The notes under the pieces were generated by a model. That model worked only from the letters and a program-made list of their open reading frames with translations. It ran no database searches and was not told where the DNA came from. DNA of 64,000 nt from Promethearchaeota archaeon. GTDB taxonomy: Archaea > Asgardarchaeota > Lokiarchaeia > Sigyniarchaeales > SOKP01. Shown here in pieces: positions 1-64,000 of the stretch. Where the stretch lies: contig JBHLMP010000009.1 of assembly GCA_048938025.1 (NCBI GenBank), positions 8,106 to 72,105 of the forward strand, in the 5' to 3' direction. Each line of letters starts with the position of its first letter. The stretch's first letter is position 1. A program made the position numbers and the translations under genes.

Positions 1-271
1 AAATAAGATATAGTATGAAAAATGCTATAAGCCAAAGGAATTCCATTCCAAAAATATAAGCTAATCCCATAAATGGTTCAATAAAATATCGTTCTAATGG
101 AAAAGAAGAAGTATAATCTGAAGATACATCAGTTTGGCTAAGTGCATCATAAAAAATTACTTCTCTTTTGTTAATTACACATAATATTATCAAAAAGATA
201 ATCCAAATTGAAAAGAATGCTGAGACAATAGAAAGCAGCTTATTCTTTTTAATTGTAGTACTTAATGACAT
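1..271 (-). CDS. membrane protein, N-terminal part (gene runs off the window edge)
   Basis: Own minus-strand translation from ATG at about 269-271: MSLSTTIKKNKLLSIVSAFFSIWIIFLIILCVINKREV...GLAYIFGMEFLWLIAFFILYLI. The frame stays open to position 1 and shows two hydrophobic helices. It is absent from the ORF track because there is no stop inside the window. Confidence 0.4.
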   Translation of the reverse strand, partial: MSLSTTIKKNKLLSIVSAFFSIWIIFLIILCVINKREVIFYDALSQTDVSSDYTSSFPLERYFIEPFMGLAYIFGMEFLWLIAFFILYLI

Positions 272-561
272 AATATTAATTTGATCTAATTATTTATTAA
301 GATTCAACTTCCAAAATGAAAAAAAAAGAGAAATAGTTGAAATATTCTATTTAATCCTTTTCTTATTTAAGTAAAAGATTAATAGTAGCACAGAAAAGCT
401 AGTAAATAAGATAATTGTTAATAAATTATATCCTGGTATGCCATTATTATTGTTCGTATCTTGATTATTATTAGAGATTACAGGATTTTTTATTAATCAT
501 TTTTTAATCAGAGTTTTAATGATTTATATAAATTATGTATACAAATATGATAGAGCTAAGT

Positions 562-1740
562 TTATAAATATTTATCTAAAGATTTTGAAGAATTTGTAAA
601 TTTTCGATAAACTCTAACATCAACTACGGGGATTTCATCAATTATTAATTTACTTAATTCTTTCTCCTTAATATTACAAGATTTTGGTGGTTTTAATCCC
701 CTTAATCTAAGATAGAGAACAGGCATCATAGAATTAGAAGGTTGGATATTGGGATTTAGAGTTTTTAAAGATTGCTTAAGTTTTTGCGTGATATACTTAT
801 AAAAATCAAATTTATTTTTATAGCTTTTACAGATAATAGTTTCCCAGATATGGTTTCGATTATTTAACCGAATCATTTGGACTTTTTTAATATAATTCTT
901 TTTACCAATAATTTCGACAAGAAATACTCCCCGTTTAAATGTTGTGTCAATTGAGCAAACTGCTTCTGGAGACCCTGGATTATAAATCCAATTATCAAGT
1001 ATAAATTGTTTATGAAAATGACCTAATGCTAAATAGTCAATTCTATGTTTAAGGTGTTGAATATGGTCTATATTGATACCAGGAACATTTTTCATCTGTC
1101 CTTCAATCCCAAAATGTTGTAAAAGGATATGAAATAATCCATCATCATTTTGGATCCCTTTTCTTATTTTTGATAGATAGGAAATTGGTTTTTCACCGAG
1201 ATATCGAGTACCATATATCACCACATTCTTTATTTGAATTTTTCCTCCTTTTCTTGTTATGAAATTATAAGGTTCGAACATTTCCATTGGTGGAGCTTCA
1301 AGATTAGCATCTAAAAGTATTATCAATCCTAAGCTAGCAAGTAATTTAAGCCAAGATTGTCCTCGCTGTTTAAATCGTACTCCTCTAGAAAACTTACGAA
1401 TATCATGATTTCCTTCAATTGCTATAATTGAAATTGTCTTATTTGTATATTGGTAGAACTCTTTTAATAGATTAACAATCTTATTTAATTTTCCTGGAAG
1501 CATTTCCAGTGAAGTAAATACATCGCCACCTAGTAATAAAAAATCAACATGATAAGTAATTGCGAGTTGTAATATTTCTTGAAATATGTGAATAAAGTCG
1601 TCTGCTCGATAATCATTTCTGTATTGATGAGAGCCAAGGTGAATATCACTAGCGTGTATAAACCGTACTTTATCTTGATTATTTTGAATGTAGTTTTGAT
1701 AGCTTCCTAGTTTGTGTTTGAAAAGGTTACAGTCCAACAT
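562..1740 (-). CDS. Mre11/SbcD-like calcineurin-fold metallophosphoesterase (DNA repair exonuclease family)
   Basis: Ordered phosphoesterase motifs are present: HASDIHLG, LLGGDVF, IEGNHD, LLQHF, LGHFH. The 392 aa size fits archaeal Mre11. No rad50/herA/nurA is adjacent. Confidence 0.7.
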   Translation of the reverse strand: MLDCNLFKHKLGSYQNYIQNNQDKVRFIHASDIHLGSHQYRNDYRADDFIHIFQEILQLAITYHVDFLLLGGDVFTSLEMLPGKLNKIVNLLKEFYQYTNKTISIIAIEGNHDIRKFSRGVRFKQRGQSWLKLLASLGLIILLDANLEAPPMEMFEPYNFITRKGGKIQIKNVVIYGTRYLGEKPISYLSKIRKGIQNDDGLFHILLQHFGIEGQMKNVPGINIDHIQHLKHRIDYLALGHFHKQFILDNWIYNPGSPEAVCSIDTTFKRGVFLVEIIGKKNYIKKVQMIRLNNRNHIWETIICKSYKNKFDFYKYITQKLKQSLKTLNPNIQPSNSMMPVLYLRLRGLKPPKSCNIKEKELSKLIIDEIPVVDVRVYRKFTNSSKSLDKYL

Positions 1741-1922
1741 GTAAATTATAACATTCTGAAAGTTTTATACGATATTTTGAATATCATATTCAGATTTATA
1801 AATAATAAAAGCCTAAAGATGTAGTGAAAAACCCTAAAATATCTCGATATCACTGATTAGCAAAATTATTAATATTTTTTGAATTATTTGACTTACGATT
1901 ACATGAAAGTATTCCTATAATT

Positions 1923-2507
1923 ATGATTCAAGATAAAGAAATTAAATATGATGTTGGTGTAATTCATGGTCGATTCCAAATATTACACAATGATCATATG
2001 AAATATCTATTAGCTGGAAAAAATTTATGTAAACATTTAATAATAGGTATCACGAATCCAGATCCTTCTCTTACAAGAGATTCAAAAACAAATCCCCATC
2101 GTAGTACTCCTCTTGCAAATCCATTGTCCTATTATGAACGTTATGTGATGTTAAGAGAAGTATTTAAGGAAAAAGGATTTAAATTGTCCGAATTTTCAAT
2201 TGTACCTTTTCCAATTAATATAGCTGAATTAATTAAATATTATGTTCCTATGAATGCTGTATTTTTTTTATCAATCTATGATGATTGGGGCAGAGAGAAA
2301 AAGCAAAAATTAGAATCTTTAGGTCTAAATGTTTATGTATTATGGGAAGTTTCTTTTGAAGAAAAAGGATTAAGCTCAAGTGATATTAGGGATGCAATGA
2401 TTAATAATAAACCATGGGAACATTTAGTCCCTTCTGTAGTAGTCAAACTTATGAAAGAATGGGATATAATTGACAGATTGAAAAATATGAGCCTTTATAA
2501 TTTTTAA
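1923..2507 (+). CDS. cytidylyltransferase-like nucleotidyltransferase (NMN adenylyltransferase-like)
   Basis: The N-terminal GVIHGRFQILHNDH matches the (H/T)xGH nucleotidyltransferase signature, followed by a Rossmann-like IIGITNPD strand. Size is 194 aa. Confidence 0.55.
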   Translation: MIQDKEIKYDVGVIHGRFQILHNDHMKYLLAGKNLCKHLIIGITNPDPSLTRDSKTNPHRSTPLANPLSYYERYVMLREVFKEKGFKLSEFSIVPFPINIAELIKYYVPMNAVFFLSIYDDWGREKKQKLESLGLNVYVLWEVSFEEKGLSSSDIRDAMINNKPWEHLVPSVVVKLMKEWDIIDRLKNMSLYNF

Positions 2508-2582
2508 GTAAATCACTTACTAAAAATAAAAAAAAGATTATTTTGATTAATAATAATTTATAATATCTTTATTAACACCAAT

Positions 2583-3809
2583 TTAGCTTACTAAGACGGC
2601 CTCCATTATGATTTTGCCTATATTAAATTTATCTGTTAATAAGAACTTCTTAAATTTTGAAATTTTTCGTTTACTTATCATGAGTGAATGATATACTCCT
2701 GCGTTTTGCATAGTATTAATAAGTATATAGCCATTGATACTTGAGTCCTTAAGATACATTTTCTTATACACACCATCTTCAAAAAATTTCATTTCCTCTC
2801 CTTCGTATTTACCATCTGAGATGATTGGTGTTCCAAATATCTTAATCAGAGTTTGTATAGTAGAACCCTCATATCTAGTTTTTCTTCCGACCATATTATA
2901 ACCTGCAATTGTTCCTTGAGTCAGTGCATTAGACCAAAGTAAAATAGATTCTCGATTTCCAGTTAATAAGTTTGTTGATTCGACGATATCTCCAGCAGCG
3001 TAAATATCACGTACATTTGTTTCAAGAAATTCATTTACAATTATTCCTGAATTTATATTGATACCACAATCCTTTAAAAACTCTAAATTTGGTTTAACTC
3101 CCGTGGCAACTATAACAAGATCAGCATCTAAAACTGTTCCATCAGTGAGTTTTACGCTTTTGACTTGTTTTTTCCCTAAAATCTCAGTGACATTATTCTC
3201 TAATAAAACAGTAATATTATTTTTTTCAAGAATTTCTTTCGCTATATTTCCCATTTCTTTATCTAGCATACGAGGTAAAACTTTATCTAAGGCCTCAACA
3301 ATAGTAACATCTATTTCTTTTTTTTTCAAACCCTCAGCAGCATCAAGACCTATGAAACCTGCACCAAGTACAACTGCATTGTTAATTTTTTTTGTTTTGA
3401 TCCAGTTGTAAATATTATCAATTTCATTCAATGTTTTGAATGTAAACACACCTTCTTTATCAAGACCTTTTATGGAAGGTACATCAACATGGCCACCTGC
3501 AGCAATAAGAAGTTTATCATATTCAACCGATTTTGAGTCAAATAAGATTTTTTTGTTTTCAGGTTGAATGCTTTTTATTTCTTTGCCCAAAATTGGATTA
3601 ACATTCATTCGATTGAAAAAGTCTTTCCCTTTCCAAAAAACTGTATCTCTTTCTTCCTCTTCTAAGATATAATGACAGAGAAGGCAAGCAGAATATGGTG
3701 GAACATCTTCTTTCGAAATCATAATGATTTCCGCATCATGGTCATATTCTCTTATTGCTTCAACACCACTTACACCGGCTCCACCAGTACCAATTATTAC
3801 AAACTTCAT
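2583..3809 (-). CDS. FAD/NAD(P)-dependent pyridine nucleotide-disulfide oxidoreductase (CooS-associated type)
   Basis: Contains MKFVIIGTGGAGVSG (FAD GxGxxG), a redox CxxC in YSACLLCHY, a second dinucleotide fold VLGAGFIGLDAAE, and AAGDI. It lies 56 nt downstream of cooS on the same strand. Confidence 0.8.
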   Translation of the reverse strand: MKFVIIGTGGAGVSGVEAIREYDHDAEIIMISKEDVPPYSACLLCHYILEEEERDTVFWKGKDFFNRMNVNPILGKEIKSIQPENKKILFDSKSVEYDKLLIAAGGHVDVPSIKGLDKEGVFTFKTLNEIDNIYNWIKTKKINNAVVLGAGFIGLDAAEGLKKKEIDVTIVEALDKVLPRMLDKEMGNIAKEILEKNNITVLLENNVTEILGKKQVKSVKLTDGTVLDADLVIVATGVKPNLEFLKDCGININSGIIVNEFLETNVRDIYAAGDIVESTNLLTGNRESILLWSNALTQGTIAGYNMVGRKTRYEGSTIQTLIKIFGTPIISDGKYEGEEMKFFEDGVYKKMYLKDSSINGYILINTMQNAGVYHSLMISKRKISKFKKFLLTDKFNIGKIIMEAVLVS

Positions 3810-3865
3810 TTTCTTTCACACCTTTTTTCCATTAAATTTTATATAACAGCTTTTACTGGTGGATT

Positions 3866-5740
3866 TCATAATCCAAGAGCTTTTCGCTTCTCTTCAATAT
3901 GATTAATTATTAATTCTGCTTCTTTCTCAGGATCTGGCTCAACAACGAAATTAGCTCCTATTACACCTTTTAATCCTTGGGTTAGAAGTTCTGTAACTCC
4001 TTTACTTCCTAAAACCGGAGGAATAGTACCTAGAACAGTAAATATACCTGAAGAAACAACATATGCCCCAATACTAACAGCTTTTTCAGACATCCATTCT
4101 GGAGCGGCACCTGCAACAGGCAAATCACTAATATCTACATTTAATTCATTTGCGATAACAGCAGCAACGTTCAAAATTCTGCTTATATCAACACATGAAC
4201 CCATATGCAAAACAGGAGGAATACCAAGGCTTTTTGCAACTTCTTTTACACCTTCACCAGCTTGATCTGCTGCTTCTGGAACTAATAAACCTGCTTTAGC
4301 ATTTGCTATTGCTGCACAACCAGACTCAACAACTAGAATATCTTTTTCAATTAATCGTTTTGTCAAGGTAACATGATTAAAATCATGTTTAATTTTTGGA
4401 TTATTGCAACCAACTATAGCGGCTATTCCGCGAATTTTTCCAGCTTTTATTGCATCAATTAAAGGCTGTGCAGTACCACCAAGAGCTTCAAGAATTGCTT
4501 CAGCAGAAAATCCAGCTATTAATTTAACAACATTCTTAGGTATTTTTACAAGATTAGGGTTTCTGTTTTCATAGGCTTCAATAGCTTCTTTTACGATCTT
4601 AGTTCCAATATCATATGCATGCTCAGGATCGAATTCAATATGAGTGGCTCCGGGAATCTTAGCTTTTGGAGATGTAGTTATTATTTTTGAGTGATAACAA
4701 TTAGCAACTGTTGGTAATGAAGGCATAAGACACTGATAATCTACAACCATAGCATCTACAGCTCCAGAAACAAGTGCCAATTCCTGTACTAAGAAATTAC
4801 CAGCAACAGGAATTCCTTTTCTCATCAATAACTCATTTGATGTACAACAAATTCCTGCAATATTTATTCCATTGGCTCCTTTCTGTTTTGCTAATTCAAT
4901 CATTTCAGGATCTCTAACAGCATCGACAATTACTTCAGATAAAACAGGATTATGACCGTGTACAATAATATTAACATGATCTTCCTTTAACACTCCAAGG
5001 CTTACCGTACTCTCTTTTGGTTTTGGAGTCCCCCATAAAATGTCACTGAATTCTGTAGCAAGCATTGATCCACCCCAACCATCGCTAATTGAGGTTCTTA
5101 ACCCATGTAATAATAGACTTGCCATTTCTGCCCCAACCCCTATATGAGTTCGATGCATTATTTCTACAATCTCTCTATCAATACTTCGTGGCCAAATTCC
5201 AAGATTTTTCCATAACTCTTTTCTTTTCTCTGGTACCCGCTCTGCAAATTGAATAGTATTTTTAATCATCCCAAATTCTTCCATTGCTTTTTCTGCTAAT
5301 TCCTTAGCTATTTCCTCCTTAGATCTTTCGTCTATAACTATATTATATTCTTGGGCAATTCGTTTCAATTTTTCCTCATCAGTTATTTGATATCCTTGAG
5401 TTTTACCCTCAGCAGTTAAATGAAGAACTTCCACTATATCTCTACCATGATCAGAATGAGCTGCTGCTCCTCCAGCAATCATCCTCGCAAGGTTTCTAGC
5501 AACTATAGTGTCTGCATCAGCACCACATACTCCTTTCTTTGGCTCATTGCCAAAAGGATCAATTCTGCAAGGCCCCATCGCACAATTTCTACAGCAAATA
5601 CCAAGTAATCCATAACCACATTGTGGTTCTTGTAATTCTAATCTATCCCAAGCTGTAACAATATGCTCGTCAGCTGCTTTTTCTAACATATCTTGTGCAG
5701 CTACATCTATTGTTCTTTCTAAAATAGTTTCCCTTTTCAT
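3866..5740 (-). CDS. cooS: anaerobic Ni,Fe carbon monoxide dehydrogenase catalytic subunit, CooS type
   Basis: Contains QCGYGLLGICCRNCAMGPCRI and GVCGADADTIVARN (B/D-cluster cysteines) plus downstream HGHNP, AGICCT and GSCVD C-cluster ligand contexts. At 624 aa it is CooS length, not the ~800 aa of CdhA. Confidence 0.93.
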   Translation of the reverse strand: MKRETILERTIDVAAQDMLEKAADEHIVTAWDRLELQEPQCGYGLLGICCRNCAMGPCRIDPFGNEPKKGVCGADADTIVARNLARMIAGGAAAHSDHGRDIVEVLHLTAEGKTQGYQITDEEKLKRIAQEYNIVIDERSKEEIAKELAEKAMEEFGMIKNTIQFAERVPEKRKELWKNLGIWPRSIDREIVEIMHRTHIGVGAEMASLLLHGLRTSISDGWGGSMLATEFSDILWGTPKPKESTVSLGVLKEDHVNIIVHGHNPVLSEVIVDAVRDPEMIELAKQKGANGINIAGICCTSNELLMRKGIPVAGNFLVQELALVSGAVDAMVVDYQCLMPSLPTVANCYHSKIITTSPKAKIPGATHIEFDPEHAYDIGTKIVKEAIEAYENRNPNLVKIPKNVVKLIAGFSAEAILEALGGTAQPLIDAIKAGKIRGIAAIVGCNNPKIKHDFNHVTLTKRLIEKDILVVESGCAAIANAKAGLLVPEAADQAGEGVKEVAKSLGIPPVLHMGSCVDISRILNVAAVIANELNVDISDLPVAGAAPEWMSEKAVSIGAYVVSSGIFTVLGTIPPVLGSKGVTELLTQGLKGVIGANFVVEPDPEKEAELIINHIEEKRKALGL

Positions 5741-6345
5741 TTTTCCATACCTACCTGCATCATAGAGAAACCCAAATCACGCCATAACTTTATTAATCCA
5801 GGAATTTCAGGGCGAATTTCTGTTTCTACTGCCGCAACTTTTTGAGCAACTGTTCTACGATCTTCTTTTATAATTTCATTAATATCTCCATAATTAAGAG
5901 CCATTGTTTTGCACGCATCAACACATGCTGGATTCAACCCAACACTAATACGATCTTGACAATTATCACATTTAATGGCAACTTCCCTATCTAAAGAGAC
6001 CTTCCAAGACGGATGAAATGTAATCGCATCAAGAGGACAGGCAATAGCACACATACCACATGCAATACATTTTTCTTCGTTTATAAGAATGGTTTCTGTC
6101 TCTCTATCTCTATTTAATGCTCCTGAAGGACATACGTTAATACAAGGTGTCGGATAACATTGTCGACATTTGCCAGGATAAGTCATTATTCCAACAGAAG
6201 GCATTACATGGATTCTTGGAGTAGGTAATGGCTCTTCAAAAATTGCAGCAAAAAGATTTTTAGATTCTGAGTGTTCTATTGAACACGCAATCTCACAATG
6301 TTTACATCCTATACAATGTTCTGGCATAACATATACAGTCTTCAT
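5737..6345 (-). CDS. cooF: CooF-like polyferredoxin (4x[4Fe-4S])
   Basis: Cys motifs CIGCKHCEIAC, CRQCYPTPCINVCP, CIACGMCAIACP and CDNC...CVDAC. Its stop overlaps the cooS start (ATGA). An SD-like GAGGGAAG lies about 8 nt upstream of the ATG. Confidence 0.85.
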   Translation of the reverse strand: MKTVYVMPEHCIGCKHCEIACSIEHSESKNLFAAIFEEPLPTPRIHVMPSVGIMTYPGKCRQCYPTPCINVCPSGALNRDRETETILINEEKCIACGMCAIACPLDAITFHPSWKVSLDREVAIKCDNCQDRISVGLNPACVDACKTMALNYGDINEIIKEDRRTVAQKVAAVETEIRPEIPGLIKLWRDLGFSMMQVGMEK

Positions 6346-6661
6346 TTTTGGACTTCCCTCTTTCTAAATTTAGATTTGATTTTTTTTAGTTACAAAATTT
6401 TTTATTTAGATCAGTTTTAATTTTAAATATTAAAAAAAACGACAAAAATATCGTCAAATTATTATTGGAATTAGTTAAGTTATAAATCTTTTGAATATTT
6501 AATCATAATAATTGCCATTTTTGTAAAAAAAATCCATATGTAAACATTAATTAGATGTCTATTATTATTCGAAAAATATCATTAGATTTATTTTTGTAAT
6601 TTTATATATTATAAAAAGTTTAAAAAGTTAGGAATAAAAAGTAAAATAAAAAATTTTGAAA
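6346..6661 (-). promoter_or_regulatory. 316-nt AT-rich spacer separating cdhB-cdhC from cooF-cooS; probable terminator plus promoter region
   Basis: On the minus strand, oligo-T runs follow the cdhC stop. TATA-like TTTAAAT/TAAATAAAAAA elements and an SD (AGAGGGAAG, plus-strand cttccctct about 6353-6361) precede cooF. Confidence 0.35.
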
Positions 6662-8089
6662 TTACTTCTTCTTTCTTTTGGTTTCAATTTTTTTAATAAT
6701 TATAGATTCGGCGTGGATTTTACAATTCTTTAAGATGACTTTGAAACCTCCTGCTCCACCAACTCCAGGAATTGTCATTCCAACTGTACCCATTGGGACC
6801 ATCGCACCTGCTTCCTCCCATTCCTCTTCTTCTTCTTCCATAGCTTCTAATTCAGCCCAAGTTGCAACAATAGGATGATTTTTCTCTTTTAAGAATTCTT
6901 TTAATTCATTGAGATCTTTAATATCTTCTTCCGTTGCGATTTTGTCAATCAGGTCTTCAGGAATAAAATTTGCCACTCGTTCCTTCACTGAAGTAGGCAT
7001 CCATACGATTGTGTAAATGCCACTTTCAAAACCCAGTTGTAGTCCGTCATAATATTGGTATTTCGGCGAACCAATGTATTGAAAACTCACACCATTAAAA
7101 CCGGGCATCTGTTTACCCCCACCAGTCTGATTTGCCATAGCTGAGAAGGGTAGTCCATTGATCGCGACATCACCGTAATTCCTATCAACTATTCCATGAC
7201 CGTTTACTTCTGGTATATAAAAATCAATGGCTTCAAAACAGCCACATGACGTATGAGGAAATTCCATGCCTGAATATAAGTAAATTCTGTCAATTTCCCC
7301 TAGTGACCGTTTCTTAATCATTGCGTTAACTCCTGTAAATTCTCCAGCGTCCTTATTTAAACACTCGCCTGGAGGTACCTCGTACAGAGGACCCTTCGGA
7401 TCAACTTTAGCTGCTGCTCGGGCATCAAACCAATTGATTGAACCGCATAATGAAGTTCTATCTGGCGTTATACAACAAGCATGGGTGGGTGCAAAAGACT
7501 GGCATAATACGCACCCGTAGAACATATCCACATCTTCATCATGAATTGTTCTGGCTCTTTCATCTCTCTTTTCATATACTTGCATTGCCATTTCATACGG
7601 TTTTTCAATTGCTTTAGGATCTGTATAAAAAGTAACTTGCGCTTGTTTAATGATTGGCAATTCTGCTTTATAAAGTCTAATCAGGATTGTTCCTAACATA
7701 TCAAAATTATTTAACCCTTTTGCGAAAGCAGACTTTGAGATTCGCATCCAATTAGTGTATCTCTGATTTAAATGCATTATTCCGTTCACAAAGTTGCAAA
7801 ATTCATGGACTCTCCTTTCAAATACCGCTTCTAGGTCCTCTTCCAATTCAGGTCCAGCAACTTCTACTAAAATTCCAATAGGGTACCTTTCTCCTTCTTT
7901 CATATCTTTAAGATCAGGTCCGTGAAGTACAACTTGGCCATCCTTAATCTCTTTAGGTTGTTTTACCCGTACGAGTTCAAAATGCTTCTCAATTTTAGGT
8001 CCGCCGAGCTCTACATACATTTGATTACCTCTGATGCGCTCACCTTCATATACAGGACCTACATCAACGGGCATATCTGAAAAACTCAT
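6662..8089 (-). CDS. cdhC: acetyl-CoA synthase (A-cluster subunit), archaeal CdhC/beta type
   Basis: Contains CVLCQSFAPTHACCITPDRTSLCGSINWFDARAAAKVDPKGP and HTSCGCFE (A-cluster ligands). Has an acidic EEEEEEWEE tract and the GGFKVILKN C-terminal tail typical of archaeal CdhC. Confidence 0.93.
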   Translation of the reverse strand: MSFSDMPVDVGPVYEGERIRGNQMYVELGGPKIEKHFELVRVKQPKEIKDGQVVLHGPDLKDMKEGERYPIGILVEVAGPELEEDLEAVFERRVHEFCNFVNGIMHLNQRYTNWMRISKSAFAKGLNNFDMLGTILIRLYKAELPIIKQAQVTFYTDPKAIEKPYEMAMQVYEKRDERARTIHDEDVDMFYGCVLCQSFAPTHACCITPDRTSLCGSINWFDARAAAKVDPKGPLYEVPPGECLNKDAGEFTGVNAMIKKRSLGEIDRIYLYSGMEFPHTSCGCFEAIDFYIPEVNGHGIVDRNYGDVAINGLPFSAMANQTGGGKQMPGFNGVSFQYIGSPKYQYYDGLQLGFESGIYTIVWMPTSVKERVANFIPEDLIDKIATEEDIKDLNELKEFLKEKNHPIVATWAELEAMEEEEEEWEEAGAMVPMGTVGMTIPGVGGAGGFKVILKNCKIHAESIIIKKIETKRKKK

Positions 8090-8128
8090 TTAATAATTCT
8101 CCTCTAATTTTTTTGATATTTTTTATAA

Positions 8129-8659
8129 TTATAAATTTTCAATTAATTTTTCTAAAAAGGCTTTCCAATCAGCTTCACTTAAATTTGGTAAGCTAAATCT
8201 AGCGTTAGGATGTGAATATCGGTCTAAATCGACAGTTCTTACCCAATTTGAAAAGTTTTTTATTCGACTCATTGTTTGTGACACATAATATACGAGATGC
8301 CCTCCGAAAATAGCCATTTCATATTGTCCTTTTCCATCTAATCCTTTCCAGTCTTTATCTACTAGTCTACCAGTAATATTAATTAGAGACATATCCCATA
8401 ATTTATCTATAGGAATTTTATCCTTTAAATATCCATAGGTATGGCCAGTTGATATTACGTGACAATCCAGCTTTTTTGCAATATCTATGAAATAATCAGC
8501 AACTTTTTTACCATCTAACTCCCAGTTTAGAGATTCTGAGCCGATTACAAAAACCTTCTTTTTCTGTGCTTTTAGAATATTCGCCATTACTTTTGGATCA
8601 TAGACAGAAGTGCCCATCTCTGGACCAGGGATATTCGCTTTTTGATAAGGTCTTGCCAT
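8129..8659 (-). CDS. cdhB: CO dehydrogenase/acetyl-CoA synthase epsilon subunit
   Basis: At 176 aa it matches remembered CdhB landmarks (WKGLDGKGQY, KNFSNW, DLDRYSHPNARFS). It lies 39 nt upstream of cdhC on the same strand. Confidence 0.8.
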   Translation of the reverse strand: MARPYQKANIPGPEMGTSVYDPKVMANILKAQKKKVFVIGSESLNWELDGKKVADYFIDIAKKLDCHVISTGHTYGYLKDKIPIDKLWDMSLINITGRLVDKDWKGLDGKGQYEMAIFGGHLVYYVSQTMSRIKNFSNWVRTVDLDRYSHPNARFSLPNLSEADWKAFLEKLIENL

Positions 8660-8813
8660 TTTTTCATCAATTTACTCTGGTTTTAGTTTAAGTTATAACT
8701 TTTAAAACAATTGCTATACTTACATTTATTAAAGACAATTTAAAAAAATTGTTCTTATTAAATTAAACTAAAATGTAAGATGAATTAAATATAAAAGAAG
8801 TGAAAAATTTAAG
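8660..8813. promoter_or_regulatory. divergent intergenic region between cdhB and the CooT-like gene
   Basis: AT-rich with TATA-like boxes in both directions. An ACAATT core is repeated (about 8706 and 8734), and there is an imperfect palindrome ACAATTT-N4-AAATTGT at about 8734-8751. Confidence 0.3.
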
Positions 8814-9119
8814 TTGTGCGAATTTAAAATCATAAAACAAAACGATGGCTCCCAAATATTAGAGGACATTGTGGTTTTATCATATACAGAGAATAATGAA
8901 TTGCTATTCAAAGATATATTAGGTATTGGTGAGGTTATAGATTCTGGTTTAATATTAGATGTTAATACCTTAAACCAAACTTGTATAGTCCTTGAACATC
9001 CCTTGGTGAAAGATTTTATTAATCTAATTAAAAAATTCAATGATAATTCTTTAAACAAGGCTGATATTGAAAAATTCCAAAAAAACTTAGAAGAATTAAA
9101 AGAGACACTTAAAAAATAA
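8814..9119 (+). CDS. cooT: CooT-family nickel-binding protein (CODH maturation) with C-terminal helical extension
   Basis: A TTG start is followed directly by Cys2 (MCEFKIIKQNDGSQILEDIVVL...), the hallmark N-terminus of CooT. Its position is divergent from cdhB. The overlapping minus-strand ORF 8768..9127 is low-complexity. Confidence 0.55.
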   Translation: MCEFKIIKQNDGSQILEDIVVLSYTENNELLFKDILGIGEVIDSGLILDVNTLNQTCIVLEHPLVKDFINLIKKFNDNSLNKADIEKFQKNLEELKETLKK

Positions 9120-9143
9120 AAATTCAAAAAAAATCAAGAAATT

Positions 9144-10940
9144 TTAAATGACCTTCTTATTTTGACCTTTAATTCTTTTAACGTAAACAACAGATATTCC
9201 TATAAAGCCAATAAGAATGATATAAGTTATAAATATATCATATCCAGTAATCAGATTAGAATCCTCAGAAGAGTTTTCTTTTAGAGTTTGACTAGGCACA
9301 TAACCATTTTTACTTGTTGTAAGGATCATTCCATCTAATTGATCATTTTTGTAAGGTATTTCAGATTCTCCAGATTCAGATGTATTTCCTTTCCATAAAA
9401 GATTACCATCTTTCACAACAGTTACAGTAGCATTTTCCACTGGTGATTGATTTGCTGTTACTTGAAGGGTTACAGACTCATTTGTATAAGAAGATATCAT
9501 AATGTTAAGCTTTTCAGGTAAATCCAACCAAATAGGTACCTCAGGGTCTCCCAATAAGTTATACTGCTTCAAAGCTTTATCTTCCCATTCTGGAAAGTCA
9601 GCAGGTACCCCAGAATCAATTCTATCAACCATGTAATCTTCTTTAGCTAAGGCGAGAGCTTTACCGGGTTGATTATTTTGGAATAATTGTTCCCAAAAAC
9701 GAAAAGCGATCCCTTCAGAATACCATCCCCCATTTTCACGTTCCCACCATTGATCTTCTCCCCAAGTGACTTGACTCGATGCAATACATCCAATTGCAGT
9801 GTTTTTTAAAAAATATTCAGCTAGACAGTCCTCTTCATAATCAAATGTGCCTGTGTAACAACTTAATATGAAGAACAAGCCAAATTTGGATTCTTCAGAG
9901 TCTACTGGAAAATAATAAGTATCTGTTAAATATCTCCATACTGAATCATCAATAGCTTCACCATCTCCGAAATATGGGTCATCAGTATAGTCGAATAGTC
10001 CATCTTCATCATAATCTACAGTCCATTCTTCATAATGAAGCCCAGTTTTACTTCCATGAAAATTAAAAGTACCAATGCCACAACCGTTTTCAATAACACT
10101 TTTAAAATTCACATAGTTTGAGGATAAGTCATAAGGGTAATCAGAGGTTTTAATACCAGTAGTAAGGGCAAGAATTGTACTACTCCAACTTTCTGGAAGA
10201 TGGTTATTTAAGAAATTAAGAAAACGATTTCCATCGCATTCTCCAAAGTCTAAACTTTCACCCCCATTATTCCAATCTTGATTAAAAGCGAGAATTGCAG
10301 AGGCATACACAGCGTGAGTCATCCAATTGCCTACTAAGGGATTTTTTTCATAATATAATAATTTTTGAACAAGATTTAACATTTCATTCTTATCATTTGC
10401 GGGTAAACGACCTACATAAACTTCTGGCTCATAATCAAACGTATCGTTATGTCTATCTCCCCAATAACCATCATCATTTAAATCCCAATTATTATTTAAA
10501 TCAGTATAGAAAGAATCACAGCTTACAAAATCACCATCATAGGGATAATTATCATCAGATATTACAAGTAGAGAGGGAATATGGTTATTATCTCCGGCTA
10601 ATAGCACCCATTTAGTATTATTATTGTTATGATATGAGATTATGCAGTTTTTAATGCGTTCTTCCGAATTTCTACCCGAATAATTGGTATAAATACTCTG
10701 AACAGTTTCAATCTTAGTGACTAAACCCTTTTGAGTTTTCCATATTGCTAAAGGTTCCAAAGCATCTTTAAAATCATTAGTAGTAATGATTAGATAGTCA
10801 ACATTTGAATTTAAAACGGAATTATTTAAATAAGGAGAGAAAGAGATATCTATAGAAGATTTGGAATAACTTATAGATGTAGGAATTATACTGAAAAGAA
10901 TAATTATTAGGAAAATAGTCAATTTTTTTTCTTTAATCAT
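9144..10940 (-). CDS. secreted, C-terminally membrane-anchored peptidase C25 (gingipain-like, clan CD) family protein
   Basis: Signal peptide MIKEKKLTIFLIIILFSIIPTSISYS. Also LLAGDNNHIPS, VYVGRLPA, a His-Gly in FNFHGSKTG, a Cys in FFILSCYTG, and a C-terminal TM helix followed by a KR-rich tail. Confidence 0.6.
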   Translation of the reverse strand: MIKEKKLTIFLIIILFSIIPTSISYSKSSIDISFSPYLNNSVLNSNVDYLIITTNDFKDALEPLAIWKTQKGLVTKIETVQSIYTNYSGRNSEERIKNCIISYHNNNNTKWVLLAGDNNHIPSLLVISDDNYPYDGDFVSCDSFYTDLNNNWDLNDDGYWGDRHNDTFDYEPEVYVGRLPANDKNEMLNLVQKLLYYEKNPLVGNWMTHAVYASAILAFNQDWNNGGESLDFGECDGNRFLNFLNNHLPESWSSTILALTTGIKTSDYPYDLSSNYVNFKSVIENGCGIGTFNFHGSKTGLHYEEWTVDYDEDGLFDYTDDPYFGDGEAIDDSVWRYLTDTYYFPVDSEESKFGLFFILSCYTGTFDYEEDCLAEYFLKNTAIGCIASSQVTWGEDQWWERENGGWYSEGIAFRFWEQLFQNNQPGKALALAKEDYMVDRIDSGVPADFPEWEDKALKQYNLLGDPEVPIWLDLPEKLNIMISSYTNESVTLQVTANQSPVENATVTVVKDGNLLWKGNTSESGESEIPYKNDQLDGMILTTSKNGYVPSQTLKENSSEDSNLITGYDIFITYIILIGFIGISVVYVKRIKGQNKKVI

Positions 10941-11139
10941 ATTTTATTCATTATCGAATTCGTCCAGTTTAACATTATTGTGCAGATCTTAATATTTATA
11001 ATTTATGAATGTCATAACTTGTTTTAATAAAATAATGACAATTCCAAATAATACCCATTTTTATTACACTGATTAAATAGAATGGTTAATTAAAAGAATA
11101 TTAAGATGACTTAAATCAAAATGAGTATTTAGTGTATCT

Positions 11140-12000
11140 ATGAAAGTAGAATTTTATGCAGATATTAATAAATTCAATGAGCTAGTATTCCCATTCTTAT
11201 TAAAACATGAAGCAGAGAATAATCTTCTTTTCTCAATTCTTAATTCTCTAAAGGAAAACATAAATACATATGGAGATAAAAAATCAATTTTAACATTCAT
11301 TACTGAAAATGATAATATAAAATTAGTTTCTATAAGAACTCCACCCCATAACCAAATTATATCGTATACAGATGACTTGGAAACTATTGATGTTTTAATT
11401 GATATGCTTATTAAAAAAAACATTGATATCCCTGGTGTTTTAGGTTATAAAGAAGGAGTCAAAAAATTTGTTAAGTTATGGTGTGAAAAGAAAGGAGTTA
11501 AATCACATTTAACTACTAATGAAAGAATTTATAAATTAGAACATGTGGAAGAAAAAACTTTAGGTAAAAAGAAATTTGTTAAGGCTACAAAGTCAAATGA
11601 AAAAATTGTAATTCAATGGGCAAAAGAGTTTATGTCAGAAGCTTTCCCTGAAAGATCCCAAGAAATGATAGAACAATCGATGAAAAGGTTAAAGAAAGCG
11701 ATTTTGAAAGGCAAAATTTATCTATTATTAGATAATAATAAACCAGTTTCAATGGCACAGAAAGCAGGTAAAACACCTAATGGTAATTCTGTTAATTTCG
11801 TGTATACACCCGCAGCATTAAGGAGAAGAGGTTATGCAACTGAATGTGTGGCTAAATTAAGTAAAGAAATTTTGAAAGAAGGAAATAAGTTTTGTTTCTT
11901 ATTTACAGACTTAAAGAATCCAACTTCGAATAGCATTTATCAAAAAGTCGGTTATCGCTCTGTAATTGATGTAGATGAATTTCAATTTATCCCTAAATAA
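11140..12000 (+). CDS. GNAT-family acetyltransferase with N-terminal accessory domain
   Basis: The C-terminal half carries the acetyl-CoA motif A-like RRRGYATECVAKL and the FLFTDLKNPTSNSIYQKVGY beta-strand context. Confidence 0.6.
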   Translation: MKVEFYADINKFNELVFPFLLKHEAENNLLFSILNSLKENINTYGDKKSILTFITENDNIKLVSIRTPPHNQIISYTDDLETIDVLIDMLIKKNIDIPGVLGYKEGVKKFVKLWCEKKGVKSHLTTNERIYKLEHVEEKTLGKKKFVKATKSNEKIVIQWAKEFMSEAFPERSQEMIEQSMKRLKKAILKGKIYLLLDNNKPVSMAQKAGKTPNGNSVNFVYTPAALRRRGYATECVAKLSKEILKEGNKFCFLFTDLKNPTSNSIYQKVGYRSVIDVDEFQFIPK

Positions 12001-12083
12001 CCAATTCTTTTAAAATAATAAAATAAAAAAAAGATACGAGAAAGTCTCCTGATTTTCTCCTGAAAATTTTTAACTAATTATTT

Positions 12084-12368
12084 TTATTTCTTTTTTGGTG
12101 GTAAGATTTCAATCTCGATTGATGAGACGTTGTTAGAAGTCCCATCATCATTAGTAATTGTCTCAGTAGCAATTATAATTTCTCCATAAGTACTCCCTTT
12201 AATAAAGTTATTAATAAGAATTTCTGCTACGTCAACTGCTCGGGATATAGATCGACCTCGGGCTAATAATCTCACTGCTTTTTCATTTAGAACAACCATA
12301 GCAGCCATTACATAATTCATTGACTTCTTTTTACCAATAAAAACTTTTGAGTCATCATCTCTAGCCAT
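12084..12368 (-). CDS. albA: Alba DNA/RNA-binding chromatin protein
   Basis: 94 aa, containing VFIGKKKSMNYVMAAMVVL...LLARGRSISRAVDVAEIL, the classical Alba core. SD GGTGAG lies 6 nt upstream of the ATG. Confidence 0.9.
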   Translation of the reverse strand: MARDDDSKVFIGKKKSMNYVMAAMVVLNEKAVRLLARGRSISRAVDVAEILINNFIKGSTYGEIIIATETITNDDGTSNNVSSIEIEILPPKKK

Positions 12369-12640
12369 TAATTCTCACCTTTTCTATGCTTGGTTTATAC
12401 CTTTCTTTTTTATGCTTTCTAATCTTTTGTATTCCTTATATGTGTTTTAAATGCCAATTATCTATAGATAATTATATGTTATAAACCATATTCAGTTTTT
12501 AAGATTTTGTAATTTTATAATAACTTTGAAAAAATTAGGACAACATAATGACTCAATGAATTATAGAGTGAAATAATCTTAATATTTTAAATTAAACCTT
12601 AATTCATTAAAAAGAAAAAAAATGAATTTTGAATTTATTT

Positions 12641-14356
12641 TTACTCCTCGCGTAATAACTTTTTATCAATCTTTCCCACAACCGTAAGAGGGAGCTCTTT
12701 TGAAAATTCAATTACTTTAGGAACTTCATAAGGGGAACAATTCTCTTTAGCAAATTTTATTATATCTTCTTTTAATGCATCCACATTTCCATCAAATTCG
12801 TACTCAGGGCTTATTTGTATATAAGCTTTCACTATTTCGGAACCCGGCCTATCTGGATTTGGTAACCCGATTAGAGCAATCATACCTACAGCAGGATGCT
12901 TAGATAAAATATCTTCAACCTTTGTAGAAAATAATTTATAACCCCCCACTATTATCATATCTTTTGTACGATCTACAATTCTAAGGTACCCTCTTTCATC
13001 CATAATTGCGACATCTCCGGAATGCATATATCCATCTTGGTCAATAGCTTTTTTAGTTTCTTCAGGTTTATTATAATATCCTTTCATCACCATAGGACCT
13101 TTTGTACATATTTCTCCTGGCTCCCCTAAGGGAACTACTTCATTAGTATCAGGATCAACTAGTTTTAGTTCTGTATTCAATAATGGTAATCCAATTGAAC
13201 CCAATTTCCTCTCCTTTAAGAAAGGATTCATTGTAGTAAGAGGAGATGTCTCTGTCATTCCATAAACCTCTAGTAATTTACCCTCACCTACAATACTTTC
13301 TAATTGTTTCTGCGATTCTACTGGGAATGGAGACGCAGCTGACATGCAGACTTCCAGACTTGAATGGTCCAACCGCTTAAATTTTCGAGTATTAATCAAT
13401 ATTTGATAAAGCGAAGGTACATTTACAAGAGCAGTTGGTTTATATTTCTTAATCTCATTACAAATAGTTAAGGTATCTCTAGGATCTGGTATAAGCACTT
13501 GCCCCCATCCAAGATAAATACAATTTTCACAAAAAAAGGTACCTGCTATATGAAAAAATGGAAAACCTGATAATGCAATTTTAGCTCCTCTATCCCAACT
13601 AAGCCACTTTTGGACAATAAGTATATCAGAAACACAATTTCTGTGCGTTAACATTGCCCCTTTTGGAGGGCCAGTCGTTCCTCCCGTATATTGGATAAGT
13701 GCTATATCATCAGGTGTTACAATGACATTTGGCGGATCTGTAGGATATTGAGCTAAAACATCATCATGAAAATTAAGAACTGTTTTATTTTCCAATTGAG
13801 TAACTTCTCCTGAAGGAATTTCTCTGACAGCTCGAATTTTTTCTTGTTGTTCTTTTGGAAACATTCCAATAACACTAGTCCATATTACTAATTTCAATTG
13901 AGGCAATTTTGATTCAACATTCATTAATCTATGTTGGAAAATTGCATCTAAGGTCACCAAAGCAACTTTTTTGTCAACAGTACCTAAATCATTTAATTGG
14001 TAATGCATTTGGACATCTGACATAAGCGGACTTACTCCAGAAACTATACATCCTGCTTTAAGAGTTCCAAGAAATGCAATCACATATTCAGGTATATTTG
14101 GTAAATTAATTCCCACTACGTCTCCTCTCTTAAATCCTTGTTTAATTAGCATATTTGCGAATTGATTTGAGTACTTATCCAATTTTCCATATGTAATCTC
14201 TAAACCCTGATATGTCAAAGCCATTTTTTCAGGAAACGTTTCAATAGTATCTTTCACTGCTTCTGTAAATGAAATTTCAAATAAACTAGGATCTAAATCA
14301 GTTAATCCTTCATCCCAATTTTTGCGCCAGAATCGATCTTCATAAGGATTTGACAT
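12641..14356 (-). CDS. AMP-forming acyl-CoA synthetase (fatty-acid-CoA ligase family)
   Basis: Contains YTGGTTGPPKGAML (AMP-binding P-loop), YGMTET, GEICTKGPMVMKGY, SGDVA, DRTKDMI and a C-terminal GKIDKK. Confidence 0.88.
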   Translation of the reverse strand: MSNPYEDRFWRKNWDEGLTDLDPSLFEISFTEAVKDTIETFPEKMALTYQGLEITYGKLDKYSNQFANMLIKQGFKRGDVVGINLPNIPEYVIAFLGTLKAGCIVSGVSPLMSDVQMHYQLNDLGTVDKKVALVTLDAIFQHRLMNVESKLPQLKLVIWTSVIGMFPKEQQEKIRAVREIPSGEVTQLENKTVLNFHDDVLAQYPTDPPNVIVTPDDIALIQYTGGTTGPPKGAMLTHRNCVSDILIVQKWLSWDRGAKIALSGFPFFHIAGTFFCENCIYLGWGQVLIPDPRDTLTICNEIKKYKPTALVNVPSLYQILINTRKFKRLDHSSLEVCMSAASPFPVESQKQLESIVGEGKLLEVYGMTETSPLTTMNPFLKERKLGSIGLPLLNTELKLVDPDTNEVVPLGEPGEICTKGPMVMKGYYNKPEETKKAIDQDGYMHSGDVAIMDERGYLRIVDRTKDMIIVGGYKLFSTKVEDILSKHPAVGMIALIGLPNPDRPGSEIVKAYIQISPEYEFDGNVDALKEDIIKFAKENCSPYEVPKVIEFSKELPLTVVGKIDKKLLREE

Positions 14357-14492
14357 GTATAATATCCACCTTTAATTTTTAATAAAAAAATGAAGTTATT
14401 ATAATTAATATTGATTGAATTAGTTAAAAAGTTTTAATTAATTTGAGATCTTTGACCTTTTTGATCAATTTTTAGGGGTCAATATGTATTTT

Positions 14493-15269
14493 TTAATAAA
14501 ATTTTCTTCTAAAATCTTTAATATATTGATCTTTATCTTCATATTCATACCAAGCAGAACCATATTTTTCTAATTCATACGCATCTTTATATGATTTATC
14601 CATTAAATGGTTACTACATAATTTAATAGCATTTAGGACAGTTTGATTTTTTGGGAAGAGAAATTTAGCTTTATCCATAGCAGCTTCCATTAATTCTTCT
14701 TGGGAATCAACTATTTGATCAATTAATCCAATTTCTAATGCCTTTGTAGAACTGATCTTTTCAGCAAACATTAGAATTCTTTTTGTCCAAGTAATTCCTA
14801 TAACTCTTGTCATTAACACAATTGTACCGGTACCAGGAAAAATACCTAAATTTATTTCAGGCATCATGAAAATACTATCTTTAACAGCTATTCGATAATC
14901 AGAGCAGAGGGAATAGGCAACACCGTCACCCATCGCCTTACCATTAATAGCACAAATGGTTGGCTTTCCATAATATATTAATTTCACAATAGAAGCAGCA
15001 GTTTGTTCATATTCCTTAACAGCAGCATGATTACTTCCATCTACAGAATCTATATCCATCCCTGTTGTAAAACTTGAACCATTTCCAGTTAAGATAATTC
15101 CTCTTATTTTTTCATTATGTATACAAAACTCAATTGCTTTTTTAAGCTCCTTAAGCATTTTAATAGTTAAAGCATTTGCTCGTTCTACTCGATTTAAGGT
15201 AATTATACCAAATCTTTTTTTTATTGAAAATTCAATAAATTCTCCAAGTTCTAAACCTTCAAATGACAT
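14493..15269 (-). CDS. crotonase-fold protein (enoyl-CoA hydratase/isomerase family), paralogue 1
   Basis: Contains ITLNRVERANAL, LTGNGSSFTTGMD, AINGKAMGDGVAYSLCSDYRIA and MPEINLGIFPGTG. Confidence 0.85.
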   Translation of the reverse strand: MSFEGLELGEFIEFSIKKRFGIITLNRVERANALTIKMLKELKKAIEFCIHNEKIRGIILTGNGSSFTTGMDIDSVDGSNHAAVKEYEQTAASIVKLIYYGKPTICAINGKAMGDGVAYSLCSDYRIAVKDSIFMMPEINLGIFPGTGTIVLMTRVIGITWTKRILMFAEKISSTKALEIGLIDQIVDSQEELMEAAMDKAKFLFPKNQTVLNAIKLCSNHLMDKSYKDAYELEKYGSAWYEYEDKDQYIKDFRRKFY

Positions 15270-15313
15270 TTTTATTCCTTTTTATTCTTCTTTAGTTGAA
15301 AAATTTTTTAAAA

Positions 15314-16096
15314 TTATAGTAATGATAATTTTTCTCTAAAATCATTTATAAATTTACTTTTATTAGCATATTCAAACCAGCTTGAAGCTTCTTTTTCTAA
15401 TTCATAAGCATTATGATAATTTTTATCAAGTAAATGATTTGAACATAATTTAATAGCATTTAGAACAATCTGGTTTTTAGGAAAGAGAAATTTTGCTTGA
15501 TCTAAGGCAGTTTCCATTAAATCTTCTTGGGAATCAACTATTTGATCAACTAATCCAATTTCTAATGCTTTTTCAGAGCTAATCTTTTCAGCTAGCATTA
15601 ACATCTTTTTTGTCCAAGGAATCCCGATAATTCTTGTCATTAATATTATACAACCAGTGCCCGGAAAAATACCAGAAAAGATTTCAGGATATTGAAAATA
15701 ACTATCTTTGACACCTATTCTATAATCACAACATAAAAGAAATACAACACCTTCACCCAAACAACGACCATTTATAGCAGCAATCGCGGGTTTTCCATTA
15801 AATAATAACATACAAATCTCCGCAGCAGTTCTTTCAAGGTCTTTTACTGCAGTATTGTCACTACCATCAATAAAACCCAAGTCCATACCTGTACTAAAAG
15901 TTGTCCCATTCGCAGTTAGGATTAAACCTCGAATTTTTTCTGAATTTTGACAGTATTCAATTGCTTTTTTTAAAAATCTCAATTGTTCAACTGTAAAAGC
16001 GTTAGATCTATGAACCCTATTAAGTGTTATTATAGCAAATCTCTTTTTTACATCAAATTCGATGTATTCTCCAAATTCAAGATCTTTTAGAGACAT
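15314..16096 (-). CDS. crotonase-fold protein (enoyl-CoA hydratase/isomerase family), paralogue 2
   Basis: Same motif set as its neighbour (ITLNRVHRSNAF, AINGRCLGEGVVFLLCCDYRIG, YPEIFSGIFPGTG). About 60% identical by eye to paralogue 1. Confidence 0.85.
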   Translation of the reverse strand: MSLKDLEFGEYIEFDVKKRFAIITLNRVHRSNAFTVEQLRFLKKAIEYCQNSEKIRGLILTANGTTFSTGMDLGFIDGSDNTAVKDLERTAAEICMLLFNGKPAIAAINGRCLGEGVVFLLCCDYRIGVKDSYFQYPEIFSGIFPGTGCIILMTRIIGIPWTKKMLMLAEKISSEKALEIGLVDQIVDSQEDLMETALDQAKFLFPKNQIVLNAIKLCSNHLLDKNYHNAYELEKEASSWFEYANKSKFINDFREKLSLL

Positions 16097-16183
16097 AAAT
16101 AAAATTAATTTTCATTTAATAAAAAATAATAATAGTCTTAATGAATATAGTGAGTAATAGGTAATTTTTAATATGTAAAAAAT

Positions 16184-18268
16184 ATGCCTGTTCATATTAC
16201 TGATTTCTTAGAAATAGAGTCTAATGGAATAAGAAAAAAAGATTTAATAAAAGCTCCAAGTTTAAAAAAAACCTTCATCTCAATTAATCAACATTTATAT
16301 GCAAAATTAAAACAAACTGATACAGATACGCGGACTAGATCAAAAGAAATAATCAATCTCTTACTTTGTAAATTAAATGATGAAATTAATAAGGATGATA
16401 ATGAAATTTTAGACTTTTGTATTAAAAAAGGTGAATCAATAGAAGATTTGTATGATAGAATACAAAAGTTATTCGAGAAAAATGTTAAAGAGAAGTATAT
16501 AGAAATCATAGGGGAAAATGAGCAAATCAGCTTAAATAAGGAACTCTTATATCTTATTGTGAATGAATTACAACACATATCGTTATTAAAATCTTCTAAA
16601 GATATATTGAGTGATGCGTTTGAGATTTTTGTAAGTAAGATTTTAAAAGATGAGGGAGGGCAATTCTTTACTCCTCCAAATATTATTGAATTCATGGTAC
16701 ATTATTTAGATCCTCCTGTTGATTCAAAAATATTGGACCCTGCCTGTGGTCATGGAGGATTTCTTCTTGAAGCAAAAGAACTGTTATGGTTAAAAATAAC
16801 CTCAGAAGATAAAAGAATAATTTCAATCTCAAATTTGTTTGGTATTGATAAAGACCTCTTCTTAGCAAAGATTAGTAAATTATACTTAGAAATATTGAGT
16901 AAGGGAAAGTCTTATATTTTTTGTGAAGATTCATTGGATCCTAAGAGTTATGGAACTCAAGCAAAAGAAGAAATAAAAGATAATTTATTTGATTATATTT
17001 TTACTAATCCTCCATTCGGGGTTAAAATTCCTATAAACGATAAAGAAATTTTAAAAGATTACAAACTTGGTCATATTTGGAAAAATATTGGTGATGGCTG
17101 GAAAATGCAAGAAAAGTTAGTAAAACAACAACCACCTCAAGTTTTATTTATTGAAAGGTGTATTCAGTTACTTAAAGACGGAGGAAAGCTAGGTATTGTC
17201 TTACCGGAAGGAATATTCGGAAATCCTACAGATCGCTATATTTGGGAATATTTAACTTCTAATGGTAAAATATTAGCTATTGTCTCATTGGATCAGAATA
17301 CCTTTCAACCTTATACATGTAATAAAACAAGTATTTTATTCTTTCAGAAATTGAATAATATTCCAGCAGATTATACAATTGATTTTGCAATTGTGGAAAA
17401 TGTGGGACATGATAAAGATGGAAAGGTTTTATATAAATTGAATAAAGATGGAACTAAAAAATTAGATTCTGCAGGCTATCCAATAATAAACGATGACCTC
17501 ATAGGGTTACACTTAAAAATAAAAAAGGCTGAAGAATTTAACTATTTAATGGAACAAAAAATCTTTAAGATTAAATTTAGCCAGATTAAAGATAAAATTT
17601 TCATCCCGATTTATTATATCGGTGTAGAAAAAACTTTAAAAAAACTAGCAAACGATAAGAATTTCACACTTTTAAGTATTAAAAAGTTAGCAAAACAAAA
17701 AATAATTTATACTAATAAGAGCGGTTATCTCCCACGAGGAGATGAAATAGGATCTCATGTATATGGTTTAGGAGATATCCCATTTATGAGGACGAGTGAT
17801 ATAAATAATTGGGAAATAAATTTAGATTCATATAAAAAGACAAGCGAAGAAGTTTATAAGCAATATAAACTAAAACAGAATATAGAAGAAGGAGATATCC
17901 TATTAGTTAAAGATGGTGGGCCTAATTTGATTGGTAAAACTGCTTATATAACTAGGTTAGATACCCAAATAATAATTCAGAGTCATATATTCCAGATAAA
18001 AGTATTAGAAAATAATGAATTTCTTGATTCTTATCTTCTTTTGTATTTATTGAATTTAGATATTGTGCAAAAACAAATTCAAGCAATTACTTTTGTTCAA
18101 GGAACAATAGCAACAATTGGAAATAGAATTATGGAAGTAATCTTACCAATCCCCTCGGATATTGAAAAAAGAAAAGAAATCTCAAGATATATAAAAAAGA
18201 TTATTGATGAGAAAACAGAAATAAGGAAGAATATATCCAGATTATCTATAGGATCTTTTAATGACTAA
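16184..18268 (+). CDS. N6-adenine DNA methyltransferase (HsdM-like, gamma class) fused to a single HsdS-like target-recognition domain
   Basis: Contains GQFFTPPNIIEFMV, ILDPACGHGGFLL (motif I) and FDYIFTNPPFG (motif IV NPPF). The C-terminal ~220 aa resemble a type I S-subunit TRD (GDILLVKDGGPNLIGKTAYI...SHIFQIKV...GTIATIGNRIMEVILPIP). Confidence 0.85.
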   Translation: MPVHITDFLEIESNGIRKKDLIKAPSLKKTFISINQHLYAKLKQTDTDTRTRSKEIINLLLCKLNDEINKDDNEILDFCIKKGESIEDLYDRIQKLFEKNVKEKYIEIIGENEQISLNKELLYLIVNELQHISLLKSSKDILSDAFEIFVSKILKDEGGQFFTPPNIIEFMVHYLDPPVDSKILDPACGHGGFLLEAKELLWLKITSEDKRIISISNLFGIDKDLFLAKISKLYLEILSKGKSYIFCEDSLDPKSYGTQAKEEIKDNLFDYIFTNPPFGVKIPINDKEILKDYKLGHIWKNIGDGWKMQEKLVKQQPPQVLFIERCIQLLKDGGKLGIVLPEGIFGNPTDRYIWEYLTSNGKILAIVSLDQNTFQPYTCNKTSILFFQKLNNIPADYTIDFAIVENVGHDKDGKVLYKLNKDGTKKLDSAGYPIINDDLIGLHLKIKKAEEFNYLMEQKIFKIKFSQIKDKIFIPIYYIGVEKTLKKLANDKNFTLLSIKKLAKQKIIYTNKSGYLPRGDEIGSHVYGLGDIPFMRTSDINNWEINLDSYKKTSEEVYKQYKLKQNIEEGDILLVKDGGPNLIGKTAYITRLDTQIIIQSHIFQIKVLENNEFLDSYLLLYLLNLDIVQKQIQAITFVQGTIATIGNRIMEVILPIPSDIEKRKEISRYIKKIIDEKTEIRKNISRLSIGSFND

Positions 18269-18316
18269 GTTATTCCTTATAAAAAATTTAAAAAGTTTGT
18301 TAAATATCTCAATAAG

Positions 18317-18754
18317 ATGAAAATTGAAAAATTTTCTATGGAATTATATGAAAATATAATTAATCTTTGGAGAAAGGCAGGAATTAATGTAGGGTCCACT
18401 GATACGAAAGAAGAAATAGAAAGAATGCTTAAAAGAAATCCAAATCTTTTCCTAATAGGTAGATTAAATGAAAAAATTATTGGTGTTGTGATGGGAGGAT
18501 TCGATGGAAGAAGAGGATATATCCATCATCTGGCAGTAGAACCTGATTATCAAAAAAGAGGATATGGTAAAATGTTGGTAGATGAATTAATTGTGAGGTT
18601 TCATCAGATGAGAGTACATAAAATTCATTTATTCATTGAAAAATATAATAGGACTGTTGTTGATTTCTATAGAAATTTGGGTTGGGAAATTAGAGATGAT
18701 TTGATTATGATGAGTTATGTACCTGATAAAAATTTATACAAGATGAGAATATAA
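18317..18754 (+). CDS. GNAT-family N-acetyltransferase
   Basis: 145 aa, with GYIHHLAVEPDYQKRGYGKMLVDEL (motif A Q/RxxGxG) and FYRNLGWE. Confidence 0.8.
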   Translation: MKIEKFSMELYENIINLWRKAGINVGSTDTKEEIERMLKRNPNLFLIGRLNEKIIGVVMGGFDGRRGYIHHLAVEPDYQKRGYGKMLVDELIVRFHQMRVHKIHLFIEKYNRTVVDFYRNLGWEIRDDLIMMSYVPDKNLYKMRI

Positions 18755-18873
18755 CTTAGGTATTGTTCTATATTAATATATATATTCTGAAATTGACTCT
18801 GATTTTTATTATAGTTTTAAATATCATTGAATTAATATTATTCATATTTACAGAAAATTCAAATTGATTTAAT

Positions 18874-20652
18874 ATGAGTAATGAAATTAACGAATATTGG
18901 ATGAAATTATGGCCCAAAGAAACACCTCGCCATGTTGACTATGATAAAATATCCTTAGGAGAGATGTTAAGAAACACTGCTGAAACTTACCCTGAAAGTA
19001 AAGCAATATATTTTGAAGGTTTTAGAATGACATATAAAGAATTAGATAAAGCAGTAGATCAATTTGCTACAGCTCTTGCAAGGATGGGAATTAAAAAGGG
19101 TGATGTTGTTCTTATAGATTTACCTAATGTCCCCCAATTTGTAATAGCATACTATGGTATAGTTCGAATTGGTGCAATAGCAAATCCCATTATTCCTTTA
19201 AATAGATTTACCGAAATTGTGCATCAAACAAATGATTCTAAAGGAAAAATGCTTATAATTTTAGATGTTCTTTATGAAGAACATTTGCATAAAAATGATT
19301 TGACTAAAATGCCCACTTTGAAAGATATTATACTGACTGGAATTGCCGAATATCTACCCCCAATGAAAGCTAAATTAGGAACTGCTTTAGGAAAGGTACC
19401 GAGAATGAAGAAATGGCCAAAAAAAGTAGGAGATGTGAATTTTCATGAATTTCAAGATTTTTTGTCAAGAGGATTTCCAATCGATTTACCTGATGTAAAA
19501 ATTGACCCGATTAATGATGTTTCAACTTTAATATACACGGGTGGTACTACAGGGCTTCCAAAAGGGTGTATGATGTCACATTTTAATTTTGTGGTAAATG
19601 CGCAACAGGGTAGTACTTTTGTGCGAACTCAATTACCAAAAGTAGAAGAAACTTTAGGTAAAGGGGGAATGTTTGTGGTTTTGCCTTTAGCACATGAATT
19701 CGCATTATCAATAGCTATGAATATTGGAGTATATCATAGTTATAATCTTATATTATTCCCACAACCTCCTGCCAAGCTTTCAAAAATATTAAAAATGATT
19801 AAAAAGGAAAATGTAACTTTTGGCCCTGGAGTGCCAACTTTATGGAATAAGATTAGCCAAGACCCCGATTCTATTAAATATAAAGGGAAACTTGATTCTC
19901 TTATTGCATGCTTAAGTGGGGCTTCTGCTCTTCCTTTAGAAGTGAAACAAGAATTTGAGGATATTACTGGTGCATTAATCGTAGAAGGTTTTGGAATGAG
20001 TGAGACCAGTCCAATATTAACAGTCACCCCATTCCATAAATATAAAGAAAATACAGTAGGTTTCCCAGTGTCAGATACATTGATAAAAATTGTTGATCCT
20101 GAAGATGGTACTAAAATCTTACCCCAATGCCCCAATGAATCCTGCGAAGATTGTGGTACAAATGAAGCACAATACATTGGTGAGATTTGCGGATGTGGAC
20201 CCCAGGTATTTCTAGGGTATTTAAATAGACCAGATGCTACTGAATATGCATTGAGAAAAGATTCAAAAGGAAGAACCTGGTATTATACTACAGATATTGG
20301 TTGTATAGACCGTGATGGATATCTACATATTAAGGACCGTAAAAGAGATATGATTAAATATAAGGCACATAGTGTATTTCCAAGAGAAGTAGAAGATTTG
20401 ATGTATCTTCATGAAGCTATTAATGAAGTTGGCGTTGTTGGGGTTCCAGATCCAGAAGTGGGAGAAAATATTAAAGCTTATGTATCCCTCAAACCAGAAT
20501 ATCAAGGTAAGATATCAGAAGGTGATCTAAGAGAATGGTGTAAAGCAAATATTTCGGCATTTAAATATCCTAGAATTATTGAGATTATCCCAGAATTGCC
20601 TAAGTCTGTAGTAGGTAAAATATTACGGCGTGAATTAAGAACTAAAGAATAA
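18874..20652 (+). CDS. AMP-forming acyl-CoA synthetase with Cys-rich insertion
   Basis: Contains YTGGTTGLPKGCMM, GFGMSETS, TTDIG, DRKRDMIK and GKILRR. An extra segment, QCPNESCEDCGTNEAQYIGEICGCGP, precedes the A8-like region. Confidence 0.88.
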   Translation: MSNEINEYWMKLWPKETPRHVDYDKISLGEMLRNTAETYPESKAIYFEGFRMTYKELDKAVDQFATALARMGIKKGDVVLIDLPNVPQFVIAYYGIVRIGAIANPIIPLNRFTEIVHQTNDSKGKMLIILDVLYEEHLHKNDLTKMPTLKDIILTGIAEYLPPMKAKLGTALGKVPRMKKWPKKVGDVNFHEFQDFLSRGFPIDLPDVKIDPINDVSTLIYTGGTTGLPKGCMMSHFNFVVNAQQGSTFVRTQLPKVEETLGKGGMFVVLPLAHEFALSIAMNIGVYHSYNLILFPQPPAKLSKILKMIKKENVTFGPGVPTLWNKISQDPDSIKYKGKLDSLIACLSGASALPLEVKQEFEDITGALIVEGFGMSETSPILTVTPFHKYKENTVGFPVSDTLIKIVDPEDGTKILPQCPNESCEDCGTNEAQYIGEICGCGPQVFLGYLNRPDATEYALRKDSKGRTWYYTTDIGCIDRDGYLHIKDRKRDMIKYKAHSVFPREVEDLMYLHEAINEVGVVGVPDPEVGENIKAYVSLKPEYQGKISEGDLREWCKANISAFKYPRIIEIIPELPKSVVGKILRRELRTKE

Positions 20653-20689
20653 TTAAAAAACATTTTTTTTTTATAATATCAAATTTCAC

Positions 20690-21730
20690 TTAAGATGATT
20701 TTACAAATTCATTTGAATTTTTAAGATAAATTTCTGCTTCTTTTACCATATTTTCAATAATATCTTTTACATTATCGAGACTATTGATTATCCCACAACT
20801 TTGACCTAACGGAACGGCGCCATTTTCTATATCTCCATAATATACAATTTCATAATTCTTTTGATCATCAAGAAAGTCTTGGATTGACATTGCACTCTCC
20901 TTCGCAATTTTCTCGTTTTTAGTTTTAACAGAATCATGATGAGCAGTATATTTATTCTTCCATAACCTTATCGGAGCTATGAATCCTGTTACAACTGTGG
21001 TATCTTGAGGTTTTGATGGGGATACAATCTGTTTGTAATTTTCATGAAATTCACTATCATTTGAGGCAATAAATCTAGTTCCCATGGCGATTGCTCCCGC
21101 TCCCATTGCTAATGCTCCAGCAAGCCCTACACCAGTTGCAAAACCTCCACATAAAATTATGGGAATGTCAGGGAATGTTTGTTTTACCTGTTGAATCAAA
21201 ACTAATGTTGATGTTTTCTCATAAGATTGATGTCCTCCACCCTCAAAACCGGTAACTACAAGTCCATCGACTCCTGCATCTACACACTTTCTAGCTAGCC
21301 AATATGCTGGAGCTACATGGTAATTTTTAATTTCAGACACTTTTTTTAGTTTCTGATAATTGTTACTTTTTTGTAACATACGAGCGGAACCAGCAGAAGT
21401 TATTGCATACCTCACTTGTTCTCTTAATTTTGGTTTGCTCATAATGAACTTGGGTATTTCTCTGCAAAGCTTTAAGGCATCCATCTGCAACCTTGCTGTT
21501 CTAATATTGAAACCAAATGGTTTGTCTGTATGCTCAATAACATATTCCATATTTTTCTTCATTTCCTCAGTACTACTTTTACCGAATAAATTAGTGTGAC
21601 TTAAAACTCCCATTCCTCCAGCTTCAGATACTGCTACTGTTAATTCCGTGGTATAAAAAGGTCCCATTGGTGCTGCAACAATTGGATGCTTAATTCCTAA
21701 CATTTTGGTTACGTTTGTCTCTAATACCAA
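20690..21730 (-). CDS. NAD(P)H-dependent flavin oxidoreductase, nitronate monooxygenase / FabK-like enoyl reductase family
   Basis: Contains MLGIKHPIVAAPMGPF...AVSEAGGMGVL, TGFEGGGH and GAIAMGTRF, a TIM-barrel FMN enzyme pattern. Confidence 0.75.
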   Translation of the reverse strand: MVLETNVTKMLGIKHPIVAAPMGPFYTTELTVAVSEAGGMGVLSHTNLFGKSSTEEMKKNMEYVIEHTDKPFGFNIRTARLQMDALKLCREIPKFIMSKPKLREQVRYAITSAGSARMLQKSNNYQKLKKVSEIKNYHVAPAYWLARKCVDAGVDGLVVTGFEGGGHQSYEKTSTLVLIQQVKQTFPDIPIILCGGFATGVGLAGALAMGAGAIAMGTRFIASNDSEFHENYKQIVSPSKPQDTTVVTGFIAPIRLWKNKYTAHHDSVKTKNEKIAKESAMSIQDFLDDQKNYEIVYYGDIENGAVPLGQSCGIINSLDNVKDIIENMVKEAEIYLKNSNEFVKSS

Positions 21731-21890
21731 TTTTTTTCACTTTTGTTAAAACTGTTAATTATAATAATATTATAGAATTAAATAATGTAAGATTTAAACT
21801 TTTAACGATTTGCTCGTTAAAAATAAAAAGGGAAAAGAATATATATTGAAAACATCAAAAAGCATAAAATAATATAAAATGTGAAAAAAT

Positions 21891-23132
21891 GTGAAGAAAG
21901 TTGCAATTATAGGGATAGGGATTACTCCTTTTAAAGCGAGATATTTAGACAAAACCTACTTTGAATTGGCTTATGATGCAACGAAACTTGCACTAAATGA
22001 TGCAAATAATAATGGAGCAGAAATAACTCATAAGGATCTGCAATCCACAGTATATGGAATTTATAATGAATTATTTGAACGTCAATTTATGCCAGATATT
22101 TTTATAAATTCATACATAGGTATGAATAATAAACCAGGCACACGTATAGCAACAGGAGGGGCAACAGGAGGATATACTGTAAGGATGGCATATGCAGAAG
22201 TAGCTTCTGGCTTATCTGACTTATGTCTATGTATAGGAGTCGAAAAATGTAACGATTGCTATGACGAACAAACAGGTACAACTACGCCAGAGGTATTGAA
22301 CGCTATTGCATATTCTGCTGATATGACTTATGAATATCCTATGGGAATGCTGGCTGCCAGTTCTTATGTCTCGATGGTAAATGCACATTATGAGGAATTT
22401 GGGAATCCAACAGAAGAGCAAATGGCTTTGGTATCTGTTAAAAATCATGGAAATGCTATAAATAACCCAAAAGCACAATCTCCAATGAAAATAACAGTTG
22501 AAGATGTAATGAACTCAAGAATAATATGCTATCCATTTAAAATGTTAGATTGTTGTTTATATTCAGAAGCATCAGCAGCTTTAATTCTCGCAAATGAAGA
22601 TAAAGTAAAGGATCTAAAAATTGAGAACCCAATCTGGATTACTGGTGTGGCAGCAACAAATACTGATTGCTTTATAGGAAACAGAGAAGATATGGGACGT
22701 CTCTATTCTAATATTTATGCTGCAAAAGCAGCTTATAAAATGGCAGGATTAGATTATAACAAAATTAAGACACAAATTGATTTAGCGGAACTTCATGATG
22801 CTTTTAGTGGACAAGAGGTTATCAGCTATGAGGAGCTTGGGTTTGTTCCATTTGGGGAAGGAGGCAATTGGATAGAAACAGGTGGTCCTTTTATCGATGG
22901 TGAATTACCATGTTGTCCTAGCGGTGGATTGATTGGATGTGGTCATGCTGTGGGCGCTACAGGAATTATGTCCACAGGGGAAGCAGCTCTTCAGCTTCGA
23001 GAGGATGCTGGGAAGCATCAAGTAAAATCAATTGAAAATGGTAGAGCTATTGCTCATTCAATCGGAGGACCTGGAGCAGCATATGCAGCGGTTATAGTAA
23101 TGTCAAATGAGGAGGGGTTGAGAAAGGCGTGA
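21891..23132 (+). CDS. thiolase-fold protein (SCP-x/archaeal thiolase-like) apparently lacking the nucleophilic Cys
   Basis: GTG start, then MKKVAIIGIG. Contains RIATGGATGGYTV...VASGLSDLCLCIGVEK, SVKNHGNAINNP, ELHDAFS and CPSGGLIGCGHAVGATG. Confidence 0.85.
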   Translation: MKKVAIIGIGITPFKARYLDKTYFELAYDATKLALNDANNNGAEITHKDLQSTVYGIYNELFERQFMPDIFINSYIGMNNKPGTRIATGGATGGYTVRMAYAEVASGLSDLCLCIGVEKCNDCYDEQTGTTTPEVLNAIAYSADMTYEYPMGMLAASSYVSMVNAHYEEFGNPTEEQMALVSVKNHGNAINNPKAQSPMKITVEDVMNSRIICYPFKMLDCCLYSEASAALILANEDKVKDLKIENPIWITGVAATNTDCFIGNREDMGRLYSNIYAAKAAYKMAGLDYNKIKTQIDLAELHDAFSGQEVISYEELGFVPFGEGGNWIETGGPFIDGELPCCPSGGLIGCGHAVGATGIMSTGEAALQLREDAGKHQVKSIENGRAIAHSIGGPGAAYAAVIVMSNEEGLRKA

Positions 23133-23623
23133 GTGAAGAATTTCAAGATCATCAAGTAAGAGATATAATAAAAATCAATTACAAATATACGATGGGAGGA
23201 CAATCTAAATTTTTTCTTGAAGTTATGAATAACAAGAAATTATTAGGTACTAAATGTACCAAATGTGGGAAAACTTGGATGCCTCCAAGAATTAATTGCT
23301 CTGATTGTTTTGTTCCTGCTGAATGGGTGGAATTGAACCAAACAGGAACCATCCAAGTCAGCACCATAGTTTGGTATACCACTTCTGCTTTCATTAAAGC
23401 AATCCCATATGGTATAGGGTTTATAAAATTAGATGGCGCAGAAACCGCATTACTTCAAGGAATTTTTTCAGAAAATTTAGTCCCTTCTAAGATTAAGAGA
23501 GGAAGAAGAGTTAGAGCAGTTTTTAACAAAGTAAGAGAAGGGAAAATGACAGATTTTTTCTTTGTTCCAGAAGATGAATATGAAAACTGGATAAATAAAC
23601 CTGAATATGAAGGAGGGAACTAA
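23129..23623 (+). CDS. DUF35 Zn-ribbon/OB-fold acyl-CoA-associated protein
   Basis: Rubredoxin-like CTKCGKTWMPPRINCSDC followed by an OB-fold segment. The GTG start overlaps the upstream stop (GTGA). Confidence 0.85.
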   Translation: MSEEFQDHQVRDIIKINYKYTMGGQSKFFLEVMNNKKLLGTKCTKCGKTWMPPRINCSDCFVPAEWVELNQTGTIQVSTIVWYTTSAFIKAIPYGIGFIKLDGAETALLQGIFSENLVPSKIKRGRRVRAVFNKVREGKMTDFFFVPEDEYENWINKPEYEGGN

Positions 23624-23625
23624 AA

Positions 23626-23997
23626 ATGGGTATAGCAAGAGATAATTTAACAAAAATTATTGAAAACATAAACCACAATGAAAAAGCTCAAGTTGTTTTT
23701 GTAACTAATATTGCTGGGAAGGATGTTGATTGGGAAATGTCATTTCAATTCAACCTTGATAATGAAGACCCTTTTTATGTAGATATTAAAAACCGCAAAG
23801 CAATTTTGTTAGAAGGGACCAAATCAGATTCAGTTATAGTTATGTCTGGAGATCCTAATTCAATTGTTAAAATCTGCAACGGCAAGGGTGATTTCACTCA
23901 CGCAATCAGTCGTGAAGAGATTACTGTAGAAAAAGGTAGGGTTATGGATGTTATTAGACTAACAAGAGCAATAACAATCGTTTTAAAAACAAAATAA
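23626..23997 (+). CDS. SCP2 (sterol carrier protein 2)-like lipid-binding domain protein
   Basis: 123 aa. The pattern F.F.L......YVDIKN.KA.L.EG......VIVMSGDPNSIVKICNGKGDFTHAISREEITVEKG resembles the SCP2 fold signature. It starts 2 nt after the DUF35 stop. Confidence 0.6.
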   Translation: MGIARDNLTKIIENINHNEKAQVVFVTNIAGKDVDWEMSFQFNLDNEDPFYVDIKNRKAILLEGTKSDSVIVMSGDPNSIVKICNGKGDFTHAISREEITVEKGRVMDVIRLTRAITIVLKTK

Positions 23998-24038
23998 TTA
24001 CTTTTTTACAATTTTTTTTATTATTTTTATTAATAGAA

Positions 24039-24425
24039 TTAAATATTTGAAAAATCTTCCATAAACCAATTGAATACAGGGGGAATATTTTCAATGATTC
24101 TATATTTAATTTTTTTATGTAAAATTACAATAAAAATCTCATCTTGTTTTCGCACAAATTGATAATATTCATTATTGGAGATCTCTTTTAATTTATTTTT
24201 ATCAGTGGTATCAATATGGAAAAGTAAATAATCATTTATATCTGCATATTCTGGACCCCAAGAGTATTCAATTTCTTTTTGTAAAAAAGAAAGAAAAGTA
24301 TTAAGAGTTTGGTCTAGTGCGATCCACCCATATAAGTAAATATCTTGATCTTCATAAACTACGATGAAATTACCGGTAACTTCTGGAAAGCGTACATTTT
24401 CTTCAATCTTTTTAAAATTATCCAT
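24039..24425 (-). CDS. hypothetical protein (128 aa core; start uncertain, alternative ATG at 24479)
   Basis: Only the C-terminal part of track ORF 24039..24746 is non-overlapping and non-low-complexity (MDNFKKIEENVRFPEVTGNF...). The N-terminal 89-107 codons overlap ltaE on the opposite strand. Confidence 0.4.
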   Translation of the reverse strand: MDNFKKIEENVRFPEVTGNFIVVYEDQDIYLYGWIALDQTLNTFLSFLQKEIEYSWGPEYADINDYLLFHIDTTDKNKLKEISNNEYYQFVRKQDEIFIVILHKKIKYRIIENIPPVFNWFMEDFSNI

Positions 24426-24510
24426 ATTAAAAACTTCAATGAAAAATACTGTTAATAATTTTTTATTTAAATGATTCATTATAAAAACACAAAATATTAT
24501 ACTTAAGATT

Positions 24511-25566
24511 TTGATTAAATTGAAAATTGTTGATCTCCGTTCCGATACGGTAACAAAGCCATCTCCTGAAATGTGGGAAGTAGTTAAATCATTAGATAAT
24601 ACTAAGATAGGTGATGATGTTGAAAAAGAAGATCCAACTGTTAATGAATTAGAAGATAAAGCAGCAAAGATAGTGGGAAAAGAGGCAGCATTATTTGTCA
24701 CTTCAGGAACACAAGGAAACCTTGTCTCTTTATTATCCCAAACCACACCTGGAGATGAGATAATGGTTGAGGAACTTAGTCATATTTATGGTCATGAAGT
24801 AGGAAGTGCTGCTCGAATCGGAGGATTAATGATTTGTACCTATCCTTCAAATAAAGGTATCCCAAACTTAGATGACCTTCAGAACATGATTCGAGATAAG
24901 GAAGATATTCATGAACCTCCAACAACTCTTTTTTGTGCTGAAAATACTCATAATTTTCATGGAGGTATTATAATCAAACCTGAAGATCTTAATAAAATGA
25001 AAAAATTTGCAGGAAAAAACAATTTAAGATTTCATCTTGATGGTGCAAGAATATTTAATGCTTCGATAGCCCTCAACCGACCTGCTTCAGATTTCACTCA
25101 ATATGTTGATAGCGTTATGTTTTGTCTATCCAAAGGCCTTTCCTGCCCAGTTGGTTCTATTGTTGCTGGTTCATACGATTTTATTGAAAGAGCGAGAAGA
25201 TATAGAAAAATGTTAGGAGGAGGGATGAGGCAAGCAGGAGTTATTGCTTGTTTTGGGTTAGTGGCACTCGAACCGAAATGGATAAAAAGATTAGAGGAAG
25301 ATCATAAGAATGCTAAATTGCTTGCTGAAGGTCTTAAGAATCTAGAATTATCAATTAAAGTTCAACAACCAGAAACTAATATTTTCTGGGTAGATTTTCC
25401 ACTTAATATACCAATGGATAAACTAATGACTAATTTATCTGAAAATGGGATTAAAACCTTCAATTTTAACCATAGAATACGTTTCGTTACTCATTATGGA
25501 CTAAATGAAGATGATATTCAATATAGCATAGGAATAATTGAAAAAATTTTACTTAGTTTGTTCTAA
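24511..25566 (+). CDS. ltaE: PLP-dependent low-specificity L-threonine aldolase
   Basis: Contains DLRSDTVTKPSPEM, TSGTQGNL, HLDGARIFNA and FCLSKGLSCPVGS (PLP-Lys context). TTG start; an alternative TTG lies at 24520. Confidence 0.85.
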   Translation: MIKLKIVDLRSDTVTKPSPEMWEVVKSLDNTKIGDDVEKEDPTVNELEDKAAKIVGKEAALFVTSGTQGNLVSLLSQTTPGDEIMVEELSHIYGHEVGSAARIGGLMICTYPSNKGIPNLDDLQNMIRDKEDIHEPPTTLFCAENTHNFHGGIIIKPEDLNKMKKFAGKNNLRFHLDGARIFNASIALNRPASDFTQYVDSVMFCLSKGLSCPVGSIVAGSYDFIERARRYRKMLGGGMRQAGVIACFGLVALEPKWIKRLEEDHKNAKLLAEGLKNLELSIKVQQPETNIFWVDFPLNIPMDKLMTNLSENGIKTFNFNHRIRFVTHYGLNEDDIQYSIGIIEKILLSLF

Positions 25567-25605
25567 AATAAAAAAATAGAATAAATAATTAAATAAAAAT
25601 AATAA

Positions 25606-26109
25606 TTACTCTTTGCTGATATCTAAATCCTTTGCGTCATCTTCTACTAAATCATAGTATTCTATGTCATTTAATCCGCCAGTGATATTTTCTGCCCAAT
25701 GAACTTTAACTGGCATTCCAATATAAGTATCTTTTAAATCCACTTCAGGATTTAACTCACCCATCTCTGTTGTATCAGCTCCATCTTGGCGGATCAATAC
25801 CATTGGCTTTTCCCGAATTTCACCTGTTTCTGGATCTTTTAGATAAGCTATTGCATATGTAGAAACTTCACCTGTTTCTCGTAAATCAACCCATTGATCT
25901 GGTTTTATCATACATTTTCCACACACATATCTAGGAGGGAAAAAAACTCTATTACATCCTGGACATTTCAAACCAATCAATTTCTTCTCTTTTAATTTTT
26001 CTAAAAAAGGTTGAAAATGAGTAATATTAAATTTAAAATTATAACTGGTCAAATACCAATTACTTGGCATTGTTCTAGTCCTTTTATAGTCTCTTTTAAC
26101 GTAGTCCAA
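25606..26109 (-). CDS. DUF35 Zn-ribbon/OB-fold protein
   Basis: Contains CPGCNRVFFPPRYVCGKC plus an OB-fold tail. The TTG start is from the track; an alternative ATG (MPSNWYL) lies at 26070. Confidence 0.8.
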   Translation of the reverse strand: MDYVKRDYKRTRTMPSNWYLTSYNFKFNITHFQPFLEKLKEKKLIGLKCPGCNRVFFPPRYVCGKCMIKPDQWVDLRETGEVSTYAIAYLKDPETGEIREKPMVLIRQDGADTTEMGELNPEVDLKDTYIGMPVKVHWAENITGGLNDIEYYDLVEDDAKDLDISKE

Positions 26110-26142
26110 AGATTTCCTTTGAGTTAATTTTGACAGCTTAAT

Positions 26143-27390
26143 TCACCTCCATTTTCTCTGGGGTTCATCTGACATCACCATCATTGTACATAAATTAAGT
26201 ATTCCGCCCCACCCATGCCCGATAGCAGTATGAACCGTTTTAGGTACTTGATTACTGGCTTTTCCCATTATCTGTAAGGCAGCAACAGCAGGTCTCTCTA
26301 ATGCAGATGCTCCAATTGCATTAGTAGAATTAACACCTCCTGAACAGCATATTGGCAATTCACCATTTAACGCAGTTACTCCATTTTCGTACATCTGTGG
26401 AGCTGTAGTTTCTTCAAATAAACCCAATTTTTCAACCCACATGAGTTCCTGATTAGGGAATGGAGCATAAACTTCAGCATAATCTATTTCTTTTCGAGGA
26501 AAGGAGATCCCTGCCTGATTATAAGCCAATTCAGATGATTTCATTGCCCCTAATTGTTCTGAGGGATCTATTTGTCCTGATCCACTACAGTCATATCCAA
26601 GAACAGCTGTCTCATGAGCAATACTAGCCACACCATTTACATAAACGGGAATATCACACACATCTTTAGCTTTTTCTTCTGTTGTAAATAAAACCGCACA
26701 AGCACCATCACTTGCAGGACAAACCATCCCATATCTTAAGGGATAGGATATATAGGGCGTGTCCAAAACTTCTTCAATGGTAACATTTGGCATTTTTAAA
26801 TGAGCCCACCAAGTTTTTGCAGCATTACGTCTATTTTGTACCACCACTCTAGCCAAATCTTCTTCAGTTATCTTTGATTTACTCATATAATTAGTTGCTT
26901 GATATGAGGCTACACCAATAGCTGCACCTGCTGATAAAATACGTGTTAATCGTTCATAATCAATTCCTAGAGTATTGTAAATAGTAATTTCCCCATAGGC
27001 TACACTAGCTAAACCAGTAGCAGTGTTACCCTGGCTTTGTTGTTCAAAGCCAACGGCAAGTACTGTATCAATTCCGGGTAATCCTGCTGCAACAGTATAA
27101 TAACCGGCAATTGCAACAGTACCTCCTGTGGTACCCCCAGTTGTAACTCGCATTAATGGTTTATTTCTCGCTCCCATCCAATCGGTCATCCATAATTCCG
27201 GAATATTTGACCCTTCAAAGGCAGGCATATTTCCATTTACATAAGCATCAATATCTTCAAAACTTACGCTTGGAACTTTCTTTAAGCAATCTTCTATTGC
27301 TTCACTCACTAATTCAGGCATACTAACATCAGATCGTTTTGACGCATGTTCACTAAATCCTGCTGAAACTATTGCCACTTGCCTTCCCAT
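26143..27390 (-). CDS. thiolase-fold protein, catalytically degenerate (no Cys nucleophile, no HD(C/A)F, no GH..GATG His)
   Basis: Start re-set to MGRQVAIVSAGF (ATG 27390, 1 nt after the upstream stop). Contains RVTTGGTTGGTV, QNRRNAAKTWWAH, EVYAPFP and CCSGGVNSTNAIGASA. Confidence 0.8.
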   Translation of the reverse strand: MGRQVAIVSAGFSEHASKRSDVSMPELVSEAIEDCLKKVPSVSFEDIDAYVNGNMPAFEGSNIPELWMTDWMGARNKPLMRVTTGGTTGGTVAIAGYYTVAAGLPGIDTVLAVGFEQQSQGNTATGLASVAYGEITIYNTLGIDYERLTRILSAGAAIGVASYQATNYMSKSKITEEDLARVVVQNRRNAAKTWWAHLKMPNVTIEEVLDTPYISYPLRYGMVCPASDGACAVLFTTEEKAKDVCDIPVYVNGVASIAHETAVLGYDCSGSGQIDPSEQLGAMKSSELAYNQAGISFPRKEIDYAEVYAPFPNQELMWVEKLGLFEETTAPQMYENGVTALNGELPICCSGGVNSTNAIGASALERPAVAALQIMGKASNQVPKTVHTAIGHGWGGILNLCTMMVMSDEPQRKWR

Positions 27391-27391
27391 T

Positions 27392-28534
27392 TTAATTACT
27401 CCCCTCCAATACATACACGATATTATTTTGAGCACACATACCTATTTGACCAGAGGCTACAGCTTTTTTTGCCCCTTTAACTTGATATTGATTCCCTTCT
27501 CCTTTTAATTGTTTAGCAGCTTCGATTATTCTTATTAATCCTGTTGCACATGGTGGATTCCCTCCTATTGCTCCTCCAGAAGGATTTATTGGTAATTCGC
27601 CATTTATATTTGAATCAATATTTAAACCTTTACCTTTTTCAGCAAACCCCAACGCCTCAGTAAATATTAGTTCTTCATGAGCATAAGCCTCAAATAATTC
27701 AGCGATATCTATTTCGTCTCGTGGATTTTTAATTCTAGCCGATTTAAATGCCATTTTGCCAGCTAATTCCATTGATTTACTTGTTGATAAATCTCTATCA
27801 CCAAGATAATAACCTTCTTGACTATAGCCTACACCCGTGATCCAGACAGGATTTTCTGTTATTTTTAAAGCTTGTTTCTCAGGTGCTAATAATAAAGCAG
27901 CAACTCCATCACAAGGTTGAGCAACCATTAATTCTGTTACTGGATCAGCATAAATTTCTGACTCTAACACATCTTTAACGGTAAGGTTTGGATTTTGAGA
28001 TTCTGCTAAGGATAATGGATTTTTAGCGGCATTTTTCCTATTTTTTACAGCGATTTTAGCAATATCTTCAGCACTAATGCCATACTTCTCCATATATGCT
28101 CGCATTTGAAATCCAGCAGCAGTAATATCATTAACATAAGCAACGGGTCTTTCCCAAGTTGGATCTGTTTCATATAATCGAGCAGAGTGATATGGAAAGC
28201 ATGAAGCCATACTTCCACCCCAAACAACTGCTAGTTTATGATTACCAGATAATATCCTCATTAATCCATACAAAACAGCATGAGCACCATCCATTTCTAC
28301 TTTACTCTCATCGCTCATATATCCTCCACCAACTTCAACAGTAAAGCAATTTGATATCGTGCGTCCTTCATAATAATCATTAGTGCAAGAGATAACAGTT
28401 GTAATATCCTTTTTCTTTAAACCAACCATGTCAAGTGCACCTCTAACAGCTTCAAAAATCATTTCATACCGACCATAATTAGCATCTGAATACAATTTTA
28501 CTTGATTATATCCTACAATACCTACTTTTTGCAT
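27392..28534 (-). CDS. thiolase-fold protein, catalytically degenerate paralogue
   Basis: Contains MQKVGIVGY, KVEMDGAHAVLYG, AVKNRKNAAKNP, ELFEAYA and NPSGGAIGGNPPCATG. Confidence 0.8.
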   Translation of the reverse strand: MQKVGIVGYNQVKLYSDANYGRYEMIFEAVRGALDMVGLKKKDITTVISCTNDYYEGRTISNCFTVEVGGGYMSDESKVEMDGAHAVLYGLMRILSGNHKLAVVWGGSMASCFPYHSARLYETDPTWERPVAYVNDITAAGFQMRAYMEKYGISAEDIAKIAVKNRKNAAKNPLSLAESQNPNLTVKDVLESEIYADPVTELMVAQPCDGVAALLLAPEKQALKITENPVWITGVGYSQEGYYLGDRDLSTSKSMELAGKMAFKSARIKNPRDEIDIAELFEAYAHEELIFTEALGFAEKGKGLNIDSNINGELPINPSGGAIGGNPPCATGLIRIIEAAKQLKGEGNQYQVKGAKKAVASGQIGMCAQNNIVYVLEGSN

Positions 28535-28552
28535 GGTTCTTTTTACCTCCCA

Positions 28553-29017
28553 CTATAATTTTCTGAAACCCTTAATATCTGAAGGGTCACCTTTTGTTTT
28601 TTCTTCCCATACAGCTTTTACTTTCATTCCAGTTTTGATCTCTTCTGGGTTTATATCCAAAAGACGATAAACTATCCCTGTATTGCTACCATCAATTTGT
28701 ATCATCCCGATTATTTGAGGTTTTTTTACTTTTCGAGTAGTTCTATCATTCACCTTATAATATGTGACAGTGTAATTTAGCAAAATTCCTGTTTCAGGCA
28801 AATTAATCCAGTTTTGGTCCAAAGGAATTGTAATATTACATATTCCACAGATTTTTCTTGGAGGTACAAAAATTTTTCCACATTTCGGACATTTATTTCC
28901 AATGAATTTCTTGTTTTCAAGAGCATCATAGAATTTATCCATGTACTGACCAACCCAAAAATTAAATTCCGCTCTTATAAGTCCCTTATTAGCTACTATT
29001 ACCTTTTCTTCACTCAT
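28553..29017 (-). CDS. DUF35 Zn-ribbon/OB-fold protein
   Basis: Contains CPKCGKIFVPPRKICGIC followed by an OB-fold. It lies 18 nt upstream of the thiolase-like gene. Confidence 0.85.
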   Translation of the reverse strand: MSEEKVIVANKGLIRAEFNFWVGQYMDKFYDALENKKFIGNKCPKCGKIFVPPRKICGICNITIPLDQNWINLPETGILLNYTVTYYKVNDRTTRKVKKPQIIGMIQIDGSNTGIVYRLLDINPEEIKTGMKVKAVWEEKTKGDPSDIKGFRKL

Positions 29018-29231
29018 TTTAATTTCTACTCTTATGAATTTTAATATTATTAATAGTAGTAAATAGTTTTAAAATAATTTGAAAATGCTTTATCCAAAAG
29101 TGTCTGGTTTAAAAAAAGCAACTTAAGTAAATAGGTTCCTAAATATTTTATTTTATAATTTTTTTTTCTATTTAATTTAAATTTGAAATTATTAATAAGA
29201 AAAATAAGGAAAAAAAAATTTTAAAATAGGA

Positions 29232-29834
29232 TTAAAATGTAAAACCCTCTGGTAGTTCTGACTCGTGTGTACCTTTAACAACAAACATTAAATCCATAAT
29301 TGTATAGGTTGGATTCTTGGTTCGAAAGATTGGCACAACACTTTTTCCTATTTCTGGTTCTCCGACAACTAACACGCTCATAAGAATAGTGACTACTTCT
29401 TCGTCAAATTCAACGTTTATGAATTTGATTGGTTTTGGCAAGACATTAAAAGCTCCAGAACGATGAGTAATAATAAATGAGTGGATTTTTGCAGTTTTCT
29501 GAGCTTTTTCAGTAATATCTATAACGGTATTTTTTCTTAGGCAATCTGGGCAATAAATTCTAAAAGGCAAGTGAATTGATCCTTTAAATTCACATTGATC
29601 ATTATCACATCTTGTCGCCATTAGTTTTCCCTTTCCAAGAGATTCGAAAAAAATAGCCTCACCACCATAAGAGTGGATATACGTCATATCTCTTGGATTT
29701 GTAACTCCAGCCAATTTTCCAGTATCTTCGTTAAAAATGGGTTGATTTGCCTCTATAATATGAAATTTTCCTTTTGGTTTGTATCTTCTATTAATTATGG
29801 AAACAAAACCTTTTTCTTCTTCAGTTTTTGGCAT
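29232..29834 (-). CDS. DUF35 Zn-ribbon/OB-fold protein (long form)
   Basis: Start re-set to MPKTEEEKGF, preceded by GGAGG and 5 nt after the upstream stop. The zinc ribbon is CDNDQCEFKGSIHLPFRIYCPDC. The track N-terminus (29835-29960) overlaps the upstream gene. Confidence 0.75.
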   Translation of the reverse strand: MPKTEEEKGFVSIINRRYKPKGKFHIIEANQPIFNEDTGKLAGVTNPRDMTYIHSYGGEAIFFESLGKGKLMATRCDNDQCEFKGSIHLPFRIYCPDCLRKNTVIDITEKAQKTAKIHSFIITHRSGAFNVLPKPIKFINVEFDEEVVTILMSVLVVGEPEIGKSVVPIFRTKNPTYTIMDLMFVVKGTHESELPEGFTF

Positions 29835-29839
29835 CTTTT

Positions 29840-31261
29840 TTATTCCTCCTTTATTAAGTGATTTGGATGCATTAAAATCGTACAAGTCACATGTGATCCT
29901 ACTCCAGCGTGACTTATTGCTAAACCTCTTTTTGCACCTTTTACTTGAAGACTTGTCCAATCCTTTGGTTTTTCACGACCAAATTCTTTCCATTTTTCTT
30001 CAGGCTCATGAATTTCATCCCATCGATTCCAGAGATGATATCCTATTTCAGCAATTTGCATAAGACCAGTTGCTCCTACAGCATGCATACAACCGATTAA
30101 TCCACCACATAAATTGCTAGGTAATTTACCTGGTTTTTTAGTATTTGGGTTTGTATGATATGCATCACCTGTTTCGATATAATCACGTCCATCTCCATAC
30201 GAACGAATACCAATATCTTCATAAGTTTGAATATCACTAATTGTAAAGGCATCATGGAGTTCCACAACATCAAGATCGTCAGTTGGATCAATAATCCCCG
30301 TCATATTATATGCATAATAAGCTGCTATACGTGCAGCTAAAAAACTGCTAAAACCGGGATATCTATCACCCCCGGGAAATCTTTTACCTAAATTATCATA
30401 TTGTCCTGGCTTTTCATTTGGTAAAAGGGGTATTTTCATATTACGACGATCAGCCACTCTTAAAGTGTGGCTTCCTGCACCAATCCAAATCCGAAGTGGA
30501 TTATCTGTTATTTCATATGCTGTTTTTTCATCACAAACAATACCACATGCAGCTCCAACACTCATTAGACAACAATCTAACGCACGTAAGGGATAAGCAA
30601 TAACAGGAGAATTAATTACATCCTCAACCGTGATTTTCATAGGCCCATGTGCGTGAGGATTCATTCTGGCATAACCACGATTTTTAACTGCAATTTCAGC
30701 CATAGTTTTTCTAAAAGAATCTTCTGCTTTACCAAAAATTTGCCAATATCTTTGAGCCATTACAGCATAATAACCAGTATAAATATGACCCAATGGTGTT
30801 TCCCAATCTTTATCAGCAGCACAAGATATAAGGTGGTTTCCCTCGTCAGTTGGGACTTCATCCATTCTCTCCCACCCCATAGCTAGAGCGCAATCACTAT
30901 ATCCAGAAGCAACAGTTTTAATTGCTTCCCACATCGTTGAACCTCCTGTAGCTCCACCTGTTTTGACACCAATGGTTCCTAATGGATCTAAACCCAATCT
31001 ATCGTGAATAACTGCTTCTCCTAGTAATTGATCTCCAAAATGATCTGCAAAATGCCCATAATAAGCAGTATGTATGAAACTCTTCAGTTCAGCAGGTGTC
31101 ATTTTAACAAAATCTGCTGCAGCTGTTAATGCTTGGATGCATAATTCTTCAGTTCGCGTTTCTGGAAAAGCTCTGTCGAATTTTGACATACCAACTGTAG
31201 CTAAATAAACTGGTCGCATTAATTTCGGTATTTTTAATTGTTTATCACTAAATTTAATCAT
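29840..31261 (-). CDS. thiolase-fold protein (473 aa) apparently lacking the nucleophilic Cys
   Basis: Contains GVKTGGATGGSTMWEAIKTVASGYSDCALAMGWE, AVKNRGYARMNPHA, ELHDAFT and CGGLIGCMHAVGATG. Confidence 0.85.
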   Translation of the reverse strand: MIKFSDKQLKIPKLMRPVYLATVGMSKFDRAFPETRTEELCIQALTAAADFVKMTPAELKSFIHTAYYGHFADHFGDQLLGEAVIHDRLGLDPLGTIGVKTGGATGGSTMWEAIKTVASGYSDCALAMGWERMDEVPTDEGNHLISCAADKDWETPLGHIYTGYYAVMAQRYWQIFGKAEDSFRKTMAEIAVKNRGYARMNPHAHGPMKITVEDVINSPVIAYPLRALDCCLMSVGAACGIVCDEKTAYEITDNPLRIWIGAGSHTLRVADRRNMKIPLLPNEKPGQYDNLGKRFPGGDRYPGFSSFLAARIAAYYAYNMTGIIDPTDDLDVVELHDAFTISDIQTYEDIGIRSYGDGRDYIETGDAYHTNPNTKKPGKLPSNLCGGLIGCMHAVGATGLMQIAEIGYHLWNRWDEIHEPEEKWKEFGREKPKDWTSLQVKGAKRGLAISHAGVGSHVTCTILMHPNHLIKEE

Positions 31262-31430
31262 ATTGATTACACTTTTTAGAGCTTCACGCCTTTTTATTTT
31301 TAGTATTTAGTTTTCAAATATATTTGATAATTTATTGTTATGTTTTATTTTGATTAATAACTTACTATTGAAACTAATAAATTTAGATGGGAAATAAATC
31401 CTACTCAATTTAAAAAAAATTTAAAATCTT

Positions 31431-32738
31431 ATGAAGATTGTCTTATTTATTATGGATAAAAGAGTCCCAGAATTACCAAAACTTGAAATTAGCGGATATA
31501 TTGCTGAATTAGACTTATTAAATAACCCAATATTTACAGTTAAAGAGAAAGAATTTATATCTGAATTTTATGACTTTATGGAAGAAAATCTTGAAAGAGA
31601 TCTGAAGACCTTAGAAGAACTAAATTATTTGGCAGAAGAACCGATACAAGAGAAGAAACGGGAAATTGTTGTTAATTTAATAAAAAAATTAGCAGAAAAA
31701 GGTTATTACAGTACGGTTATTGATTCAGAAGATTATGACCTTGGTAAAGTAACTCGAAATGCTCTTATAGCATTAGCCCTAAGCGGAGGTTTTTGGTCAA
31801 CAAATAGTGATAGGTATATTAATGGTAATTGGAGTGTTGAGATGGGTAGATTAGCAGGAGGAACTCTTTACTGCAATCCAGTAAATTATAAAGCAAATGA
31901 CTATCAGAGAAGAGAATTTTTAAATCCTGTTGTTAAATATGGCGCAATGGCAGCTTCAGCTATGACAGAATTTAATGCCGGTAGTGATATTATTAGAATT
32001 GAACTAAGACTAGATGAAAAAGATAATGAAGTAATTGCAAATGGCAAGAAACTCTTTATAGTAAACGGAATGTTAGCAGATTATATTATGTTATATGGTA
32101 GATTAAATAATGGAAAATTAGGAGCAATTATTGTAGATACGGAAAATCAACAACTGAAAAATTTTGAATCATCACGGGTAATTATGTATGGTATGAGAGA
32201 CGCCTTTGTCAGTCGCTTAGTATTTGATGATGTAAGACTCCCTAAAGAAAATCTTCTTGAAGGGGATGGTTTAGATATTATGTTTCATCAATTAACTGAA
32301 GAACGACTGGTAATTAGTTCAGAAGCTTTGGGAGATAGCATAAAAAAATTATTCTATTCTCATAGTTTTGCACTTCAACGTGAACAATTTCAACGAAAAC
32401 TATATCAATATCAAATAATTCGATTTCCAATTACTAAGAATATGCGTGAAGTGAATCTATATCTTTCAGCATTGTTGAATTATACTCGAGAAATTGATAA
32501 CAAACCACAATTAGGAAGTTCAAAAATAATGGCTTCTCAGGCAATGGGTTTGAAAATTGAAACTTGTGAATTGGCTTTTCAAAGCTCAATTGATTTATTT
32601 AGAACTATGGGTGGTCGTGGATTTACAGAACAATACTGTAATCAAATTGGGCTTCTTGATGCTTATTGTATGATACATGGCGGAGGTAGTCATTATATTT
32701 TAGGAGATTCAGAATCTCGAAAGTTTTTTAAGCGGTAA
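31431..32738 (+). CDS. acyl-CoA dehydrogenase-family flavoprotein (divergent, N-terminally extended)
   Basis: Contains AMTEFNAGSDI (FAD/acyl-CoA loop, cf. TEPxAGSD), LTEERLVISSEALG (helix G) and a C-terminal GGRGF...IHGGGSHYILGD. An alternative start lies at ATG 31452. Confidence 0.7.
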   Translation: MKIVLFIMDKRVPELPKLEISGYIAELDLLNNPIFTVKEKEFISEFYDFMEENLERDLKTLEELNYLAEEPIQEKKREIVVNLIKKLAEKGYYSTVIDSEDYDLGKVTRNALIALALSGGFWSTNSDRYINGNWSVEMGRLAGGTLYCNPVNYKANDYQRREFLNPVVKYGAMAASAMTEFNAGSDIIRIELRLDEKDNEVIANGKKLFIVNGMLADYIMLYGRLNNGKLGAIIVDTENQQLKNFESSRVIMYGMRDAFVSRLVFDDVRLPKENLLEGDGLDIMFHQLTEERLVISSEALGDSIKKLFYSHSFALQREQFQRKLYQYQIIRFPITKNMREVNLYLSALLNYTREIDNKPQLGSSKIMASQAMGLKIETCELAFQSSIDLFRTMGGRGFTEQYCNQIGLLDAYCMIHGGGSHYILGDSESRKFFKR

Positions 32739-32842
32739 CAATCTAAAAAGAATTTAACTTTTGATTATTAAATTTATTCAATTATATAATAAACTTTCAG
32801 AGAATGCATTATTAAATAAAGTGTCTTATTTTAGAATAGGTA

Positions 32843-33814
32843 ATGGATAACTATAATTTCGCAAGTTTCAATATTTCTCCATTATTAGAACAATATGTAG
32901 GTAAAAACTTAAAGGAAATTTTTGACAATTCTCAAGTTATAACAAATGAGATGGGTAAATTCATAGAAATAATTTGGGAAGAAAAAGATTTCCCCTGTGA
33001 TTTAGGTTTATTAACAGCTAAGAAAAAAGTTATCCAAAATCTTAAAACTGTGCATAATATTGGAGATAAAATTGAGAAGAAATTAAAACGAAGGGGAGTT
33101 CAAACTCTTAATGACCTAAAAATTAATTTAAGATATCAAAATTCAGCAAACCAGATCTTGAAATTAATTAGAAATAAGGATTATAAAAATCTTAAAAAAA
33201 ATCGATATATAGACGATTTAGACTTGAGTTTTTGCTTTAAAATTGAAGATTTTCTCTTTTTAGATATTGAAACTTTAGGTTTATATGATAGTCCAATGGT
33301 TATAGTTGGTTTGGGATATTATAATAATAGTAAATTTGAAATTCATATTCTTTTTGCACGGGATTTGGAGGAAGAAATTGCTATATGTAACCATCTAAGA
33401 AATGAGATCTTATCGAATTTTAAATGTTTTGTTACTTATAATGGGAAGACTTTTGATATTCCCTATATCGCAAATCGCTTTTTATATTATTTTGATGAAA
33501 ATCCCATGATTTCGGAAAATGAAGAACCATATGAGATTAATAATACTAAATATCATCATATAGATTTATATCACAATTGTCGTCGGAGGTTAAAAGGTAA
33601 ATTCAATAACTATACTCTTACAAACATGGAAAAGAATTTATTAAATTGGAGAAGGGAAAATGAATTACCTAGCAGTCTAGTAGGGATATGCTATAAAAAA
33701 TATCAGAAAGATCCAAGTCGATATATAGGGTTAATAAAAGAAATAATTGAACACAATTACTACGATATCTACTCAATGCCACTAATTCTCAAAAAACTAT
33801 TATACAAAGAATGA
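32843..33814 (+). CDS. YprB-like RNase H-fold (DEDDh-type) exonuclease with N-terminal HhH-like segment
   Basis: Contains FLDIETLGL, TYNGKTFDIPYI, HIDLYH and HNYYDIYSM (D,E,D,H,D acidic set). An upstream IGDKIEKKLKRRGVQTLNDL resembles helix-hairpin-helix. Confidence 0.65.
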   Translation: MDNYNFASFNISPLLEQYVGKNLKEIFDNSQVITNEMGKFIEIIWEEKDFPCDLGLLTAKKKVIQNLKTVHNIGDKIEKKLKRRGVQTLNDLKINLRYQNSANQILKLIRNKDYKNLKKNRYIDDLDLSFCFKIEDFLFLDIETLGLYDSPMVIVGLGYYNNSKFEIHILFARDLEEEIAICNHLRNEILSNFKCFVTYNGKTFDIPYIANRFLYYFDENPMISENEEPYEINNTKYHHIDLYHNCRRRLKGKFNNYTLTNMEKNLLNWRRENELPSSLVGICYKKYQKDPSRYIGLIKEIIEHNYYDIYSMPLILKKLLYKE

Positions 33815-33903
33815 ATATTAATTAAGATAAGCTCTTAAGATCAAACTATTAAGTATATTATTAATTAATTAATTTTAAATTAATTTCACTAATTTTTGAA
33901 AAA

Positions 33904-35586
33904 ATGACTAAATTAGAAGATAAAATATTTGATCTTAGATGGAGTTATAAGAATAGAGATAATATAATAAAGAGATTAAAAGAAAAAAAATACGATGTTA
34001 TTGTCATAGGAGCAGGCATTACAGGGGCAGGGGTTGCAAGGGAAGCTGCAATGAGAGAATTAAAAGTTGCGTGCGTAGATATGCAGGATTTTGCTGCTGG
34101 AACCTCATCAAGGAGTTCAAAATTAGCACATGGTGGAATAAGATATCTGGGTCATGGAGACATGGATTTAGTAAAAGAATCCGCAACCGAGAGAAATTGG
34201 ATGTTAGCACATTTACCACATTTAGTAAGACCAATTCCTTTCCTTTTTGTTGAATTAGAAGGAGGGAAATATAAAAAACGGGACATTGTAGGTGCTTGTA
34301 GAATTTATGATTTTTTAAGTGATAATGGATCAGAATTTAAAACATACAAAAAACATAAATGGTACAAACCAGAAGAGATCTTTGAAATGGAACCTGAATT
34401 TATAAGAGAAGGTAATAAAGGTGGAGCAGTATATTATGATAATAATGTAGATGACGCTAGATTAACAATCGAGGTCCTTAAGGAAGCTGTTGTGAGGGGA
34501 GCGGATATAATTAACTATTGCAAAGTTACCGGATACATGAAAGATAATGGAAAAATATCTGGTGTTAAATGTAAAGATCTGGAAAATAATGATGAATTTG
34601 AAATAAAAGGAACATTAATAGTGAACGCAACCGGAGTATGGACAGATGAATTGTTAGAAAATTACCCCGATGAAATCCCAAAACCATTAATTAGACCAAC
34701 TAAAGGAGTTCATTTACAATTTAAGCGTGAACATGTTAAAAATAATATGGCTACTATTATCCGATCAATTACTGATGATAGGGCATTTTTTGTATTACCA
34801 CGTAATAAGAATTTTACTATTATAGGTACTACCGATACAGATTATAAAGGCAATTTAGCAGATCCTTTTTGTAATAAAGATGATGCTGATTATTTAATCA
34901 TTTCAGTTAAGCATTATTTTCCAAATGCAGAATTAGATTATAATAATATCATTTCTACGTATGCTGGAATAAGACCTTTAGTTATGCAAAAAGGAAAATC
35001 TGAAAGTGAAGTTTCCCGAAAGCATATAATATTTTTCTCTGATGACGGATTATTGACTATAACTGGAGGAAAGTTAACAGCATGGCGAAGTATGGCTGAA
35101 GATTTATTTAAGAGAGTTGAAGAAAAAGATATTTTTCCTAATATAAAAAGAGAAGAGGGTTTTTCTAAACAAAAGTTTTTAGTTAGTATTGATAAAGAAA
35201 GTTGGCTTAAAGATTTAAAAAATTCAGGTAAAAAATTAGATGATGGCATTAGTGACCATTTGTATCACCAATATGGTAGAGGAGCCTTAAAAATTCTTGA
35301 ATTGATAAAAGAAGAGAAATCTCTTTATGATAGAATTATAGATGAAAATGATTTTATTAAAGCAGAGATTATCTACTGCCTTAGATTTGAATTAACTCCA
35401 CATTTAATTGATGTTTTTTGCAGAAGAACTGAAATGTCTCTCTGGATTAGTCATAAAAAAGCTTTTGAAGCTGCTAAAAAAGTTGCTGACCTTATGGCAA
35501 AAGAATATAATTGGAATGAAGAAAAAATAACTCAAGAAATCAATACTTACGTGGATTATGTTAGAAAAACAGTTTCTTTTATCTAA
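33904..35586 (+). CDS. glpD: FAD-dependent sn-glycerol-3-phosphate dehydrogenase (GlpD type)
   Basis: Contains YDVIVIGAGITGAGVAREAAMRELKVACVDMQDFAAGTSSRSSKLAHGGIRYL, PTKGVHL and AGIRP, plus a helical C-terminal domain (YGRGA...AEIIYCLRFELTPHLIDVFCRRT). Confidence 0.88.
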   Translation: MTKLEDKIFDLRWSYKNRDNIIKRLKEKKYDVIVIGAGITGAGVAREAAMRELKVACVDMQDFAAGTSSRSSKLAHGGIRYLGHGDMDLVKESATERNWMLAHLPHLVRPIPFLFVELEGGKYKKRDIVGACRIYDFLSDNGSEFKTYKKHKWYKPEEIFEMEPEFIREGNKGGAVYYDNNVDDARLTIEVLKEAVVRGADIINYCKVTGYMKDNGKISGVKCKDLENNDEFEIKGTLIVNATGVWTDELLENYPDEIPKPLIRPTKGVHLQFKREHVKNNMATIIRSITDDRAFFVLPRNKNFTIIGTTDTDYKGNLADPFCNKDDADYLIISVKHYFPNAELDYNNIISTYAGIRPLVMQKGKSESEVSRKHIIFFSDDGLLTITGGKLTAWRSMAEDLFKRVEEKDIFPNIKREEGFSKQKFLVSIDKESWLKDLKNSGKKLDDGISDHLYHQYGRGALKILELIKEEKSLYDRIIDENDFIKAEIIYCLRFELTPHLIDVFCRRTEMSLWISHKKAFEAAKKVADLMAKEYNWNEEKITQEINTYVDYVRKTVSFI

Positions 35587-35698
35587 TAATTTACTTTCTT
35601 TTTTATTTTGAAATATTGGACTATATATTTTTAATAAATTATTGTTTATATATTCATTATAATAATTTATCCAAAATTAAATTAAAGTGTGAAATAAA

Positions 35699-36370
35699 TT
35701 GATTTTTAATTGGGATTTTACGGATGATTTTTTGAAACCCCTTGCAGAGTTTGGGGGTTTATTTATGCTAATTCTGGGGATAATTTGGGCAATTTACGTT
35801 GCATATGAAACCAAAAGAAGAGGATCATTTAAGACAAGAAAGTCAGAGGACTGGGAATTTAAAATAACTAAGTTCCTCAAAGGATTAACCTATTTGGGCT
35901 TTCTTGTTGGCTTATTTGCCATTTTAACAGGAGCTGCAGAATTGATGTTTGATAGACCACCAACTAATAGATACGAAGATGTAACCGAAAATGCAGTTAA
36001 TATTTTTACAGCATTAATGTTAATCATTTTAGGAATTTTGACATTTGTGAAACCTGGAAATGATCTTCCGCTTGCTAGTTTATTTGGTCTTGTTGCTGCT
36101 TCAGCTGTTATAATAATTATTACACTTGTACTTCCACCTGAAGTTGAACAAGTTATTGGCGCTTTTATAAACTTTCGATTGTTTCTATTCATTGTTTTCA
36201 TAATTATATTTGCATTAATCGCTCTTATCATAAAATTTTATACATCCGGATTTATGGCTGTTTCAAAAGCACTCTCATGGCCTCCTCTCGCTGTAATTGT
36301 TGCTGCTTTCTGCTTTTTACAAGCATTTCTATTGTTAGTTTTCGGAGTTTCAATTTCAGGAGTATTTTAA
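35699..36370 (+). CDS. multi-pass membrane protein, unknown function
   Basis: About 5-6 hydrophobic helices, TTG start. The antisense ORF 35890..36231 is judged a shadow. Confidence 0.6.
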   Translation: MIFNWDFTDDFLKPLAEFGGLFMLILGIIWAIYVAYETKRRGSFKTRKSEDWEFKITKFLKGLTYLGFLVGLFAILTGAAELMFDRPPTNRYEDVTENAVNIFTALMLIILGILTFVKPGNDLPLASLFGLVAASAVIIIITLVLPPEVEQVIGAFINFRLFLFIVFIIIFALIALIIKFYTSGFMAVSKALSWPPLAVIVAAFCFLQAFLLLVFGVSISGVF

Positions 36371-36445
36371 TTCTAATTTAATTTTTTTATTTTTATTTTT
36401 AAAGTAATTAAGTAACTCTACAATTTTCACTAACAGCATATAGTT

Positions 36446-37567
36446 TCAAAAAAAGGAAAACCTATGAGATGGTTTTTTATTTATTTCTCCAATTATATCA
36501 TTAAGTAAGTTATATCCACAATTTGGGCATGTATTATTATCATTAACATTGATTTTTGTAAACATATATCCAGAACGACCTAACAACAAATGTTCACAAT
36601 TAGGACAATAAGTATTACTCCCTTCATCATGTCTTATATTTCCAACGTAAGGAAAGAATACTCCCATATCTTTTGCAATATTATAAGCTTTATCTAATGT
36701 TTCATATGGAGTTCTTTTATTGGAAGGCATTTTAAAATCTGGATGATAAGCTGAAAAATGTATAGGTGTATTTTTACCTAAATTCTCAACTATCCATTCG
36801 CATAATTTTTTAATATCTTCTCTACTATCATTTAATTCGGGTATTATTAAGTTAGTAATTTCTACATGAATACCATTTTCTTTGAATCGTTTAGCAGTAT
36901 CCAAAACAGGTTGCACTGATGTTACTCCACATATTTTCTTATAAAAATCGTTTGACATAGCTTTTATATCAATATTTGCTGCATCAATTCCTACTTCAAT
37001 TAATTCTTTTGAGGCTTCTGGAGTTGAATATCCATTAGTTACCAATATTGTTTTTATATCATGTTTTTTAAGTAATGGAACAGTATCCATAATCCATTCA
37101 TGCCATATTAGTGGTTCATTATAAGTGTAAGCTAGAGTTTTTGCTCCACTTTTTACAACTCGTTTTTCAAGTTGTTCAGGTGTCACTTCAATTAAAGACA
37201 TTCCTTGCCCTTTATAATCTTCTAAATCGAAGAATCCATTTTTTCCATTATCTGTTGGGCTTGCTTGTGAAATAGACCAGTTCTGGCAATTCTGACATTT
37301 AAATGAACATCCTATTGATGCAATCGAGTATGCTGTTGCGCCGGGCCAGAAATTGTAAAGTGGTTTTTTTTCAATAGGATCTAAACTTCCAGAAGAGATC
37401 ATTGAACCATAAATTAAAGTATATAATTCTCCATCAAAATTTTTTCGAGTCCTACAAATCCCAATCTTCTCTGGCATTATTAAGCATTTATTTGCACATA
37501 CATGACATTTAACTTTCTTATCATCAAGAGATTCATATAATCTTGCTTTTACTTTCAAATAACTCAC
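36446..37567 (-). CDS. AmmeMemoRadiSam-system-type radical SAM enzyme (PflA-like activase family)
   Basis: Contains an N-terminal Cys cluster KCHVCANKCLI...GICRTR, the radical SAM CSFKCQNCQNW (CxxxCxxC) and a C-terminal zinc ribbon CPNCEH...CPNCGY. GTG start. Confidence 0.8.
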   Translation of the reverse strand: MSYLKVKARLYESLDDKKVKCHVCANKCLIMPEKIGICRTRKNFDGELYTLIYGSMISSGSLDPIEKKPLYNFWPGATAYSIASIGCSFKCQNCQNWSISQASPTDNGKNGFFDLEDYKGQGMSLIEVTPEQLEKRVVKSGAKTLAYTYNEPLIWHEWIMDTVPLLKKHDIKTILVTNGYSTPEASKELIEVGIDAANIDIKAMSNDFYKKICGVTSVQPVLDTAKRFKENGIHVEITNLIIPELNDSREDIKKLCEWIVENLGKNTPIHFSAYHPDFKMPSNKRTPYETLDKAYNIAKDMGVFFPYVGNIRHDEGSNTYCPNCEHLLLGRSGYMFTKINVNDNNTCPNCGYNLLNDIIGEINKKPSHRFSFF

Positions 37568-37680
37568 TTTTTTTCGTTAATTATTAGCATAATGTATCTC
37601 TAAATATATAATAGATAAGAAATTTTATATTTCTTATAGATTTAGATTAGATTTTTCGGACTAAAAAGTAGGTAGTCAAA

Positions 37681-38115
37681 ATGTCAAGAATAGAAAAAGC
37701 AGTTTCTCTCTTTAAGGATAAATTTAACTGTGCCCAATCAATATTGAGTAGTTATGGTATTCAATATGGACTAGATCAGGATACAGCTCTAAAATTAGCT
37801 ACGGGTTTTGGAGGTGGGATAGCTCGATTCGGCAGGACTTGTGGAGCAGTGTCAGGAGCGTGTATGGTTATTGGTTTAAAATATGGTATGGGGATAAATG
37901 AGGAGATAGAACTGAAAGAAAATACATATCAGCTTATAAGAAAATTTTCCGATCGATTTCAAGAAATTAATGGTTCTGTGATTTGCAAGGAATTACTTGG
38001 CTGCGATATTAACACCCATGAGGGTAAAGACTATTACATTCAAAATGAATTCTTTGAAAAAAAATGCCTTCACTATGTGAAGAACGCTGCAGAAGTTTTA
38101 GAAGAAATATTATGA
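37681..38115 (+). CDS. C_GCAxxG_C_C family protein
   Basis: Contains FNCAQSIL, GRTCGAVSGACMVIG, CKELLG and KCLHYV in the family-defining order. Confidence 0.8.
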   Translation: MSRIEKAVSLFKDKFNCAQSILSSYGIQYGLDQDTALKLATGFGGGIARFGRTCGAVSGACMVIGLKYGMGINEEIELKENTYQLIRKFSDRFQEINGSVICKELLGCDINTHEGKDYYIQNEFFEKKCLHYVKNAAEVLEEIL

Positions 38116-38149
38116 TAGAATTAAAGAAAGAAATTACAATTTATAAAGA

Positions 38150-39088
38150 ATGTCAATGACTGAAAATGAAAGAGAGCTTAAAAAAGAGGATTTACAACAT
38201 TTATTGAAGGAAAAGCTGCAAAATCTGAAAGAATTAGAACAAATTGCCAAAGATTCGAATTATATTAAGGAGTTAAGCGATATTGCTCTTATACAATTAG
38301 AATTAGGGATGTATAATGACTCTGAAAACAATTATTTAACTTGCCTAAAGCATTTTAAGAAACAGAAAGATAGATTTGGACAAGCTGCTACTTATGGAGT
38401 ATTAGCTACTTTATCTTTTAAAATAAACGATTATCTAAAATCAATAGAATTTTATGAAAAAGCTTATGAAATTTATAAGGAATTAAAACAAGTCCAAGAG
38501 CAGATTGCTTGTTTGAAAGGAATTGGAAATAATTTAATTAAGTTAAATAAATTGGAGGAAGCATGCGACATATTTTTAGATTGTAGCGCAATATGCTCCG
38601 ATCATAATGATATTTACAATTTGTTAGATTGTTTAGGAAATTTAATTTTTATTCATGAAAAAAGTGAAGAATGGGATATCGTTTTCGAGCTATATAAAAA
38701 AACATTAAAGGCTTTTAAGGAACTTAAAGATAATCGTGGAATAATAACTTCATATTTTAATTTAGGAATTATTAGAAAAAAAGATAATAAACTAGAGGCA
38801 CTAAGGTATTTCAAAAAAGGAACAAATGTTGCTATTGATAGCAATTATACTGAATTAATCATTAGAGGTTTAGGTTACGTAGGTGAAACATTATTCTATC
38901 TTGGAAAGATGAAAGAAGCTAAAAACCAATATGTAAGAGCTTTACATTTAGCTGAGAAAATAAAGGCAAATAACGCTATTATTCAATTACGGATTCTGTT
39001 GCAATCAATTGGATTACAAGATAAAGACATCTTTGATGATTTAAAGAAATATAAAGAAAGTTGGAAAAAGAAGAATAATTTATCTTAG
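38150..39088 (+). CDS. TPR-repeat protein
   Basis: Repeated 34-aa-like units with A/Y/G periodicity (e.g. YEKAYEIYKELKQ, ALRYFKKGTNVA, QYVRALHLAEK). Confidence 0.7.
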   Translation: MSMTENERELKKEDLQHLLKEKLQNLKELEQIAKDSNYIKELSDIALIQLELGMYNDSENNYLTCLKHFKKQKDRFGQAATYGVLATLSFKINDYLKSIEFYEKAYEIYKELKQVQEQIACLKGIGNNLIKLNKLEEACDIFLDCSAICSDHNDIYNLLDCLGNLIFIHEKSEEWDIVFELYKKTLKAFKELKDNRGIITSYFNLGIIRKKDNKLEALRYFKKGTNVAIDSNYTELIIRGLGYVGETLFYLGKMKEAKNQYVRALHLAEKIKANNAIIQLRILLQSIGLQDKDIFDDLKKYKESWKKKNNLS

Positions 39089-39109
39089 ATGCTATTCAAT
39101 TAAAATAAT

Positions 39110-39265
39110 CTATCCATGATGTTTTAACTTCTTATAATCATCTCTTGTAGCTTTCCTAAGTGAATTCTTATCATATTTTTCAAAGAATTCAGTTAAAGCA
39201 TGAGTAAATTCTCCACAAGAGTCACAAACAAACTGATATGTTTTTTTAAATAATTTACTATCCAT
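39110..39265 (-). CDS. possible small protein (51 aa) with one CxxC
   Basis: Own translation gives MDSKLFKKTYQFVCDSCGEFTHALTEFFEKYDKNSLRKATRDDYKKLKHHG. It fills an otherwise empty 255-nt gap. There is no homology evidence. Confidence 0.25.
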   Translation of the reverse strand: MDSKLFKKTYQFVCDSCGEFTHALTEFFEKYDKNSLRKATRDDYKKLKHHG

Positions 39266-39343
39266 AATTTACCATTTTTTATTTATATTGTTTCTATCTG
39301 TAAAAAAATGATCCTTTACATTATTAGTTAAATTACAAATGTT

Positions 39344-40060
39344 ATGATTCAAGCAATTACTTTTGATCTGTGGAATACTTTATTCACCAACAAATTTTAT
39401 TCAGATATGCGAATATCTTTTTTCACTAATTTTTTGGAAACAAGAGGAATTATTCATTCTTTTAAAATGGTAAAAGAAGCTTTTTCTTTAGCCTTTAATT
39501 TACCGCCAAGAAATTTAGAAAGGATTAAATATCACCATATTTATACCATGACAAGAATTTCAAAAATGCTCGAAATTCTTGAAATCAAATTTTCTGAATC
39601 TGATAAGAATCTTATTAAACAAAATTTTGAAGAAGTTATGTTAATAGATCCTCCACCATTAAAAACTGGCGTAAAACAAACATTAAAAAAACTATCTTCT
39701 AATTATAAACTTGGGCTTATTTCTAATACAGGAGTTACACCAGGTAGAATTATAAAGAAAGTTTTTGAAAACTATAAAATACTCCAATATTTTCACATCA
39801 CACTTTTCTCTGATGAGACGGGATTTTATAAACCTAGCCCTATAATGTTTGAAACAGCATTAAAGAACTTAAATTGTGAACCACAGAATGCAATCCATGT
39901 AGGAGATCTTTTAGAAACCGATATTAAAGGAGCAAAAGAATATAATATGTTAACAATATGGATTAATGATTCATTTTCATCACGATCTATAAATATTCAA
40001 CCTGATTTTGAAATACAACAAATCCCAGAACTAATTGAAATAATTGAGAGATTAAAATAG
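39344..40060 (+). CDS. HAD-superfamily hydrolase (subfamily IA-like)
   Basis: Motif I ITFDLWNTLF, motif II LISNT, motif III/IV K...HVGDLLETDIKGA. Confidence 0.8.
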   Translation: MIQAITFDLWNTLFTNKFYSDMRISFFTNFLETRGIIHSFKMVKEAFSLAFNLPPRNLERIKYHHIYTMTRISKMLEILEIKFSESDKNLIKQNFEEVMLIDPPPLKTGVKQTLKKLSSNYKLGLISNTGVTPGRIIKKVFENYKILQYFHITLFSDETGFYKPSPIMFETALKNLNCEPQNAIHVGDLLETDIKGAKEYNMLTIWINDSFSSRSINIQPDFEIQQIPELIEIIERLK

Positions 40061-40216
40061 AATAAATAAAATTGTTTTTCAAGTTAGTGGTTTTAAATCA
40101 GTAAATATCATTAGATATAATTTCTTAAAATTAGAACTAAATAATTATAAATAAGGTAATTTTCATTTTAAATTAAAGAAATTTTGAAAAGTAATAATTA
40201 TTTTTTTCGAATTTCT

Positions 40217-41668
40217 ATGAAAACTTGCCCTTATTGTAAAAAGTACATTGAAGATCATTGGAAATATTGTTATAACTGTAATAAACCATTAATCACTAAT
40301 ATCGATGATGATTTAAGTAGAACTATAAAACATTCTTATATTGAAGAGCCGCACTATAGCTCCAAATTAGAAGAATTAGAAGAGAATAATTTACAATATG
40401 ATAATATCGTTATTAATAATGAGGAAATTGAGCGAAAAGTTAAAGAGATTGATGAAGCTTTAAAAGAGAAAGAAGCATTGGGAGATCCTATACCCGGCTC
40501 TTTATTATTGGAAAAATCTAGTCTATATTATAAAAAAAGAGATCTACCTAGTGCTCTTAAGTATCTTGAATTAGCGTTAAAAAATTTCAAAGCGGAAGAG
40601 GATCTAGTCAATGAGGCGATTTGTCACAATGAAATAGGGATAATTCAAGAAGATTCAGGATATTTTGATCAAGCTATTTACCATTTTAATAGAGCTTTAG
40701 AAATTTTAAAAGAAGTAAATGATTTTCAAAAGTTAATCAAGGTTTTAAACAATTTAGGAAACATTTATCTCTTAATAAAAGATTTAGAAAATTCTCACAA
40801 ATATTACCAGGAAGCGCTTAATCTTTCAGAACAAGAAGATCTCATCACTGAAGAAATAAAATCAGCTAGTAATTTAGTTGAAGTTCTTTTCATGTTAAAA
40901 GACGGAGGGAGGATTAAAAAAATCTTATCAAGAAATTCTGAGTTCTTTAAAGAGAGAGAAGATATCTATGGGATGATTCAAACACATATTAAATACGGGA
41001 AATTGTACTATAATCTAGAAGGAGATTATGATCGAGCATTTCAAAGTTTAAATGATGCATTAGAATTAATAAATAGAATAAAAGATAACGGTTCAGTTTT
41101 TATTAAGGCAAAACTTGAGTGGGAATGTTTTCTTTATCTTGGAAAATTACATCTTTTATGGGAAAACACTTTAGAAGCCGAAAGTTTATTATTAAAAAGT
41201 CTTGAAGCAATTAGAATTTTCGAAATATCAGAGGATATTAAAGAAGGAATAGTTTTAGAAAATCTTGCTAATTTGTATGAATTTAAAGAGGAATATCTTA
41301 AATCAATTGAATATTATAATTATTCTATTGAAATTTATGAGAAATATGGTGATAAATCTAAGATTGCTGAATTAAAAACAGCTATTGCTCAATTATATTT
41401 AGATTTTCTTGACAATAATTCAGAAGCAATTAAACATTTTGAAAGTGCACTTGAGATTTTTGAAGCTTTAAAATATTTTAAGGAATGTGCTGATATTCTT
41501 CAGAAATTGGGAGATGTCGCCGTGGAAAGAGGAAAAATTGAGTCTGCTTTAATTAATTTTAAAAGAGCAAAAAATTATTATAAAGAACTCCAGGATGATT
41601 ATAATGAGAAGAATGTAAATGAGAAAATAAATTCTATATCTGAACCAAAATTTAATTTAGATGATTAA
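40217..41668 (+). CDS. zinc-ribbon plus TPR-repeat protein
   Basis: Starts MKTCPYCKKYIEDHWKYCYNCNKPL (double CxxC), then multiple TPR-like units (YYKKRDLPSALKYLELAL, AIYHFNRALEI, YYQEALNL ...). The track offers a TTG start at 40184. Confidence 0.7.
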   Translation: MKTCPYCKKYIEDHWKYCYNCNKPLITNIDDDLSRTIKHSYIEEPHYSSKLEELEENNLQYDNIVINNEEIERKVKEIDEALKEKEALGDPIPGSLLLEKSSLYYKKRDLPSALKYLELALKNFKAEEDLVNEAICHNEIGIIQEDSGYFDQAIYHFNRALEILKEVNDFQKLIKVLNNLGNIYLLIKDLENSHKYYQEALNLSEQEDLITEEIKSASNLVEVLFMLKDGGRIKKILSRNSEFFKEREDIYGMIQTHIKYGKLYYNLEGDYDRAFQSLNDALELINRIKDNGSVFIKAKLEWECFLYLGKLHLLWENTLEAESLLLKSLEAIRIFEISEDIKEGIVLENLANLYEFKEEYLKSIEYYNYSIEIYEKYGDKSKIAELKTAIAQLYLDFLDNNSEAIKHFESALEIFEALKYFKECADILQKLGDVAVERGKIESALINFKRAKNYYKELQDDYNEKNVNEKINSISEPKFNLDD

Positions 41669-41673
41669 AGGAT

Positions 41674-42330
41674 TTATTCTAATTCTTTATCTAATGCAAA
41701 ATCATTTCTTTTATAAACTTTAACGCCATATTCTTCAAATCCCATTGAATTTATGAAAAATTGTGAAGCAGAATTCTTTTCATACACCTCGCAACGAAGC
41801 TCAGACACACCTTTTTCTTTGAAGTAATTCCATGCTTCAAGCCCAAGGACAGTTCCTAGTCCTTTTCTCTGATAGCGTATCTCTACTCCTAATCCGCAGA
41901 TGATTCCATATTCCTTATTCGGACCTTCTCGATCAAGGATAATAAAACCAGCATCATTACCGTAAACCCTTGCGATAAGAATTACGGTATCTTGATAGTT
42001 ATAGATATCTTTTAAAGCCTCAATAGTAATAGGTGAATATGGTTCGTTTGAAGTCAACCACGCTCTATTATATATATTTTTTATATTTTCTAGATCTTCT
42101 AATTTAGCTTCTCTGATCTTAGCACGAAGCATATTTTGCTCAACTTTTTTTTTAATTTTAAGTTCAAAATCAGAGGTAATTTTTTCAATGGGTAACCTCA
42201 TTTGGATGTACTTTAAACCAACATTAATTAATTCATCCTCTATATCTTCTTTGCTTTTAGAAGATTTTTCATAAGTTAAGAAAAGGCTTCTAATTCTTTT
42301 CTTTTTTAAACTTAATTTTGATTCAGACAT
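41674..42330 (-). CDS. GNAT acetyltransferase with ~90-aa basic/helical N-terminal extension, paralogue A
   Basis: Contains LGVEIRYQRKGLGTVLGLEAW (motif A) and CEVYEKNSASQFFINSMGFEEYG. It is a paralogue of the next gene. Confidence 0.75.
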   Translation of the reverse strand: MSESKLSLKKKRIRSLFLTYEKSSKSKEDIEDELINVGLKYIQMRLPIEKITSDFELKIKKKVEQNMLRAKIREAKLEDLENIKNIYNRAWLTSNEPYSPITIEALKDIYNYQDTVILIARVYGNDAGFIILDREGPNKEYGIICGLGVEIRYQRKGLGTVLGLEAWNYFKEKGVSELRCEVYEKNSASQFFINSMGFEEYGVKVYKRNDFALDKELE

Positions 42331-42393
42331 AATAATCTATTAAAAAAAGATAACATTTAATGAATGAGACTTAATCAAGACAAAAAAAGTTTA

Positions 42394-43080
42394 CTAACCA
42401 TTATCATCAAAATCAAAATCTCCCTTCTTATATGCCTTAGTTCCATATTCTTCAAATCCTATCCATTTAATAAAGGAATAGGATGTTTTATTGTCTTTAT
42501 AAACCTCACATTTAAGTTCTTTAACATATTTATAATTTTCCTTAAGAAAATTCCATGCCGCCATCCCTAATATCGTACCAAGTCCTCTTCTTTGATAACG
42601 AGGCAATACTGCTAAAGCGGCAATTACAGCACACTCTTTATATTCTCCTTCAAAATCAAGAATCACAAAAGCAGCATCTTTACCATATACTTTACCAATC
42701 AAAAACACTGTATCTGGGTCTTCAAAAATCTGTAATAAAGATGTTTTTGTTATTGGTCTAAAAGGAGTATTTGATGTTAACCAACTTTTATTATATAAAT
42801 GCTTAATGCTGTCAAGATCACTAGTATTAGCCTCGCGTATGTTTGCATGCAAAATGTTGTGATTAATTTTGTACTTTAATTTATCTTCAAATTCTTCAGT
42901 GATTTTATTAACAGGAAGCCTCATTTGAACATAAACCATGCCATCTCGATATAATTCCTCTGCTGTTTTATCTAATTCTTCTTTACGTTTTTTTTTCGCT
43001 TCTATAGAATGAAAAAATGCCCTAATCCTTTTCTTTTTTAGATCTAATCTATTTTTGAAATCTAATTTCGATCCTGACAT
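42394..43080 (-). CDS. GNAT acetyltransferase with ~90-aa basic/helical N-terminal extension, paralogue B
   Basis: Contains LAVLPRYQRRGLGTILGMAAW and CEVYKDNKTSYSFIKWIGFEEYG. The N-terminus (RLPVNKITEEFEDKLKYKINHNILHANIREA) is colinear with paralogue A. Confidence 0.75.
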   Translation of the reverse strand: MSGSKLDFKNRLDLKKKRIRAFFHSIEAKKKRKEELDKTAEELYRDGMVYVQMRLPVNKITEEFEDKLKYKINHNILHANIREANTSDLDSIKHLYNKSWLTSNTPFRPITKTSLLQIFEDPDTVFLIGKVYGKDAAFVILDFEGEYKECAVIAALAVLPRYQRRGLGTILGMAAWNFLKENYKYVKELKCEVYKDNKTSYSFIKWIGFEEYGTKAYKKGDFDFDDNG

Positions 43081-43102
43081 GATTTAAGAAAAAAATTAAG
43101 AT

Positions 43103-44734
43103 TTAGGGTAAAAATACGATATTTTCTCGTATTTTTCTTTCAATTAAATCATTTATGAAAAGTTTATTCCTTAATTTAGAAATGCCTGTCTGAATTATTT
43201 TCTTAAGATTAAGATCTTTAATCAAATTTTTCTTTTCGCATGAAAATTCAAAGTTAGACCTAATAGCCATATCATCTTCAAGTCTTTTAGTTAATGTATT
43301 TTTTAAGCTGGTAAAAGCATCAGAGACGGGTTCATAAAGATTATTAGGATCACTTCGGATAAAACCTGGAAAAACGATATTCATATATTCTTCCATTTTA
43401 CCTTCATCCTCGATAAACATGGCATATATAGGCATATAAATCCATTGTATTGGCCTAGAAAACAATTCTGATTGATCATCAGTTAAAGACCATCCTACTA
43501 AAGCTTGAGTTTCATGCAAACAATTATCTTGTTTAATTTGTATAATTTTTTTAATATTTTCAAAAGATTTCTCAATTTTATTTTTTAAAAACTCTAATTT
43601 AGATATATTTTCTTCTTTCTCGCTTTGAAATTCGGTTAATAATTTATTTCTATCTTTTAATTTGTTATCCAAAGACTCTTTAATACTTTCTAATTTACGA
43701 TATGCTTCGTTATCTATTTGAATCGCTCGTTCTTTTAGCTCAATAAATTTTTGGTTTAAATTATCTAATGAATCTATAAATTTTTGACCTTCTTTATTTA
43801 AGTAAGAAAAATGATTTTCAAAATGAGGTAAAAGATCCTTGAAAACTTTAGATTTTAAAGTATCTCCATGACTATAGAATTTATTATTTTTAAGTATTTC
43901 CTCCAAATGATGTTCTACAGTTTTAAATAGAGTTGAAATGCTTTCAATTACTTTCTTTTTCTCATTTACATTCCATTGATCAATTTTATCTTGTTCGAAT
44001 TTTACTTGATCATTAATTTGAGTTGGGTCTATTGTCGATGTTGTTTTACTTATTTGACTAGAATAACGTAAATTAATATCCTTAAGTTGAACATTTAGGT
44101 CTATTAGCCATTTTTCAACCTCTTTTCCAATTAACTCAATTTGAGTTTTCCACCTTAATGAGTTACCTTTCATAGTATTTATTAGATCGCGATATTGCTC
44201 TGCAATATCTAAAGCGCTCTCTGTAGTAATACTAGTATCTAAAACCGTATATTCAGTAATAGGTTTATATTCTATAAAGGGAATTATTTTTATTAAAGCT
44301 TGAAGAAATTCTGGATTAATTAAACCATTTATAATGAGCGTATGGTATTCAGATTCTTCAGTTTCTCCAATCTCTTCCGCTTCAATATCCTTATATGTTA
44401 ATACTTCTATTATTTTATTCAATTGTTCTGTTTTCGTTCTATTATCAATATTTCTTAAAAGATGTCCTATTAATGGTTGGCGTGGTGGATTCGAGAACTT
44501 ATCTTTCTTACTAAATAGTAATAAACCATCTAAAATTATATGAGTACTAACAACACCTTGAACACATAATAATGGCCAGAGAAGTCTCGAAAAAGAAAGA
44601 ATTTTTTCATTTTTGTTTAAATCTTTCGATAAAAGATAAAATGCAAGAGTTAATTCATCATTTTCTTGAATAGCTGGTTGATGAATATCTTCTCTAATAA
44701 AAAATGGTAATAAATATTGATTTCCGTGGATCAT
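43103..44734 (-). CDS. hypothetical protein with long central coiled-coil region
   Basis: 543 aa: a globular N-terminus (~170 aa), ~250 aa of heptad-like K/E/L/I/N-rich sequence, and a globular C-terminus. It ends 22 nt upstream of GNAT paralogue B. Confidence 0.65.
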   Translation of the reverse strand: MIHGNQYLLPFFIREDIHQPAIQENDELTLAFYLLSKDLNKNEKILSFSRLLWPLLCVQGVVSTHIILDGLLLFSKKDKFSNPPRQPLIGHLLRNIDNRTKTEQLNKIIEVLTYKDIEAEEIGETEESEYHTLIINGLINPEFLQALIKIIPFIEYKPITEYTVLDTSITTESALDIAEQYRDLINTMKGNSLRWKTQIELIGKEVEKWLIDLNVQLKDINLRYSSQISKTTSTIDPTQINDQVKFEQDKIDQWNVNEKKKVIESISTLFKTVEHHLEEILKNNKFYSHGDTLKSKVFKDLLPHFENHFSYLNKEGQKFIDSLDNLNQKFIELKERAIQIDNEAYRKLESIKESLDNKLKDRNKLLTEFQSEKEENISKLEFLKNKIEKSFENIKKIIQIKQDNCLHETQALVGWSLTDDQSELFSRPIQWIYMPIYAMFIEDEGKMEEYMNIVFPGFIRSDPNNLYEPVSDAFTSLKNTLTKRLEDDMAIRSNFEFSCEKKNLIKDLNLKKIIQTGISKLRNKLFINDLIERKIRENIVFLP

Positions 44735-44896
44735 TAAAAAAGCCTTCTAAAATAATCTAGTTATTCTTTATTTTATAATTTTAAATATATTTTAATTATA
44801 AAAGATTCAATTTTAAAACTTTGGTCTTTTTTTACATAAAAAAACAAAGTTGGAATGAATGAAAAAACTACAGTAATTGTAAGTTTTTAAACCTAT

Positions 44897-45760
44897 TTAT
44901 TTAAGTTGTTCGTAATTATTAGCTATAACCATTATTAATAAGGCTAATAGAATTATCAGGGGTGGCGTTATTGCTTGAAAATGGGGTAGATTAGCTATTT
45001 CAAGAGCTCCTTGTAATATTCTTCCAATGAAGTAGAGTAAAAATCCAATAGCATTTAGAGCATAAGATTTTCTTAAAACTCCAAAAGTTTTCCATGCTAA
45101 ATATATAAATATAAATGGTATTAGAGCAACAAATATGGGTAAGAACACAAAATTAAGTAAAAATCTACCTATTGGATATTCCCAGCCAAAAATATCTACA
45201 TTGATAGGGTAATCAGAACTTATCCCATAATCATCTACAAAATCTGGATCTATGAATAATCTATCTGATAATGTCAATGCTAGGATGCCTATGATAACAG
45301 GAATTACAATTAAACACCCTCTAATAATATATTTAATATTATTTTTATTTCTAAACCAATCTTTAATGGTTCCAGAAGATTTTTCTTCAATTTGCGTATC
45401 AGGTGGAAATAATAATATTCCAAGTATTCCTACTGCACAAGCAATACCCATCCAAGTGAAAAATGTCGCAAGTCTATAATTTAACATTAAAAATTCTATC
45501 AGTTCATCAATACTAATTGATCCTTCAAGTTCTGGAGCATAATAATAATAAACAATGAAGAACACCCTTCCAATACCTAAACATAAAAATAAAAGGCTAA
45601 AAAACAACCAATACAATTTTTTTGAAGTTCGAAATCTTATTAATGTGAAGTAAAAGAATAGAAGGAAGAAATAACCAACAATTATCCCATAAAGAAGCAT
45701 CTCTATAGATGACCAGAAGGTAATTTTTGTGAAATAATCTTGCAAGATCATAATCATCAA
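44897..45760 (-). CDS. integral membrane protein, about seven predicted TM helices
   Basis: Seven hydrophobic 20-25 aa segments counted by eye. I recognise no motif. Confidence 0.65.
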   Translation of the reverse strand: MMIMILQDYFTKITFWSSIEMLLYGIIVGYFFLLFFYFTLIRFRTSKKLYWLFFSLLFLCLGIGRVFFIVYYYYAPELEGSISIDELIEFLMLNYRLATFFTWMGIACAVGILGILLFPPDTQIEEKSSGTIKDWFRNKNNIKYIIRGCLIVIPVIIGILALTLSDRLFIDPDFVDDYGISSDYPINVDIFGWEYPIGRFLLNFVFLPIFVALIPFIFIYLAWKTFGVLRKSYALNAIGFLLYFIGRILQGALEIANLPHFQAITPPLIILLALLIMVIANNYEQLK

Positions 45761-45908
45761 TCTATTATTTTATAATCTAATTAAATTTGATATTATAACT
45801 TAAAATTATATTAATACTATCTTTTAATTATATAAAAATTTATATTATAAATTTGAATTTAAGGAATTCTTAAAATACAAATATTATCAAAGATTTTTTA
45901 AATCAACT

Positions 45909-47402
45909 ATGAAAATAAAAGACAGCGTTGAGACATTTAATTCATTGATTAAGCGGCGTGGCTTTATATGGGGCCCTTCACCAGAGATTTATGGTGGATT
46001 AGCTGGTTTTTATTCATATGGACCAGCCGGAATGGAATTTAAAAACAATATTCTCTCTCTATTTAGGAAAGAATTGCGATATTTTGGATTTGGAGAGGTT
46101 GAGTGCCCCACTATTATGCCAAGTATAGTTTGGGAAGCCTCAGGTCATCTGGAGAGATTTATTGATCCTGTTATAAGGTGTTCTAAATGTAACACTTTAT
46201 ATAGAGTGGATAAATTCCTTCAAGAAGTGCTGCCAGATCTAATGGTTGATGGATTATCCAATGAAGAAATGGAAAAATTAATAGAGCAATATAATCTTAC
46301 GTGCCCAAAATGTGGAACACCATTTGATAAAATAGAAAAGTATAATTTAATGTTGAAGACCCAAGTAGGAAATAATATAGATGCATATTTACGTCCAGAA
46401 ACAGCAACTACCACATATTTATTATTTAATCGTTTAGATCAAGATGCACGACGACAATATCCTATAAAAGTCTATCAATTTGGTAAGGTTTATCGAAACG
46501 AGATATCTCCGAGGCAAGGAGTCCTTCGAATGAGAGCTTTTGATCAGTTTGAACTTCAGTTGTTCATAAGCAAACAACAAGAAATGGATTTTGAAGATTA
46601 TGAGGAAATTAAAACCAATAAACTTCCGCTATTGGATTGGACACTTCAAGAAAAAAACACTGATAAACCACAATTAATTTCTCTTGAGAATGCTATTAAA
46701 AAAGGCCTTCTCAAAAAACCTGCTTATGCATATTGTCTTTATATAAGCTATTATTTAATTAAAATTTTAGGCATTCCAGAACAATTAATTAGATTTAGAC
46801 AACATTCTATTAATGAGAGAGCTCACTATGCTGATGATGCTTGGGATTTAGAAATTGAAACAAAACAATTTGGGTGGGTTGAGATATGTGGAGTACATGA
46901 TAGAACTGATTATGATTTAAGAAGGCATTCTGAATTTTCGAAACAAAATTTTGAAGTAAGTATGGGATCTGATCCTAAAATTAAAGAAATTCCACAAATC
47001 CTTGAAATTGCATTTGGAATCGATAGAATCATATACACTCTACTTGAAAACGCTTTTAATGTAGAAGAAGGCAGAATTGTATTAAAATTAGATCCACAAT
47101 TAGCACCAAATACCGTAGCGGTATTTCCTCTTGTAAGAAATAAGGAGGATATAAGAAATTTAGCTATTAAAATCCATAGAGATTTATTAGAAAATCGTTT
47201 AGGTTCGTTCTACGATTCTGCAGGTTCTATTGGTAAAAGATATAGAAGACAAGATGAGTTGGGTACTCCATTTTGTATTACAATTGATTATGAATCCTTA
47301 GAAGATAACTCTATTACTATTAGAGAAAGAGATACAATGGAACAAGAAAGAGTGAATATTTCAAAAATTTCTAAAGCAATTAAATTAAGATTGAAAATAT
47401 GA
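45909..47402 (+). CDS. glyS: glycyl-tRNA synthetase, archaeal/eukaryal alpha2 type
   Basis: Contains RRGFIWGPSPEIYGGLAGFYSYGPAG, YLRPETATTTY, FGKVYRNEISPRQGVLRMRAFDQFE, AFGIDRI and an anticodon-domain VAVFPL...IGKRYRRQDELGTP. Confidence 0.93.
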   Translation: MKIKDSVETFNSLIKRRGFIWGPSPEIYGGLAGFYSYGPAGMEFKNNILSLFRKELRYFGFGEVECPTIMPSIVWEASGHLERFIDPVIRCSKCNTLYRVDKFLQEVLPDLMVDGLSNEEMEKLIEQYNLTCPKCGTPFDKIEKYNLMLKTQVGNNIDAYLRPETATTTYLLFNRLDQDARRQYPIKVYQFGKVYRNEISPRQGVLRMRAFDQFELQLFISKQQEMDFEDYEEIKTNKLPLLDWTLQEKNTDKPQLISLENAIKKGLLKKPAYAYCLYISYYLIKILGIPEQLIRFRQHSINERAHYADDAWDLEIETKQFGWVEICGVHDRTDYDLRRHSEFSKQNFEVSMGSDPKIKEIPQILEIAFGIDRIIYTLLENAFNVEEGRIVLKLDPQLAPNTVAVFPLVRNKEDIRNLAIKIHRDLLENRLGSFYDSAGSIGKRYRRQDELGTPFCITIDYESLEDNSITIRERDTMEQERVNISKISKAIKLRLKI

Positions 47403-47560
47403 AATATTAACCTTGTTAATAAATATTCTATTTTTGCGTAATATTTGGATCTTTTTATTATGTTCCAAAAAAATTTTAAAGAGAAGGATTTTTTAAAAAT
47501 ATAATTCAAATATAAATCTTTAGTTTGACAATTTATTATAAAAATTGAATACAAATTACA

Positions 47561-50329
47561 ATGAATCTTTTTAATTCTACTAATTTTGGTAAGAATAGTA
47601 GACGTAATCAACAAACTCTGAAAAAGATATTTTGTCTTTTCTTTTTGATAATTATTATTTTTAGTTTTATAGATATTAAAGAAATTTTCACAGTTTCATC
47701 TAATTTTGATTCTCCTTCGGATATCCAAAATACTTTCGATACTACTCCTAATTTGGCAACAGATACTTCAATGCTTCAAGATCCTTTTACTAAAAACTTT
47801 GATGGAATACAACAATTTTTTGAAAGTAAATATAAGTCAGATTTGGATCTACGTATTGATCTGTATTTTAGATATGGAGACAATTCTGGTAATATTGTAG
47901 ATGATACCATATTTTCTGAGGATAATTTATTATTATATAAATCATTGATGGGAACAGATCTTAGCCATATAGAAATATATGAAAAATACTTAGATTTAAA
48001 ATCAACTCCTTTGTGGTATGAGGAGAGTCTAAATCAATTTCAATATGGATTTATGAGATCTTTTGATAATACAACAGAGACTATAAAAGATGATAATAGA
48101 TATCTTATTGACAACTTAATGCCTGTATTCCTATTAATTGACAGTATTGGAACAGATATGAAAAATATTAATATTAATGGAGATACACCTATAGGATCTA
48201 TAGTAGAAATTTTTAATCTTATTAATTCTTCTGAATTTTGGGATAGTACTAATTTTGGCTTCAATTATCGTAATTCTACTGCAGATGTTAAATATACTAA
48301 GTATAATTTATATGGGGTTCTAGCTAATTTATATATTCATAGACTTTTTGGGGAGCTAGGAGAGGAAAGTGAGATAAAAGATAGAGCATATGAAGATTTA
48401 GCAATTCCAACTATGGCAAAATTGATTGTTAATATGTGGGATGCCCCTCTATATTTAGGTTTCTACTATAACGCTACAGGTTCATGGAATACAGGAGGAG
48501 CATTTGCTAAAGATAAATATTTAGATGTAAATGCCTTAGGAATAATAACATTATTAGAATATTGGGTTGAAACTGGGAAAAAAAATGATTCTTCTTATCT
48601 CCAAAAAGCAATTTATCTTTATAACAAGTTAGATGAAAAATTATGGGTATCTGGTCCTGCTTATATGTATAAAGCAGACCGAGATTGGAGCAATGCTGAC
48701 CCAGAATATAATCTTGAAGCAAACTCTATTATGATGAGTGCTTGTTTAAAATTATTTGAATTAACTGGAAATATTACCTATTATAATAGGGCAATAGAAA
48801 TATTTGATTATTTTGAAAATAATTTGTATGATGGTCCTTTAAATAAGGCGTATGATTCTTCAAATAGCGATCCAAGTAAGAATTTACACTCTAATCTCAA
48901 ATTGAGTGAGGCTTATTTAAACGCTTTTGAAATTTATAATAGCACTAATTTAAGATCAGTTTATAATGTTTCTGATGATGTTCCTAATTTTATATTTTTT
49001 CAAGATCGTATGAATTTAACTACTACATATTCTTTTGAGAAATTAATGCTATATTACAATCCCGTTAATTCGTCTTTTGCACCGACTAAAATAAGATATG
49101 ATATTATTAATGCCGATATTCATTACCTTTTTAAATATCCAAATGGAACTTTCTTTAAGCAATTTGAATATCCTAGTAATCCAGATACTTCACACACTCT
49201 TTTATATGATATTCCAGAGACTCTATCTATTGGAAATGGATATAACATATATGTATGGGCTAATACAACTTATTTTAGTTTCGCTGAGATTATTAAGACA
49301 TTTAATGTGAATTCTGGTTTAGTGAATTATACAATAAAAGGAATGGTTGGAACATTATATCAGGGTTTAGTTTTAAATGTAACTGTTCCAATTAACAATA
49401 CTCGTAATGAAGATGTGACTTTATCAACAATTTTAGAAGGAGAGCAAATTAACAATTATCCTACTCAAATTATAAATTTCACATCATTCGAAATTACAGA
49501 AGTATCTTTTAATCTCACTGCAAAATTTGGTGCAGTTCTTGGAAGTACTGAAATACACTTTAAATTTATAAAAGGAAATAATATTTATTTAGAAATTACA
49601 AAAATTATAGAAATTGGACATTCATTTGCCTATGAAGGTTTTATGTATGACGGTAAAATTGTGAGTGGAGATAAAATTTCAGTAGGTATGAATTTGGTTA
49701 ATTTCTTACCAAATGCTACACAATCATTAAATGTAAGTTTTATGGGAGAATTTATTGACGATTTCATTAGCGAGGAGTATTTAGCTGAAAGACAGATAAA
49801 AACAGTACACTATGAATTAAACTCCTCTGAGAATATCATATATGATACCATTGATATTGAAATGAGTATTACTATCAATAAAACTACCTATTATACAGAA
49901 ACTATGGTTATTGAAATACTCCCTATATATGAAATTATTAGTGTATCATTCCCAGATAAGGTTTCTCAAGGAAGTACAGTCTATTTTATTCTGATTATAA
50001 AGAATAATCGTGAAGAATCAGAAGTTTTTTCATTATACGTAAATAATAAAAAAAGTAGCACCAATATAAACCAGTTAGCTCCTGGAGATAATAGGATTGT
50101 TAAAAAAATAACACTACCATTTGATCCTTACGATTTTGGCTCAAAAACCTACAGTTTTTTATTAGAAGATAGTTCTGGAGAGTCTATTGCATTATTTTAT
50201 TTTGAAGTTACTATAGAATTATCCACATTTAATTTAATAATATTTTATATCTTACCCATAATAGTTCCGATTGGAATAATATTATATTTTAAGAATAAAG
50301 ATATAAAAGTTAAAAAATTGAGGAGATGA
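47561..50329 (+). CDS. large surface protein: N-terminal signal-anchor, alpha-helical repeat (six-hairpin-like) region, beta-sandwich (CARDB-like) region, C-terminal TM anchor
   Basis: An N-terminal hydrophobic helix (IFCLFFLIIIIFSF), many N-x-S/T sequons, a C-terminal FNLIIFYILPIIVPIGIILYF helix and a KKLRR tail. Domain calls are by pattern only. Confidence 0.7.
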   Translation: MNLFNSTNFGKNSRRNQQTLKKIFCLFFLIIIIFSFIDIKEIFTVSSNFDSPSDIQNTFDTTPNLATDTSMLQDPFTKNFDGIQQFFESKYKSDLDLRIDLYFRYGDNSGNIVDDTIFSEDNLLLYKSLMGTDLSHIEIYEKYLDLKSTPLWYEESLNQFQYGFMRSFDNTTETIKDDNRYLIDNLMPVFLLIDSIGTDMKNININGDTPIGSIVEIFNLINSSEFWDSTNFGFNYRNSTADVKYTKYNLYGVLANLYIHRLFGELGEESEIKDRAYEDLAIPTMAKLIVNMWDAPLYLGFYYNATGSWNTGGAFAKDKYLDVNALGIITLLEYWVETGKKNDSSYLQKAIYLYNKLDEKLWVSGPAYMYKADRDWSNADPEYNLEANSIMMSACLKLFELTGNITYYNRAIEIFDYFENNLYDGPLNKAYDSSNSDPSKNLHSNLKLSEAYLNAFEIYNSTNLRSVYNVSDDVPNFIFFQDRMNLTTTYSFEKLMLYYNPVNSSFAPTKIRYDIINADIHYLFKYPNGTFFKQFEYPSNPDTSHTLLYDIPETLSIGNGYNIYVWANTTYFSFAEIIKTFNVNSGLVNYTIKGMVGTLYQGLVLNVTVPINNTRNEDVTLSTILEGEQINNYPTQIINFTSFEITEVSFNLTAKFGAVLGSTEIHFKFIKGNNIYLEITKIIEIGHSFAYEGFMYDGKIVSGDKISVGMNLVNFLPNATQSLNVSFMGEFIDDFISEEYLAERQIKTVHYELNSSENIIYDTIDIEMSITINKTTYYTETMVIEILPIYEIISVSFPDKVSQGSTVYFILIIKNNREESEVFSLYVNNKKSSTNINQLAPGDNRIVKKITLPFDPYDFGSKTYSFLLEDSSGESIALFYFEVTIELSTFNLIIFYILPIIVPIGIILYFKNKDIKVKKLRR

Positions 50330-50336
50330 CCTAAGA

Positions 50337-52043
50337 GTGAAAAAGATACAATATATCAGCGTAGTCTTTATATTTCTAGTATTATCAAGTCTTTCATTTT
50401 ACTTTTTACCATTCTCAGGGTTTAATTTACAAAAAGATTATTTTCAAACTCAAAATGAAGAAAATAAAGATTTGATTGAATCTGCCGATGTTGGAGATCC
50501 AATACCTGAAGAAGGTTATATTACCCTAAATGTGACAGAAGTTTATCGATTATTTGAATCTATTAATATTACCATTTATGCCCCAGACTTTCTTTTTCCT
50601 ACTATTGATAAATCCGTTTTGGAAATTTCCTTTACAAATGGATCAGTAATAACTTATAATATGACTGGTTTTGGAGTTGAAGAATTTATATATGTATACC
50701 GACCAGAATATAATGCACCATTGGGAGTCCAAAATGTTAGTTTTCTGCTTTATAATTCAAATTGGAATCTATTGAATGCCCATACAACATATAAAAACTT
50801 TACAATTAAAACAAATTACATGCTTAATTTTAATAGCTCTGAATATTATGTAGAAGATAATTTATCTGCTGAATTGACTGTAAATGACTTTAAAACTTAC
50901 CAATTTGATTGGAATATTACCATCGTTGATAGTGCAAATGAAGCAACGCAAACAAATTTATTTGACCTTGAAAATAACCTTGTTCAATTTTCTTTTATGA
51001 TAGAAAACGACACATTCGATCAAGTAGATAAAACCTATTATGTTAAAGTTAATATATCAGATGTTGGTACTGGAGAAGTATATCCTACGTACTTTCCATT
51101 TGATGTATTGAATTCACTCCCTCGGATAATACCTTCAACTATTAATTTCTCTTTAGAAGAAGTCCCTAGAACTGAATCATGTGAAATTTCATTAAATGTG
51201 ACAGATATTGAAAATATACCAGCAGAACTTATTGTTAACATGGATCTTGAAGATCCTAATGGTAATGTGCTTAAAGTGAGTATTTCTCATAAAGAAGGAA
51301 TGTCATTTTCTACAAGTTTTTCTATTCCCGCAGATAGACCAATAGGAAAATATAGGGTAAATTTTACAGCAAAAGATCTCGATAATGGAGTTGGTTCTTA
51401 TTTAACTTTTTTAACTGTAGAAAATAATCCTCCTGATATTCATAGTTATAAAATAAATGGTCATTCAATGGATGAGAGTATATCAGTATTATATGGAGAT
51501 GATTTAACTTTTACATTTAATGTATCAGATGTGGAAGGAATTGCTTATATAACTGTTGCCCTTATTAATAAGAATAATGATTGGTATAATATTACGAGAG
51601 CTTATACGGGTGAAGATATGAGAATTCGTATTAGAACTGCTGAGTTAGTAAAAGGAACATGGTATGTTTATATTTATGTCACTGACACTGATTGGAAAAC
51701 AACAAGCCTTATCGATGATTATAATTTAGCTCCGCAACAAATAAGAATTATTTCTGATGTTTTTTCTGATATTTTACCATGGGTGACATTTATTGTTGGA
51801 ATAATTTTTGGTATATTAGCAGGGATTGGTGGATCCTACAAACTATTAAAGGCAAGATCATTAGAAGCACAAAAAGTAAGTTTAGTGAAGAAAGAACCTA
51901 TTAAATCAATCAAAAAATCAGAAAAGAAAGGAGTAAAACCAAAAAAAGAAGAGCCTATTAAAGAAGTGGAGAGAGAACCGTCTAAAGAGGAAGAAGAAAA
52001 ACAAAAAGCACCTTATCGCAAAATAAAAAGAAAATTAAACTAA
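50337..52043 (+). CDS. type-I-topology surface protein with repeated beta-sandwich (cadherin-like) modules, TM helix and K/E-rich cytoplasmic tail
   Basis: GTG start and signal peptide. Module ends are ...FTAKDLDNGVGSYLTFLTVENNPPDI and ...NISDVGTGEVYPTYFPFDVLNSLPRI. TM helix ILPWVTFIVGIIFGILAGIGG. The tail carries a KKEPIK / KKEEPIK repeat. Confidence 0.7.
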   Translation: MKKIQYISVVFIFLVLSSLSFYFLPFSGFNLQKDYFQTQNEENKDLIESADVGDPIPEEGYITLNVTEVYRLFESINITIYAPDFLFPTIDKSVLEISFTNGSVITYNMTGFGVEEFIYVYRPEYNAPLGVQNVSFLLYNSNWNLLNAHTTYKNFTIKTNYMLNFNSSEYYVEDNLSAELTVNDFKTYQFDWNITIVDSANEATQTNLFDLENNLVQFSFMIENDTFDQVDKTYYVKVNISDVGTGEVYPTYFPFDVLNSLPRIIPSTINFSLEEVPRTESCEISLNVTDIENIPAELIVNMDLEDPNGNVLKVSISHKEGMSFSTSFSIPADRPIGKYRVNFTAKDLDNGVGSYLTFLTVENNPPDIHSYKINGHSMDESISVLYGDDLTFTFNVSDVEGIAYITVALINKNNDWYNITRAYTGEDMRIRIRTAELVKGTWYVYIYVTDTDWKTTSLIDDYNLAPQQIRIISDVFSDILPWVTFIVGIIFGILAGIGGSYKLLKARSLEAQKVSLVKKEPIKSIKKSEKKGVKPKKEEPIKEVEREPSKEEEEKQKAPYRKIKRKLN

Positions 52044-52084
52044 AGGAAAAATATTTATATTAATTCAATCTAGCTTCTTTTATA

Positions 52085-53008
52085 TTACTCTAAGCCAATC
52101 TCATAAAGTCTATAGTGAAATTTTCCTAGTTTACCACCATAGTTACCTGCTGAGATTCTATTTATTCCATTAACTTTTACAGCTGCCTTGATTCCTAGAT
52201 TTAATGCTTTTTTTACGGCATCTTCAGTAGCTCCATCTAAAACAATCTCAAAAACCGCCCCATCTCCCTCTCTTAATTGAGTATCTTCTACCTTCGTTCT
52301 TAAAGTTGGACAATAAGCATGGTTAGTGCTTGCAAAAAGTCCTGGAATGTTTTCATATTGGGTTCCAACTTTTGATCCTGATGCTACAACTCCCCCTGGA
52401 AAAGGAGCGATAACATTTTCCACATCTTTTATAGCCTCAATTGCTTTCTCTGCAGCTTCTAATGTAGATTCTTGGTCTTTTCCGATTATTAAAAAATTTC
52501 CACCGGCTATTCCTTTCCCAACTTTAAAAGAACTCTGAATAATAAATTCTCCTCCCATAATAGGAATTTTCCATGCGGGAAATGGAAAAACACCTTCAAT
52601 CTTTTCTTCATACTTATCTCCAAAAAATTTAAGGAAATAACCTGTTTTTACTTCAAATTCCTTTTCTGGTTCTAAAGAACCTCCTATTGCATCAAAACAA
52701 GCAGTGGTAGGGCATGGTAGAATGCATTGTCCAACACGGTGCAGCATTACATTACTAACTTTATCCTTATTCCTAATAAAAAACATCAATACAACTCCAG
52801 GACGATTATCGGGTGTTTTATTTGCAGGTACTAATACATCTATTCCAGCCTCTGCGTCACAACCAATCCCTGATGTACCATAACCCGTTGCTTCTTGAGC
52901 TGCTATTTTAACCCATTTTTCATTTTTAGCAGTTATTAAAATTCTTGTAAAGAAGCCTCCAAATGCTTCACAATAGGTATCTTCAATTTCTACTCCATTT
53001 AATTGCAT
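52085..53008 (-). CDS. ftr: formylmethanofuran:tetrahydromethanopterin N-formyltransferase
   Basis: MQLNGVEIEDTYCEAFGGFFTRILITA is near-identical in pattern to methanogen Ftr N-termini. The ~300 aa length fits. Confidence 0.92.
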   Translation of the reverse strand: MQLNGVEIEDTYCEAFGGFFTRILITAKNEKWVKIAAQEATGYGTSGIGCDAEAGIDVLVPANKTPDNRPGVVLMFFIRNKDKVSNVMLHRVGQCILPCPTTACFDAIGGSLEPEKEFEVKTGYFLKFFGDKYEEKIEGVFPFPAWKIPIMGGEFIIQSSFKVGKGIAGGNFLIIGKDQESTLEAAEKAIEAIKDVENVIAPFPGGVVASGSKVGTQYENIPGLFASTNHAYCPTLRTKVEDTQLREGDGAVFEIVLDGATEDAVKKALNLGIKAAVKVNGINRISAGNYGGKLGKFHYRLYEIGLE

Positions 53009-53167
53009 TTTTTACACCTTTTTTAGTTTTAATTAATTTTAGTCATTATTAAATTAGACATCTATTTTATATAAAATTTTAAAATAAAATTAATAACATT
53101 GAAAAATTGTTAGAGATAAATAGTAATTATAATTAAATTTCTGAAATTATAAATTTAATTGATTAAA

Positions 53168-54013
53168 ATGAGCGACGATAAGATTCTTAAAATTGGAATT
53201 TTGAAGAATGGAACAATTGGTTCGTCTTTATTACTAGCTTTCTTAATGGATGAAAGAGCTGAAGCCACCAGAATCAATGTTTATGAGATAACCTCTGGAG
53301 CCAAAATGCATCCACCAGAAATGTGTACCGAAACTATGAAGGACTTATTAAAATGGGAGCCAGAATTGATTTTAATGTCAAGCCCGAATGCTGCACTTAA
53401 AGGTCCTAAAGAGGCTAGAGATATGGTTAAAGACACCGGGATACCTACAATTATAATCTCAGACGCTCCCGCTAGGAACGCAGTAGAAGAAATTCAAGAG
53501 AAGGGAATGGGGTATATTCTTGTAAATTGTGATAGTATGATTGGTGCGAGGAGACCATTTTTAGATCCTATTGAAATGAGTTGCTTCAATGCGGATTTAT
53601 TAAAAGTGCTGGCAATAACTGGCGCTCTTCAAGTTATTGCTGAAGAGTTAAATAAAGTAATTCTAGATATGCTAGAAGGTAGAACACCAATTTTACCACA
53701 GATTATCATTGATGCTATAACTGCTATAAAGGCTGCTAAATTTTCTAACCCATATGCAGAAGCTAAAGCTATAGCTGCTTTTGAATTAGCTGCTTCAGTT
53801 TCAAAAATTACAGGAAAAGCTTGTTTTGTACTTAAAGAGAGATCTGAATATATGCCATTACTAGCAACTGCCCATGAAATGATGAGAACAGCAGCACTTA
53901 TGTGTGATGAAGCGCGAGAAATAGAAAAATATAATGATTCAGTTTTAAGAAGACCTCACCATGTTAAACAGCACTTCTTAACAAAAAGGGGGCTTCACGA
54001 GAAAGAAAAATAA
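53168..54013 (+). CDS. mtd: F420-dependent methylene-H4MPT dehydrogenase
   Basis: Contains KIGILKNGTIGSS..LMDERA, GYILVNCDSMIGARRPFLDPIEMSCFNADLLKVLA, ATAHEMMRTAA and DEAREIEKYNDSVLRRPH, which match remembered Mtd. The ATG at 53168 is preferred over the track TTG at 53159. Confidence 0.9.
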   Translation: MSDDKILKIGILKNGTIGSSLLLAFLMDERAEATRINVYEITSGAKMHPPEMCTETMKDLLKWEPELILMSSPNAALKGPKEARDMVKDTGIPTIIISDAPARNAVEEIQEKGMGYILVNCDSMIGARRPFLDPIEMSCFNADLLKVLAITGALQVIAEELNKVILDMLEGRTPILPQIIIDAITAIKAAKFSNPYAEAKAIAAFELAASVSKITGKACFVLKERSEYMPLLATAHEMMRTAALMCDEAREIEKYNDSVLRRPHHVKQHFLTKRGLHEKEK

Positions 54014-54129
54014 ATTATTATCAATATTTCTTCTAAAATTTATTTTTTTATTTTGCTAATTCTAATCTCAAGAATAGAATTACATAAAAACATATAATTT
54101 CACAAGAAAATAGAATAAAATGACTATGT

Positions 54130-55077
54130 TTAAGTTATTAAGAATTCCTTTAAATTCTCAAATTCTTCTCCACTCAGGGCATTCATTACACCAGAGAAGA
54201 CTTCAGTTTGTCTATTTTTCGTAATTGCCATTAAAACTGCTCCATTGCTCACCTCTTTCACTAAGATATAACAATTATCAGATTCATAAACAATAGTAGA
54301 TAAATATAAAGCAGAATAATTAGATATATTTTGTAACTCCATAACTTGCTGATAAATGTTATAAATATTTGAATCTAAAGTTCCTATTTCAAACTTCATG
54401 AACTGTAGGGGCTTTAGATCGAGCTTTCCAAAAGTAGAGGCAATTAATAATCCATCAGGCTGATTAAATAAAAGATACTCAGATAATGTATTAATTTTTA
54501 ACTGATCAAGTAAATTTCGTATCTTTCCTAAACGTTGCATTGATAATGTATTCTTCTGGATTTCATAATCTAATATTTCAATTAATCTGTGTTGCGCACT
54601 GCCTTCTTTTACTGATACTGGCGTAAAAGCGAGTTTCTTCATTAAATCCTCATTTAACTCATTAGATAAAACTTTAAAAAAATCATCCTCTCTTGATTCT
54701 GGTAAATCTATTTTATTTAATAATACATAAATGTTCTCAATATTGGGAGAGAATTCAAGTAGATATTTTAAAAAATTATCGAAAATTTCTCGAACATTTG
54801 GATCAATTACTACAGAATCAACCATGAAAACCGCTGTTGTAGATTCTGAAAATATACGCTCTCTTTGGGATTCAGAAAAGTACCGCTCCATATACCGTTC
54901 TTGTCCTCCTAGATCCCAGACGTTAAGTTCCATTATACCCCGAAATATAAAATTTTCTCTTGAAACACCTTTAGTAGGTTTCAAATTTAAAACCTTCATA
55001 AAATTATATCCTAAACAAGTAGTTCTCATTAGACTGGTTTTCCCTGCACCTGCAGGGCCAAAAAGCAGTATTTTCAT
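54130..55077 (-). CDS. Rag/Gtr-like small GTPase fused to C-terminal roadblock/longin-like domain
   Basis: G1 FGPAGAGKTS, G3 VWDLGGQERY and G4 LNKIDL. The post-G3 YMERYFSESQRERIFSESTTAVFMVD parallels RagA [25 protein letters not shown]. The ~130-aa C-terminal alpha/beta domain resembles the Rag C-terminal roadblock domain. Confidence 0.72.
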   Translation of the reverse strand: MKILLFGPAGAGKTSLMRTTCLGYNFMKVLNLKPTKGVSRENFIFRGIMELNVWDLGGQERYMERYFSESQRERIFSESTTAVFMVDSVVIDPNVREIFDNFLKYLLEFSPNIENIYVLLNKIDLPESREDDFFKVLSNELNEDLMKKLAFTPVSVKEGSAQHRLIEILDYEIQKNTLSMQRLGKIRNLLDQLKINTLSEYLLFNQPDGLLIASTFGKLDLKPLQFMKFEIGTLDSNIYNIYQQVMELQNISNYSALYLSTIVYESDNCYILVKEVSNGAVLMAITKNRQTEVFSGVMNALSGEEFENLKEFLIT

Positions 55078-55280
55078 AGGGATTCTCTTTTTGAATTTAA
55101 ATTAATTTTAATTACAGTTCTAATATATTTTTTATACTTTAATCGTTATTTAATTTTTTCTAATTAATTAAAAGAAATATTCTGTTTTAAAGGGGATTGA
55201 TCTGATGACGATTCAATTCAATTAAATATGATTTTAAATTAACTAAAATAAAAAATAAATTTAAATTGGAATTGATATAA

Positions 55281-55808
55281 ATGAACTTGGAAGAATTTAT
55301 TCGTAATGTACCGGGCTTCCCAAAACCAGGTATACAATTCAAAGACGTTACAACATTGTGTAAAGTACATGCTCCCTTTAAAGAATCATGCAATAGAATA
55401 ATAGAATATTTCAAGAATAAAGGGATAACTAAAGTTGCTGCTATTGAAGCTCGTGGATATGTTTGGGGAGGGGTTCTAGCATATCAATTAGGCGCTGGAT
55501 TTGTATTAATGAGAAAGCCAGGTAAATTGCCCGCAGAGACATTAAGCGAAACATATGAGCTTGAATATGGAACAGATACAATTGAGATGCACAAGGATGC
55601 GATTGAGAGAGACGAAAAAGTTTTAGTTTTTGATGATCTATTAGCAACTGGGGGTACTGCTAAAGCAGCATGTAATTTAGTGGAAAAAGCAGGAGGACAA
55701 GTCATTGGAGTTGCTTTTGTTATTGAACTTACCGGCAGTTTACATGGTAGAGATAAGTTAGAAGGTTATGATATTCTTTCTCTAATTAAAATCCCAGTTG
55801 AAGAGTAA
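55281..55808 (+). CDS. apt: adenine phosphoribosyltransferase
   Basis: Contains FPKPGIQFKDVTTL, IEARGYVWGG, YELEYG and VLVFDDLLATGGTA (PRPP loop). Confidence 0.92.
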   Translation: MNLEEFIRNVPGFPKPGIQFKDVTTLCKVHAPFKESCNRIIEYFKNKGITKVAAIEARGYVWGGVLAYQLGAGFVLMRKPGKLPAETLSETYELEYGTDTIEMHKDAIERDEKVLVFDDLLATGGTAKAACNLVEKAGGQVIGVAFVIELTGSLHGRDKLEGYDILSLIKIPVEE

Positions 55809-55860
55809 ATCCTTTATTATGAATTCAAGATTTTTTAAAATCAATGAATAATCTTTTTTT

Positions 55861-56859
55861 TTATAGATTTTCTAATTCAGTAGGAGTATAGCCAAATGTA
55901 TTAAAAAACCGTTTTCTAACTTGTTTAATATTAAAGATTTGTGTTTGAGCTCCTGTAGTTTCAACCACAAAGGAGCCGATAATAGATCCTAATCTACAAG
56001 AATCTAATATTGTCATGTTCAGCACTAATCCCGTAAGTATTCCAGCACGGTATCCATCTCCAGCCCCAGTTGTATCTTCAATTTTCATAGGAGTTGCAAT
56101 CGGGATATTAATTTTATATATTTTATTATTTTCGTCTCTATAGATTAATTCAGAACCTTCAGATCCTTTTGTGATAATTATTGCCTTAACATATTCGAGA
56201 ATAGACTCTTCAGCTAATTCGGATCTCTCTTTAATTTGTCTTATCTCATGATTATTACCAATTAATATATCTGATCTTTTGAGTATATCAATTAAATTTT
56301 CTCTCTGAAAAAGAGGTGTAATTTGACCAGGATCAAATATAGAAGGTATTTGTAAGTCATTCAATTGAGCGGCAAAATTAGTCATAGCTTCTACGCTTTG
56401 TGTTGAGTTTATTGCATAAACAAACTCTTCTGGGTTTGATACTTTTTCTCTTAAATCAATATCTTTACACCTATCTAAAGCACCACCATGAAAAATAATC
56501 ATTTGATTTGATTTAATGTCATTAACTATGTAACAAGCCGCTGTAAAAAGATTATCATGGACATCAACTTTAAGATCTACATTTTTAAACTTTTTTATAT
56601 GATCCTTATATCCCAATGTCTCAAAATCATTCCCTACTGACCCTAATATAGAAACTTTAGCTATACTGAGTAATCCTAGATTATAAGCAATATTGCCTGC
56701 TGTTCCACCAAAAAATTGATGACGACTATCTGCGGTAATGGTACTTTGATATTCTTCCTTATCATGATCAATCGATACAGCGCTAATAAAATTCTCTTTA
56801 AAACTCATAATATAATCAAAAGCTAATGATCCAAGTACGAGGACTTTGTTTTTTAGCAT
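55861..56859 (-). CDS. PfkB-family carbohydrate/nucleoside kinase
   Basis: Contains FGGTAGNIAYNL (GG motif) and DTTGAGDGYRAG (PfkB signature 2). Confidence 0.8.
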   Translation of the reverse strand: MLKNKVLVLGSLAFDYIMSFKENFISAVSIDHDKEEYQSTITADSRHQFFGGTAGNIAYNLGLLSIAKVSILGSVGNDFETLGYKDHIKKFKNVDLKVDVHDNLFTAACYIVNDIKSNQMIIFHGGALDRCKDIDLREKVSNPEEFVYAINSTQSVEAMTNFAAQLNDLQIPSIFDPGQITPLFQRENLIDILKRSDILIGNNHEIRQIKERSELAEESILEYVKAIIITKGSEGSELIYRDENNKIYKINIPIATPMKIEDTTGAGDGYRAGILTGLVLNMTILDSCRLGSIIGSFVVETTGAQTQIFNIKQVRKRFFNTFGYTPTELENL

Positions 56860-57010
56860 AAGACAAGAAATTAAATTTTAGAACTATATTTTACACTAAT
56901 CAATATTGTGTTAAAACTTTATAGAATTTAGCAGGAGTGGGTAAGTTTTTTAAAAAATAATTTATTAAATTTTTAATTTTATAATTTAAATACTGTAAAA
57001 GTTGAAAATT

Positions 57011-57760
57011 ATGGTAAAAATCGGAATTATTGGTGGATCAGGATTAGATAATCCGAAAATTTTAAAGGATGCAAAAGATATATATGTTGATACACCATAT
57101 GGAAAACCTACTTCTCCTCTAAAATTAGGAAAAATCAACGATGTTGATGTAGTACTCATAGCGAGACATGGAAGAGAGCATACTATTCCTCCAACGCAAG
57201 TAAATTATAGAGCTAACATACATGCATTAAAAGATCAAGGTTGTTCTCATATCCTCGCTACAACTGCTTGCGGGAGTTTGAGAGAGAAGATAGATAGAGG
57301 GGATCTCGTTATTCTTGATCAATTTATAGACTTCACTCGACTCAGGAAAATATCTTTTTTTGAAGAATTTGCCCCTGGAGATATGAAGCATACCCCAATG
57401 GCTGATCCTTATTCAGAAGAATTAAGAAAAATTCTTATTGAAACTGCAAAGGAACTGAATCTTAAATATCATGAAACAGGAACTGTTGTTACAATTGAAG
57501 GTCCAAGGTTTTCTACAAGAGCAGAATCAAATATGTTTCGGATATGGGGTGCAGATGTGGTAAATATGAGCATAGCTCCTGAAACAATTTTAGCAAATGA
57601 AGCAGGTATCCCATATGCTGCTGTTGCTATGTCTACAGATTATGACTGCTGGAAAGAGGACGAAGTACCCGTTACTTGGGAGGAAATATTAGAAATATTT
57701 GGCAAAAATGTTAACAATGTTATTGCATTATTAACTAACACTATAAGAAAAATAAGATAA
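57011..57760 (+). CDS. mtnP: S-methyl-5'-thioadenosine phosphorylase
   Basis: Contains KIGIIGGSGL, ARHGREHTIPPTQVNYRANIHALK, EGPRFSTRAES and VNMSIAPE. The ATG at 57011 is preferred over the track TTG at 57002. Confidence 0.9.
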   Translation: MVKIGIIGGSGLDNPKILKDAKDIYVDTPYGKPTSPLKLGKINDVDVVLIARHGREHTIPPTQVNYRANIHALKDQGCSHILATTACGSLREKIDRGDLVILDQFIDFTRLRKISFFEEFAPGDMKHTPMADPYSEELRKILIETAKELNLKYHETGTVVTIEGPRFSTRAESNMFRIWGADVVNMSIAPETILANEAGIPYAAVAMSTDYDCWKEDEVPVTWEEILEIFGKNVNNVIALLTNTIRKIR

Positions 57761-57901
57761 TTTATCAATTATTTATTAAAATTTTTTGGAACAAAAAAAA
57801 ATAAAAATATACAAGATATTTTGATAAAATTATTATCTTTTATTTGTTTACTCTATACAAATAATGCTTTGAAGCATAAAAGAATCTAGAGAATTTCGAA
57901 A

Positions 57902-59206
57902 ATGGTTTCTATTTCTTTTTTAGGGGGATGTAGGGAAGTTGGTCGCTCAGCTATTTTAATAGAATCTAAGAGCGGAGTTAAATGTATCTTAGACTATGGT
58001 ATTAGATTTGAGAATGAAGACAGACTACCTTATGATACTAACTTAAACAATCTAAAAGCAGTTGCATTAACTCATAGTCATATTGACCATTCTGGAGCTT
58101 TACCATTCTTATATAAAACCTATGAAGGTCCATTCTTTACTAATCCAGTATCACTAGCAATTGTAGAAGTTCTTATTAGAGATATGATAAAAATATCTGA
58201 TTTTCCTTATCCATTTGGTTTCAAGGAATTGGAAAAATTAAAACAGCATGCAAATTTTCTTAAAAATGAAGTTCGCCATAAAATTAAGGATAATTTTTTC
58301 ATAACGTTTATTAATGCAGGACATATACCTGGAAGCGTTTCCATTCTTATAGAAGTAGATAATAAAAAAATTCTCTATTCGGGAGATATTAATACTCAAC
58401 TAACGAACTTAATTAACCCCGCGAATTCTTTAGATATTCCTGAATTAGATGCATTAATTATTGAATCAACTTATTCACTTAAAGAGCATCCTGATAGGGA
58501 TCAACTCGAGAAAAATTTTGTAGAGAAAATAACTGATATTACTGAAAATGGAGGTAGTGTTTTAATTCCTGCTTTTGGAGTGGCTCGTTCACAAGAAGTC
58601 CTTTTAATTTTGGATAAATATAATTATCTAGGTAAGATTTTTATAGATGGTTTAGCAAGAAAAGTCTCTATGGTATATTTAGATTACCCAGAGTCTATTA
58701 GGAGTCAAAGAATCCTTAAAAATGCTTTAAAAAAAACTCAATTTGTTATAAGAAGGAAGTTACGAAATGTCGCAAAAAATTCAAATGGAGTCATAATTAC
58801 TCCTTCAGGTATGCTTAAAGGAGGTGCGGCAATTGAGTATATTCAAACAATTTTAAAAGATCCAACCTCTGCTGTTTATTTAGTTGGATATCAAGTAGAA
58901 GGATCTCCTGGAAGAGGACTTTTAGAAAATGGTATTTTTGAATTTCGAGAACGAGGACTCAAAAAACATACAATTGATAATATAAAAATAAGAGCTAAAT
59001 GTGAATATGATTATTTTGATTTTTCAAGTCATGCTGATAATCTACATCTTTATGATTATATAGACAATTTAAATTTTTATGATAACTCAAATGATATTTT
59101 CTGTGTTCATGGTGATAATAGATCAACAACAAGTTTTGCAAGTGAGTTAGTAAAAAAAGGGTATAACTCAGTTGCTCCAGAGATAGGGGAAGTTTATAAA
59201 GTGTAA
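57902..59206 (+). CDS. metallo-beta-lactamase / beta-CASP ribonuclease (aCPSF2-like, no KH domains)
   Basis: Contains LTHSHIDHSG (HxHxDH), NAGHIPGS, YSGDI, ESTY (motif A), SSHAD (motif B) and CVHGD (motif C). Confidence 0.8.
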   Translation: MVSISFLGGCREVGRSAILIESKSGVKCILDYGIRFENEDRLPYDTNLNNLKAVALTHSHIDHSGALPFLYKTYEGPFFTNPVSLAIVEVLIRDMIKISDFPYPFGFKELEKLKQHANFLKNEVRHKIKDNFFITFINAGHIPGSVSILIEVDNKKILYSGDINTQLTNLINPANSLDIPELDALIIESTYSLKEHPDRDQLEKNFVEKITDITENGGSVLIPAFGVARSQEVLLILDKYNYLGKIFIDGLARKVSMVYLDYPESIRSQRILKNALKKTQFVIRRKLRNVAKNSNGVIITPSGMLKGGAAIEYIQTILKDPTSAVYLVGYQVEGSPGRGLLENGIFEFRERGLKKHTIDNIKIRAKCEYDYFDFSSHADNLHLYDYIDNLNFYDNSNDIFCVHGDNRSTTSFASELVKKGYNSVAPEIGEVYKV

Positions 59207-59229
59207 CTATATTTAATTTGTTACATTAA

Positions 59230-60753
59230 TTAGGCCTTTATTTGTAATTGTTTTTTGATTATATTATTACAATTTTCAAGAAAAATTTCTATTTTATTAA
59301 CAGGTACTTTTGTTCCGGCGGCAGGTGGATGTCCTCCTCCTAGTACATCTATATTTGAAAGTTTGCACGCGTCTCTGATAGCTTGTGAAAGGTTCACTCC
59401 TCTTTTTACAATTTTTTTATGTGCCCTTCCAGAAATTTTATATACCTCCTCATCTTCTCTTTTAACTACCCCAAAGATAGGTTTAGTTTTATCTATTCTA
59501 TTACTTTTTTCAAAGATTAACATTGAGGTTATTGTTCCTATTATACTCTCTGGAATTATGTCTTCTCCAAAATAATACTGAATATATTCTTTTTCTTGAA
59601 TTTTATTTTGCTCAAAAAGCCATGATAAGCTTTTTACCAATATTTTTTTATATTCTATTAAATTATCATGAGATTTTTCATACGCAATTTTTCTATCTCC
59701 CATTGCTATTGCTATTCCTAACGAGGCACTATTTGTACGTCCACATGCATTTAATAGATTAGAAAATTCAGCTATATCATGAAGCTCAGAACCAACCTTT
59801 TCCTTTATTAATAGGTATCTATTAATTATTAGTTTTTCTATGATTTGACTTGGTTCTATATTGAATTTAACTGAAGCATATTCAATTATTGTTGATGATA
59901 TCTTTTGTTTTTCTTCTTGGTTTAAATCATTTAATGTTTTGATTTTTCCTTCAGAATTTTCCATTAAAATTCCCGAAGTTTGTAAAAGTTTTAAAGATCT
60001 ATTAGCATCATTAGTTAGTCCTGGTAAATTTATATCCTTAGAAAATGCTAATGCTTCATTCAAAGGTTTTATCGCTGAAAAGTTCAAATCATTTACAACT
60101 TCAATTAAATTAACACTCTTAGCATCTTCTAAAATTAAAGAATTGATTCCAATAAATGATTTATTAGGTCCCTGATTTTGAATATCTCCATTAGCACCTA
60201 TTAATGCAATAGGTGAGAGGTCGATATTTTTCTCATTTAAGCACTTTGAGAAATAATAACAAATTCCTGCTCCAGAAATCTCATAACTTCCGTCGATCCC
60301 ATAAAAATAAGGATTTATATGCCAAGGACTAGTTTCTTCATAGAGTTTTCTAAGCATATCAATTTCATTTTTATCAGAAATTTTTTGAGGGAGGTGGTGA
60401 TCAAATATTATTAAGTTATGGAACTCTTTCTCATGGAATAATTGTTTTTGAAGTTCCAAGTATTGACCACTCCCAAAATCTGAGAATATTAGTAAATTAT
60501 TATAATTATTGACCTGATCAGAGATTTTACTAATTTCTTCTCTTTCTAACTGTTTTAGAACTATAATTTGATACGGAATCCTTTCTCGATAAAAAGTTTT
60601 GCCAAGAATTGCTCCAGAACTTAAACCATCAGCATCCAAATGAGTATAAATACGAATTGATGATTCTAATTCTTTTATTTGTTCATAGAAATATTGTTTC
60701 ACCTTATTTAAATCCTTCTCCAATTTATTTAATTTCTTGATAGTATCGCTCAT
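59230..60753 (-). CDS. DHH/DHHA1 phosphoesterase, archaeal RecJ/Cdc45-like
   Basis: Contains HLDADGLSSG (motif I), FSDFGSG (II), IFDHHLP (III), GANGD (IV) and GGGHPPAAG (DHHA1). Confidence 0.8.
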   Translation of the reverse strand: MSDTIKKLNKLEKDLNKVKQYFYEQIKELESSIRIYTHLDADGLSSGAILGKTFYRERIPYQIIVLKQLEREEISKISDQVNNYNNLLIFSDFGSGQYLELQKQLFHEKEFHNLIIFDHHLPQKISDKNEIDMLRKLYEETSPWHINPYFYGIDGSYEISGAGICYYFSKCLNEKNIDLSPIALIGANGDIQNQGPNKSFIGINSLILEDAKSVNLIEVVNDLNFSAIKPLNEALAFSKDINLPGLTNDANRSLKLLQTSGILMENSEGKIKTLNDLNQEEKQKISSTIIEYASVKFNIEPSQIIEKLIINRYLLIKEKVGSELHDIAEFSNLLNACGRTNSASLGIAIAMGDRKIAYEKSHDNLIEYKKILVKSLSWLFEQNKIQEKEYIQYYFGEDIIPESIIGTITSMLIFEKSNRIDKTKPIFGVVKREDEEVYKISGRAHKKIVKRGVNLSQAIRDACKLSNIDVLGGGHPPAAGTKVPVNKIEIFLENCNNIIKKQLQIKA

Positions 60754-60869
60754 TTTTCTTGAGTTAAATCAAATCATAATTTTAAAATCAATAATATATT
60801 ATAGATTATCAAAATAATAATAAATACTCAATTATTAATTCAAAAAGTAAACTTTTGAAGTGAAATATA

Positions 60870-61865
60870 TTGCATCATGTAAAAATTAATGAGCTAAGCC
60901 TAACATTAGTCAATGACATAATTAAAAATAAAGAGTTATATGGTGCACAAGTAACAAAACTAAACAGTGGTCATACAGTTATAGATATGACAAATGCATC
61001 ATGGATTGGAGGCAAGTTAGTAGGAGAAATTTGTATGGGAGGATTAGGGGCTGTAGATTTTACTAGTTACAATTTAGATGGACATTATCTTCCGGCTGTA
61101 AATGTTTATACTTCATTTCCTATTATTTCTTGTATGGCATCTCAATTAGCAGGTTGGAATCTAAAATTGAAAAAGGAAGTTGAAAAGAATGGTGAATTAA
61201 AAAAGAAAGTTGTTTTTCAATCTCTAGGTTCTGGTCCAGCACGAGCTAAAGCAAAAACAGAAAGATTGTTTGAAGAAATTAATTATATTGATGAATCAGA
61301 CTGTGCTATTGTCTTTTTTGAAACAAGAAAAATGCCAAATGAGGAGGTTATGGCAATTGTCTCTAATAAATGTAAGGTAGAAGCAGAAAAAACATTTGCT
61401 GTATGTGCCCCTACCGCTTGTCTAACTGGATCAATTCAAGTTGCAGCTAGAATAGTTGAAACCGGTATACATAAATTACATGAAATCCATTTTCCATTAG
61501 AAGTTATAAAGGATGGATTTGGAACTACAGCAATTGCTCCTATAGCTAAAGATGATTTTGCAGCTATGGGGGCTACAAATGATTCCATTATTGCTGCTGG
61601 AATGACATTCTATACTATTGAAGTAGATAAAGAGAAAGAATCAGAATTATTTGATCTTCTTAAAAAAGCTCCTGCTAGCCAATCTTCAAGTTACGGAAAA
61701 CCATTTAATGAGATCTTTAAAGAAGCTAACTTTGATTTCTACAAAATAGACCCAGGATTATTTGCTCCAGCACTTTACACAATAAATAATATCAAAACAG
61801 GAAAATCAATAACGTTGGGAAAAATAAACCATGAATTATTAAAACAATCCTATGGATTTATTTAA
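60870..61865 (+). CDS. mch: methenyl-H4MPT cyclohydrolase
   Basis: Contains VIDMT...GEICMGGLG, LPAVNV, QLAGW, LGSGPARA, APTACLTGSIQVAARIVETG and TAIAPIAKDD..AMGATND, colinear with remembered Mch. TTG start. Confidence 0.9.
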   Translation: MHHVKINELSLTLVNDIIKNKELYGAQVTKLNSGHTVIDMTNASWIGGKLVGEICMGGLGAVDFTSYNLDGHYLPAVNVYTSFPIISCMASQLAGWNLKLKKEVEKNGELKKKVVFQSLGSGPARAKAKTERLFEEINYIDESDCAIVFFETRKMPNEEVMAIVSNKCKVEAEKTFAVCAPTACLTGSIQVAARIVETGIHKLHEIHFPLEVIKDGFGTTAIAPIAKDDFAAMGATNDSIIAAGMTFYTIEVDKEKESELFDLLKKAPASQSSSYGKPFNEIFKEANFDFYKIDPGLFAPALYTINNIKTGKSITLGKINHELLKQSYGFI

Positions 61866-61936
61866 TTAAAAATAAGCTAAATAATTAGAAATATGTAAAT
61901 TCAAATTTTTTTTATTTTTCTTTAACAGATTTATAC

Positions 61937-62980
61937 TTAAATATTGGTTAATTCTTCTTGATATTTTAAAATTTCAGCTACTGGAATATCACTATCAAAC
62001 ACAATTTTTTCCTGAATCCCTAAATATGCACATGCAATTTTTGCGGCAGCAACAATTTCAGCTTTCTTAAGTGTTATTGAATACTCATCTTGCTGAACTT
62101 GATCTTCTTGAAAATGATTTTCTTGAAATTGTCTATCTTGTAGATGGTAAGCTCTTTCACTTTTCATTTTATATAACAATGAGCCCATTTTTTCAGCAAC
62201 TTTAAAAGGCAATTGATTTTTTACTACTACTCGAATGATATTATTAATATCAAAATAATTTAGGGTTTCAAACTTGGCACGTAAAAAGCTTTTTAAATTT
62301 TCAGAGTTTTGTTCACATTCTTTTTCTGTCCAATCGTAAATAGCTAACTTTCTTCTAAAAAATATTAATTCCCAATTAATATTCATTTCTTTTAATAGTT
62401 CAAGTAATTTATCATCATTAGCTTTTTTAGATTCTATAATAATATAAAGTTGAAGTCCATAATATTTATGTTCCTGCTGAAGAAAAAATCCTCTTTGTTG
62501 CATAGAGGCAAGGATGAGGAGTTTAAATGAATAAATATTGTCTGATATATTCTTTTTTCCACAATTCAAATATATTACATTTCCCTCTTCACTAACATAT
62601 TCACTATCCAAAAAACCTAGTATACTTTCACTATTTTCTCTAATAAAATCTCGCAATCCGCTTAAGGTAGGTTTAACATCAAATTTTATTAAATCACTTT
62701 CTGCAACCGTAACATAATCATTATTGTTGCTTCCGATAGCTAATTTAATTGAATTTAATTTTAGTTCTTTATCAGTTCCAAAAACTTTTTTAAAAACTTT
62801 ATTAATTGGAAATACTTCATTCTCCAAAATTTTTAGATCTGCCATAGAACTCTCATAAGGTTCAGGATCATTTAATAGTTTATTTAAAATAGGAGCTTCT
62901 GAAGCGTCAACTTCAATTTCATAAGATTTTGCTAAGTCCTTACGAATAGTACAAACAGATCGGTTCTTTTTATTATACAT
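61937..62980 (-). CDS. hypothetical protein (347 aa)
   Basis: A long ORF with non-repetitive composition. I recognise no motif. Confidence 0.6.
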   Translation of the reverse strand: MYNKKNRSVCTIRKDLAKSYEIEVDASEAPILNKLLNDPEPYESSMADLKILENEVFPINKVFKKVFGTDKELKLNSIKLAIGSNNNDYVTVAESDLIKFDVKPTLSGLRDFIRENSESILGFLDSEYVSEEGNVIYLNCGKKNISDNIYSFKLLILASMQQRGFFLQQEHKYYGLQLYIIIESKKANDDKLLELLKEMNINWELIFFRRKLAIYDWTEKECEQNSENLKSFLRAKFETLNYFDINNIIRVVVKNQLPFKVAEKMGSLLYKMKSERAYHLQDRQFQENHFQEDQVQQDEYSITLKKAEIVAAAKIACAYLGIQEKIVFDSDIPVAEILKYQEELTNI

Positions 62981-63211
62981 TGAAATAGATGTATGATCAT
63001 CAATTACCGCTCGAAATTTTTCAATGTATTTATTTTCCGTACTTTCCGAGAGAGTCCTTCTACGACGAATTCTTAATCAACTTATTGATATTAAAAAATT
63101 TCATGTAAGTTATTTTAAATAAAAAAATCCAATCTTAAATTCTTATCTAAAAAAAAAAATAACATTTCTCTTTAAATTTTAAGTTGAAATTAAATAATAT
63201 TCAAAATTTTC

Positions 63212-63391
63212 TTATTCCTTATTTTGCTCAATAAAATAATTATCTCCTTTTTTAATATACACAATTGTAGAGCCAAAATTATTACGTACAGTATATTTAG
63301 CACCTTGAACATCTAAAATCTCTATAGAATAAGATAGTCTCCGCTTTTTTAAGATATCATCAATTATCCTTTTTTCTTCTTCCGAGTCCAT
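63212..63391 (-). CDS. possible small protein (59 aa)
   Basis: Own translation gives MDSEEEKRIIDDILKKRRLSYSIEILDVQGAKYTVRNNFGSTIVYIKKGDNYFIEQNKE. It is just below the track length cut-off, has balanced composition, and has no homology evidence. Confidence 0.3.
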   Translation of the reverse strand: MDSEEEKRIIDDILKKRRLSYSIEILDVQGAKYTVRNNFGSTIVYIKKGDNYFIEQNKE

Positions 63392-63754
63392 AATTTTGTT
63401 TCATTTCACAATACAAAAAAAGGTTATGATTTTAATTCATCAATAACAAACAAAAATTATAATCCAATAAATCTATGAATTATTAAAGATTTATATTTAT
63501 AAATTTGATGATCATTAAATAATCTAAATATAGAATTGTCAAAATTGAGATAGGAATAAACAAATAATCGCTTTTGCTTTTAAGTTTTTTCCGTCTTTGT
63601 CTTATTAAAAATTCGCCCATTTTTTAATAAAAGAAATGATTTAATAATTAGATAATCTTTTGATTAAATATTACCAGAAATTGTTTTACAATTTTTAATT
63701 GATCAAATATTTCAATAGCGCATTTAAACTACTTTTAACTGCCGAGGCAATTAT

Positions 63755-64000
63755 ATGGCTAAGGATAAACTGAATATCGGTTTTTTCACGAGTATGTATA
63801 GTCAAATTAACGGAACTGCAATTTCAGTTCGAAATCTAGCTGAAGCAATGGCAAAACACACTCATCATAATATACATGTTTTCGCACCAGGAATTCAAAA
63901 GCCTAAAAACGGACCAAAAAATCTTCACCTTCATAACTTTTTTGGAGCTAAAATTAGTCCTAAAACGGGATTTGTACTAAGTTTTCCAATACATAAATAT
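63755..64000 (+). CDS. glycosyltransferase family 4-like protein, N-terminal part (runs off the window)
   Basis: Own translation gives MAKDKLNIGFFTSMYSQINGTAISVRNLAEAMAKHTHHNIHVFAPG, the typical GT4 N-terminal pattern (F.T..Y.P..NG...SV..L...L...GH.V.VF.P). Confidence 0.6.
   Translation, partial: MAKDKLNIGFFTSMYSQINGTAISVRNLAEAMAKHTHHNIHVFAPGIQKPKNGPKNLHLHNFFGAKISPKTGFVLSFPIHKY

Follow-up and report, generated by a model that had tools for sequence, protein, structure and literature searches.

The region between positions 2583 and 9119 of the analysed window (the whole 64,000-nt stretch studied here, which belongs to an Asgard (Promethearchaeota) metagenome-assembled genome, MAG, estimated as 96.7% complete with 5.1% contamination) most probably holds two independent functional units lying side by side, namely cdhB-cdhC with a divergent cooT gene, and a cooF-cooS-FNOR cassette. 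Both units are ordinary examples of already known systems, and a hybrid CdhB/CdhC-CooS enzyme is not supported, as nothing points to one.

The gene layout given in a first-pass annotation, including the 316-nt spacer, agreed with the open reading frames and profile matches: cdhB, cdhC, spacer, cooF, cooS and FNOR follow one another in this order, all on the minus strand. The 176-aa protein encoded first (8129-8659) is CdhB, the epsilon subunit of the CODH component in archaea; it scored above the equivalog cut-off of TIGR00315 (114.9 bits, cut-off 101.2), covering profile positions 1-162 of 162, and matched PF02552 with 5.6e-24. It is followed by the archaeal acetyl-CoA synthase (beta) subunit CdhC (6662-8089, 475 aa, TIGR00316 618.3 bits, cut-off 355.95). 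Beyond the spacer (6346-6661) the cassette encodes a CooF-like 4Fe-4S poly-ferredoxin (5737-6345, 202 aa, Fer4_11 9.4e-18), the putatively clade E-like monofunctional Ni-CODH catalytic subunit CooS (3866-5740, 624 aa, TIGR01702 734.7 bits, cut-off 478) and, as the last gene, the FAD/NAD(P)-dependent oxidoreductase FNOR (2583-3809, 408 aa, Pyr_redox_2 6.7e-61). The cooF stop lies over the cooS start (4-nt overlap), and the gap between cooS and the FNOR gene is 56 nt.

No cdhA, cdhD or cdhE was detected by profile search in the 64,000-nt window, as had also been noted in the first-pass annotation, and the sole above-cut-off matches in the genome were located on contigs C66 (cdhA, 782-783 aa, 1075.8 bits vs 781.3), C60 (cdhD) and C14 (cdhE). 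One above-cut-off copy each of cdhB and cdhC was present, both in the window, and no second above-cut-off match to either was found in the genome, such copy numbers and absences being provisional because all genomes used are MAGs with 3-9% estimated contamination. Since cdhA, cdhD and cdhE occur singly on separate contigs and neither cdhB nor cdhC has a further copy, the results support an acetyl-CoA synthase complex encoded in dispersed pieces at four loci (cdhA, cdhB-cdhC, cdhD and cdhE), which was one of two possibilities raised earlier; the genome search revealed no complete cdhABCDE operon elsewhere. The genes neighbouring cdhA, cdhD and cdhE are unrelated and encode Ras/Arf/RagA GTPases, DAP epimerase, histidine kinase and others. 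Five relatives belonging to three families were checked, and in each of them cdhA, cdhD and cdhE were located on other contigs or 240 kb-1.5 Mb from cdhB, and cdhB adjoined cdhC in 19 of the 20 relatives' loci fetched. Compared with the Methanosarcina ACDS (cdhABCDE), all five subunit families are present here above curated cut-offs in one copy each, and CdhC lacks the A1 domain as it does in methanogens, but the genes lie in four scattered loci instead of a single operon (as in the five relatives), cdhB stays with cdhC away from its structural partner cdhA, and cdhB faces a divergently oriented CooT-like gene.

Together with cdhB-cdhC, the conserved local unit comprises this CooT-like gene (8814-9119, plus strand, TTG start), which encodes a small nickel chaperone-like protein of 101 aa. 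The match covered PF10133 profile positions 1-59 of 60 and was marginal, with a score at the family threshold (27.1 bits, cut-off 27; E = 5.2e-6), and the Cys2 codon (TGC or TGT) was kept in all seven aligned genus sequences. Position 9119, where the first-pass annotation ended the region, is the end of this open reading frame, which had been left unnamed there. Of 12 same-genus cdhBC loci, 11 have a cooT homologue upstream of cdhB, as do both sister-genus loci; the gene is also present in genomes without the cooF-cooS-FNOR cassette. The intergenic promoter region of cdhB and cooT carries a candidate operator, the palindrome ACAATTT-N4-AAATTGT (8735-8752, without strand), inside a nearly invariant stretch of ~115 nt; besides the window, 10 of 12 same-genus cdhBC loci have it, but neither sister-genus locus and none of seven loci of other families does. 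The protein resembles CooT of Rhodospirillum rubrum, as described in the accessible part of PMC6006190, in being a small PF10133 protein with the nickel-binding Cys2 conserved, but it has a ~40-residue C-terminal extension and only a family-threshold score, and its gene goes with cdhB-cdhC rather than with a cooS-cooC-cooJ operon.

For the cassette, the best PDB match of CooS was 6t7j (816 bits), which we take to be the Thermococcus sp. AM4 CODH, followed by 6vwy and 6b6v (769 and 760 bits, the latter presumably the Desulfovibrio vulgaris CODH), the Clostridium autoethanogenum CODH chain (678 bits), 1jqk (579 bits) and the CODH-II chains (about 564 bits). Columns C41, C49-C50, C53, C58, C72, H95, H263, C299, C337, C445, C475, C516 and K553 were invariant among 17 aligned sequences, and their assignment to clusters is assumed to follow the numbering of C. 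hydrogenoformans CODH-II. CooS has a Cys-X7-Cys-Cys type II D-cluster, full B- and C-cluster ligands and the His/Lys acid-base residues. The motif classes and the structural groups E-1/F-1 are defined in PMC6344411, and the Thermococcus sp. AM4 and D. vulgaris CODHs are placed in clade E in this source and PMC13056359. The earlier label of this unit as bacterial-style is only roughly right: in the CooS clade, methanogens, Archaeoglobaceae and others stand alongside bacteria. Matches of CooF to HydN/DmsB-type families were below cut-off, as were the best NCBIfam matches of FNOR (PadH-like and NirB N-terminal domain); FNOR shares 81-82% identity with its counterparts in the equivalent position of two sister-genus species (G131 and G112).

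Among 80 species-representative loci whose CooS is closest to this one, a CooF-like neighbour was present in 67, and CooF-like and FNOR-like neighbours were both present in 44. The CooS-CooF-FNOR cluster type is described in the accessible text of PMC6344411; as of that text, no biochemical study of an FNOR of this type is reported. As in the clusters of Geobacter sulfurreducens and Clostridium ljungdahlii/autoethanogenum (PMC6344411 and PMC4703632), the same three families are encoded on one strand with tight spacing and CooS has complete active-site motifs, but the host here is an Asgard archaeon, and the cassette is patchy and apparently recently exchanged. No regulator gene of the RcoM/CooA type was seen beside the cassette.

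Nine of the 154 genomes in the order have the CooS of this cassette, and all eight other Asgard genomes bearing it have the same triad and gene order. The cassette lies beside cdhBC in three of the nine, namely this genome (G000) and G131 and G112, where the layout is likewise cooT, cdhB, cdhC, spacer, cooF, cooS, FNOR, then NMNAT and Mre11, and it lies away from cdhBC in the other six (G018, G062, G015, G059, G137 and G128). None of the 20 relatives' cdhB loci fetched gave a CooS, CooF or FNOR match, and in the nine same-genus loci with a complete cdhC-to-NMNAT interval, this interval was 2.9-8.4 kb long with other genes inside. The place just downstream of cdhC is a variable slot, filled by the cassette in G000 and the two sister-genus species. 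Between G000 and G112, identity at four-fold degenerate sites was 0.77 for CooF, 0.76 for CooS and 0.62 for FNOR, against 0.38 for CdhB, 0.47 for CdhC, 0.35 for NMNAT and 0.45 for Mre11 in the flanks, and nucleotide identity rose stepwise at both cassette edges. The synonymous divergence of the cassette from its sister-genus counterpart is thus far below that of the genes on either side, suggesting that it was laterally exchanged not long ago. Counting against two independent units, the adjacency recurs in two sister-genus species and so is no one-off; that one slot is filled in three species although the cassette looks recently exchanged could reflect selection for the neighbourhood.

The cassette has an upstream region (about 6346-6615) with a TATA-like TTTATAAC at 6479-6486, a palindrome ACGAT-N6-GTCGT at 6439-6454 that is unique in the window, and a ribosome-binding site GAGGGAAGTCC. 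The 150-270 nt upstream of cooF, with TTTATAAC and the palindrome CAACGAC-N6-GTCGTTG, were conserved in G000, G131, G112 and also G137, although in G137 the cassette is away from cdhBC. The palindrome of the cdhB promoter differs from that of the cassette. Oligo-T tracts are located in the spacer right after the cdhC stop (about 6633-6661), T-rich tracts followed this stop in all eight genus sequences aligned, and the cdhC-cooF spacer, 316 nt here, is 319 or 683 nt in the sister-genus species.

It is rather unlikely that, with no hybrid enzyme formed, the cassette has been kept next to cdhBC in the G000/G112/G131 sub-lineage since co-location helps. The benefit might be partial read-through or shared CO induction, with CooS scavenging CO that leaks from the synthase or supplying reducing power while it is running. 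That three species from two genera have this slot filled alike would fit such retention, but the cassette is elsewhere in six of nine bearing genomes, the two promoters carry different palindromes, and the spacer varies from 316 to 683 nt with oligo-T tracts after cdhC. The CooT-like chaperone 2.5 kb away could serve both nickel enzymes, but cooT is retained in genomes without the cassette. An ACS homologue was found downstream of cooS-cooF-FNOR in 2 of the 80 loci, both bacterial (one MAG each from Elusimicrobia and Clostridia), so that such neighbourhoods exist elsewhere. It is improbable that, in one Asgard sub-lineage, the slot downstream of cdhBC holds a laterally exchanged cassette captured repeatedly or kept selectively because NAD(P)-linked CooS cooperates with CdhC; if so, CooS could deliver CO to CdhC or receive it from there, and a second, NAD(P)H-coupled entry into the carbonyl branch would stand beside the ferredoxin-dependent CdhA.

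A true hybrid enzyme, in which CdhB and/or CdhC would sit on a CooS dimer to give an unusual CODH/ACS with a bacterial-type catalytic subunit, is highly improbable. The adjacency in three species and the prismane/CODH core common to CooS and CdhA (Prismane domain in both) would suit it, but a full-length single-copy CdhA is present and conserved in relatives, CdhB-CdhC is kept in most genomes without this CooS (cdhB in 27 of 41 genomes searched, CooS in 9 of 154), and cdhB was found in none of the 80 related CooS loci. In addition, of the 710 positions in NF007078, a model of the bacterial-type fused alpha/beta protein, CdhC aligned to 301-705 alone (the A2-A3 part), and the A1 domain is absent. 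According to the accessible part of bioRxiv 10.64898/2026.07.07.736967, the A1 domain docks bacterial ACS on CODH and extends the CO tunnel, and the archaeal CODH-ACS contact is formed by the C-terminal domain of CdhA itself together with Rossmann domain 2; the 624-aa CooS lacks this CdhA-type C-terminal domain that contacts CdhC. The earlier suggestion that CdhB and CdhC work with CooS is not supported, given the location of six of nine cassettes away from cdhBC, the cassette's own conserved upstream region and, as far as this source goes, a CdhC without A1. As in AcsA-AcsB of Moorella thermoacetica and C. autoethanogenum, a CooS-type CODH gene neighbours an ACS gene here, but this ACS is a short archaeal CdhC without the domain A1 by which, in the same accessible text, AcsB docks on AcsA, the genes are parted by the 316-nt spacer, in which signals resembling a terminator and a promoter occur, and the genome also encodes a CdhA of its own and an epsilon subunit.

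An assembly artefact, in which cdhBC and unrelated cooFS loci of separate organisms in the metagenome were falsely joined into one contig, can practically be dismissed: the genome is a MAG with the contamination given above and cooS has a G+C of 0.368 vs about 0.27-0.30 in neighbouring stretches, but cdhC is similarly raised (0.348), two further assemblies show this gene arrangement, and both flanks are syntenic with relatives (Mre11-NMNAT; cdhC-cdhB-cooT-PepC25-GNAT), so that a chimera would need two misjoins. Public contigs of run X1 with 0 differences bridge both cassette junctions (6199-6797 in record 5, 1500-3354 in record 1), though they are not independent support because X1 may be the source sample of the MAG.

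With two independent units as the preferred reading, CdhB would bind the distantly encoded CdhA to form the CODH component, CdhC would, as it does in methanogens, alternate between this CdhA-CODH and the corrinoid protein formed by CdhD/CdhE, and CooT would probably supply nickel. By homology, CooS is predicted to oxidise CO to CO2, CooF to carry its electrons, and the FNOR flavoprotein to pass them to NAD(P)+, or all this in the reverse direction. The cassette would be transcribed separately from its own promoter-like region with a palindromic operator candidate, as judged from sequence only, and appears to have moved laterally among related Asgard lineages into different chromosomal places. 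The five-subunit complex would feed a tetrahydromethanopterin-type Wood-Ljungdahl pathway, and the methyl branch that goes with the Methanosarcina complex is also present here, with Ftr, Mtd and Mch each singly placed within the window.

The locus consists of two ordinary units placed side by side, both of known kinds: the archaeal acetyl-CoA decarbonylase/synthase (ACDS) and the CooS-CooF-FNOR cluster (FNOR, FAD/NAD(P) oxidoreductase; the triad is hereafter the cassette). On the minus strand of the window, whose G+C content is about 30%, are the genes encoding the FNOR (a Pyr_redox_2 flavoprotein of 408 aa, 2583-3809, by open reading frame and profile match), CooS (624 aa, 3866-5740; TIGR01702, 734.7 bits against a cut-off of 478), a CooF-like poly-ferredoxin (202 aa, 5737-6345, the cooF stop and cooS start overlapping by 4 nt), and, beyond a 316-nt spacer (6346-6661), CdhC (475 aa, 6662-8089; TIGR00316, 618.3 bits against 355.95) and CdhB (176 aa, 8129-8659; TIGR00315, 114.9 bits against 101.2). 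A CooT-like (nickel-chaperone-like) open reading frame of 101 aa with a TTG start is on the plus strand (8814-9119; PF10133, 27.1 bits against a gathering threshold of 27). Open reading frames and profile matches agreed with all coordinates, sizes and family names in the first-pass annotation; its span of 2583-9119 was right for the five genes it named, and the end at 9119 belongs to the plus-strand CooT-like frame, which it had left unnamed.

The assembly (G000), 88 contigs totalling 3.52 Mb and estimated to be 96.7% complete with 5.1% contamination, is assigned to Promethearchaeota, a phylum in the kingdom Promethearchaeati. The host is an Asgard archaeon, since Alba and Mre11 genes and one RagA-like GTPase gene in the window occur together with Ras, Arf and Gtr1/RagA GTPases and a VWA-RING protein around the distant cdhA. 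No match was obtained in a tRNA scan of window positions 1-16000 or in an Rfam scan of 1-12500.

The acetyl-CoA synthase complex of the order is encoded at four scattered loci. When G000 was searched with curated subunit families, counting matches above the cut-off, all five ACDS subunits were found with a single match each: cdhA on contig C66 (1075.8 bits, open frame of 783 aa), cdhD on C60 (336.4 bits), cdhE on C14 (465.1 bits), and cdhB and cdhC both in the window. The cdhA and cdhD genes are internal to their contigs, about 0.9 kb of sequence separates the end of cdhE from that of C14, and all neighbours of these three genes are unrelated. The first-pass annotation had offered two readings, a complex encoded in dispersed pieces or an unusual pairing of CdhB/CdhC with CooS; the former was borne out, with neither a complete cdhABCDE operon nor a second cdhB-cdhC pair in G000 and with the 176-aa protein matching the CdhB profile. 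An MtrH-like methyltransferase gene (G000:C66:62543-63430) was observed 3.5 kb from the lone cdhA, amid GTPase/VWA-RING genes.

This dispersal is a lineage trait: in all five relatives checked, three congeneric and two drawn from two further families, cdhA, cdhD and cdhE were either distant from cdhB or carried by different contigs. In a relative assembled as one contig (G033), the positions are 0.82 Mb (cdhE), 2.34 Mb (cdhB), 3.24 Mb (cdhA) and 3.35 Mb (cdhD). In published work cdhABCDE is treated as clustered in archaea, also for the Asgard group (PMC10469681, PMC6317499). A literature search on Asgard cdh genes, incomplete in coverage, found no statement of dispersal, hence it is not claimed here as unpublished. 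Pipelines that seek a cdh operon or classify CODH by its neighbours can misread scattered loci; here the CooS would be labelled 'ACS-associated'. The window also carries Ftr (52085-53008, minus strand), Mtd (53159-54013, plus strand) and Mch (60870-61865, plus strand) genes, each alone with unrelated flanks including a RagA-like GTPase, which is compatible with a tetrahydromethanopterin-type Wood-Ljungdahl pathway whose genes are scattered.

The genomic partners of cdhB are cdhC and the CooT-like chaperone gene, not cdhA, which is a small clue to the assembly or regulation of the complex. In a search of 41 genomes (G000 and 40 relatives), cdhB was found in 27, and 20 of the 26 other loci were fetched. 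It adjoined cdhC in 19 of these 20, the exception (G023) having a truncated cdhB, and no CooS, CooF or FNOR match at E <= 1e-8 was found in any of the 20, four of which end at a contig edge within about 2 kb of the cdhC/cdhB end. The order is cdhC then cdhB in one family (f4; 3/3 loci, L070, L071 and L072) and cdhB then cdhC everywhere else, so the pair has been kept together in either order, with cdhA at a distance. One cdhC of a same-genus genome (L109, G018:C4) contains a single in-frame TAG (open reading frames of 239 and 230 aa) and is still 84-86% identical over its full length; the stop may mark a pseudogene, come from a sequencing error or be recoded.

The CooT-like gene is divergent upstream of cdhB in 11/12 same-genus cdhBC loci. 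A stretch of about 115 nt that precedes the cdhB start (8680-8800) is nearly invariant across the genus and more conserved than the coding sequence, and a palindrome there, ACAATTT-N4-AAATTGT (8735-8752), a candidate operator, is present in 10/12 same-genus cdhBC loci and absent from both sister-genus loci. In two genus members (L059 in G005 and L060 in G017) cooT and the cdhB promoter are separated by an insertion of about 1.6 kb, whose conserved GGSS signature suggests an amidase-like gene. The CooT-like protein has a C-terminal extension of about 40 residues, and its start is TTG in G000 compared with ATG in the relatives. The codon for Cys2, the nickel ligand of CooT (review PMC6006190), is retained in 7/7 aligned genus sequences.

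In these archaea, possession of a true CO-oxidising CooS together with CooF and FNOR is an accessory trait, rare and mobile. Orthologues of the window-type CooS (82-84% identity) were found in only four others among the 54 genus genomes (G000 included), and across the order the protein is present in 9/154 genomes, five in the genus with G000 and four in the sister genus; the order cooF, cooS, FNOR is retained in all nine. A second CooS paralogue, about 35% identical and closest among solved structures to 7b7q, is present in about 30 of the 54 genus genomes (loci L080-L104 being in relatives); in G000 its final 100 residues alone are seen, at the edge of a contig (C8:1-303). Since this widespread paralogue resembles PDB 7b7q and the cassette is rare, CO-oxidation capacity should not be assumed for the group. 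A metagenome scan for further Asgard cassettes gave at least 80 loci; among the matches listed the best had 70% identity and none was near the Asgard clade, and no further context of the cassette emerged.

The cassette is beside cdhBC in three of the nine carrying genomes. From the genus search alone this adjacency had appeared unique to G000, which was rejected when the order-wide search found it in G131 and G112, two sister-genus species whose layout matches the window: cooT, cdhB, cdhC, a spacer of 319 or 683 nt, cooF, cooS, FNOR, one extra open reading frame, NMNAT and Mre11. In the same-genus genomes G018, G062 and G015 the cassette is in different surroundings and not on the cdhBC contig, and the cdhC-to-NMNAT interval of G015 is complete without it. 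In G059, also of the genus, cdhC is split across two contig ends, one of which runs 6.9 kb further downstream without CooS; a third contig carries the cassette. For the sister genus, the cassette and cdhC of G128 are on separate contigs, with 7 kb or more of sequence free of cdh matches in each direction from the cassette, and no cdhC was found in G137 (93% complete) at E <= 1e-50.

In nine same-genus loci the complete cdhC-to-NMNAT interval (2.9-8.4 kb) contains three conserved hypothetical genes, sometimes joined by a Ras GTPase, M28 peptidase or ferredoxin-domain protein gene. G000 has no orthologues of the three, two having relatives of only 35-36% identity elsewhere and one having none. 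The cassette thus occupies a variable slot, one that holds other genes in the same genus.

The cassette looks recently exchanged, judging from sequence identities. The CooS of G000 is 92-94% identical to the sister-genus copies of G131, G112 and G137 and 82-84% to those of its own genus. For comparison, the values for the prolyl-tRNA synthetase-like protein are 76-78% (G131/G112/G137) and 72% (G128) against 78-81% in the own genus, for Mch 77-79% and 73% against 68-73%, and for CdhC 88-89% (G112/G131; none found in G137) and 83% (G128) against 80-87%. Nucleotide identity between G000 and G112 steps at both cassette edges, from 0.62-0.84 in the flanks to 0.89-0.94 in cooF-cooS and 0.83-0.86 in the FNOR gene. 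At four-fold degenerate sites the same pair gave 0.77 for CooF, 0.76 for CooS and 0.62 for FNOR, and 0.38 for CdhB, 0.47 for CdhC, 0.35 for NMNAT and 0.45 for Mre11. Codon bias as the sole cause of the high cassette identity was rejected, the same genes reaching only 0.52-0.55 at these sites against G062. The cdhB promoter palindrome of the window is of the own-genus type and missing from both sister-genus loci, and the cassette is closer to the sister genus, so the flank appears native and the cassette imported or exported.

Signals around the cassette were also compared. The 150-270 nt upstream of cooF are conserved among G000, G131, G112 and G137, the last keeping them though its cassette is not beside cdhBC, and the other five copies have a different TATA-rich upstream motif in common. 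The region in G000 includes a TATA-like TTTATAAC (6479-6486), a ribosome-binding site GAGGGAAGTCC and a palindrome, CAACGAC-N6-GTCGTTG in the sister genus and ACGAT-N6-GTCGT in the window (6439-6454). About 45 nt after the FNOR stop are shared as well, followed by a T-tract. Oligo-T tracts (~6633-6661), the usual archaeal termination signal, directly follow the cdhC stop in G000 and seven aligned genus relatives. These elements suggest that the cassette has its own transcription signals, separate from those of cdhBC, and the different palindromes in the cdhB and cooF promoters argue for different regulators. None of the 20 sequencing runs listed as carrying this DNA is recorded as RNA. A sigma-70 promoter scan was uninformative, with 31 sites against 30.9 expected and a model that is wrong for an archaeon. 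An imperfect 26-nt inverted repeat (73% complementary, first 10 nt exact; 2557-2582 and 6590-6615) is near both cassette edges, the places expected for the terminal repeats of a mobile unit; it is probably due to chance in A+T-rich DNA.

The closest database proteins to the G000 CooS are from Promethearchaeota MAGs (72-94% identity, one at 78% from a marine sediment metagenome), followed by unnamed metagenome proteins and an ANME-1-type archaeon at about 70% and by Firmicutes, Desulfobacteraceae and Anaerolineae at 65-68%. A quick maximum-likelihood tree was built from 105 rows (G000, four same-genus orthologues, 23/25 paralogue loci and 77/80 species-representative loci), dropping rows with less than 90% coverage or with stops and leaving out the sister-genus copies. 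The Asgard sequences formed one clade (support 100) nested among Thermodesulfobacteriota, Chloroflexota, Bacillota, methanogens and an Archaeoglobaceae MAG. The earlier description of the cassette as bacterial-style is therefore only roughly right: the clade sits in a mixed bacterial and archaeal assemblage and the tree gives no direction of transfer. Among the 80 species-representative loci, a CooF-like neighbour was present in 67, CooF-like and FNOR-like neighbours together in 44, and an ACS homologue downstream of a cassette-type locus in two. These two, an Elusimicrobia MAG (L171) and a Clostridia MAG (L182), have the ACS (CdhC/AcsB) homologue about 1.2-1.3 kb downstream of cooS-cooF-FNOR and thus offer a bacterial counterpart to this neighbourhood.

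The best solved relatives of the G000 CooS are 6t7j (816 bits), which we take to be the Thermococcus sp. AM4 enzyme, and 6vwy/6b6v (769/760 bits), presumably the Desulfovibrio vulgaris enzyme. Both of these enzymes belong to clade E (PMC6344411, PMC13056359), and the G000 CooS would accordingly be described as probably clade E-like. Its D-cluster motif (C41-X7-C49-C50) is of type II, and the positions expected for the B- and C-cluster ligands and for the His/Lys pair are all occupied by invariant residues (motif classes of Ni-CODH as in PMC6344411). The cassette holds the same triad as the CooS-CooF-FNOR cluster known from Geobacter and clostridia (PMC6344411, PMC4703632), and one Lokiarchaeota genome has been counted among Ni-CODH holders (PMC6344411).

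The cassette is found in one slot in three species despite the apparent recent exchange. This may reflect a single insertion with later exchange between cassette copies, preferential integration at the site, or selection for a place beside the synthase genes. A looser functional link between cassette and synthase, such as shared induction or CO scavenging, is rather unlikely.

A true hybrid complex of CooS with CdhB/CdhC is very improbable, and the unusual pairing put forward in the first-pass annotation found no support. CdhA is complete, single-copy and conserved in relatives, most genomes without the window-type CooS still retain cdhB-cdhC, the cassette is away from cdhBC in 6/9 carrying genomes, and cdhB was present in 0/80 related CooS loci. 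The proteins themselves point the same way. Bacterial ACS is held on CODH by domain A1, whereas archaeal CdhC binds against a C-terminal domain specific to CdhA and against Rossmann domain 2 (bioRxiv 10.64898/2026.07.07.736967); the CdhC of the window is without A1, since it aligns solely to positions 301-705 of the 710-position bacterial-type model, and the 624-aa CooS is without the CdhA-specific C-terminal domain. With the locus read as two ordinary units, no new enzyme architecture is present, and its modest interest is in the mobility of the cassette, the unit formed by cooT and cdhBC, and the scattering of cdh genes throughout the lineage.

That the locus is an assembly error is scarcely credible, as both cassette flanks are syntenic with relatives, the same layout is present in two other assemblies, and contigs with 0 differences, possibly from the source sample, span both junctions. 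The raised contig depth at 8709-8975 is better explained by conserved cooT/promoter sequence common to related strains.

Follow-up and report, generated by a model that had tools for sequence, protein, structure and literature searches.

Which carbon-carbon chemistry can be carried out by thiolase-fold proteins that have lost the nucleophilic cysteine is the question raised by an island of acyl-CoA genes at positions 12641-32738 of a 64 kb stretch of a Lokiarchaeial (Asgard archaeon) genome. This stretch is referred to here as the window, and all coordinates are positions in it. The original prediction regarded the island as one dedicated pathway using aldolase/lyase/isomerase chemistry rather than generic beta-oxidation.

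Gene content and operon organisation

Pfam, NCBIfam and PDB searches with the translated open reading frames bore out the predicted inventory of two AMP-forming ligases, two crotonases, four thiolase-fold proteins, a FabK-like FMN enzyme, an acyl-CoA dehydrogenase (ACAD) and a threonine aldolase. Three of the four predicted DUF35 proteins are clear, but the fourth (G16) gives only sub-threshold matches to both DUF35 domains. Likewise, the predicted SCP2 protein (G10) is itself sub-threshold (E 0.002), although 26 of its 28 orthologues match Pfam SCP2 (best E 2.6e-6). An N6 DNA-methylase and a GNAT protein inside the island had been overlooked.

The island consists of five small operons for CoA-thioester metabolism, which are clustered. 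The operon G3-G2-G1 on the minus strand encodes two crotonase-fold paralogues of 65% identity, G3 (15314-16096) and G2 (14493-15269; ECH_1, 138 bits), and ends with an AMP-forming acyl-CoA ligase of 571 aa (G1, 12641-14356; AMP-binding and AMP-binding_C domains) whose translation carries the canonical YTGGTTGPPKG motif. On the plus strand, the N6 DNA-methylase-like protein G4 (16184-18268; N6_Mtase and Eco57I domains) and the GNAT acetyltransferase G5 (18317-18754; Acetyltransf_1 domain) are followed by a second AMP-forming acyl-CoA ligase of 592 aa (G6, 18874-20652). G4 has no relation to acyl-CoA; its synteny with G5 and G6 is kept, with orthologues of 66-86% identity at about 17 loci, and G5 adjoins G4 and G6 in many loci. 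Orthologues of G6 are 60-80% identical.

The remaining three operons contain the thiolase-fold genes. G8 (413 aa, 21891-23132, plus strand) is followed by its DUF35 partner G9, composed of a Zn-ribbon and an OB fold (23129-23623, plus; zf-ChsH2 and OB_ChsH2_C), and, in third place, by the small SCP2-fold protein G10 (23626-23997, plus). A four-gene operon on the minus strand begins with the DUF35 protein G15 (28553-29017), continues with the partner thiolase-fold proteins G14 (380 aa, 27392-28534) and G13 (415 aa with corrected start, 26143-27390), and ends with the DUF35 protein G12 (25606-26109; zf-ChsH2 with a weak OB domain). G17 (473 aa, 29840-31261) and the divergent DUF35-like protein G16 (200 aa with corrected start, 29232-29834) form the last operon, also on the minus strand, with the divergent ACAD G18 alongside (31431-32738, plus; Acyl-CoA_dh_M and Acyl-CoA_dh_1 domains). 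All four thiolase-fold genes are operon-coupled to at least one DUF35 gene.

In other Lokiarchaeial species the five operons are reshuffled, inverted or split by unrelated genes, so that the 20 kb set is not kept as a single neighbourhood, and two of the five occur alone in other phyla. The notion of one dedicated pathway island is too strong for five small operons and two unrelated genes that are reshuffled among Lokiarchaeial genomes. The residue substitutions described below, fixed in every orthologue examined, are far beyond chance.

Two further genes are only loosely linked to the cluster. The FabK-like FMN-dependent enoyl-thioester reductase G7 (20690-21730, minus strand; NMO family, 152 bits) finds its best PDB matches in the FabK structures 4IQL, 5GVH, 7L00 and 2Z6I (E about 5e-39) and scores 178 bits against TIGR03151 FabK, under the cut-off. 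It is transcribed divergently from G8; 22 of 48 Lokiarchaeial loci have it upstream of G8 at a distance of 4 kb or less, frequently separated by unrelated genes (those for a Ras-like GTPase, a longin and an OsmC protein in L017), and its conservation is only 51-64%. FabK-type enzymes reduce enoyl thioesters, which speaks for a synthetic or fermentative direction and against a degradative one. The PLP-dependent L-threonine aldolase G11 (LtaE; 24511-25566, plus; Beta_elim_lyase, 303 bits) lies downstream of G10 in 15 loci, but only 7 of 41 have it at 4 kb or less; elsewhere its neighbour is an amino-acid ABC transporter gene or an aldehyde:ferredoxin oxidoreductase (AOR) gene. These neighbours point to amino-acid uptake and aldehyde oxidation; G11 is probably outside acyl-CoA chemistry, and its predicted part in an acyl-CoA pathway is not sustained.

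Loss of the catalytic cysteine in the thiolase-fold proteins

The nucleophilic cysteine of the archaeal AACASG motif aligns with glycine in the TGGATGG of G8 and G17 and the TGGTTGG of G13. The original prediction had placed glycine here in all four proteins; this is correct for these three, while G14, also Cys-less, has a nucleophile loop shortened by three residues (VEMDGAH). In G8, G13, G14 and G17 alike, the 15 residues on either side of the nucleophile position contain no cysteine. The cysteine of the HDCF motif is lost in all four as well, the corresponding residues being HDAF in G8 and G17, YAPF in G13 and FEAY in G14.

The loss of the cysteine is ancestral to entire families. G8 and its 109 homologues, which span Asgard archaea, Thermoplasmatota, Nitrospirota and other bacteria and reach down to 52% identity, all carry xGG[AS]TG, and HDAF and GHAVG[AG]T are present in every aligned sequence (110/110), G8 itself having HDAF and GHAVGATG. 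G17, with MHAVGATG at the latter position, has an 89% identical orthologue with identical motifs in L013, and scores 671 bits against NCBIfam PRK06365 'thiolase domain-containing protein' (cut-off 695). Among 24 sequences of the G13 family (30-86% identity), Y308, N357, G86 and G89 are invariant, with glycine at the nucleophile position, tyrosine in a Y-x-[PA]-F motif at the HDCF-equivalent position and asparagine at the GH histidine (TNAIGAS). The motifs of G14 are fixed in about 120 homologues of 83-91% identity. None of the three canonical thiolase motifs survives in G13 or G14. In G14 a conserved cysteine is located three residues past the lost GH histidine (GGNPPCATG); it could be a relocated nucleophile, which would run counter to an aldolase reading.

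The thiolase-fold genes have the lowest dN/dS of the island (about 0.05; 0.03-0.05 for G8). Against the closest genome (L009) the values are 0.053 for G8, 0.044 for G13 and 0.082 for G14, whereas the crotonases, LtaE and the methylase fall at 0.11-0.17; for G17, the comparison with L013 gives 0.058. Ancestral loss of the cysteine together with strong purifying selection upholds the view that these are not generic beta-oxidation thiolases. An AlphaFold2 model of G8 (pLDDT 84.5) is nearest to the archaeal ACAT structures 6ET9 and 6ESQ (TM 0.84 and 0.89, respectively), with Ltp2 at rank 30.

Partner genes and neighbourhoods

The start of G9 overlaps the stop of G8, and, among loci long enough to show it, nearly all have a G9 homologue beside the G8 homologue. 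G10 is present in 51 of the 52 Asgard loci with room for the gene. The start of G16 overlaps the end of G17; its weak zf-ChsH2 match is followed by OB_ChsH2_C in the correct domain order, and a G16 orthologue follows the G17 orthologue in L013. A cassette of two thiolase-fold genes flanked by DUF35 genes, of the G15-G12 type, occurs alone in uncultured Actinomycetota.

In seven Thermoplasmatota loci the gene immediately upstream of the G8 homologue encodes a MaoC hydratase. Three bacterial loci, from Desulfobacterota and a Desulfovirgula MAG, have one nearby, and one Helarchaeota locus gives a weak match. In L013, L026 and L052, G8-G9-G10 are followed by a canonical crotonase with both glutamates. 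AOR is a sparse neighbour: 6 of about 80 loci, these six not being phylogenetically independent, have it no more than 10 kb from a G8 homologue. Fe-ADH and Zn-ADH genes are also among the neighbours. In two bacterial loci (L083 and L084) a true thiolase with Cys, HDCF and GH motifs adjoins the G8-like gene, suggesting that the latter adds a different function. The thiolase-fold modules of Helarchaeota, several bacteria and Actinomycetota often have no hydratase, ACAD or ligase nearby, and because they so often stand alone, guilt by association is weak.

Crotonases and acyl-CoA dehydrogenase

Alignment of G2 to 5ZAI places GDGVAY at the crotonase motif GGGLEL, and G3 has GEGVVF, so that the first glutamate is Ala or Val; the second is kept (PEINLG in G2, PEI in G3). 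The motif of G2 is conserved in orthologues and about 120 homologues, all from Asgard MAGs, and the predicted deviation holds up as conserved in both crotonases. Both proteins, however, have a conserved Asp/Glu three residues upstream, within the oxyanion-hole GGG. The first glutamate is absent, but this acidic residue comes close to a catalytic residue shifted by a few positions, which the original prediction had named as evidence against itself. This residue may allow hydratase activity, though G2 and G3 may not be hydratases.

G18 has glutamate at the MCAD-255 or IVD-type position (LTEERLV) and glycine at position 376, and its best PDB match is 1EGC, the T255E/E376G mutant of MCAD. The motifs are kept in its orthologues, and 11 of 12 ACADs adjoining G8-like genes in other lineages (G18 orthologues excluded) have glutamate at the IVD/LCAD-type position. 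What had been taken for a non-canonical enzyme is merely a known IVD/LCAD-type base variant, common among ACADs beside G8-like genes, and is no argument against dehydrogenase chemistry. The predicted absence of a 3-hydroxyacyl-CoA dehydrogenase extends to the whole 64 kb: the Pfam scan found no 3HCDH or SDR family member among window ORFs (roughly at least 100-120 aa), and tblastn with C. acetobutylicum Hbd gave no match in the window but did find homologues in four other loci.

Proposed function of the thiolase-fold/DUF35 complexes

Sal and Ltp2 are steroid aldolases of the thiolase fold, each needing a DUF35 partner (PMC12329534). In CtSal the nucleophile position is taken by a glycine, which makes thiolytic cleavage impossible and binds the beta-hydroxyl of the substrate through its backbone NH; an equivalent glycine has been proposed for TcLtp2, and the catalytic base is a tyrosine that opens the motif equivalent to HDCF (PMC12329534). 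The G13 family shares the invariant tyrosine at this position but, unlike Ltp2 and Sal, has no obvious general acid. G8 and G17 have neither the tyrosine nor the acid (Tyr344 in Ltp2, Cys304 in Sal) and, in contrast to the characterised aldolases, keep both thiolase histidines. In both sequence and predicted structure, archaeal ACAT, SCP2-thiolases and BbsB resemble the proteins more closely than Ltp2 or Sal do. By analogy, it is almost an even chance that the thiolase-fold/DUF35 complexes work like Ltp2 and Sal, while standing outside that family.

We tentatively favour, at somewhat less than even probability, the reading that these complexes are non-thiolytic, enolate-based C-C lyases or condensing enzymes of the aldolase type. 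Three kinds of complex would have abandoned covalent acyl-Cys catalysis, and the retained parts of the active site (the HDxF and GHx histidines and the Gly-rich nucleophile loop in G8 and G17, with tyrosine for the first histidine in G13) would bind the CoA thioester and stabilise its enolate. A C-alpha/C-beta bond would be made or broken without an acyl-enzyme; we infer, as to reaction, direction and substrate alike, the interconversion of a 3-hydroxyacyl-CoA with an aldehyde or ketone and acetyl-CoA (or propionyl-CoA), modelled on the C-C cleavage by the steroid side-chain aldolases Ltp2-ChsH2(DUF35) and Sal-Shy(DUF35). G13 and G14 would form a heteromer, held in a clamp of two DUF35 proteins, with G13 as the catalytic subunit. 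Judging from their families, the ligases may activate acids, enoyl- and 3-hydroxyacyl-CoA may be formed by the IVD-type ACAD and the atypical pair of crotonases, and the SCP2-fold protein may hold the hydrophobic substrate. An aldolase route needs neither a 3-hydroxyacyl-CoA dehydrogenase nor a thiolase, which fits their absence. Of the predicted aldolase/lyase/isomerase chemistry, aldolase/lyase has the best precedent (the glycine of Sal and Ltp2, DUF35, the tyrosine of G13, MaoC beside G8 relatives), although the claim stands only in part.

The same enolate chemistry might run in the condensing direction, an aldehyde and acetyl-CoA being joined to 3-hydroxyacyl-CoA on the Cys-less complex, dehydrated by the crotonase and reduced by the FabK-like enzyme to saturated acyl-CoA. 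In the archaeon Sulfolobus, KT/DUF35 complexes drive the synthesis of fatty acids, and an Asgard genome has on average 3.8 KT/DUF35 pairs (bioRxiv 10.1101/2024.07.05.601840). The FabK matches of G7 and its recurrence upstream of G8, the lack of a ketoreductase or 3-hydroxyacyl-CoA dehydrogenase in the window, and the recurrence nearby of aldehyde-forming LtaE and aldehyde-handling AOR and ADH genes would all suit such chain building, which, if true, would mean an elongation free of ACP, malonyl and ketoreductase for butyrate or fatty-acid synthesis. We consider it unlikely, since G7 is loosely linked and poorly conserved, the ACAD and two ligases suit degradation better, iteration would lack an acyl-CoA reductase to re-form the aldehyde, and aldol-based elongation is without precedent. 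It is similarly improbable that the Cys-less proteins are pseudoenzyme scaffolds assembling with DUF35 and with active partners whose genes lie elsewhere (a true thiolase, HMG-CoA synthase or reductases), comparable to the inactive HMGS-like subunits of PhlABC and MucABC. Thiolase-superfamily/DUF35 assemblies with dead subunits are documented (PMC12960953), DUF35 is a scaffold in the archaeal ACAT/HMGS and Sulfolobus FAS complexes, and the motif losses of G13 and G14 would be understandable. A scaffold, however, would not need the histidine pair and Gly-rich loop that are invariant in the G8 family across phyla, or the tyrosine of the G13 family; the low dN/dS and the self-contained operons, some alone in other phyla with no adjacent active partner, also argue against it.

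Decarboxylation of malonyl-, methylmalonyl- or beta-carboxyacyl-CoA, or another use of the enolate without cleavage of the carbon chain, appears quite improbable. The trypanosomal SCP2-thiolase-like protein (SLP) lacks the nucleophilic cysteine, has a YDCF motif and, according to the discussion of the Sal paper, was reported in earlier work to have malonyl-CoA decarboxylase activity (PMC12329534). The Y-x-[PA]-F of the G13 family lies at the YDCF position and oxyanion-hole residues are kept in G8 and G17; yet SLP has no DUF35 partner and is a more distant match than archaeal thiolases, CtSal, whose residues are similar, is not active as a decarboxylase (PMC12329534), and the window has no carboxylase. 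Very unlikely is an ordinary thiolase role in beta-oxidation or butyrate fermentation, as in current annotations and Asgard metabolic reconstructions, through a nucleophile at another site or with CoA itself attacking directly. The proteins are annotated as 'acetyl-CoA acetyltransferase' or 'thiolase family protein', the true thiolase BbsB also has HDAF without the second cysteine, and the conserved cysteine of G14 is near the GH loop. Against this stand the cysteine-free surroundings of the nucleophile position in all four proteins, the effect of the glycine in CtSal, the NCBIfam family names, which say only 'thiolase domain-containing protein', and the Cys-containing true thiolases that coexist beside bacterial G8-like genes. 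Almost certainly, as predicted from these sequences, the genes of these archaea that are routinely labelled fatty-acid or butyrate thiolases serve other C-C chemistry.

Gene organization

The genes located between positions 12641 and 32738 are organized in five co-directional and tightly packed groups. On the minus strand, G3-G2-G1 encodes two crotonases (G3 and G2) and an AMP-forming ligase (G1), while the plus-strand group G4-G5-G6 (16184–20652) encodes an N6 DNA-methylase-like protein, a GNAT protein and a second AMP-forming ligase. The third group, G8-G9-G10 (plus strand), consists of a thiolase-fold gene, a DUF35 gene and an SCP2-fold gene, the stop and start codons of which overlap or abut; the FabK-like gene G7 is transcribed divergently from it. 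The remaining two groups are on the minus strand, namely G15-G14-G13-G12, where two thiolase-fold genes (G14 and G13) are enclosed by two DUF35 genes (G15 and G12), and G17-G16, composed of a thiolase-fold gene and a divergent DUF35 gene. The threonine aldolase gene (LtaE, G11) lies between the third and fourth groups, and the acyl-CoA dehydrogenase (ACAD) gene G18 is divergent from G17-G16. The start of G13 was reset to 27390 because the alignments with its homologues begin at residue 16, and that of G16 was reset to 29834, at a Met overlapping the stop of G17. The G+C content of the window is about 30% and the closest homologues of all the proteins of the region are from Promethearchaeota/Lokiarchaeia MAGs, which assigns the window to a chromosome of a Lokiarchaeial (Asgard) archaeon.

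DUF35 genes are operon-coupled to all four thiolase-fold genes. Proteins were assigned to DUF35 by a Cys4 zinc ribbon (zf-ChsH2) followed by an OB fold (OB_ChsH2_C); at least one of the two domains is detected in G9, G12 and G15, and in G16 both domains are below threshold but correctly ordered.

The methylase-like protein G4 is 694 residues in length and carries N6_Mtase/Eco57I domains. The trio of methylase-like, GNAT and AMP-ligase genes recurs in about 17 Lokiarchaeial species loci with 60–86% identity, and no nuclease partner of G4 was seen. In its behaviour, G4 resembles a conserved core gene and not a mobile restriction-modification element. The location of the GNAT gene beside a ligase gene could reflect control of the ligase by lysine acylation.

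Active-site residues and conservation of the thiolase-fold proteins

The region encodes three conserved and constrained thiolase-fold families which are devoid of the thiolysis machinery and are each encoded with DUF35 partners. All four proteins (G8, G13, G14 and G17) contain the Thiolase_N and Thiolase_C_1 domains. Alignment with solved structures (phmmer), in which the nucleophile is defined by the CxS motif (Cys85 of 6ESQ), places a Gly of G8 (TGGATGG), G17 (TGGATGG) and G13 (TGGTTGG) at the nucleophilic Cys of the AACASG segment of 6ESQ and 7YVY. The original prediction of Gly at this position in all four proteins is therefore borne out for G8, G13 and G17, but not for G14, where the nucleophile loop is three residues shorter (VEMDGAH) and free of Cys. 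A Cys shifted by a few residues, which would have contradicted the prediction, was looked for; no displaced Cys that could rescue the canonical chemistry is present near the nucleophile position in any of the four proteins.

The acid/base Cys of the HDCF motif is also lost, the motif being HDAF in G8 and G17 (which keep its His and Asp), YAPF in G13 and FEAY in G14. The His of the GH motif is present in G8 (GHAVGATG) and G17 (MHAVGATG), whereas G13 and G14 have Asn instead. In the G14 family a Cys is found three residues past the lost GH-His (GGNPPCATG in G14, 27392–28534) and is seen as PC[AG]TG in about 120 homologues; judged from its sequence position, this Cys may act as a relocated nucleophile or have a structural role. 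Among the NCBIfam models, G17 falls just under the cut-off of PRK06365, G13 is nearest to PRK08313 and G14 is nearest to PRK06065, PRK06066 and PRK07937, all of which are named only as "thiolase domain-containing" or "lipid-transfer" proteins.

Loss of the Cys is fixed in all of the homologues of the thiolase-fold proteins examined. For G8, 109 full-length homologues with identities down to 52% were aligned with MAFFT; they belong to Loki-, Hel- and Hermodarchaeota, Thermoplasmatota, Nitrospirota and other bacteria. The motif xGG[AS]TG is present in every aligned sequence, and HDAF and GHAVG[AG]T are present in all, with the exception of one sequence which is gapped at HDAF. The motifs of G14 are fixed in about 120 homologues. 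The G13 family (hereafter the Tyr-type family) comprises only 74 clusters at the 50%-identity level in an exhaustive HMMER search at E ≤ 1e-30, and its Gly, its Tyr at the first HDCF position and its Asn are invariant in 24 sequences with 30–86% identity to G13. Every thiolase-fold gene examined in loci of about 60 related species is without the Cys, as are all such ORFs detected in the Asgard loci, and true Cys/HDCF/GH thiolases occur beside G8-like genes in two bacterial loci only.

The Cys-less thiolase-fold genes are not decaying and are among the most constrained genes of the region. Compared with the closest genome (L009), dN/dS is 0.053 for G8, 0.044 for G13 and 0.082 for G14, while values for the crotonases, LtaE and the methylase range from 0.11 to 0.17; for G17, dN/dS against another genome (L013) is 0.058. 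The G+C content over the thiolase-fold genes is 0.35–0.38 (21891–23132 compared with its neighbours) against a background of 0.27–0.30 which, alongside the very low dN/dS, looks like constraint and not like foreign origin.

A second heteromeric Cys-less module, absent from the window, is present in other Lokiarchaeial genomes. It consists of one subunit with FNGGGTGV/YDPF/GNPIAAT motifs and another with CGDGI/DDRF/GNxLEATG motifs, accompanied by two DUF35 genes, and is located at 17.6–21.2 kb of locus L009, 4.4–6.8 kb of L026, 5.0–7.5 kb of L035 and 15.8–16.9 kb of L048.

Comparison with characterized thiolase-fold enzymes

TcLtp2 and CtSal are thiolase-fold steroid side-chain aldolases bound to a DUF35 domain (PMC12329534). 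In CtSal, the nucleophilic Cys has given way to Gly, whose backbone amide is in contact with the hydroxyl of the substrate, and an equivalent Gly has been proposed for TcLtp2; the Tyr with which the HDCF-equivalent motif begins (YDHF / YDCY) serves as the catalytic base, and the role of the acid is taken by Tyr344 in Ltp2 and by Cys304 in Sal (PMC12329534). We compared the window proteins with the structures of TcLtp2-ChsH2(DUF35) (PDB 6OK1) and CtSal-Shy(DUF35) (PDB 9MYR). Common to both sides are the SCP2-type thiolase fold, the Gly at the nucleophile position (in G8, G13 and G17), a DUF35 partner, which is obligate in Ltp2/Sal and an operon-coupled gene here, and a non-thiolytic nature, which is predicted here from the residues. 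Only G13 has in addition the Tyr at the base position (YAPF), which is His in G8 and G17 and Phe in G14; the alignment of G14 with CtSal brings Phe, Glu, Ala and Tyr opposite Tyr, Asp, Cys and Tyr of Sal. MaoC hydratases adjoin the G8 homologues of Thermoplasmatota and some bacteria as they adjoin Ltp2 and Sal, while the window has crotonases instead of a MaoC gene. The YDxF motif of the second heteromeric module is closer to YDHF and YDCY than the motifs of the window proteins are.

However, G8 and G17 retain both of the thiolase His residues (HDAF and GH) in place of the Tyr/Tyr or Tyr/Cys of the steroid aldolases, and G13 lacks the Asp as well as the general acid. The position of Tyr344/Gln352 is occupied by His in G8 and G17 and by Asn in G13 and G14, and that of Cys304 by Ala in G8, G17 and G14 and by Pro in G13. 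DUF35 is free-standing here and fused to a hydratase in the steroid aldolases, and the hosts are anaerobic archaea with no steroid genes present. The Gly and the DUF35 partner are all that G8 and G17 have in common with Ltp2/Sal; otherwise they resemble a thiolase minus its nucleophile. The sequences are only distantly related (in the ranking for G8, Ltp2 is hit 10 and Sal is hit 17), and the Cys was probably lost independently in the window proteins and in Ltp2/Sal. A specific relationship of the Tyr-type family to Ltp2, Sal or the trypanosomal SCP2-thiolase-like protein (SLP) was rejected, as a PDB search with the profile of this family ranks 4YZO, 6ESQ and 7YVY first and Ltp2 only eighth; ST0096, 6ESQ and 7YVY are better matches than Ltp2 or Sal. 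On sequence grounds, the thiolase-fold proteins of the window are not members of the Ltp2/Sal family; by analogy, they plausibly work in an aldolase-like manner through a non-covalent, enolate-stabilising mechanism.

The AlphaFold2 model of G8 (pLDDT 84.5) confirms the thiolase fold. It is nearest to the Methanothermococcus ACAT (6ET9; TM 0.84/0.89), followed by SCP2-thiolases, Pyrococcus PFC_04095, Sulfolobus ST0096 and BbsB, with Ltp2 at rank 30. The archaeal ACAT of the ACAT/HMGS/DUF35 complex (6ESQ/6ET9) is closest to G8 by sequence as well (E 8e-49). This ACAT and the Sulfolobus KT/DUF35 fatty-acid synthase complex have the HDxF and GHx motifs and an adjacent DUF35 gene in common with G8, but possess the CxS nucleophile motif where G8 has GxT, which makes a ping-pong thiolase mechanism impossible. 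HMG-CoA synthase, SDR reductase and MaoC dehydratase, known from these two systems, are not encoded in the window. Benzoylsuccinyl-CoA thiolase BbsAB (7PXP) is likewise built of thiolase and DUF35 subunits and has HDAF for HDCF with GH present; however, BbsB keeps the nucleophilic Cys (QSACSAG) and is a true thiolase which combines Cys, HDAF and GH. Eukaryotic SCPx (a thiolase-SCP2 fusion) and the zebrafish SCP2-thiolase (6HSJ) are similar in their SCP2-type thiolase fold and SCP2-fold lipid-binding module. These modules are fused in SCPx, whereas here they are the separate genes G8 and G10 of one operon with the DUF35 gene between them, and SCPx is an active Cys thiolase with no DUF35 partner, in contrast to the Cys-less G8.

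Ltp3 and Ltp4 of actinobacteria are adjacent thiolase-like genes annotated, according to the citation of Wilbrink 2012 in PMC6593523, as aldol-lyases for C24-branched sterol side chains. By this description, G13/G14 are similar to them as two neighbouring and mutually divergent thiolase-like genes without a thiolase role. G14 has a full-length match of 193 bits to the NCBIfam 'lipid-transfer protein' model PRK07937, which we take to be linked to Ltp4. A cluster look-up of G13/G14 returned only environmental sequences of Actinomycetota, Bathyarchaeia and Lokiarchaeia, and the nearest relatives found, from uncultured Actinomycetota and Bathyarchaeia, have at most 44% identity.

Crotonases, acyl-CoA dehydrogenase and other components

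G2 and G3 have the full-length ECH_1 fold of the crotonase superfamily. In comparison to 5ZAI and other hydratases, the first catalytic Glu (GGGxE), equivalent to Glu144 of rat ECH, is Ala in G2 and Val in G3, while the second catalytic Glu (rat Glu164, PE motif) is retained and conserved (PEINLG and PEIFSG). This agrees with the original prediction. A conserved acidic residue is, however, present three positions upstream of the lost Glu, where the middle Gly of the oxyanion-hole GGG is replaced by Asp in G2 and Glu in G3; this shifted carboxylate might stand in for the lost Glu. Orthologues and about 120 homologues share the Asp/Glu and Ala/Val states, and this crotonase clade with a relocated acidic residue was found only in Asgard MAGs. 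One-Glu crotonases such as enoyl-CoA isomerases and the HCHL hydratase-lyase also lack the first Glu; to our knowledge, no characterized crotonase combines its loss with Asp or Glu in the middle GGG position. A canonical GGGLE...PEV crotonase directly follows G8-G9-G10 in other Lokiarchaeial loci.

The ACAD and the ligases are ordinary. The best PDB match of G18 is 1EGC, the T255E/E376G mutant of MCAD, and G18 has the same states (Glu 255 and Gly 376), its catalytic Glu lying in helix G within LTEERLV at the equivalent of MCAD residue 255; these motifs are kept in the orthologues. This is the arrangement of IVD/LCAD, and it also occurs in 11 of the 12 further ACADs that are encoded next to G8-like genes in Helarchaeota and bacteria. 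The proposal that the ACAD is non-canonical was rejected, since it represents a known and common variant and not a departure from dehydrogenase chemistry. In comparison to isovaleryl-CoA and long-chain acyl-CoA dehydrogenases, the N-terminal domain of G18 is too divergent for a Pfam match and the overall match is only about 90 bits.

G7 matches NMO with 152 bits (above the cut-off) and the FabK model TIGR03151 with 178 bits against a cut-off of 453; its best PDB matches are all FabK (E ~5e-39), and the GGH segment is retained. G10 scores 18.7 bits against Pfam SCP2, just under the threshold of 21.3, and 26 of its 28 orthologues match SCP2 (best E 2.6e-6), so that by orthologue consensus G10 is assigned as an SCP2-fold protein. 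The predicted absence of a 3-hydroxyacyl-CoA dehydrogenase from the region was confirmed, as 3HCDH, SDR and ETF families are not present among the window ORFs scanned by Pfam (roughly ≥100–120 aa), and a 3-hydroxybutyryl-CoA dehydrogenase probe matched nothing in the window and has homologues in loci L022, L055, L075 and L084.

Neighbourhood in other genomes

A single genome of each GTDB species was scanned with a pattern, which yielded 559 confirmed relatives of G8; the best 80 loci were compared. Among these 80, G8 and G9 are adjacent in nearly all loci extending far enough, and G10 follows in 51 of the 52 Asgard loci with room for it. G7 is within 4 kb upstream of G8 in 22/48 of the compared loci and G11 within 4 kb downstream in 7/41. 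L009 alone, from a close relative, is colinear with the window; elsewhere the modules G1-3, G4-6, G12-15 and G16-18 are again found near G8, but differently ordered and oriented. A single conserved 20-kb operon or island was accordingly rejected for the best 80 of the 559 loci.

Outside Asgard, the G8-G9 pair alone persists in the loci compared. In Thermoplasmatota the order is ligase-MaoC-G8like-DUF35-ligase. A Desulfobacteraceae MAG (L083, 8127–16206) has G8-like, DUF35, BKACE (beta-keto acid cleavage enzyme), AMP-ligase, MaoC, ACAD, FMN reductase and ligase genes, with a true Cys thiolase and a KASIII/HMGS-DUF35 fusion upstream. The G8-like/DUF35 pair stands alone in other bacteria and Helarchaeota, and the four-gene cassette DUF35-thl-thl-DUF35 stands alone in uncultured Actinomycetota.

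In a Pfam census of 135 unassigned neighbour ORFs transporters dominate, with four AOR, two Fe-ADH, two Zn-ADH and two BKACE members. Around the G8 genes of Asgard loci, AOR, ADH and BKACE occur in small numbers only (BKACE twice); in six of the best 80 loci, no more than 10 kb separates an AOR gene from a G8 homologue. An aldehyde:ferredoxin oxidoreductase gene directly follows the threonine aldolase gene in two of them, L027 (5290–7143) and L039 (13888–15741), and G10 in L061 (10166–12034). A polar-amino-acid ABC transporter lies between G10 and the threonine aldolase in L017 and, by family counts, also in other loci; the gaps of L017 further contain Ras-like GTPase, longin and OsmC genes. 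The LtaE, AOR and transporter neighbours suggest a module for threonine conversion to glycine and acetaldehyde, and of the latter to acetate.

Possible chemistry and implications

From these features we infer, at somewhat less than an even chance, that the thiolase-fold/DUF35 complexes catalyse reversible cleavage or formation of a C-alpha/C-beta bond through a CoA-thioester enolate, as aldolases do, in which case G13 would be the catalytic subunit of a putative G13/G14 heteromer. The presence of an SCP2-fold protein is suggestive of a hydrophobic substrate. The FabK-like reductase and aldehyde-related neighbours allow a synthetic direction, while the ACAD and ligases fit a degradative one. 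Rival explanations are that the proteins are scaffolding pseudoenzymes, decarboxylases, or thiolases with an unconventional nucleophile.

A more far-reaching and rather improbable extension of aldolase-type chemistry is that Lokiarchaeia and the other anaerobes with G8/G9 run a C2 cycle on CoA thioesters with neither a thiolase nor a 3-hydroxyacyl-CoA dehydrogenase. Here the Cys-less complexes would join an aldehyde with acetyl-CoA, or split a 3-hydroxyacyl-CoA into both. In the synthetic direction, with acetaldehyde possibly supplied by the threonine aldolase, dehydration of the product would fall to the GDG/GEG crotonases and completion of the step to the FabK-like reductase; butyrate or fatty acids would result without ACP, malonyl-CoA or ketoreductase. 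If so, the "ketothiolase/DUF35 pairs" of Asgard archaea would be a different and unfamiliar kind of fatty-acid machinery.

Non-thiolytic thiolase-fold/DUF35 enzymes have so far been known only from steroid-degrading bacteria, with other catalytic residues. Asgard thiolase-fold genes beside DUF35 genes are currently counted as ketothiolases or thiolases. Metabolic reconstructions of Asgard archaea infer butyrate fermentation or beta-oxidation from "3-ketoacyl-CoA thiolase" together with fatty-acid-CoA ligase (Imachi 2020, PMC7015854), and about 3.8 ketothiolase/DUF35 pairs per Asgard genome have been read as support for fatty-acid synthesis in the lineage ancestral to eukaryotes (bioRxiv 10.1101/2024.07.05.601840), in a study whose main text does not contain the word "cysteine". 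In the literature searched, neither Cys-less thiolases of archaea (Asgard or other) nor an SCP2/thiolase operon of Asgard archaea had been noted before, and no paper was found on the missing Cys in Asgard thiolase-fold genes beside DUF35 genes. The finding bears directly on reconstructions of Asgard lipid metabolism and fermentation, and if these proteins are not thiolases, the butyrate, beta-oxidation and fatty-acid capacities inferred for Lokiarchaeia will have to be re-examined. There are at least three enzyme families to which a function is still to be assigned, namely the His-His type (G8/G17), the Tyr-type heteromer (G13/G14) and the GDG/GEG crotonases, and the G8 family reaches Thermoplasmatota, Nitrospirota and Desulfobacterota.

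Genomic setting

Elsewhere in the window, a RagA/Gtr1-like GTPase is encoded, and four ORFs of 922, 568, 543 and 287 aa (47561–52043 and 43103–45760) have no significant Pfam match, the 568-aa ORF showing only weak matches to MG2 and DUF4625. CODH/ACS genes are located at 2583–8659 (pyridine-nucleotide disulphide oxidoreductase, CooS/prismane protein, 4Fe-4S protein, CdhC and epsilon subunit), and Ftr and Mtd of the H4MPT Wood-Ljungdahl (C1) branch are at 52085–54013. A peptidase of family C25 (gingipain-like, 598 aa, 9144–10940) is present between the CODH/ACS genes and the acyl-CoA gene region. Just downstream of this region, a gene for an RNase H-like / PolB-exonuclease-like protein (32843–33814) precedes that of a GlpA/GlpD-like FAD-dependent glycerol-3-phosphate dehydrogenase with DAO and DAO_C domains (33904–35586).

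Follow-up and report, generated by a model that had tools for sequence, protein, structure and literature searches.

A conserved Lokiarchaeal operon of two Cys-less thiolase-fold proteins and two DUF35 proteins as the archaeal counterpart of bacterial Ltp4/Ltp3 and a predicted (retro)aldolase

Four adjacent minus-strand genes in the 64,000-nt stretch of Promethearchaeota archaeon DNA analyzed here (the window) encode two thiolase-fold proteins, ThlA and ThlB, flanked by two DUF35 proteins. In our preferred reading, to which we assign a probability of roughly 0.55, their products form a single complex, the Lokiarchaeal version of the Ltp4/Ltp3 + DUF35 system, which is not a thiolase and would work as a (retro)aldolase on 3-hydroxyacyl-CoA. 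ThlB is predicted to be the catalytic (retro)aldolase subunit, and ThlA to be non-catalytic or auxiliary. The gene content, the replaced motifs, the family relationships, the synteny and the purifying selection were observed directly, and the assembly of the complex, its chemistry and the roles of its residues are predictions.

The first gene of the operon, DUF35a (28553-29017, minus strand), encodes a 154-aa Zn-ribbon/OB-fold protein of the DUF35/ChsH2 type, and is followed on the same strand by ThlA (27392-28534; 380 aa, thiolase fold, Ltp4-like 'type A'), ThlB (26143-27390; 415 aa, thiolase fold, Ltp3-like 'type B') and, as the last gene, DUF35b (25606-26109; 167 aa, Zn-ribbon/OB-fold, TTG start). 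The tight packing of four same-strand genes reported in the initial annotation was reproduced, with intergenic gaps of 18, 1 and 33 nt and a TAA-a-ATG junction between ThlA and ThlB. SD-like sequences were identified 10 nt upstream at this junction (GGAGGGG) and ahead of ThlA (GGGAGGT). A mechanical open reading frame starting ThlB at GTG 27435 was rejected, and the start was placed at ATG 27390, because a length of 415 aa is shared by over 120 homologues; the TTG start of DUF35b is based on the conservation among orthologues of the residues upstream of an internal Met. Since archaeal transcription terminators are oligo-T, the T-rich tract read directly 3' of the DUF35b stop codon (25561-25605, minus strand) likely marks the end of the transcription unit, and the next gene (24511-25566, plus strand) is convergent with the operon. 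An SCP2-like gene lies nearby (23626-23997), and neighbors of the operon in the window are of the beta-oxidation type.

The same four genes were found in the same order in 80 of the 80 Lokiarchaeia/Promethearchaeota species loci fetched, so their arrangement is not due to chance and, with gaps of only 1-33 nt, they make up the one tight, conserved operon that had been proposed. Identity of ThlB across these loci is 78-94%, and dN/dS points to strong purifying selection on every one of the four genes (0.098 for DUF35a, 0.073 for ThlA, 0.056 for ThlB and 0.119 for DUF35b). The flanks of the Lokiarchaeal cassette vary (nitroreductase, SepF, HGD-D, BKACE) and include no adjoining hydratase; the cassette is mostly found alone, beside housekeeping genes such as SepF, and not in a catabolic island.

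Both ThlA and ThlB match the Pfam families Thiolase_N and Thiolase_C_1 and are confidently modelled by AF2 as thiolase folds (pLDDT 91.8 and pTM 0.94 for ThlA; pLDDT 87.6 and pTM 0.90 for ThlB). Their best NCBIfam matches all fall below the family cut-offs (PRK06065, PRK06066 and PRK07937 at ~190-212 bits for ThlA; PRK08313 at 362.5 bits versus a cut-off of 514 for ThlB). Foldseek comparisons of the models yielded TM scores of 0.9 for ThlA against the archaeal thiolase 6esq and 0.82-0.85 against Sal and Ltp2, and of 0.85-0.90 for ThlB against 6esq/6et9 and 0.74-0.81 against Ltp2, and almost all of the solved structures closest to them are of enzymes with a DUF35 partner. Representatives at 50% identity comprised 33 type-B clusters (signature TGG(T/S)xG, AExY, SGGV..N), 33 type-A clusters (short V-E-x-D-G loop) and 8 true thiolases (ACASG/HDCF/GHP); types A and B, to which ThlA and ThlB belong, are two old and widespread paralogous families. 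An insertion of ~25 residues in ThlB (roughly 125-155), modelled with low pLDDT, is otherwise present only in an Actinomycetota MAG clade. The proteins bracketing the pair are, as initially annotated, two different Zn-ribbon/OB DUF35 proteins (Pfam zf-ChsH2 and OB_ChsH2_C), 33% identical to each other (E 2e-22). DUF35a matches OB_ChsH2_C (E 4e-9) and zf-ChsH2 (E 6e-6), and DUF35b matches zf-ChsH2 (E 7e-9), with OB_ChsH2_C below its cut-off; the CxxC...CxxC zinc ribbon is kept in both and is conserved in 84 Lokiarchaeia sequences of DUF35a. PDB sequence matches are 3irb, the DUF35 of 6esq and the ChsH2 DUF35 of 6ok1 for DUF35a, and 3irb, the 6esq DUF35, PhlB and the ChsH2 DUF35 for DUF35b. DUF35a is predicted to partner ThlA, and DUF35b to partner ThlB.

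All six motif strings quoted in the initial annotation are present in ThlA and ThlB. When aligned by HMMER to the P. furiosus thiolase 7yvy, which bears the Cys, both proteins lack, as that annotation observed, the Cys nucleophile and the His residues of HDCF and GHP. The AACASGG loop of 7yvy corresponds to a loop three residues shorter in ThlA (E-M-D-G, within V-E-M-D-G) and to T-G-G-T-T-G-G in ThlB, with Gly86 in place of Cys. H-D-A-F is replaced by F-E-A-Y in ThlA and by Y-A-P-F (Tyr308) in ThlB, and the G-H-P His, which in thiolases activates and stabilizes the intermediates of thiolysis, by Asn in both (Asn326 of ThlA and Asn357 of ThlB). The description of the two active sites as doubly degenerate holds for the thiolase triad but is overstated for ThlB, in which the residue aligned with the Ltp2/Sal catalytic base is an invariant Tyr. 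This Tyr308 is present in 33 of 33 type-B clusters, a Tyr at this position having partly defined type B, and G86, E306, S350, G351, G352 and N357 of ThlB are invariant in alignment A1. The corresponding ThlA residue varies across the 33 type-A clusters, and the pocket-loop or near-pocket residues Asp82, Arg246, Cys367 and Gln369 of ThlA are kept in most type-A members. ThlA shows conservation as strong as that of ThlB along with these family-wide residues, and it may have an activity of its own, a point against the preferred reading.

Pairs of A and B genes accompanied by DUF35 genes are also found in Actinomycetota and on further metagenome contigs, contrary to the earlier view of the arrangement as undescribed. 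An Actinomycetota MAG (L082) carries DUF35-A-B-DUF35, two other loci present MaoC-DUF35-A-B-DUF35 followed by three ACAD genes (L087) and MaoC-A-B-DUF35 twice (L086), and in Streptomyces (L084) an acyl-CoA ligase, an enoyl-CoA hydratase (ECH) and a fused double DUF35 precede A-B. The directly upstream hydratase in bacterial loci fits a hydratase-then-aldolase sequence, and the fusion of two DUF35 domains in Streptomyces argues for A and B being subunits of one assembly. Both members of the Streptomyces pair score above their NCBIfam cut-offs (563 versus 419 for PRK07937, named 'lipid-transfer protein'; 706 versus 514 for PRK08313), and its locus mirrors the M. tuberculosis gene order, listed as fadD19-echA19 ... 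Rv3521-ltp4-ltp3. Rv3523/Rv3522/Rv3521 (Ltp3/Ltp4 + DUF35; PRK08313, PRK07937) show the same adjacent Cys-less paralogues, A then B, with DUF35 next door, in a comparison that runs via the Streptomyces pair, the NCBIfam profiles and gene order. ThlA shares the V-E-M-D-G loop of Ltp4-type A proteins, and ThlB the T/A-G-S/T-x-G-G loop, A/V-E-x-Y-x-P-F and SGGV..N-P/A-IGA of Ltp3-type B proteins. The Lokiarchaeal pair is nonetheless only 29-39% identical to the Streptomyces pair and scores below the curated cut-offs, has two separate DUF35 proteins bracketing it instead of one fused upstream, and resides in an archaeal host without the sterol-catabolic context, or the adjoining hydratase or ligase, of the Ltp3/Ltp4 loci. 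PMC10832528 and PMC6593523, citing Wilbrink 2012, present Ltp3 and Ltp4 as proposed aldol-lyases acting on sterol side chains branched at C24, a role assigned by genetic inference only. The literature searched contained no biochemical or structural description of an Ltp3/Ltp4-type heteromer, and the mechanistic gap flagged by the initial annotation is therefore real.

The steroid side-chain retro-aldolases Ltp2-ChsH2(DUF35) (6ok1) and Sal-Shy(DUF35) (9myr) resemble ThlA and ThlB in having a thiolase fold without the Cys nucleophile and a DUF35 partner (Foldseek TM 0.74-0.85, at a sequence identity of only ~20-25%); Ltp2 had been listed among competent thiolase-fold partners, but is itself Cys-less. 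Their catalytic bases are CtSal Y302 and TcLtp2 Y294, and the hydroxyl is bound by the backbone of a Gly that stands where the Cys used to be (PMC12329534). CtSal Y302-D-C304-Y aligns with F-E-A-Y of ThlA and, via H-D-A-F of 7yvy, with Y308-A-P-F of ThlB, which like Ltp2/Sal has Tyr first in the (Y/H)D(C/H)(F/Y) motif. In the alignments, the thiolase His position is taken by Gln352 in CtSal (the equivalent of TcLtp2 Tyr344) and by Asn in both ThlA and ThlB, which puts an amide there in ThlB and Sal and a Tyr in Ltp2. By analogy with these solved alpha-beta-beta-alpha complexes, ThlA and ThlB would form a heterodimer with one DUF35 per side, reversibly cleaving a 3-hydroxyacyl-CoA into a short acyl-CoA and an aldehyde or ketone. 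In ThlB, Tyr308 would serve as general base for the beta-hydroxyl, which the backbone of the Gly-rich loop (Gly86, at the Cys position) would hold in place, and Asn357, at the thiolase-His position, may help stabilize the thioester enolate; ThlA probably supplies the rest of the substrate pocket and shapes it, like inactive partners in other heteromeric acyl-CoA enzymes. Ltp2 and Sal, however, are homodimers of one thiolase-fold protein, with DUF35 as a domain of a hydratase, whereas Lokiarchaeia have two diverged paralogues and two stand-alone DUF35 proteins. Against the preferred reading, ThlB has Pro in place of Sal Cys304/Ltp2 His296 and Asn in place of Ltp2 Tyr344, and since these second catalytic residues are gone it has no evident general acid; the sub-cut-off PRK07937/PRK08313 scores and the lack of a hydratase adjoining the Lokiarchaeal cassette also count against it.

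Among the closest folds are also thiolases of the archaeal acetoacetyl-CoA thiolase/HMG-CoA synthase/DUF35 complex (6esq, 6et9; TM 0.85-0.92; rank 1-2 for ThlB and top 8 for ThlA). In this complex and in the S. acidocaldarius ketothiolase/DUF35 fatty-acid synthase complex the DUF35 scaffold is encoded in the same operon, as here, but their thiolases keep Cys, His and HDCF for Claisen chemistry, and the partner is HMG-CoA synthase or a reductase/dehydratase instead of a second SCP2-type thiolase-fold paralogue. The best PDB sequence match of ThlB, the thiolase-like protein ST0096 of Sulfolobus tokodaii (4yzo), has a Cys-less N-T-S-G-S-G-G loop but, unlike ThlB, keeps H-D (AELHDMAT) and G-H-P (KGHPIGASG); no function is assigned to it, and a paralogous partner is not known.

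It is possible, though improbable, that the operon encodes two separate enzymes, DUF35a2-ThlA2 and DUF35b2-ThlB2, as homodimeric alpha-beta-beta-alpha assemblies that act on related CoA esters in different or consecutive reactions. The mirror-symmetric gene order, with each DUF35 beside one thiolase-like gene, would suit this arrangement, as would the homodimeric thiolase-fold cores of all solved DUF35 aldolase/thiolase complexes (PMC12329534; bioRxiv 2024.07.05.601840) and the conserved pocket-loop residues of ThlA, whose dN/dS is as low as that of ThlB. Yet A and B are always adjacent, A then B, from archaea to Actinomycetota, the ThlA stop and ThlB start codons are 1 nt apart, both DUF35 domains form one fused chain in Streptomyces, and the catalytic-base position is not conserved in type A.

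Aldol reactions are reversible, and the enzyme could conceivably run in the condensing direction in vivo, joining an acyl-CoA enolate to an aldehyde or ketone in a thiolase-independent C-C bond formation for lipid or other biosynthesis, which we regard as unlikely. Archaeal DUF35 complexes do pull unfavorable condensations forward (bioRxiv 2024.07.05.601840), and the cassette is highly constrained, present in 80/80 Lokiarchaeia loci and mostly alone near SepF-like housekeeping genes, but a reductase, dehydratase or other partner for biosynthesis is not conserved beside it; its bacterial relatives lie beside a catabolic set of acyl-CoA dehydrogenases, hydratases, ligases and CoA transferases, and the neighbors in the window are likewise of the beta-oxidation type.

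The initial annotation had left the choice between an aldolase, an acyl-transfer complex and a scaffold; the Ltp3/Ltp4 link and Tyr308 of ThlB make an aldolase-type enzyme the best reading, and the scaffold is disfavored. A complex that has lost its chemistry and serves in acyl-CoA/lipid binding, as a carrier scaffold or as a channelling platform would fit the loss of the three canonical thiolase residues from both proteins, the capacity of DUF35 proteins to recruit further enzymes (bioRxiv 2024.07.05.601840) and the nearby SCP2-like gene, but is very unlikely given the genetic data cited for Ltp3/Ltp4 in PMC10832528 and PMC6593523, which indicate a catalytic step, the very low dN/dS, the invariance of Tyr308 and Asn357, and a type-B Gly-rich loop conserved across phyla, at Ltp2/Sal active-site positions. 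A true thiolase or acyltransferase with an unconventional nucleophile, such as a Thr/Ser of the TGGTTG loop or another Cys, is highly improbable: Thr residues do flank the former Cys position of ThlB, its Cys224 is nearly invariant and ThlA often has a Cys in its C-terminal G-x-C-x-Q loop, but the type-B residues beside Gly86 vary (T, S, A, V), the Cys224 motif (C-P-x-S-D-G) is structural since ordinary Cys-thiolases such as 6esq (HCSPVSDG) carry it too, ThlA Cys367 is not invariant, and the thiolysis His is absent from both subunits.

Although biochemically uncharacterized, this kind of system is thus already known, and the Lokiarchaeal operon is not a new kind of machine but the archaeal counterpart of bacterial Ltp4/Ltp3 + DUF35.

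The cassette consists of four minus-strand genes packed between positions 25606 and 29017 of the window, with gaps of 18, 1 and 33 nt from the first gene to the last, in agreement with the initial annotation. These genes encode DUF35a (28553-29017, 154 aa), ThlA (27392-28534, 380 aa), ThlB (26143-27390, 415 aa) and DUF35b (25606-26109, 167 aa, TTG start); Pfam assigns zf-ChsH2 and OB_ChsH2_C (DUF35) domains to the outer two proteins and Thiolase_N and Thiolase_C_1 domains to the inner two. The ThlA/ThlB junction reads TAA-a-ATG, with GGAGGGG located 10 nt upstream, GGGAGGT precedes ThlA, and a T-rich tract lies 3' of DUF35b, where the next gene is convergent. The start of ThlB was placed at ATG 27390, because the mechanical ORF reaches GTG 27435, yet more than 120 homologs are 415 aa long, and for the TTG start of DUF35b the orthologs conserve residues ahead of the internal Met. 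DUF35a and DUF35b share 33% identity, match in sequence the DUF35 chains of solved thiolase-fold complexes, including ChsH2/Shy DUF35, and both retain their zinc-ribbon cysteines as stand-alone proteins.

The AlphaFold2 models of ThlA (pLDDT 91.8, pTM 0.94) and ThlB (pLDDT 87.6, pTM 0.90) are confident thiolase folds, and Pfam, the models and Foldseek (probability 1.00, TM up to 0.92 to thiolases) agree on a five-layer alpha-beta-alpha-beta-alpha architecture. The nearest solved structures of both models are mostly DUF35-partnered, namely the archaeal thiolase of the thiolase/HMG-CoA synthase/DUF35 complex, BbsB, PhlC-type proteins, Sal and Ltp2; the remaining close neighbors are the P. furiosus thiolase, ST0096 and SCP2 thiolases. 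ThlB residues ~125-155 (window ~26926-27018) form a low-confidence insertion, with pLDDT below 50 at 132-139 and 149-154, that is missing in most ThlB-like relatives. The closest outgroup, a clade of Actinomycetota MAGs (P0121, 411 aa), shares it and has the four genes in the identical arrangement. The shared insertion and layout hint at transfer between sediment Actinomycetota and Lokiarchaeia.

The cassette is a real and strongly conserved feature. ThlB shares 85-94% identity with over 120 protein clusters, and nearly all of the named ones belong to Promethearchaeota/Lokiarchaeia MAGs. When one genome per species was scanned, 110 relatives were found, and in the best 80 of these 110 loci, which were fetched, the order DUF35a-ThlA-ThlB-DUF35b is kept in 80/80 wherever the contig is long enough. 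Across these 80 loci, identity to the window proteins ranges over 78-94% for ThlB, 68-90% for ThlA, 55-90% for DUF35a and 47-87% for DUF35b. One Promethearchaeia MAG (L079, JAWOCD010000011.1, ~4850-13000) carries a complete cassette followed in tandem by DUF35a'-ThlA'-ThlB' at 48-73% identity, a lineage-specific duplication of the whole cassette. A contig labelled 'Candidatus Nanopelagicaceae bacterium' (L038, DATKTW010000129.1) bears the Lokiarchaeal cassette at 84% protein identity and is probably a mis-binned archaeal contig, and the labels of several loci at 82-92% identity (Hodarchaeota, Hermodarchaeota, Thorarchaeota or Odinarchaeota) suggest inconsistent MAG taxonomy.

Motif columns were read by aligning both proteins with HMMER to 7yvy, the P. 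furiosus thiolase that has the Cys; the alignments bear out each part of the earlier statement that the Cys nucleophile, HDCF and GHP motifs are gone from both proteins. In ThlA the nucleophile loop reads K-V-E-M-D-G and is three residues shorter than the A-C-A-S-G loop (N-beta3/N-alpha3), while in ThlB it reads T-G-G-T-T-G-G, with Gly86 occupying the Cys column; the nucleophilic Cys of thiolases (EC 2.3.1.9 / 2.3.1.16, SCP2/archaeal type) is hence present in neither. The HDCF His and the G-H-P His are likewise absent from both: the H-D-A/C-F column holds F-E-A-Y in ThlA (Phe281) and Y-A-P-F in ThlB (Tyr308), and the G-H-P His column holds Asn in each case (ThlA Asn326, ThlB Asn357).

When 50%-identity representatives were searched exhaustively with HMMER, all Lokiarchaeal ThlB proteins fell into one cluster, the next match beyond it scoring 337 bits at 44% identity and leading into a long tail at 30-44%. 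Alignment of 104 full-length representatives, with three active-site columns read, resolved four signatures. Type B (ThlB-like, 33 clusters) combines the loop T-G-G-(T/S)-x-G with A-E-x-Y at the HDCF position and S-G-G-V-x-x-(T/S/A)-N-(P/A)-I-G-A at the GHP position; type A (ThlA-like, 33 clusters) has the short loop (V/A)-E-x-D-G, a variable HDCF position and N-P-S-G-G at the GHP position; true thiolases (8 clusters) have A-C-A-S-G, H-D-C-F and G-H-P; and a fourth type, the clusters of which were not counted separately, has T-G-G-A-T-G-G, H-D-A-F and G-C-G-H-A, the signature of the two other thiolase-like genes of the window. In an alignment of 41 sequences reaching down to 28% identity, ThlB G86, E306, S350, G351, G352 and N357 are invariant, and Tyr308 is found in all type-B clusters and all Lokiarchaeia orthologs, Tyr at that column being one of the criteria that define type B. 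The corresponding column of type A varies (F, H, S, C, Y, G, T), and this type keeps family-wide residues of its own (among them Asp82 and Arg246, with Cys367 and Gln369 in most members).

The closest type-B clusters have named members in Actinomycetota MAGs, Dehalococcoidia, Streptomyces and a second Lokiarchaeia paralog. An Actinomycetota MAG locus (L082) reads DUF35 (153 aa), A (385 aa), B (411 aa), DUF35 (152 aa), a layout identical to that of the window. Locus L087 runs MaoC hydratase-DUF35-A-B-DUF35, followed by three acyl-CoA dehydrogenases, a thiolase-like/DUF35 pair, a CoA transferase and an SCP2 gene, whereas L086 has MaoC-A-B-DUF35 together with a second, convergent B/A pair, an acyl-CoA dehydrogenase, a ligase and a BKACE gene. 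In Streptomyces griseofuscus (L084), an acyl-CoA ligase and an enoyl-CoA hydratase precede a 313-aa fused double DUF35, A (349 aa) and B (388 aa); the N-terminal half of this fused protein (L084 5017-5958; AP018517) lacks all four zinc-ribbon cysteines, and its C-terminal half keeps CPRC...CPTC. In BLAST searches with the non-Lokiarchaeal pairs every upstream gene matched ThlA and every downstream gene ThlB, and the A/B duplication is therefore older than the split between the cassettes. As these contexts show, the combination of DUF35 with an A gene and then a B gene is old and widely distributed.

The Streptomyces genes tie the cassette to a named system. The A protein passes the curated cut-off of the 'lipid-transfer protein' family PRK07937 (563 bits against 419) and the B protein that of PRK08313 (706 bits against 514); these are taken here to be the Ltp4 and Ltp3 families, respectively, of the M. 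tuberculosis annotation, in agreement with the family name and the synteny. The A protein shares the ThlA-type motif S-H-V-E-M-D-G-A, and the B protein the ThlB-type motifs R-V-H-T-A-G-S-V-G-G, V-E-M-Y-V-P-F and S-G-G-V-L-S-T-N-P-I-G-A. ThlB itself scores 362.5 bits on PRK08313, which is below the 514 cut-off and still its best NCBIfam family by a wide margin, and ThlA scores 193 bits on PRK07937, which is below the 419 cut-off and not its top match, with ~190-212 bits across PRK06065, PRK06066 and PRK07937. Both scores fall short of the curated cut-offs, and the Lokiarchaeal proteins thus form a divergent branch outside PRK07937/PRK08313. To our knowledge, earlier work on the Ltp3/Ltp4 system was confined to sterol-degrading actinobacteria and to genetics. 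Compared by gene list, the Streptomyces order ligase-hydratase-double DUF35-A-B mirrors fadD19 (Rv3515c), echA19 (Rv3516), Rv3521 (conserved hypothetical), ltp4 (Rv3522) and ltp3 (Rv3523) of M. tuberculosis (PMC6429209). Ltp3 and Ltp4 are cited as aldol-lyases that are required for degradation of C24-branched sterol side chains and are said to release propionyl-CoA via retro-aldol cleavage (Wilbrink 2012, as cited in PMC10832528 and PMC6593523). The literature searched on Ltp3, Ltp4 and Rv3521 consists of gene lists and knock-outs only, and none of its papers deals with how an Ltp3/Ltp4-type pair assembles, with its structure or with its activity in vitro. Adjacent, Cys-less A and B genes in that order with DUF35 alongside occur in the window, in the 80 Lokiarchaeia loci and in L082, L084, L086 and L087. 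The cassette is a Lokiarchaeal member of the Ltp4/Ltp3 plus DUF35 thiolase-fold family, and not, as had initially been proposed, an undescribed kind of arrangement; the enzymes of this family are most likely (retro)aldolases.

Two thiolase-fold enzymes without the Cys have been characterized, the steroid retro-aldolases TcLtp2 and CtSal, in which the catalytic base is the first residue of Y-D-(H/C)-(F/Y), equivalent to H-D-C-F of SCP2 thiolase (Ltp2 Tyr294, Sal Tyr302), the substrate hydroxyl is bound by a Gly backbone (Gly89 in Sal) and the acid is Sal Cys304 or Ltp2 Tyr344, the latter corresponding to Sal Gln352 (PMC12329534). In the ThlA-CtSal alignment, Y-D-C-Y of CtSal falls on F-E-A-Y, and Gln352 falls on the thiolase G-H-P His column, occupied by ThlA Asn326; mapped through 7yvy, ThlB Y308-A-P-F and Asn357 lie in the same columns. 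The base Tyr is therefore matched by ThlB Tyr308 and replaced in ThlA by Phe281, at a variable column. The second catalytic residue has no counterpart in ThlB, where Pro310 stands in the Cys/His column and Asn357 in that of Tyr344/Gln352. As regards a DUF35 complex like those of Ltp2 and Sal, the genes are adjacent and the DUF35 proteins resemble the ChsH2/Shy DUF35 chains in sequence. ThlB would thus be the catalytic subunit of a predicted 3-hydroxyacyl-CoA (retro)aldolase and ThlA its auxiliary partner, because the active-site residues of ThlB are conserved while the type-A base column varies.

The main rival to the proposed ThlA/ThlB hetero-assembly is a pair of independent homodimeric DUF35/thiolase-like enzymes. 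Several features of the genes argue for the hetero-assembly: A and B are invariably paired across domains of life, stop and start codons lie 1 nt apart, two distinct DUF35 proteins are encoded, one beside each subunit, and in Streptomyces both DUF35 domains are fused into one chain. A natural A-B fusion was sought among 150 representatives and none was found. The only long fusion in that set (P0177, 731 aa) joins one Cys-less thiolase-like domain (Y-V-G-G-G-T-G, E-P-Y-D-P-F, G-V-G-N-P) to two tandem DUF35 domains and could help show how two DUF35 domains dock on a thiolase-like fold.

Several other readings were rejected. The archaeal thiolase/HMG-CoA synthase/DUF35 complex was rejected because the cassette has no HMG_CoA_synt domain and both of its thiolase-fold proteins are Cys-less. 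The PhlACB/MucABC acyltransferase was rejected as well, since both large subunits of the cassette are of the SCP2-thiolase type, without a PhlC Cys88-type nucleophile and without a KAS-III/HMG-CoA-synthase domain, that is, without a PhlA-like partner. For BbsAB (benzoylsuccinyl-CoA thiolase), ThlB scores 73 and ThlA 88 bits on the BbsB equivalog model against a cut-off of 750, the BbsA equivalog model gives ~16-17 bits against 250, and the Cys is lacking. Cys224 of ThlB was discarded as an alternative nucleophile because ordinary thiolases carry the same motif. Finally, decaying pseudo-enzymes were rejected on pairwise dN/dS values against ~80 orthologs (dS ~1.5-1.8), which are 0.056 for ThlB and 0.073 for ThlA, and, with 0.098 for DUF35a and 0.119 for DUF35b, none of the four genes is in decay.

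Sterol catabolic genes (fadD19/echA19 neighbors, KstR regulon) do not flank the Lokiarchaeal cassette, which is instead accompanied by a nitroreductase gene (downstream, same strand, 36/80 loci), SepF (divergent, upstream, 36/80), a convergent Thr-aldolase-like gene (Beta_elim_lyase; ~30/80, and in the window), a pair of HGD-D (2-hydroxyacyl-CoA dehydratase-type) genes (upstream, same strand, ~12-15/80) and BKACE. An acyl-CoA dehydrogenase, an acyl-CoA ligase and a further thiolase-like/DUF35 pair each occur in ~11-14 of the 80 loci. Across these 80 loci the flanks are unconserved, and no consistent pathway emerges. BKACE (beta-keto acid cleavage enzyme) recurs near A/B cassettes, in ~14 Lokiarchaeia loci and on the unclassified metagenome contig L086 (1292-2134), and the BKACE and HGD-D neighbors may be clues to the substrate.

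The window (G+C ~30%) is itself rich in acyl-CoA genes. A neighborhood at 12641-21730 holds two AMP-binding acyl-CoA ligases (12641-14356 and 18874-20652), two enoyl-CoA hydratases (14493-15269 and 15314-16096) and an NMO/FMN oxidoreductase (20690-21730). Two other genes, for an N6 DNA methylase/Eco57I-like protein (16184-18268) and a GNAT protein (18317-18754), interrupt the series, and an atypical acyl-CoA dehydrogenase lacking an N-terminal Pfam domain match lies at 31431-32738. Two further thiolase-like/DUF35 pairs are present. ThlD (21891-23132, plus strand) pairs with DUF35d (23129-23623, plus) and is followed by a small SCP2-like gene (23626-23997, plus). ThlC (29840-31261, minus; 473 aa; NCBIfam PRK06365, 671 bits against a cut-off of 695) pairs with DUF35c (29232-29834, minus), which is longer than usual and probably starts at ATG 29834 rather than TTG 29960. 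Separated from DUF35a by 214 nt, the ThlC-DUF35c pair lies directly upstream of the cassette in the same orientation, an arrangement seen in only ~12-14 of the 80 loci. Aligned with 7yvy and 6esq (the archaeal complex), ThlD has R-I-A-T-G-G-A-T-G-G against E-A-A-C-A-S-G and retains H-D-A-F and G-C-G-H-A, and ThlC has T-G-G-A-T-G-G and retains H-D-A-F and C-M-H; in both, Cys is replaced by Gly. The TGGATGG type of ThlD is a separate, widespread signature. The nucleophile is thus absent from all four thiolase-like/DUF35 pairs of the window, and a Cys at that column was found in 0/181 thiolase-fold ORFs of the window and the 80 Lokiarchaeia loci (~0.9 Mb), a biased sample centred on the cassette rather than drawn from whole genomes.

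These observations bear on how Asgard genomes are read. Counts of ketothiolase/DUF35 pairs (3.8 per Asgard genome) have been taken as potential for fatty-acid synthesis (bioRxiv 2024.07.05.601840), and '3-ketoacyl-CoA thiolase' has been given as a conserved Asgard butyrate-fermentation gene (PMC7015854); since every thiolase-like/DUF35 pair in the window is Cys-less, both inferences need a residue-level check. A much broader reading, which we regard as improbable, is that acyl-CoA carbon-carbon chemistry in Lokiarchaeia proceeds largely via aldolase-type, Cys-less thiolase-fold/DUF35 complexes instead of ketothiolases, with the ThlA/ThlB cassette as a core enzyme of an aldolytic route; the reaction would then be 3-hydroxyacyl-CoA <-> aldehyde or ketone + acyl-CoA, and the 'ketothiolase/DUF35' pairs of Asgard archaea would have to be reread in arguments on butyrate fermentation and fatty-acid synthesis. 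The operon, among the most conserved of those annotated as 'acetyl-CoA acetyltransferase' in Lokiarchaeia, is more defensibly labelled an Ltp3/Ltp4-type (retro)aldolase of the thiolase fold, accompanied by two DUF35 partners, than a thiolase. Both DUF35 proteins of the small, four-protein archaeal version have intact zinc ribbons, and this version could suit structural studies well. The Ltp3/Ltp4 system becomes one branch of a widespread, predicted heteromeric A/B family with dozens of 50%-identity clusters of each type.
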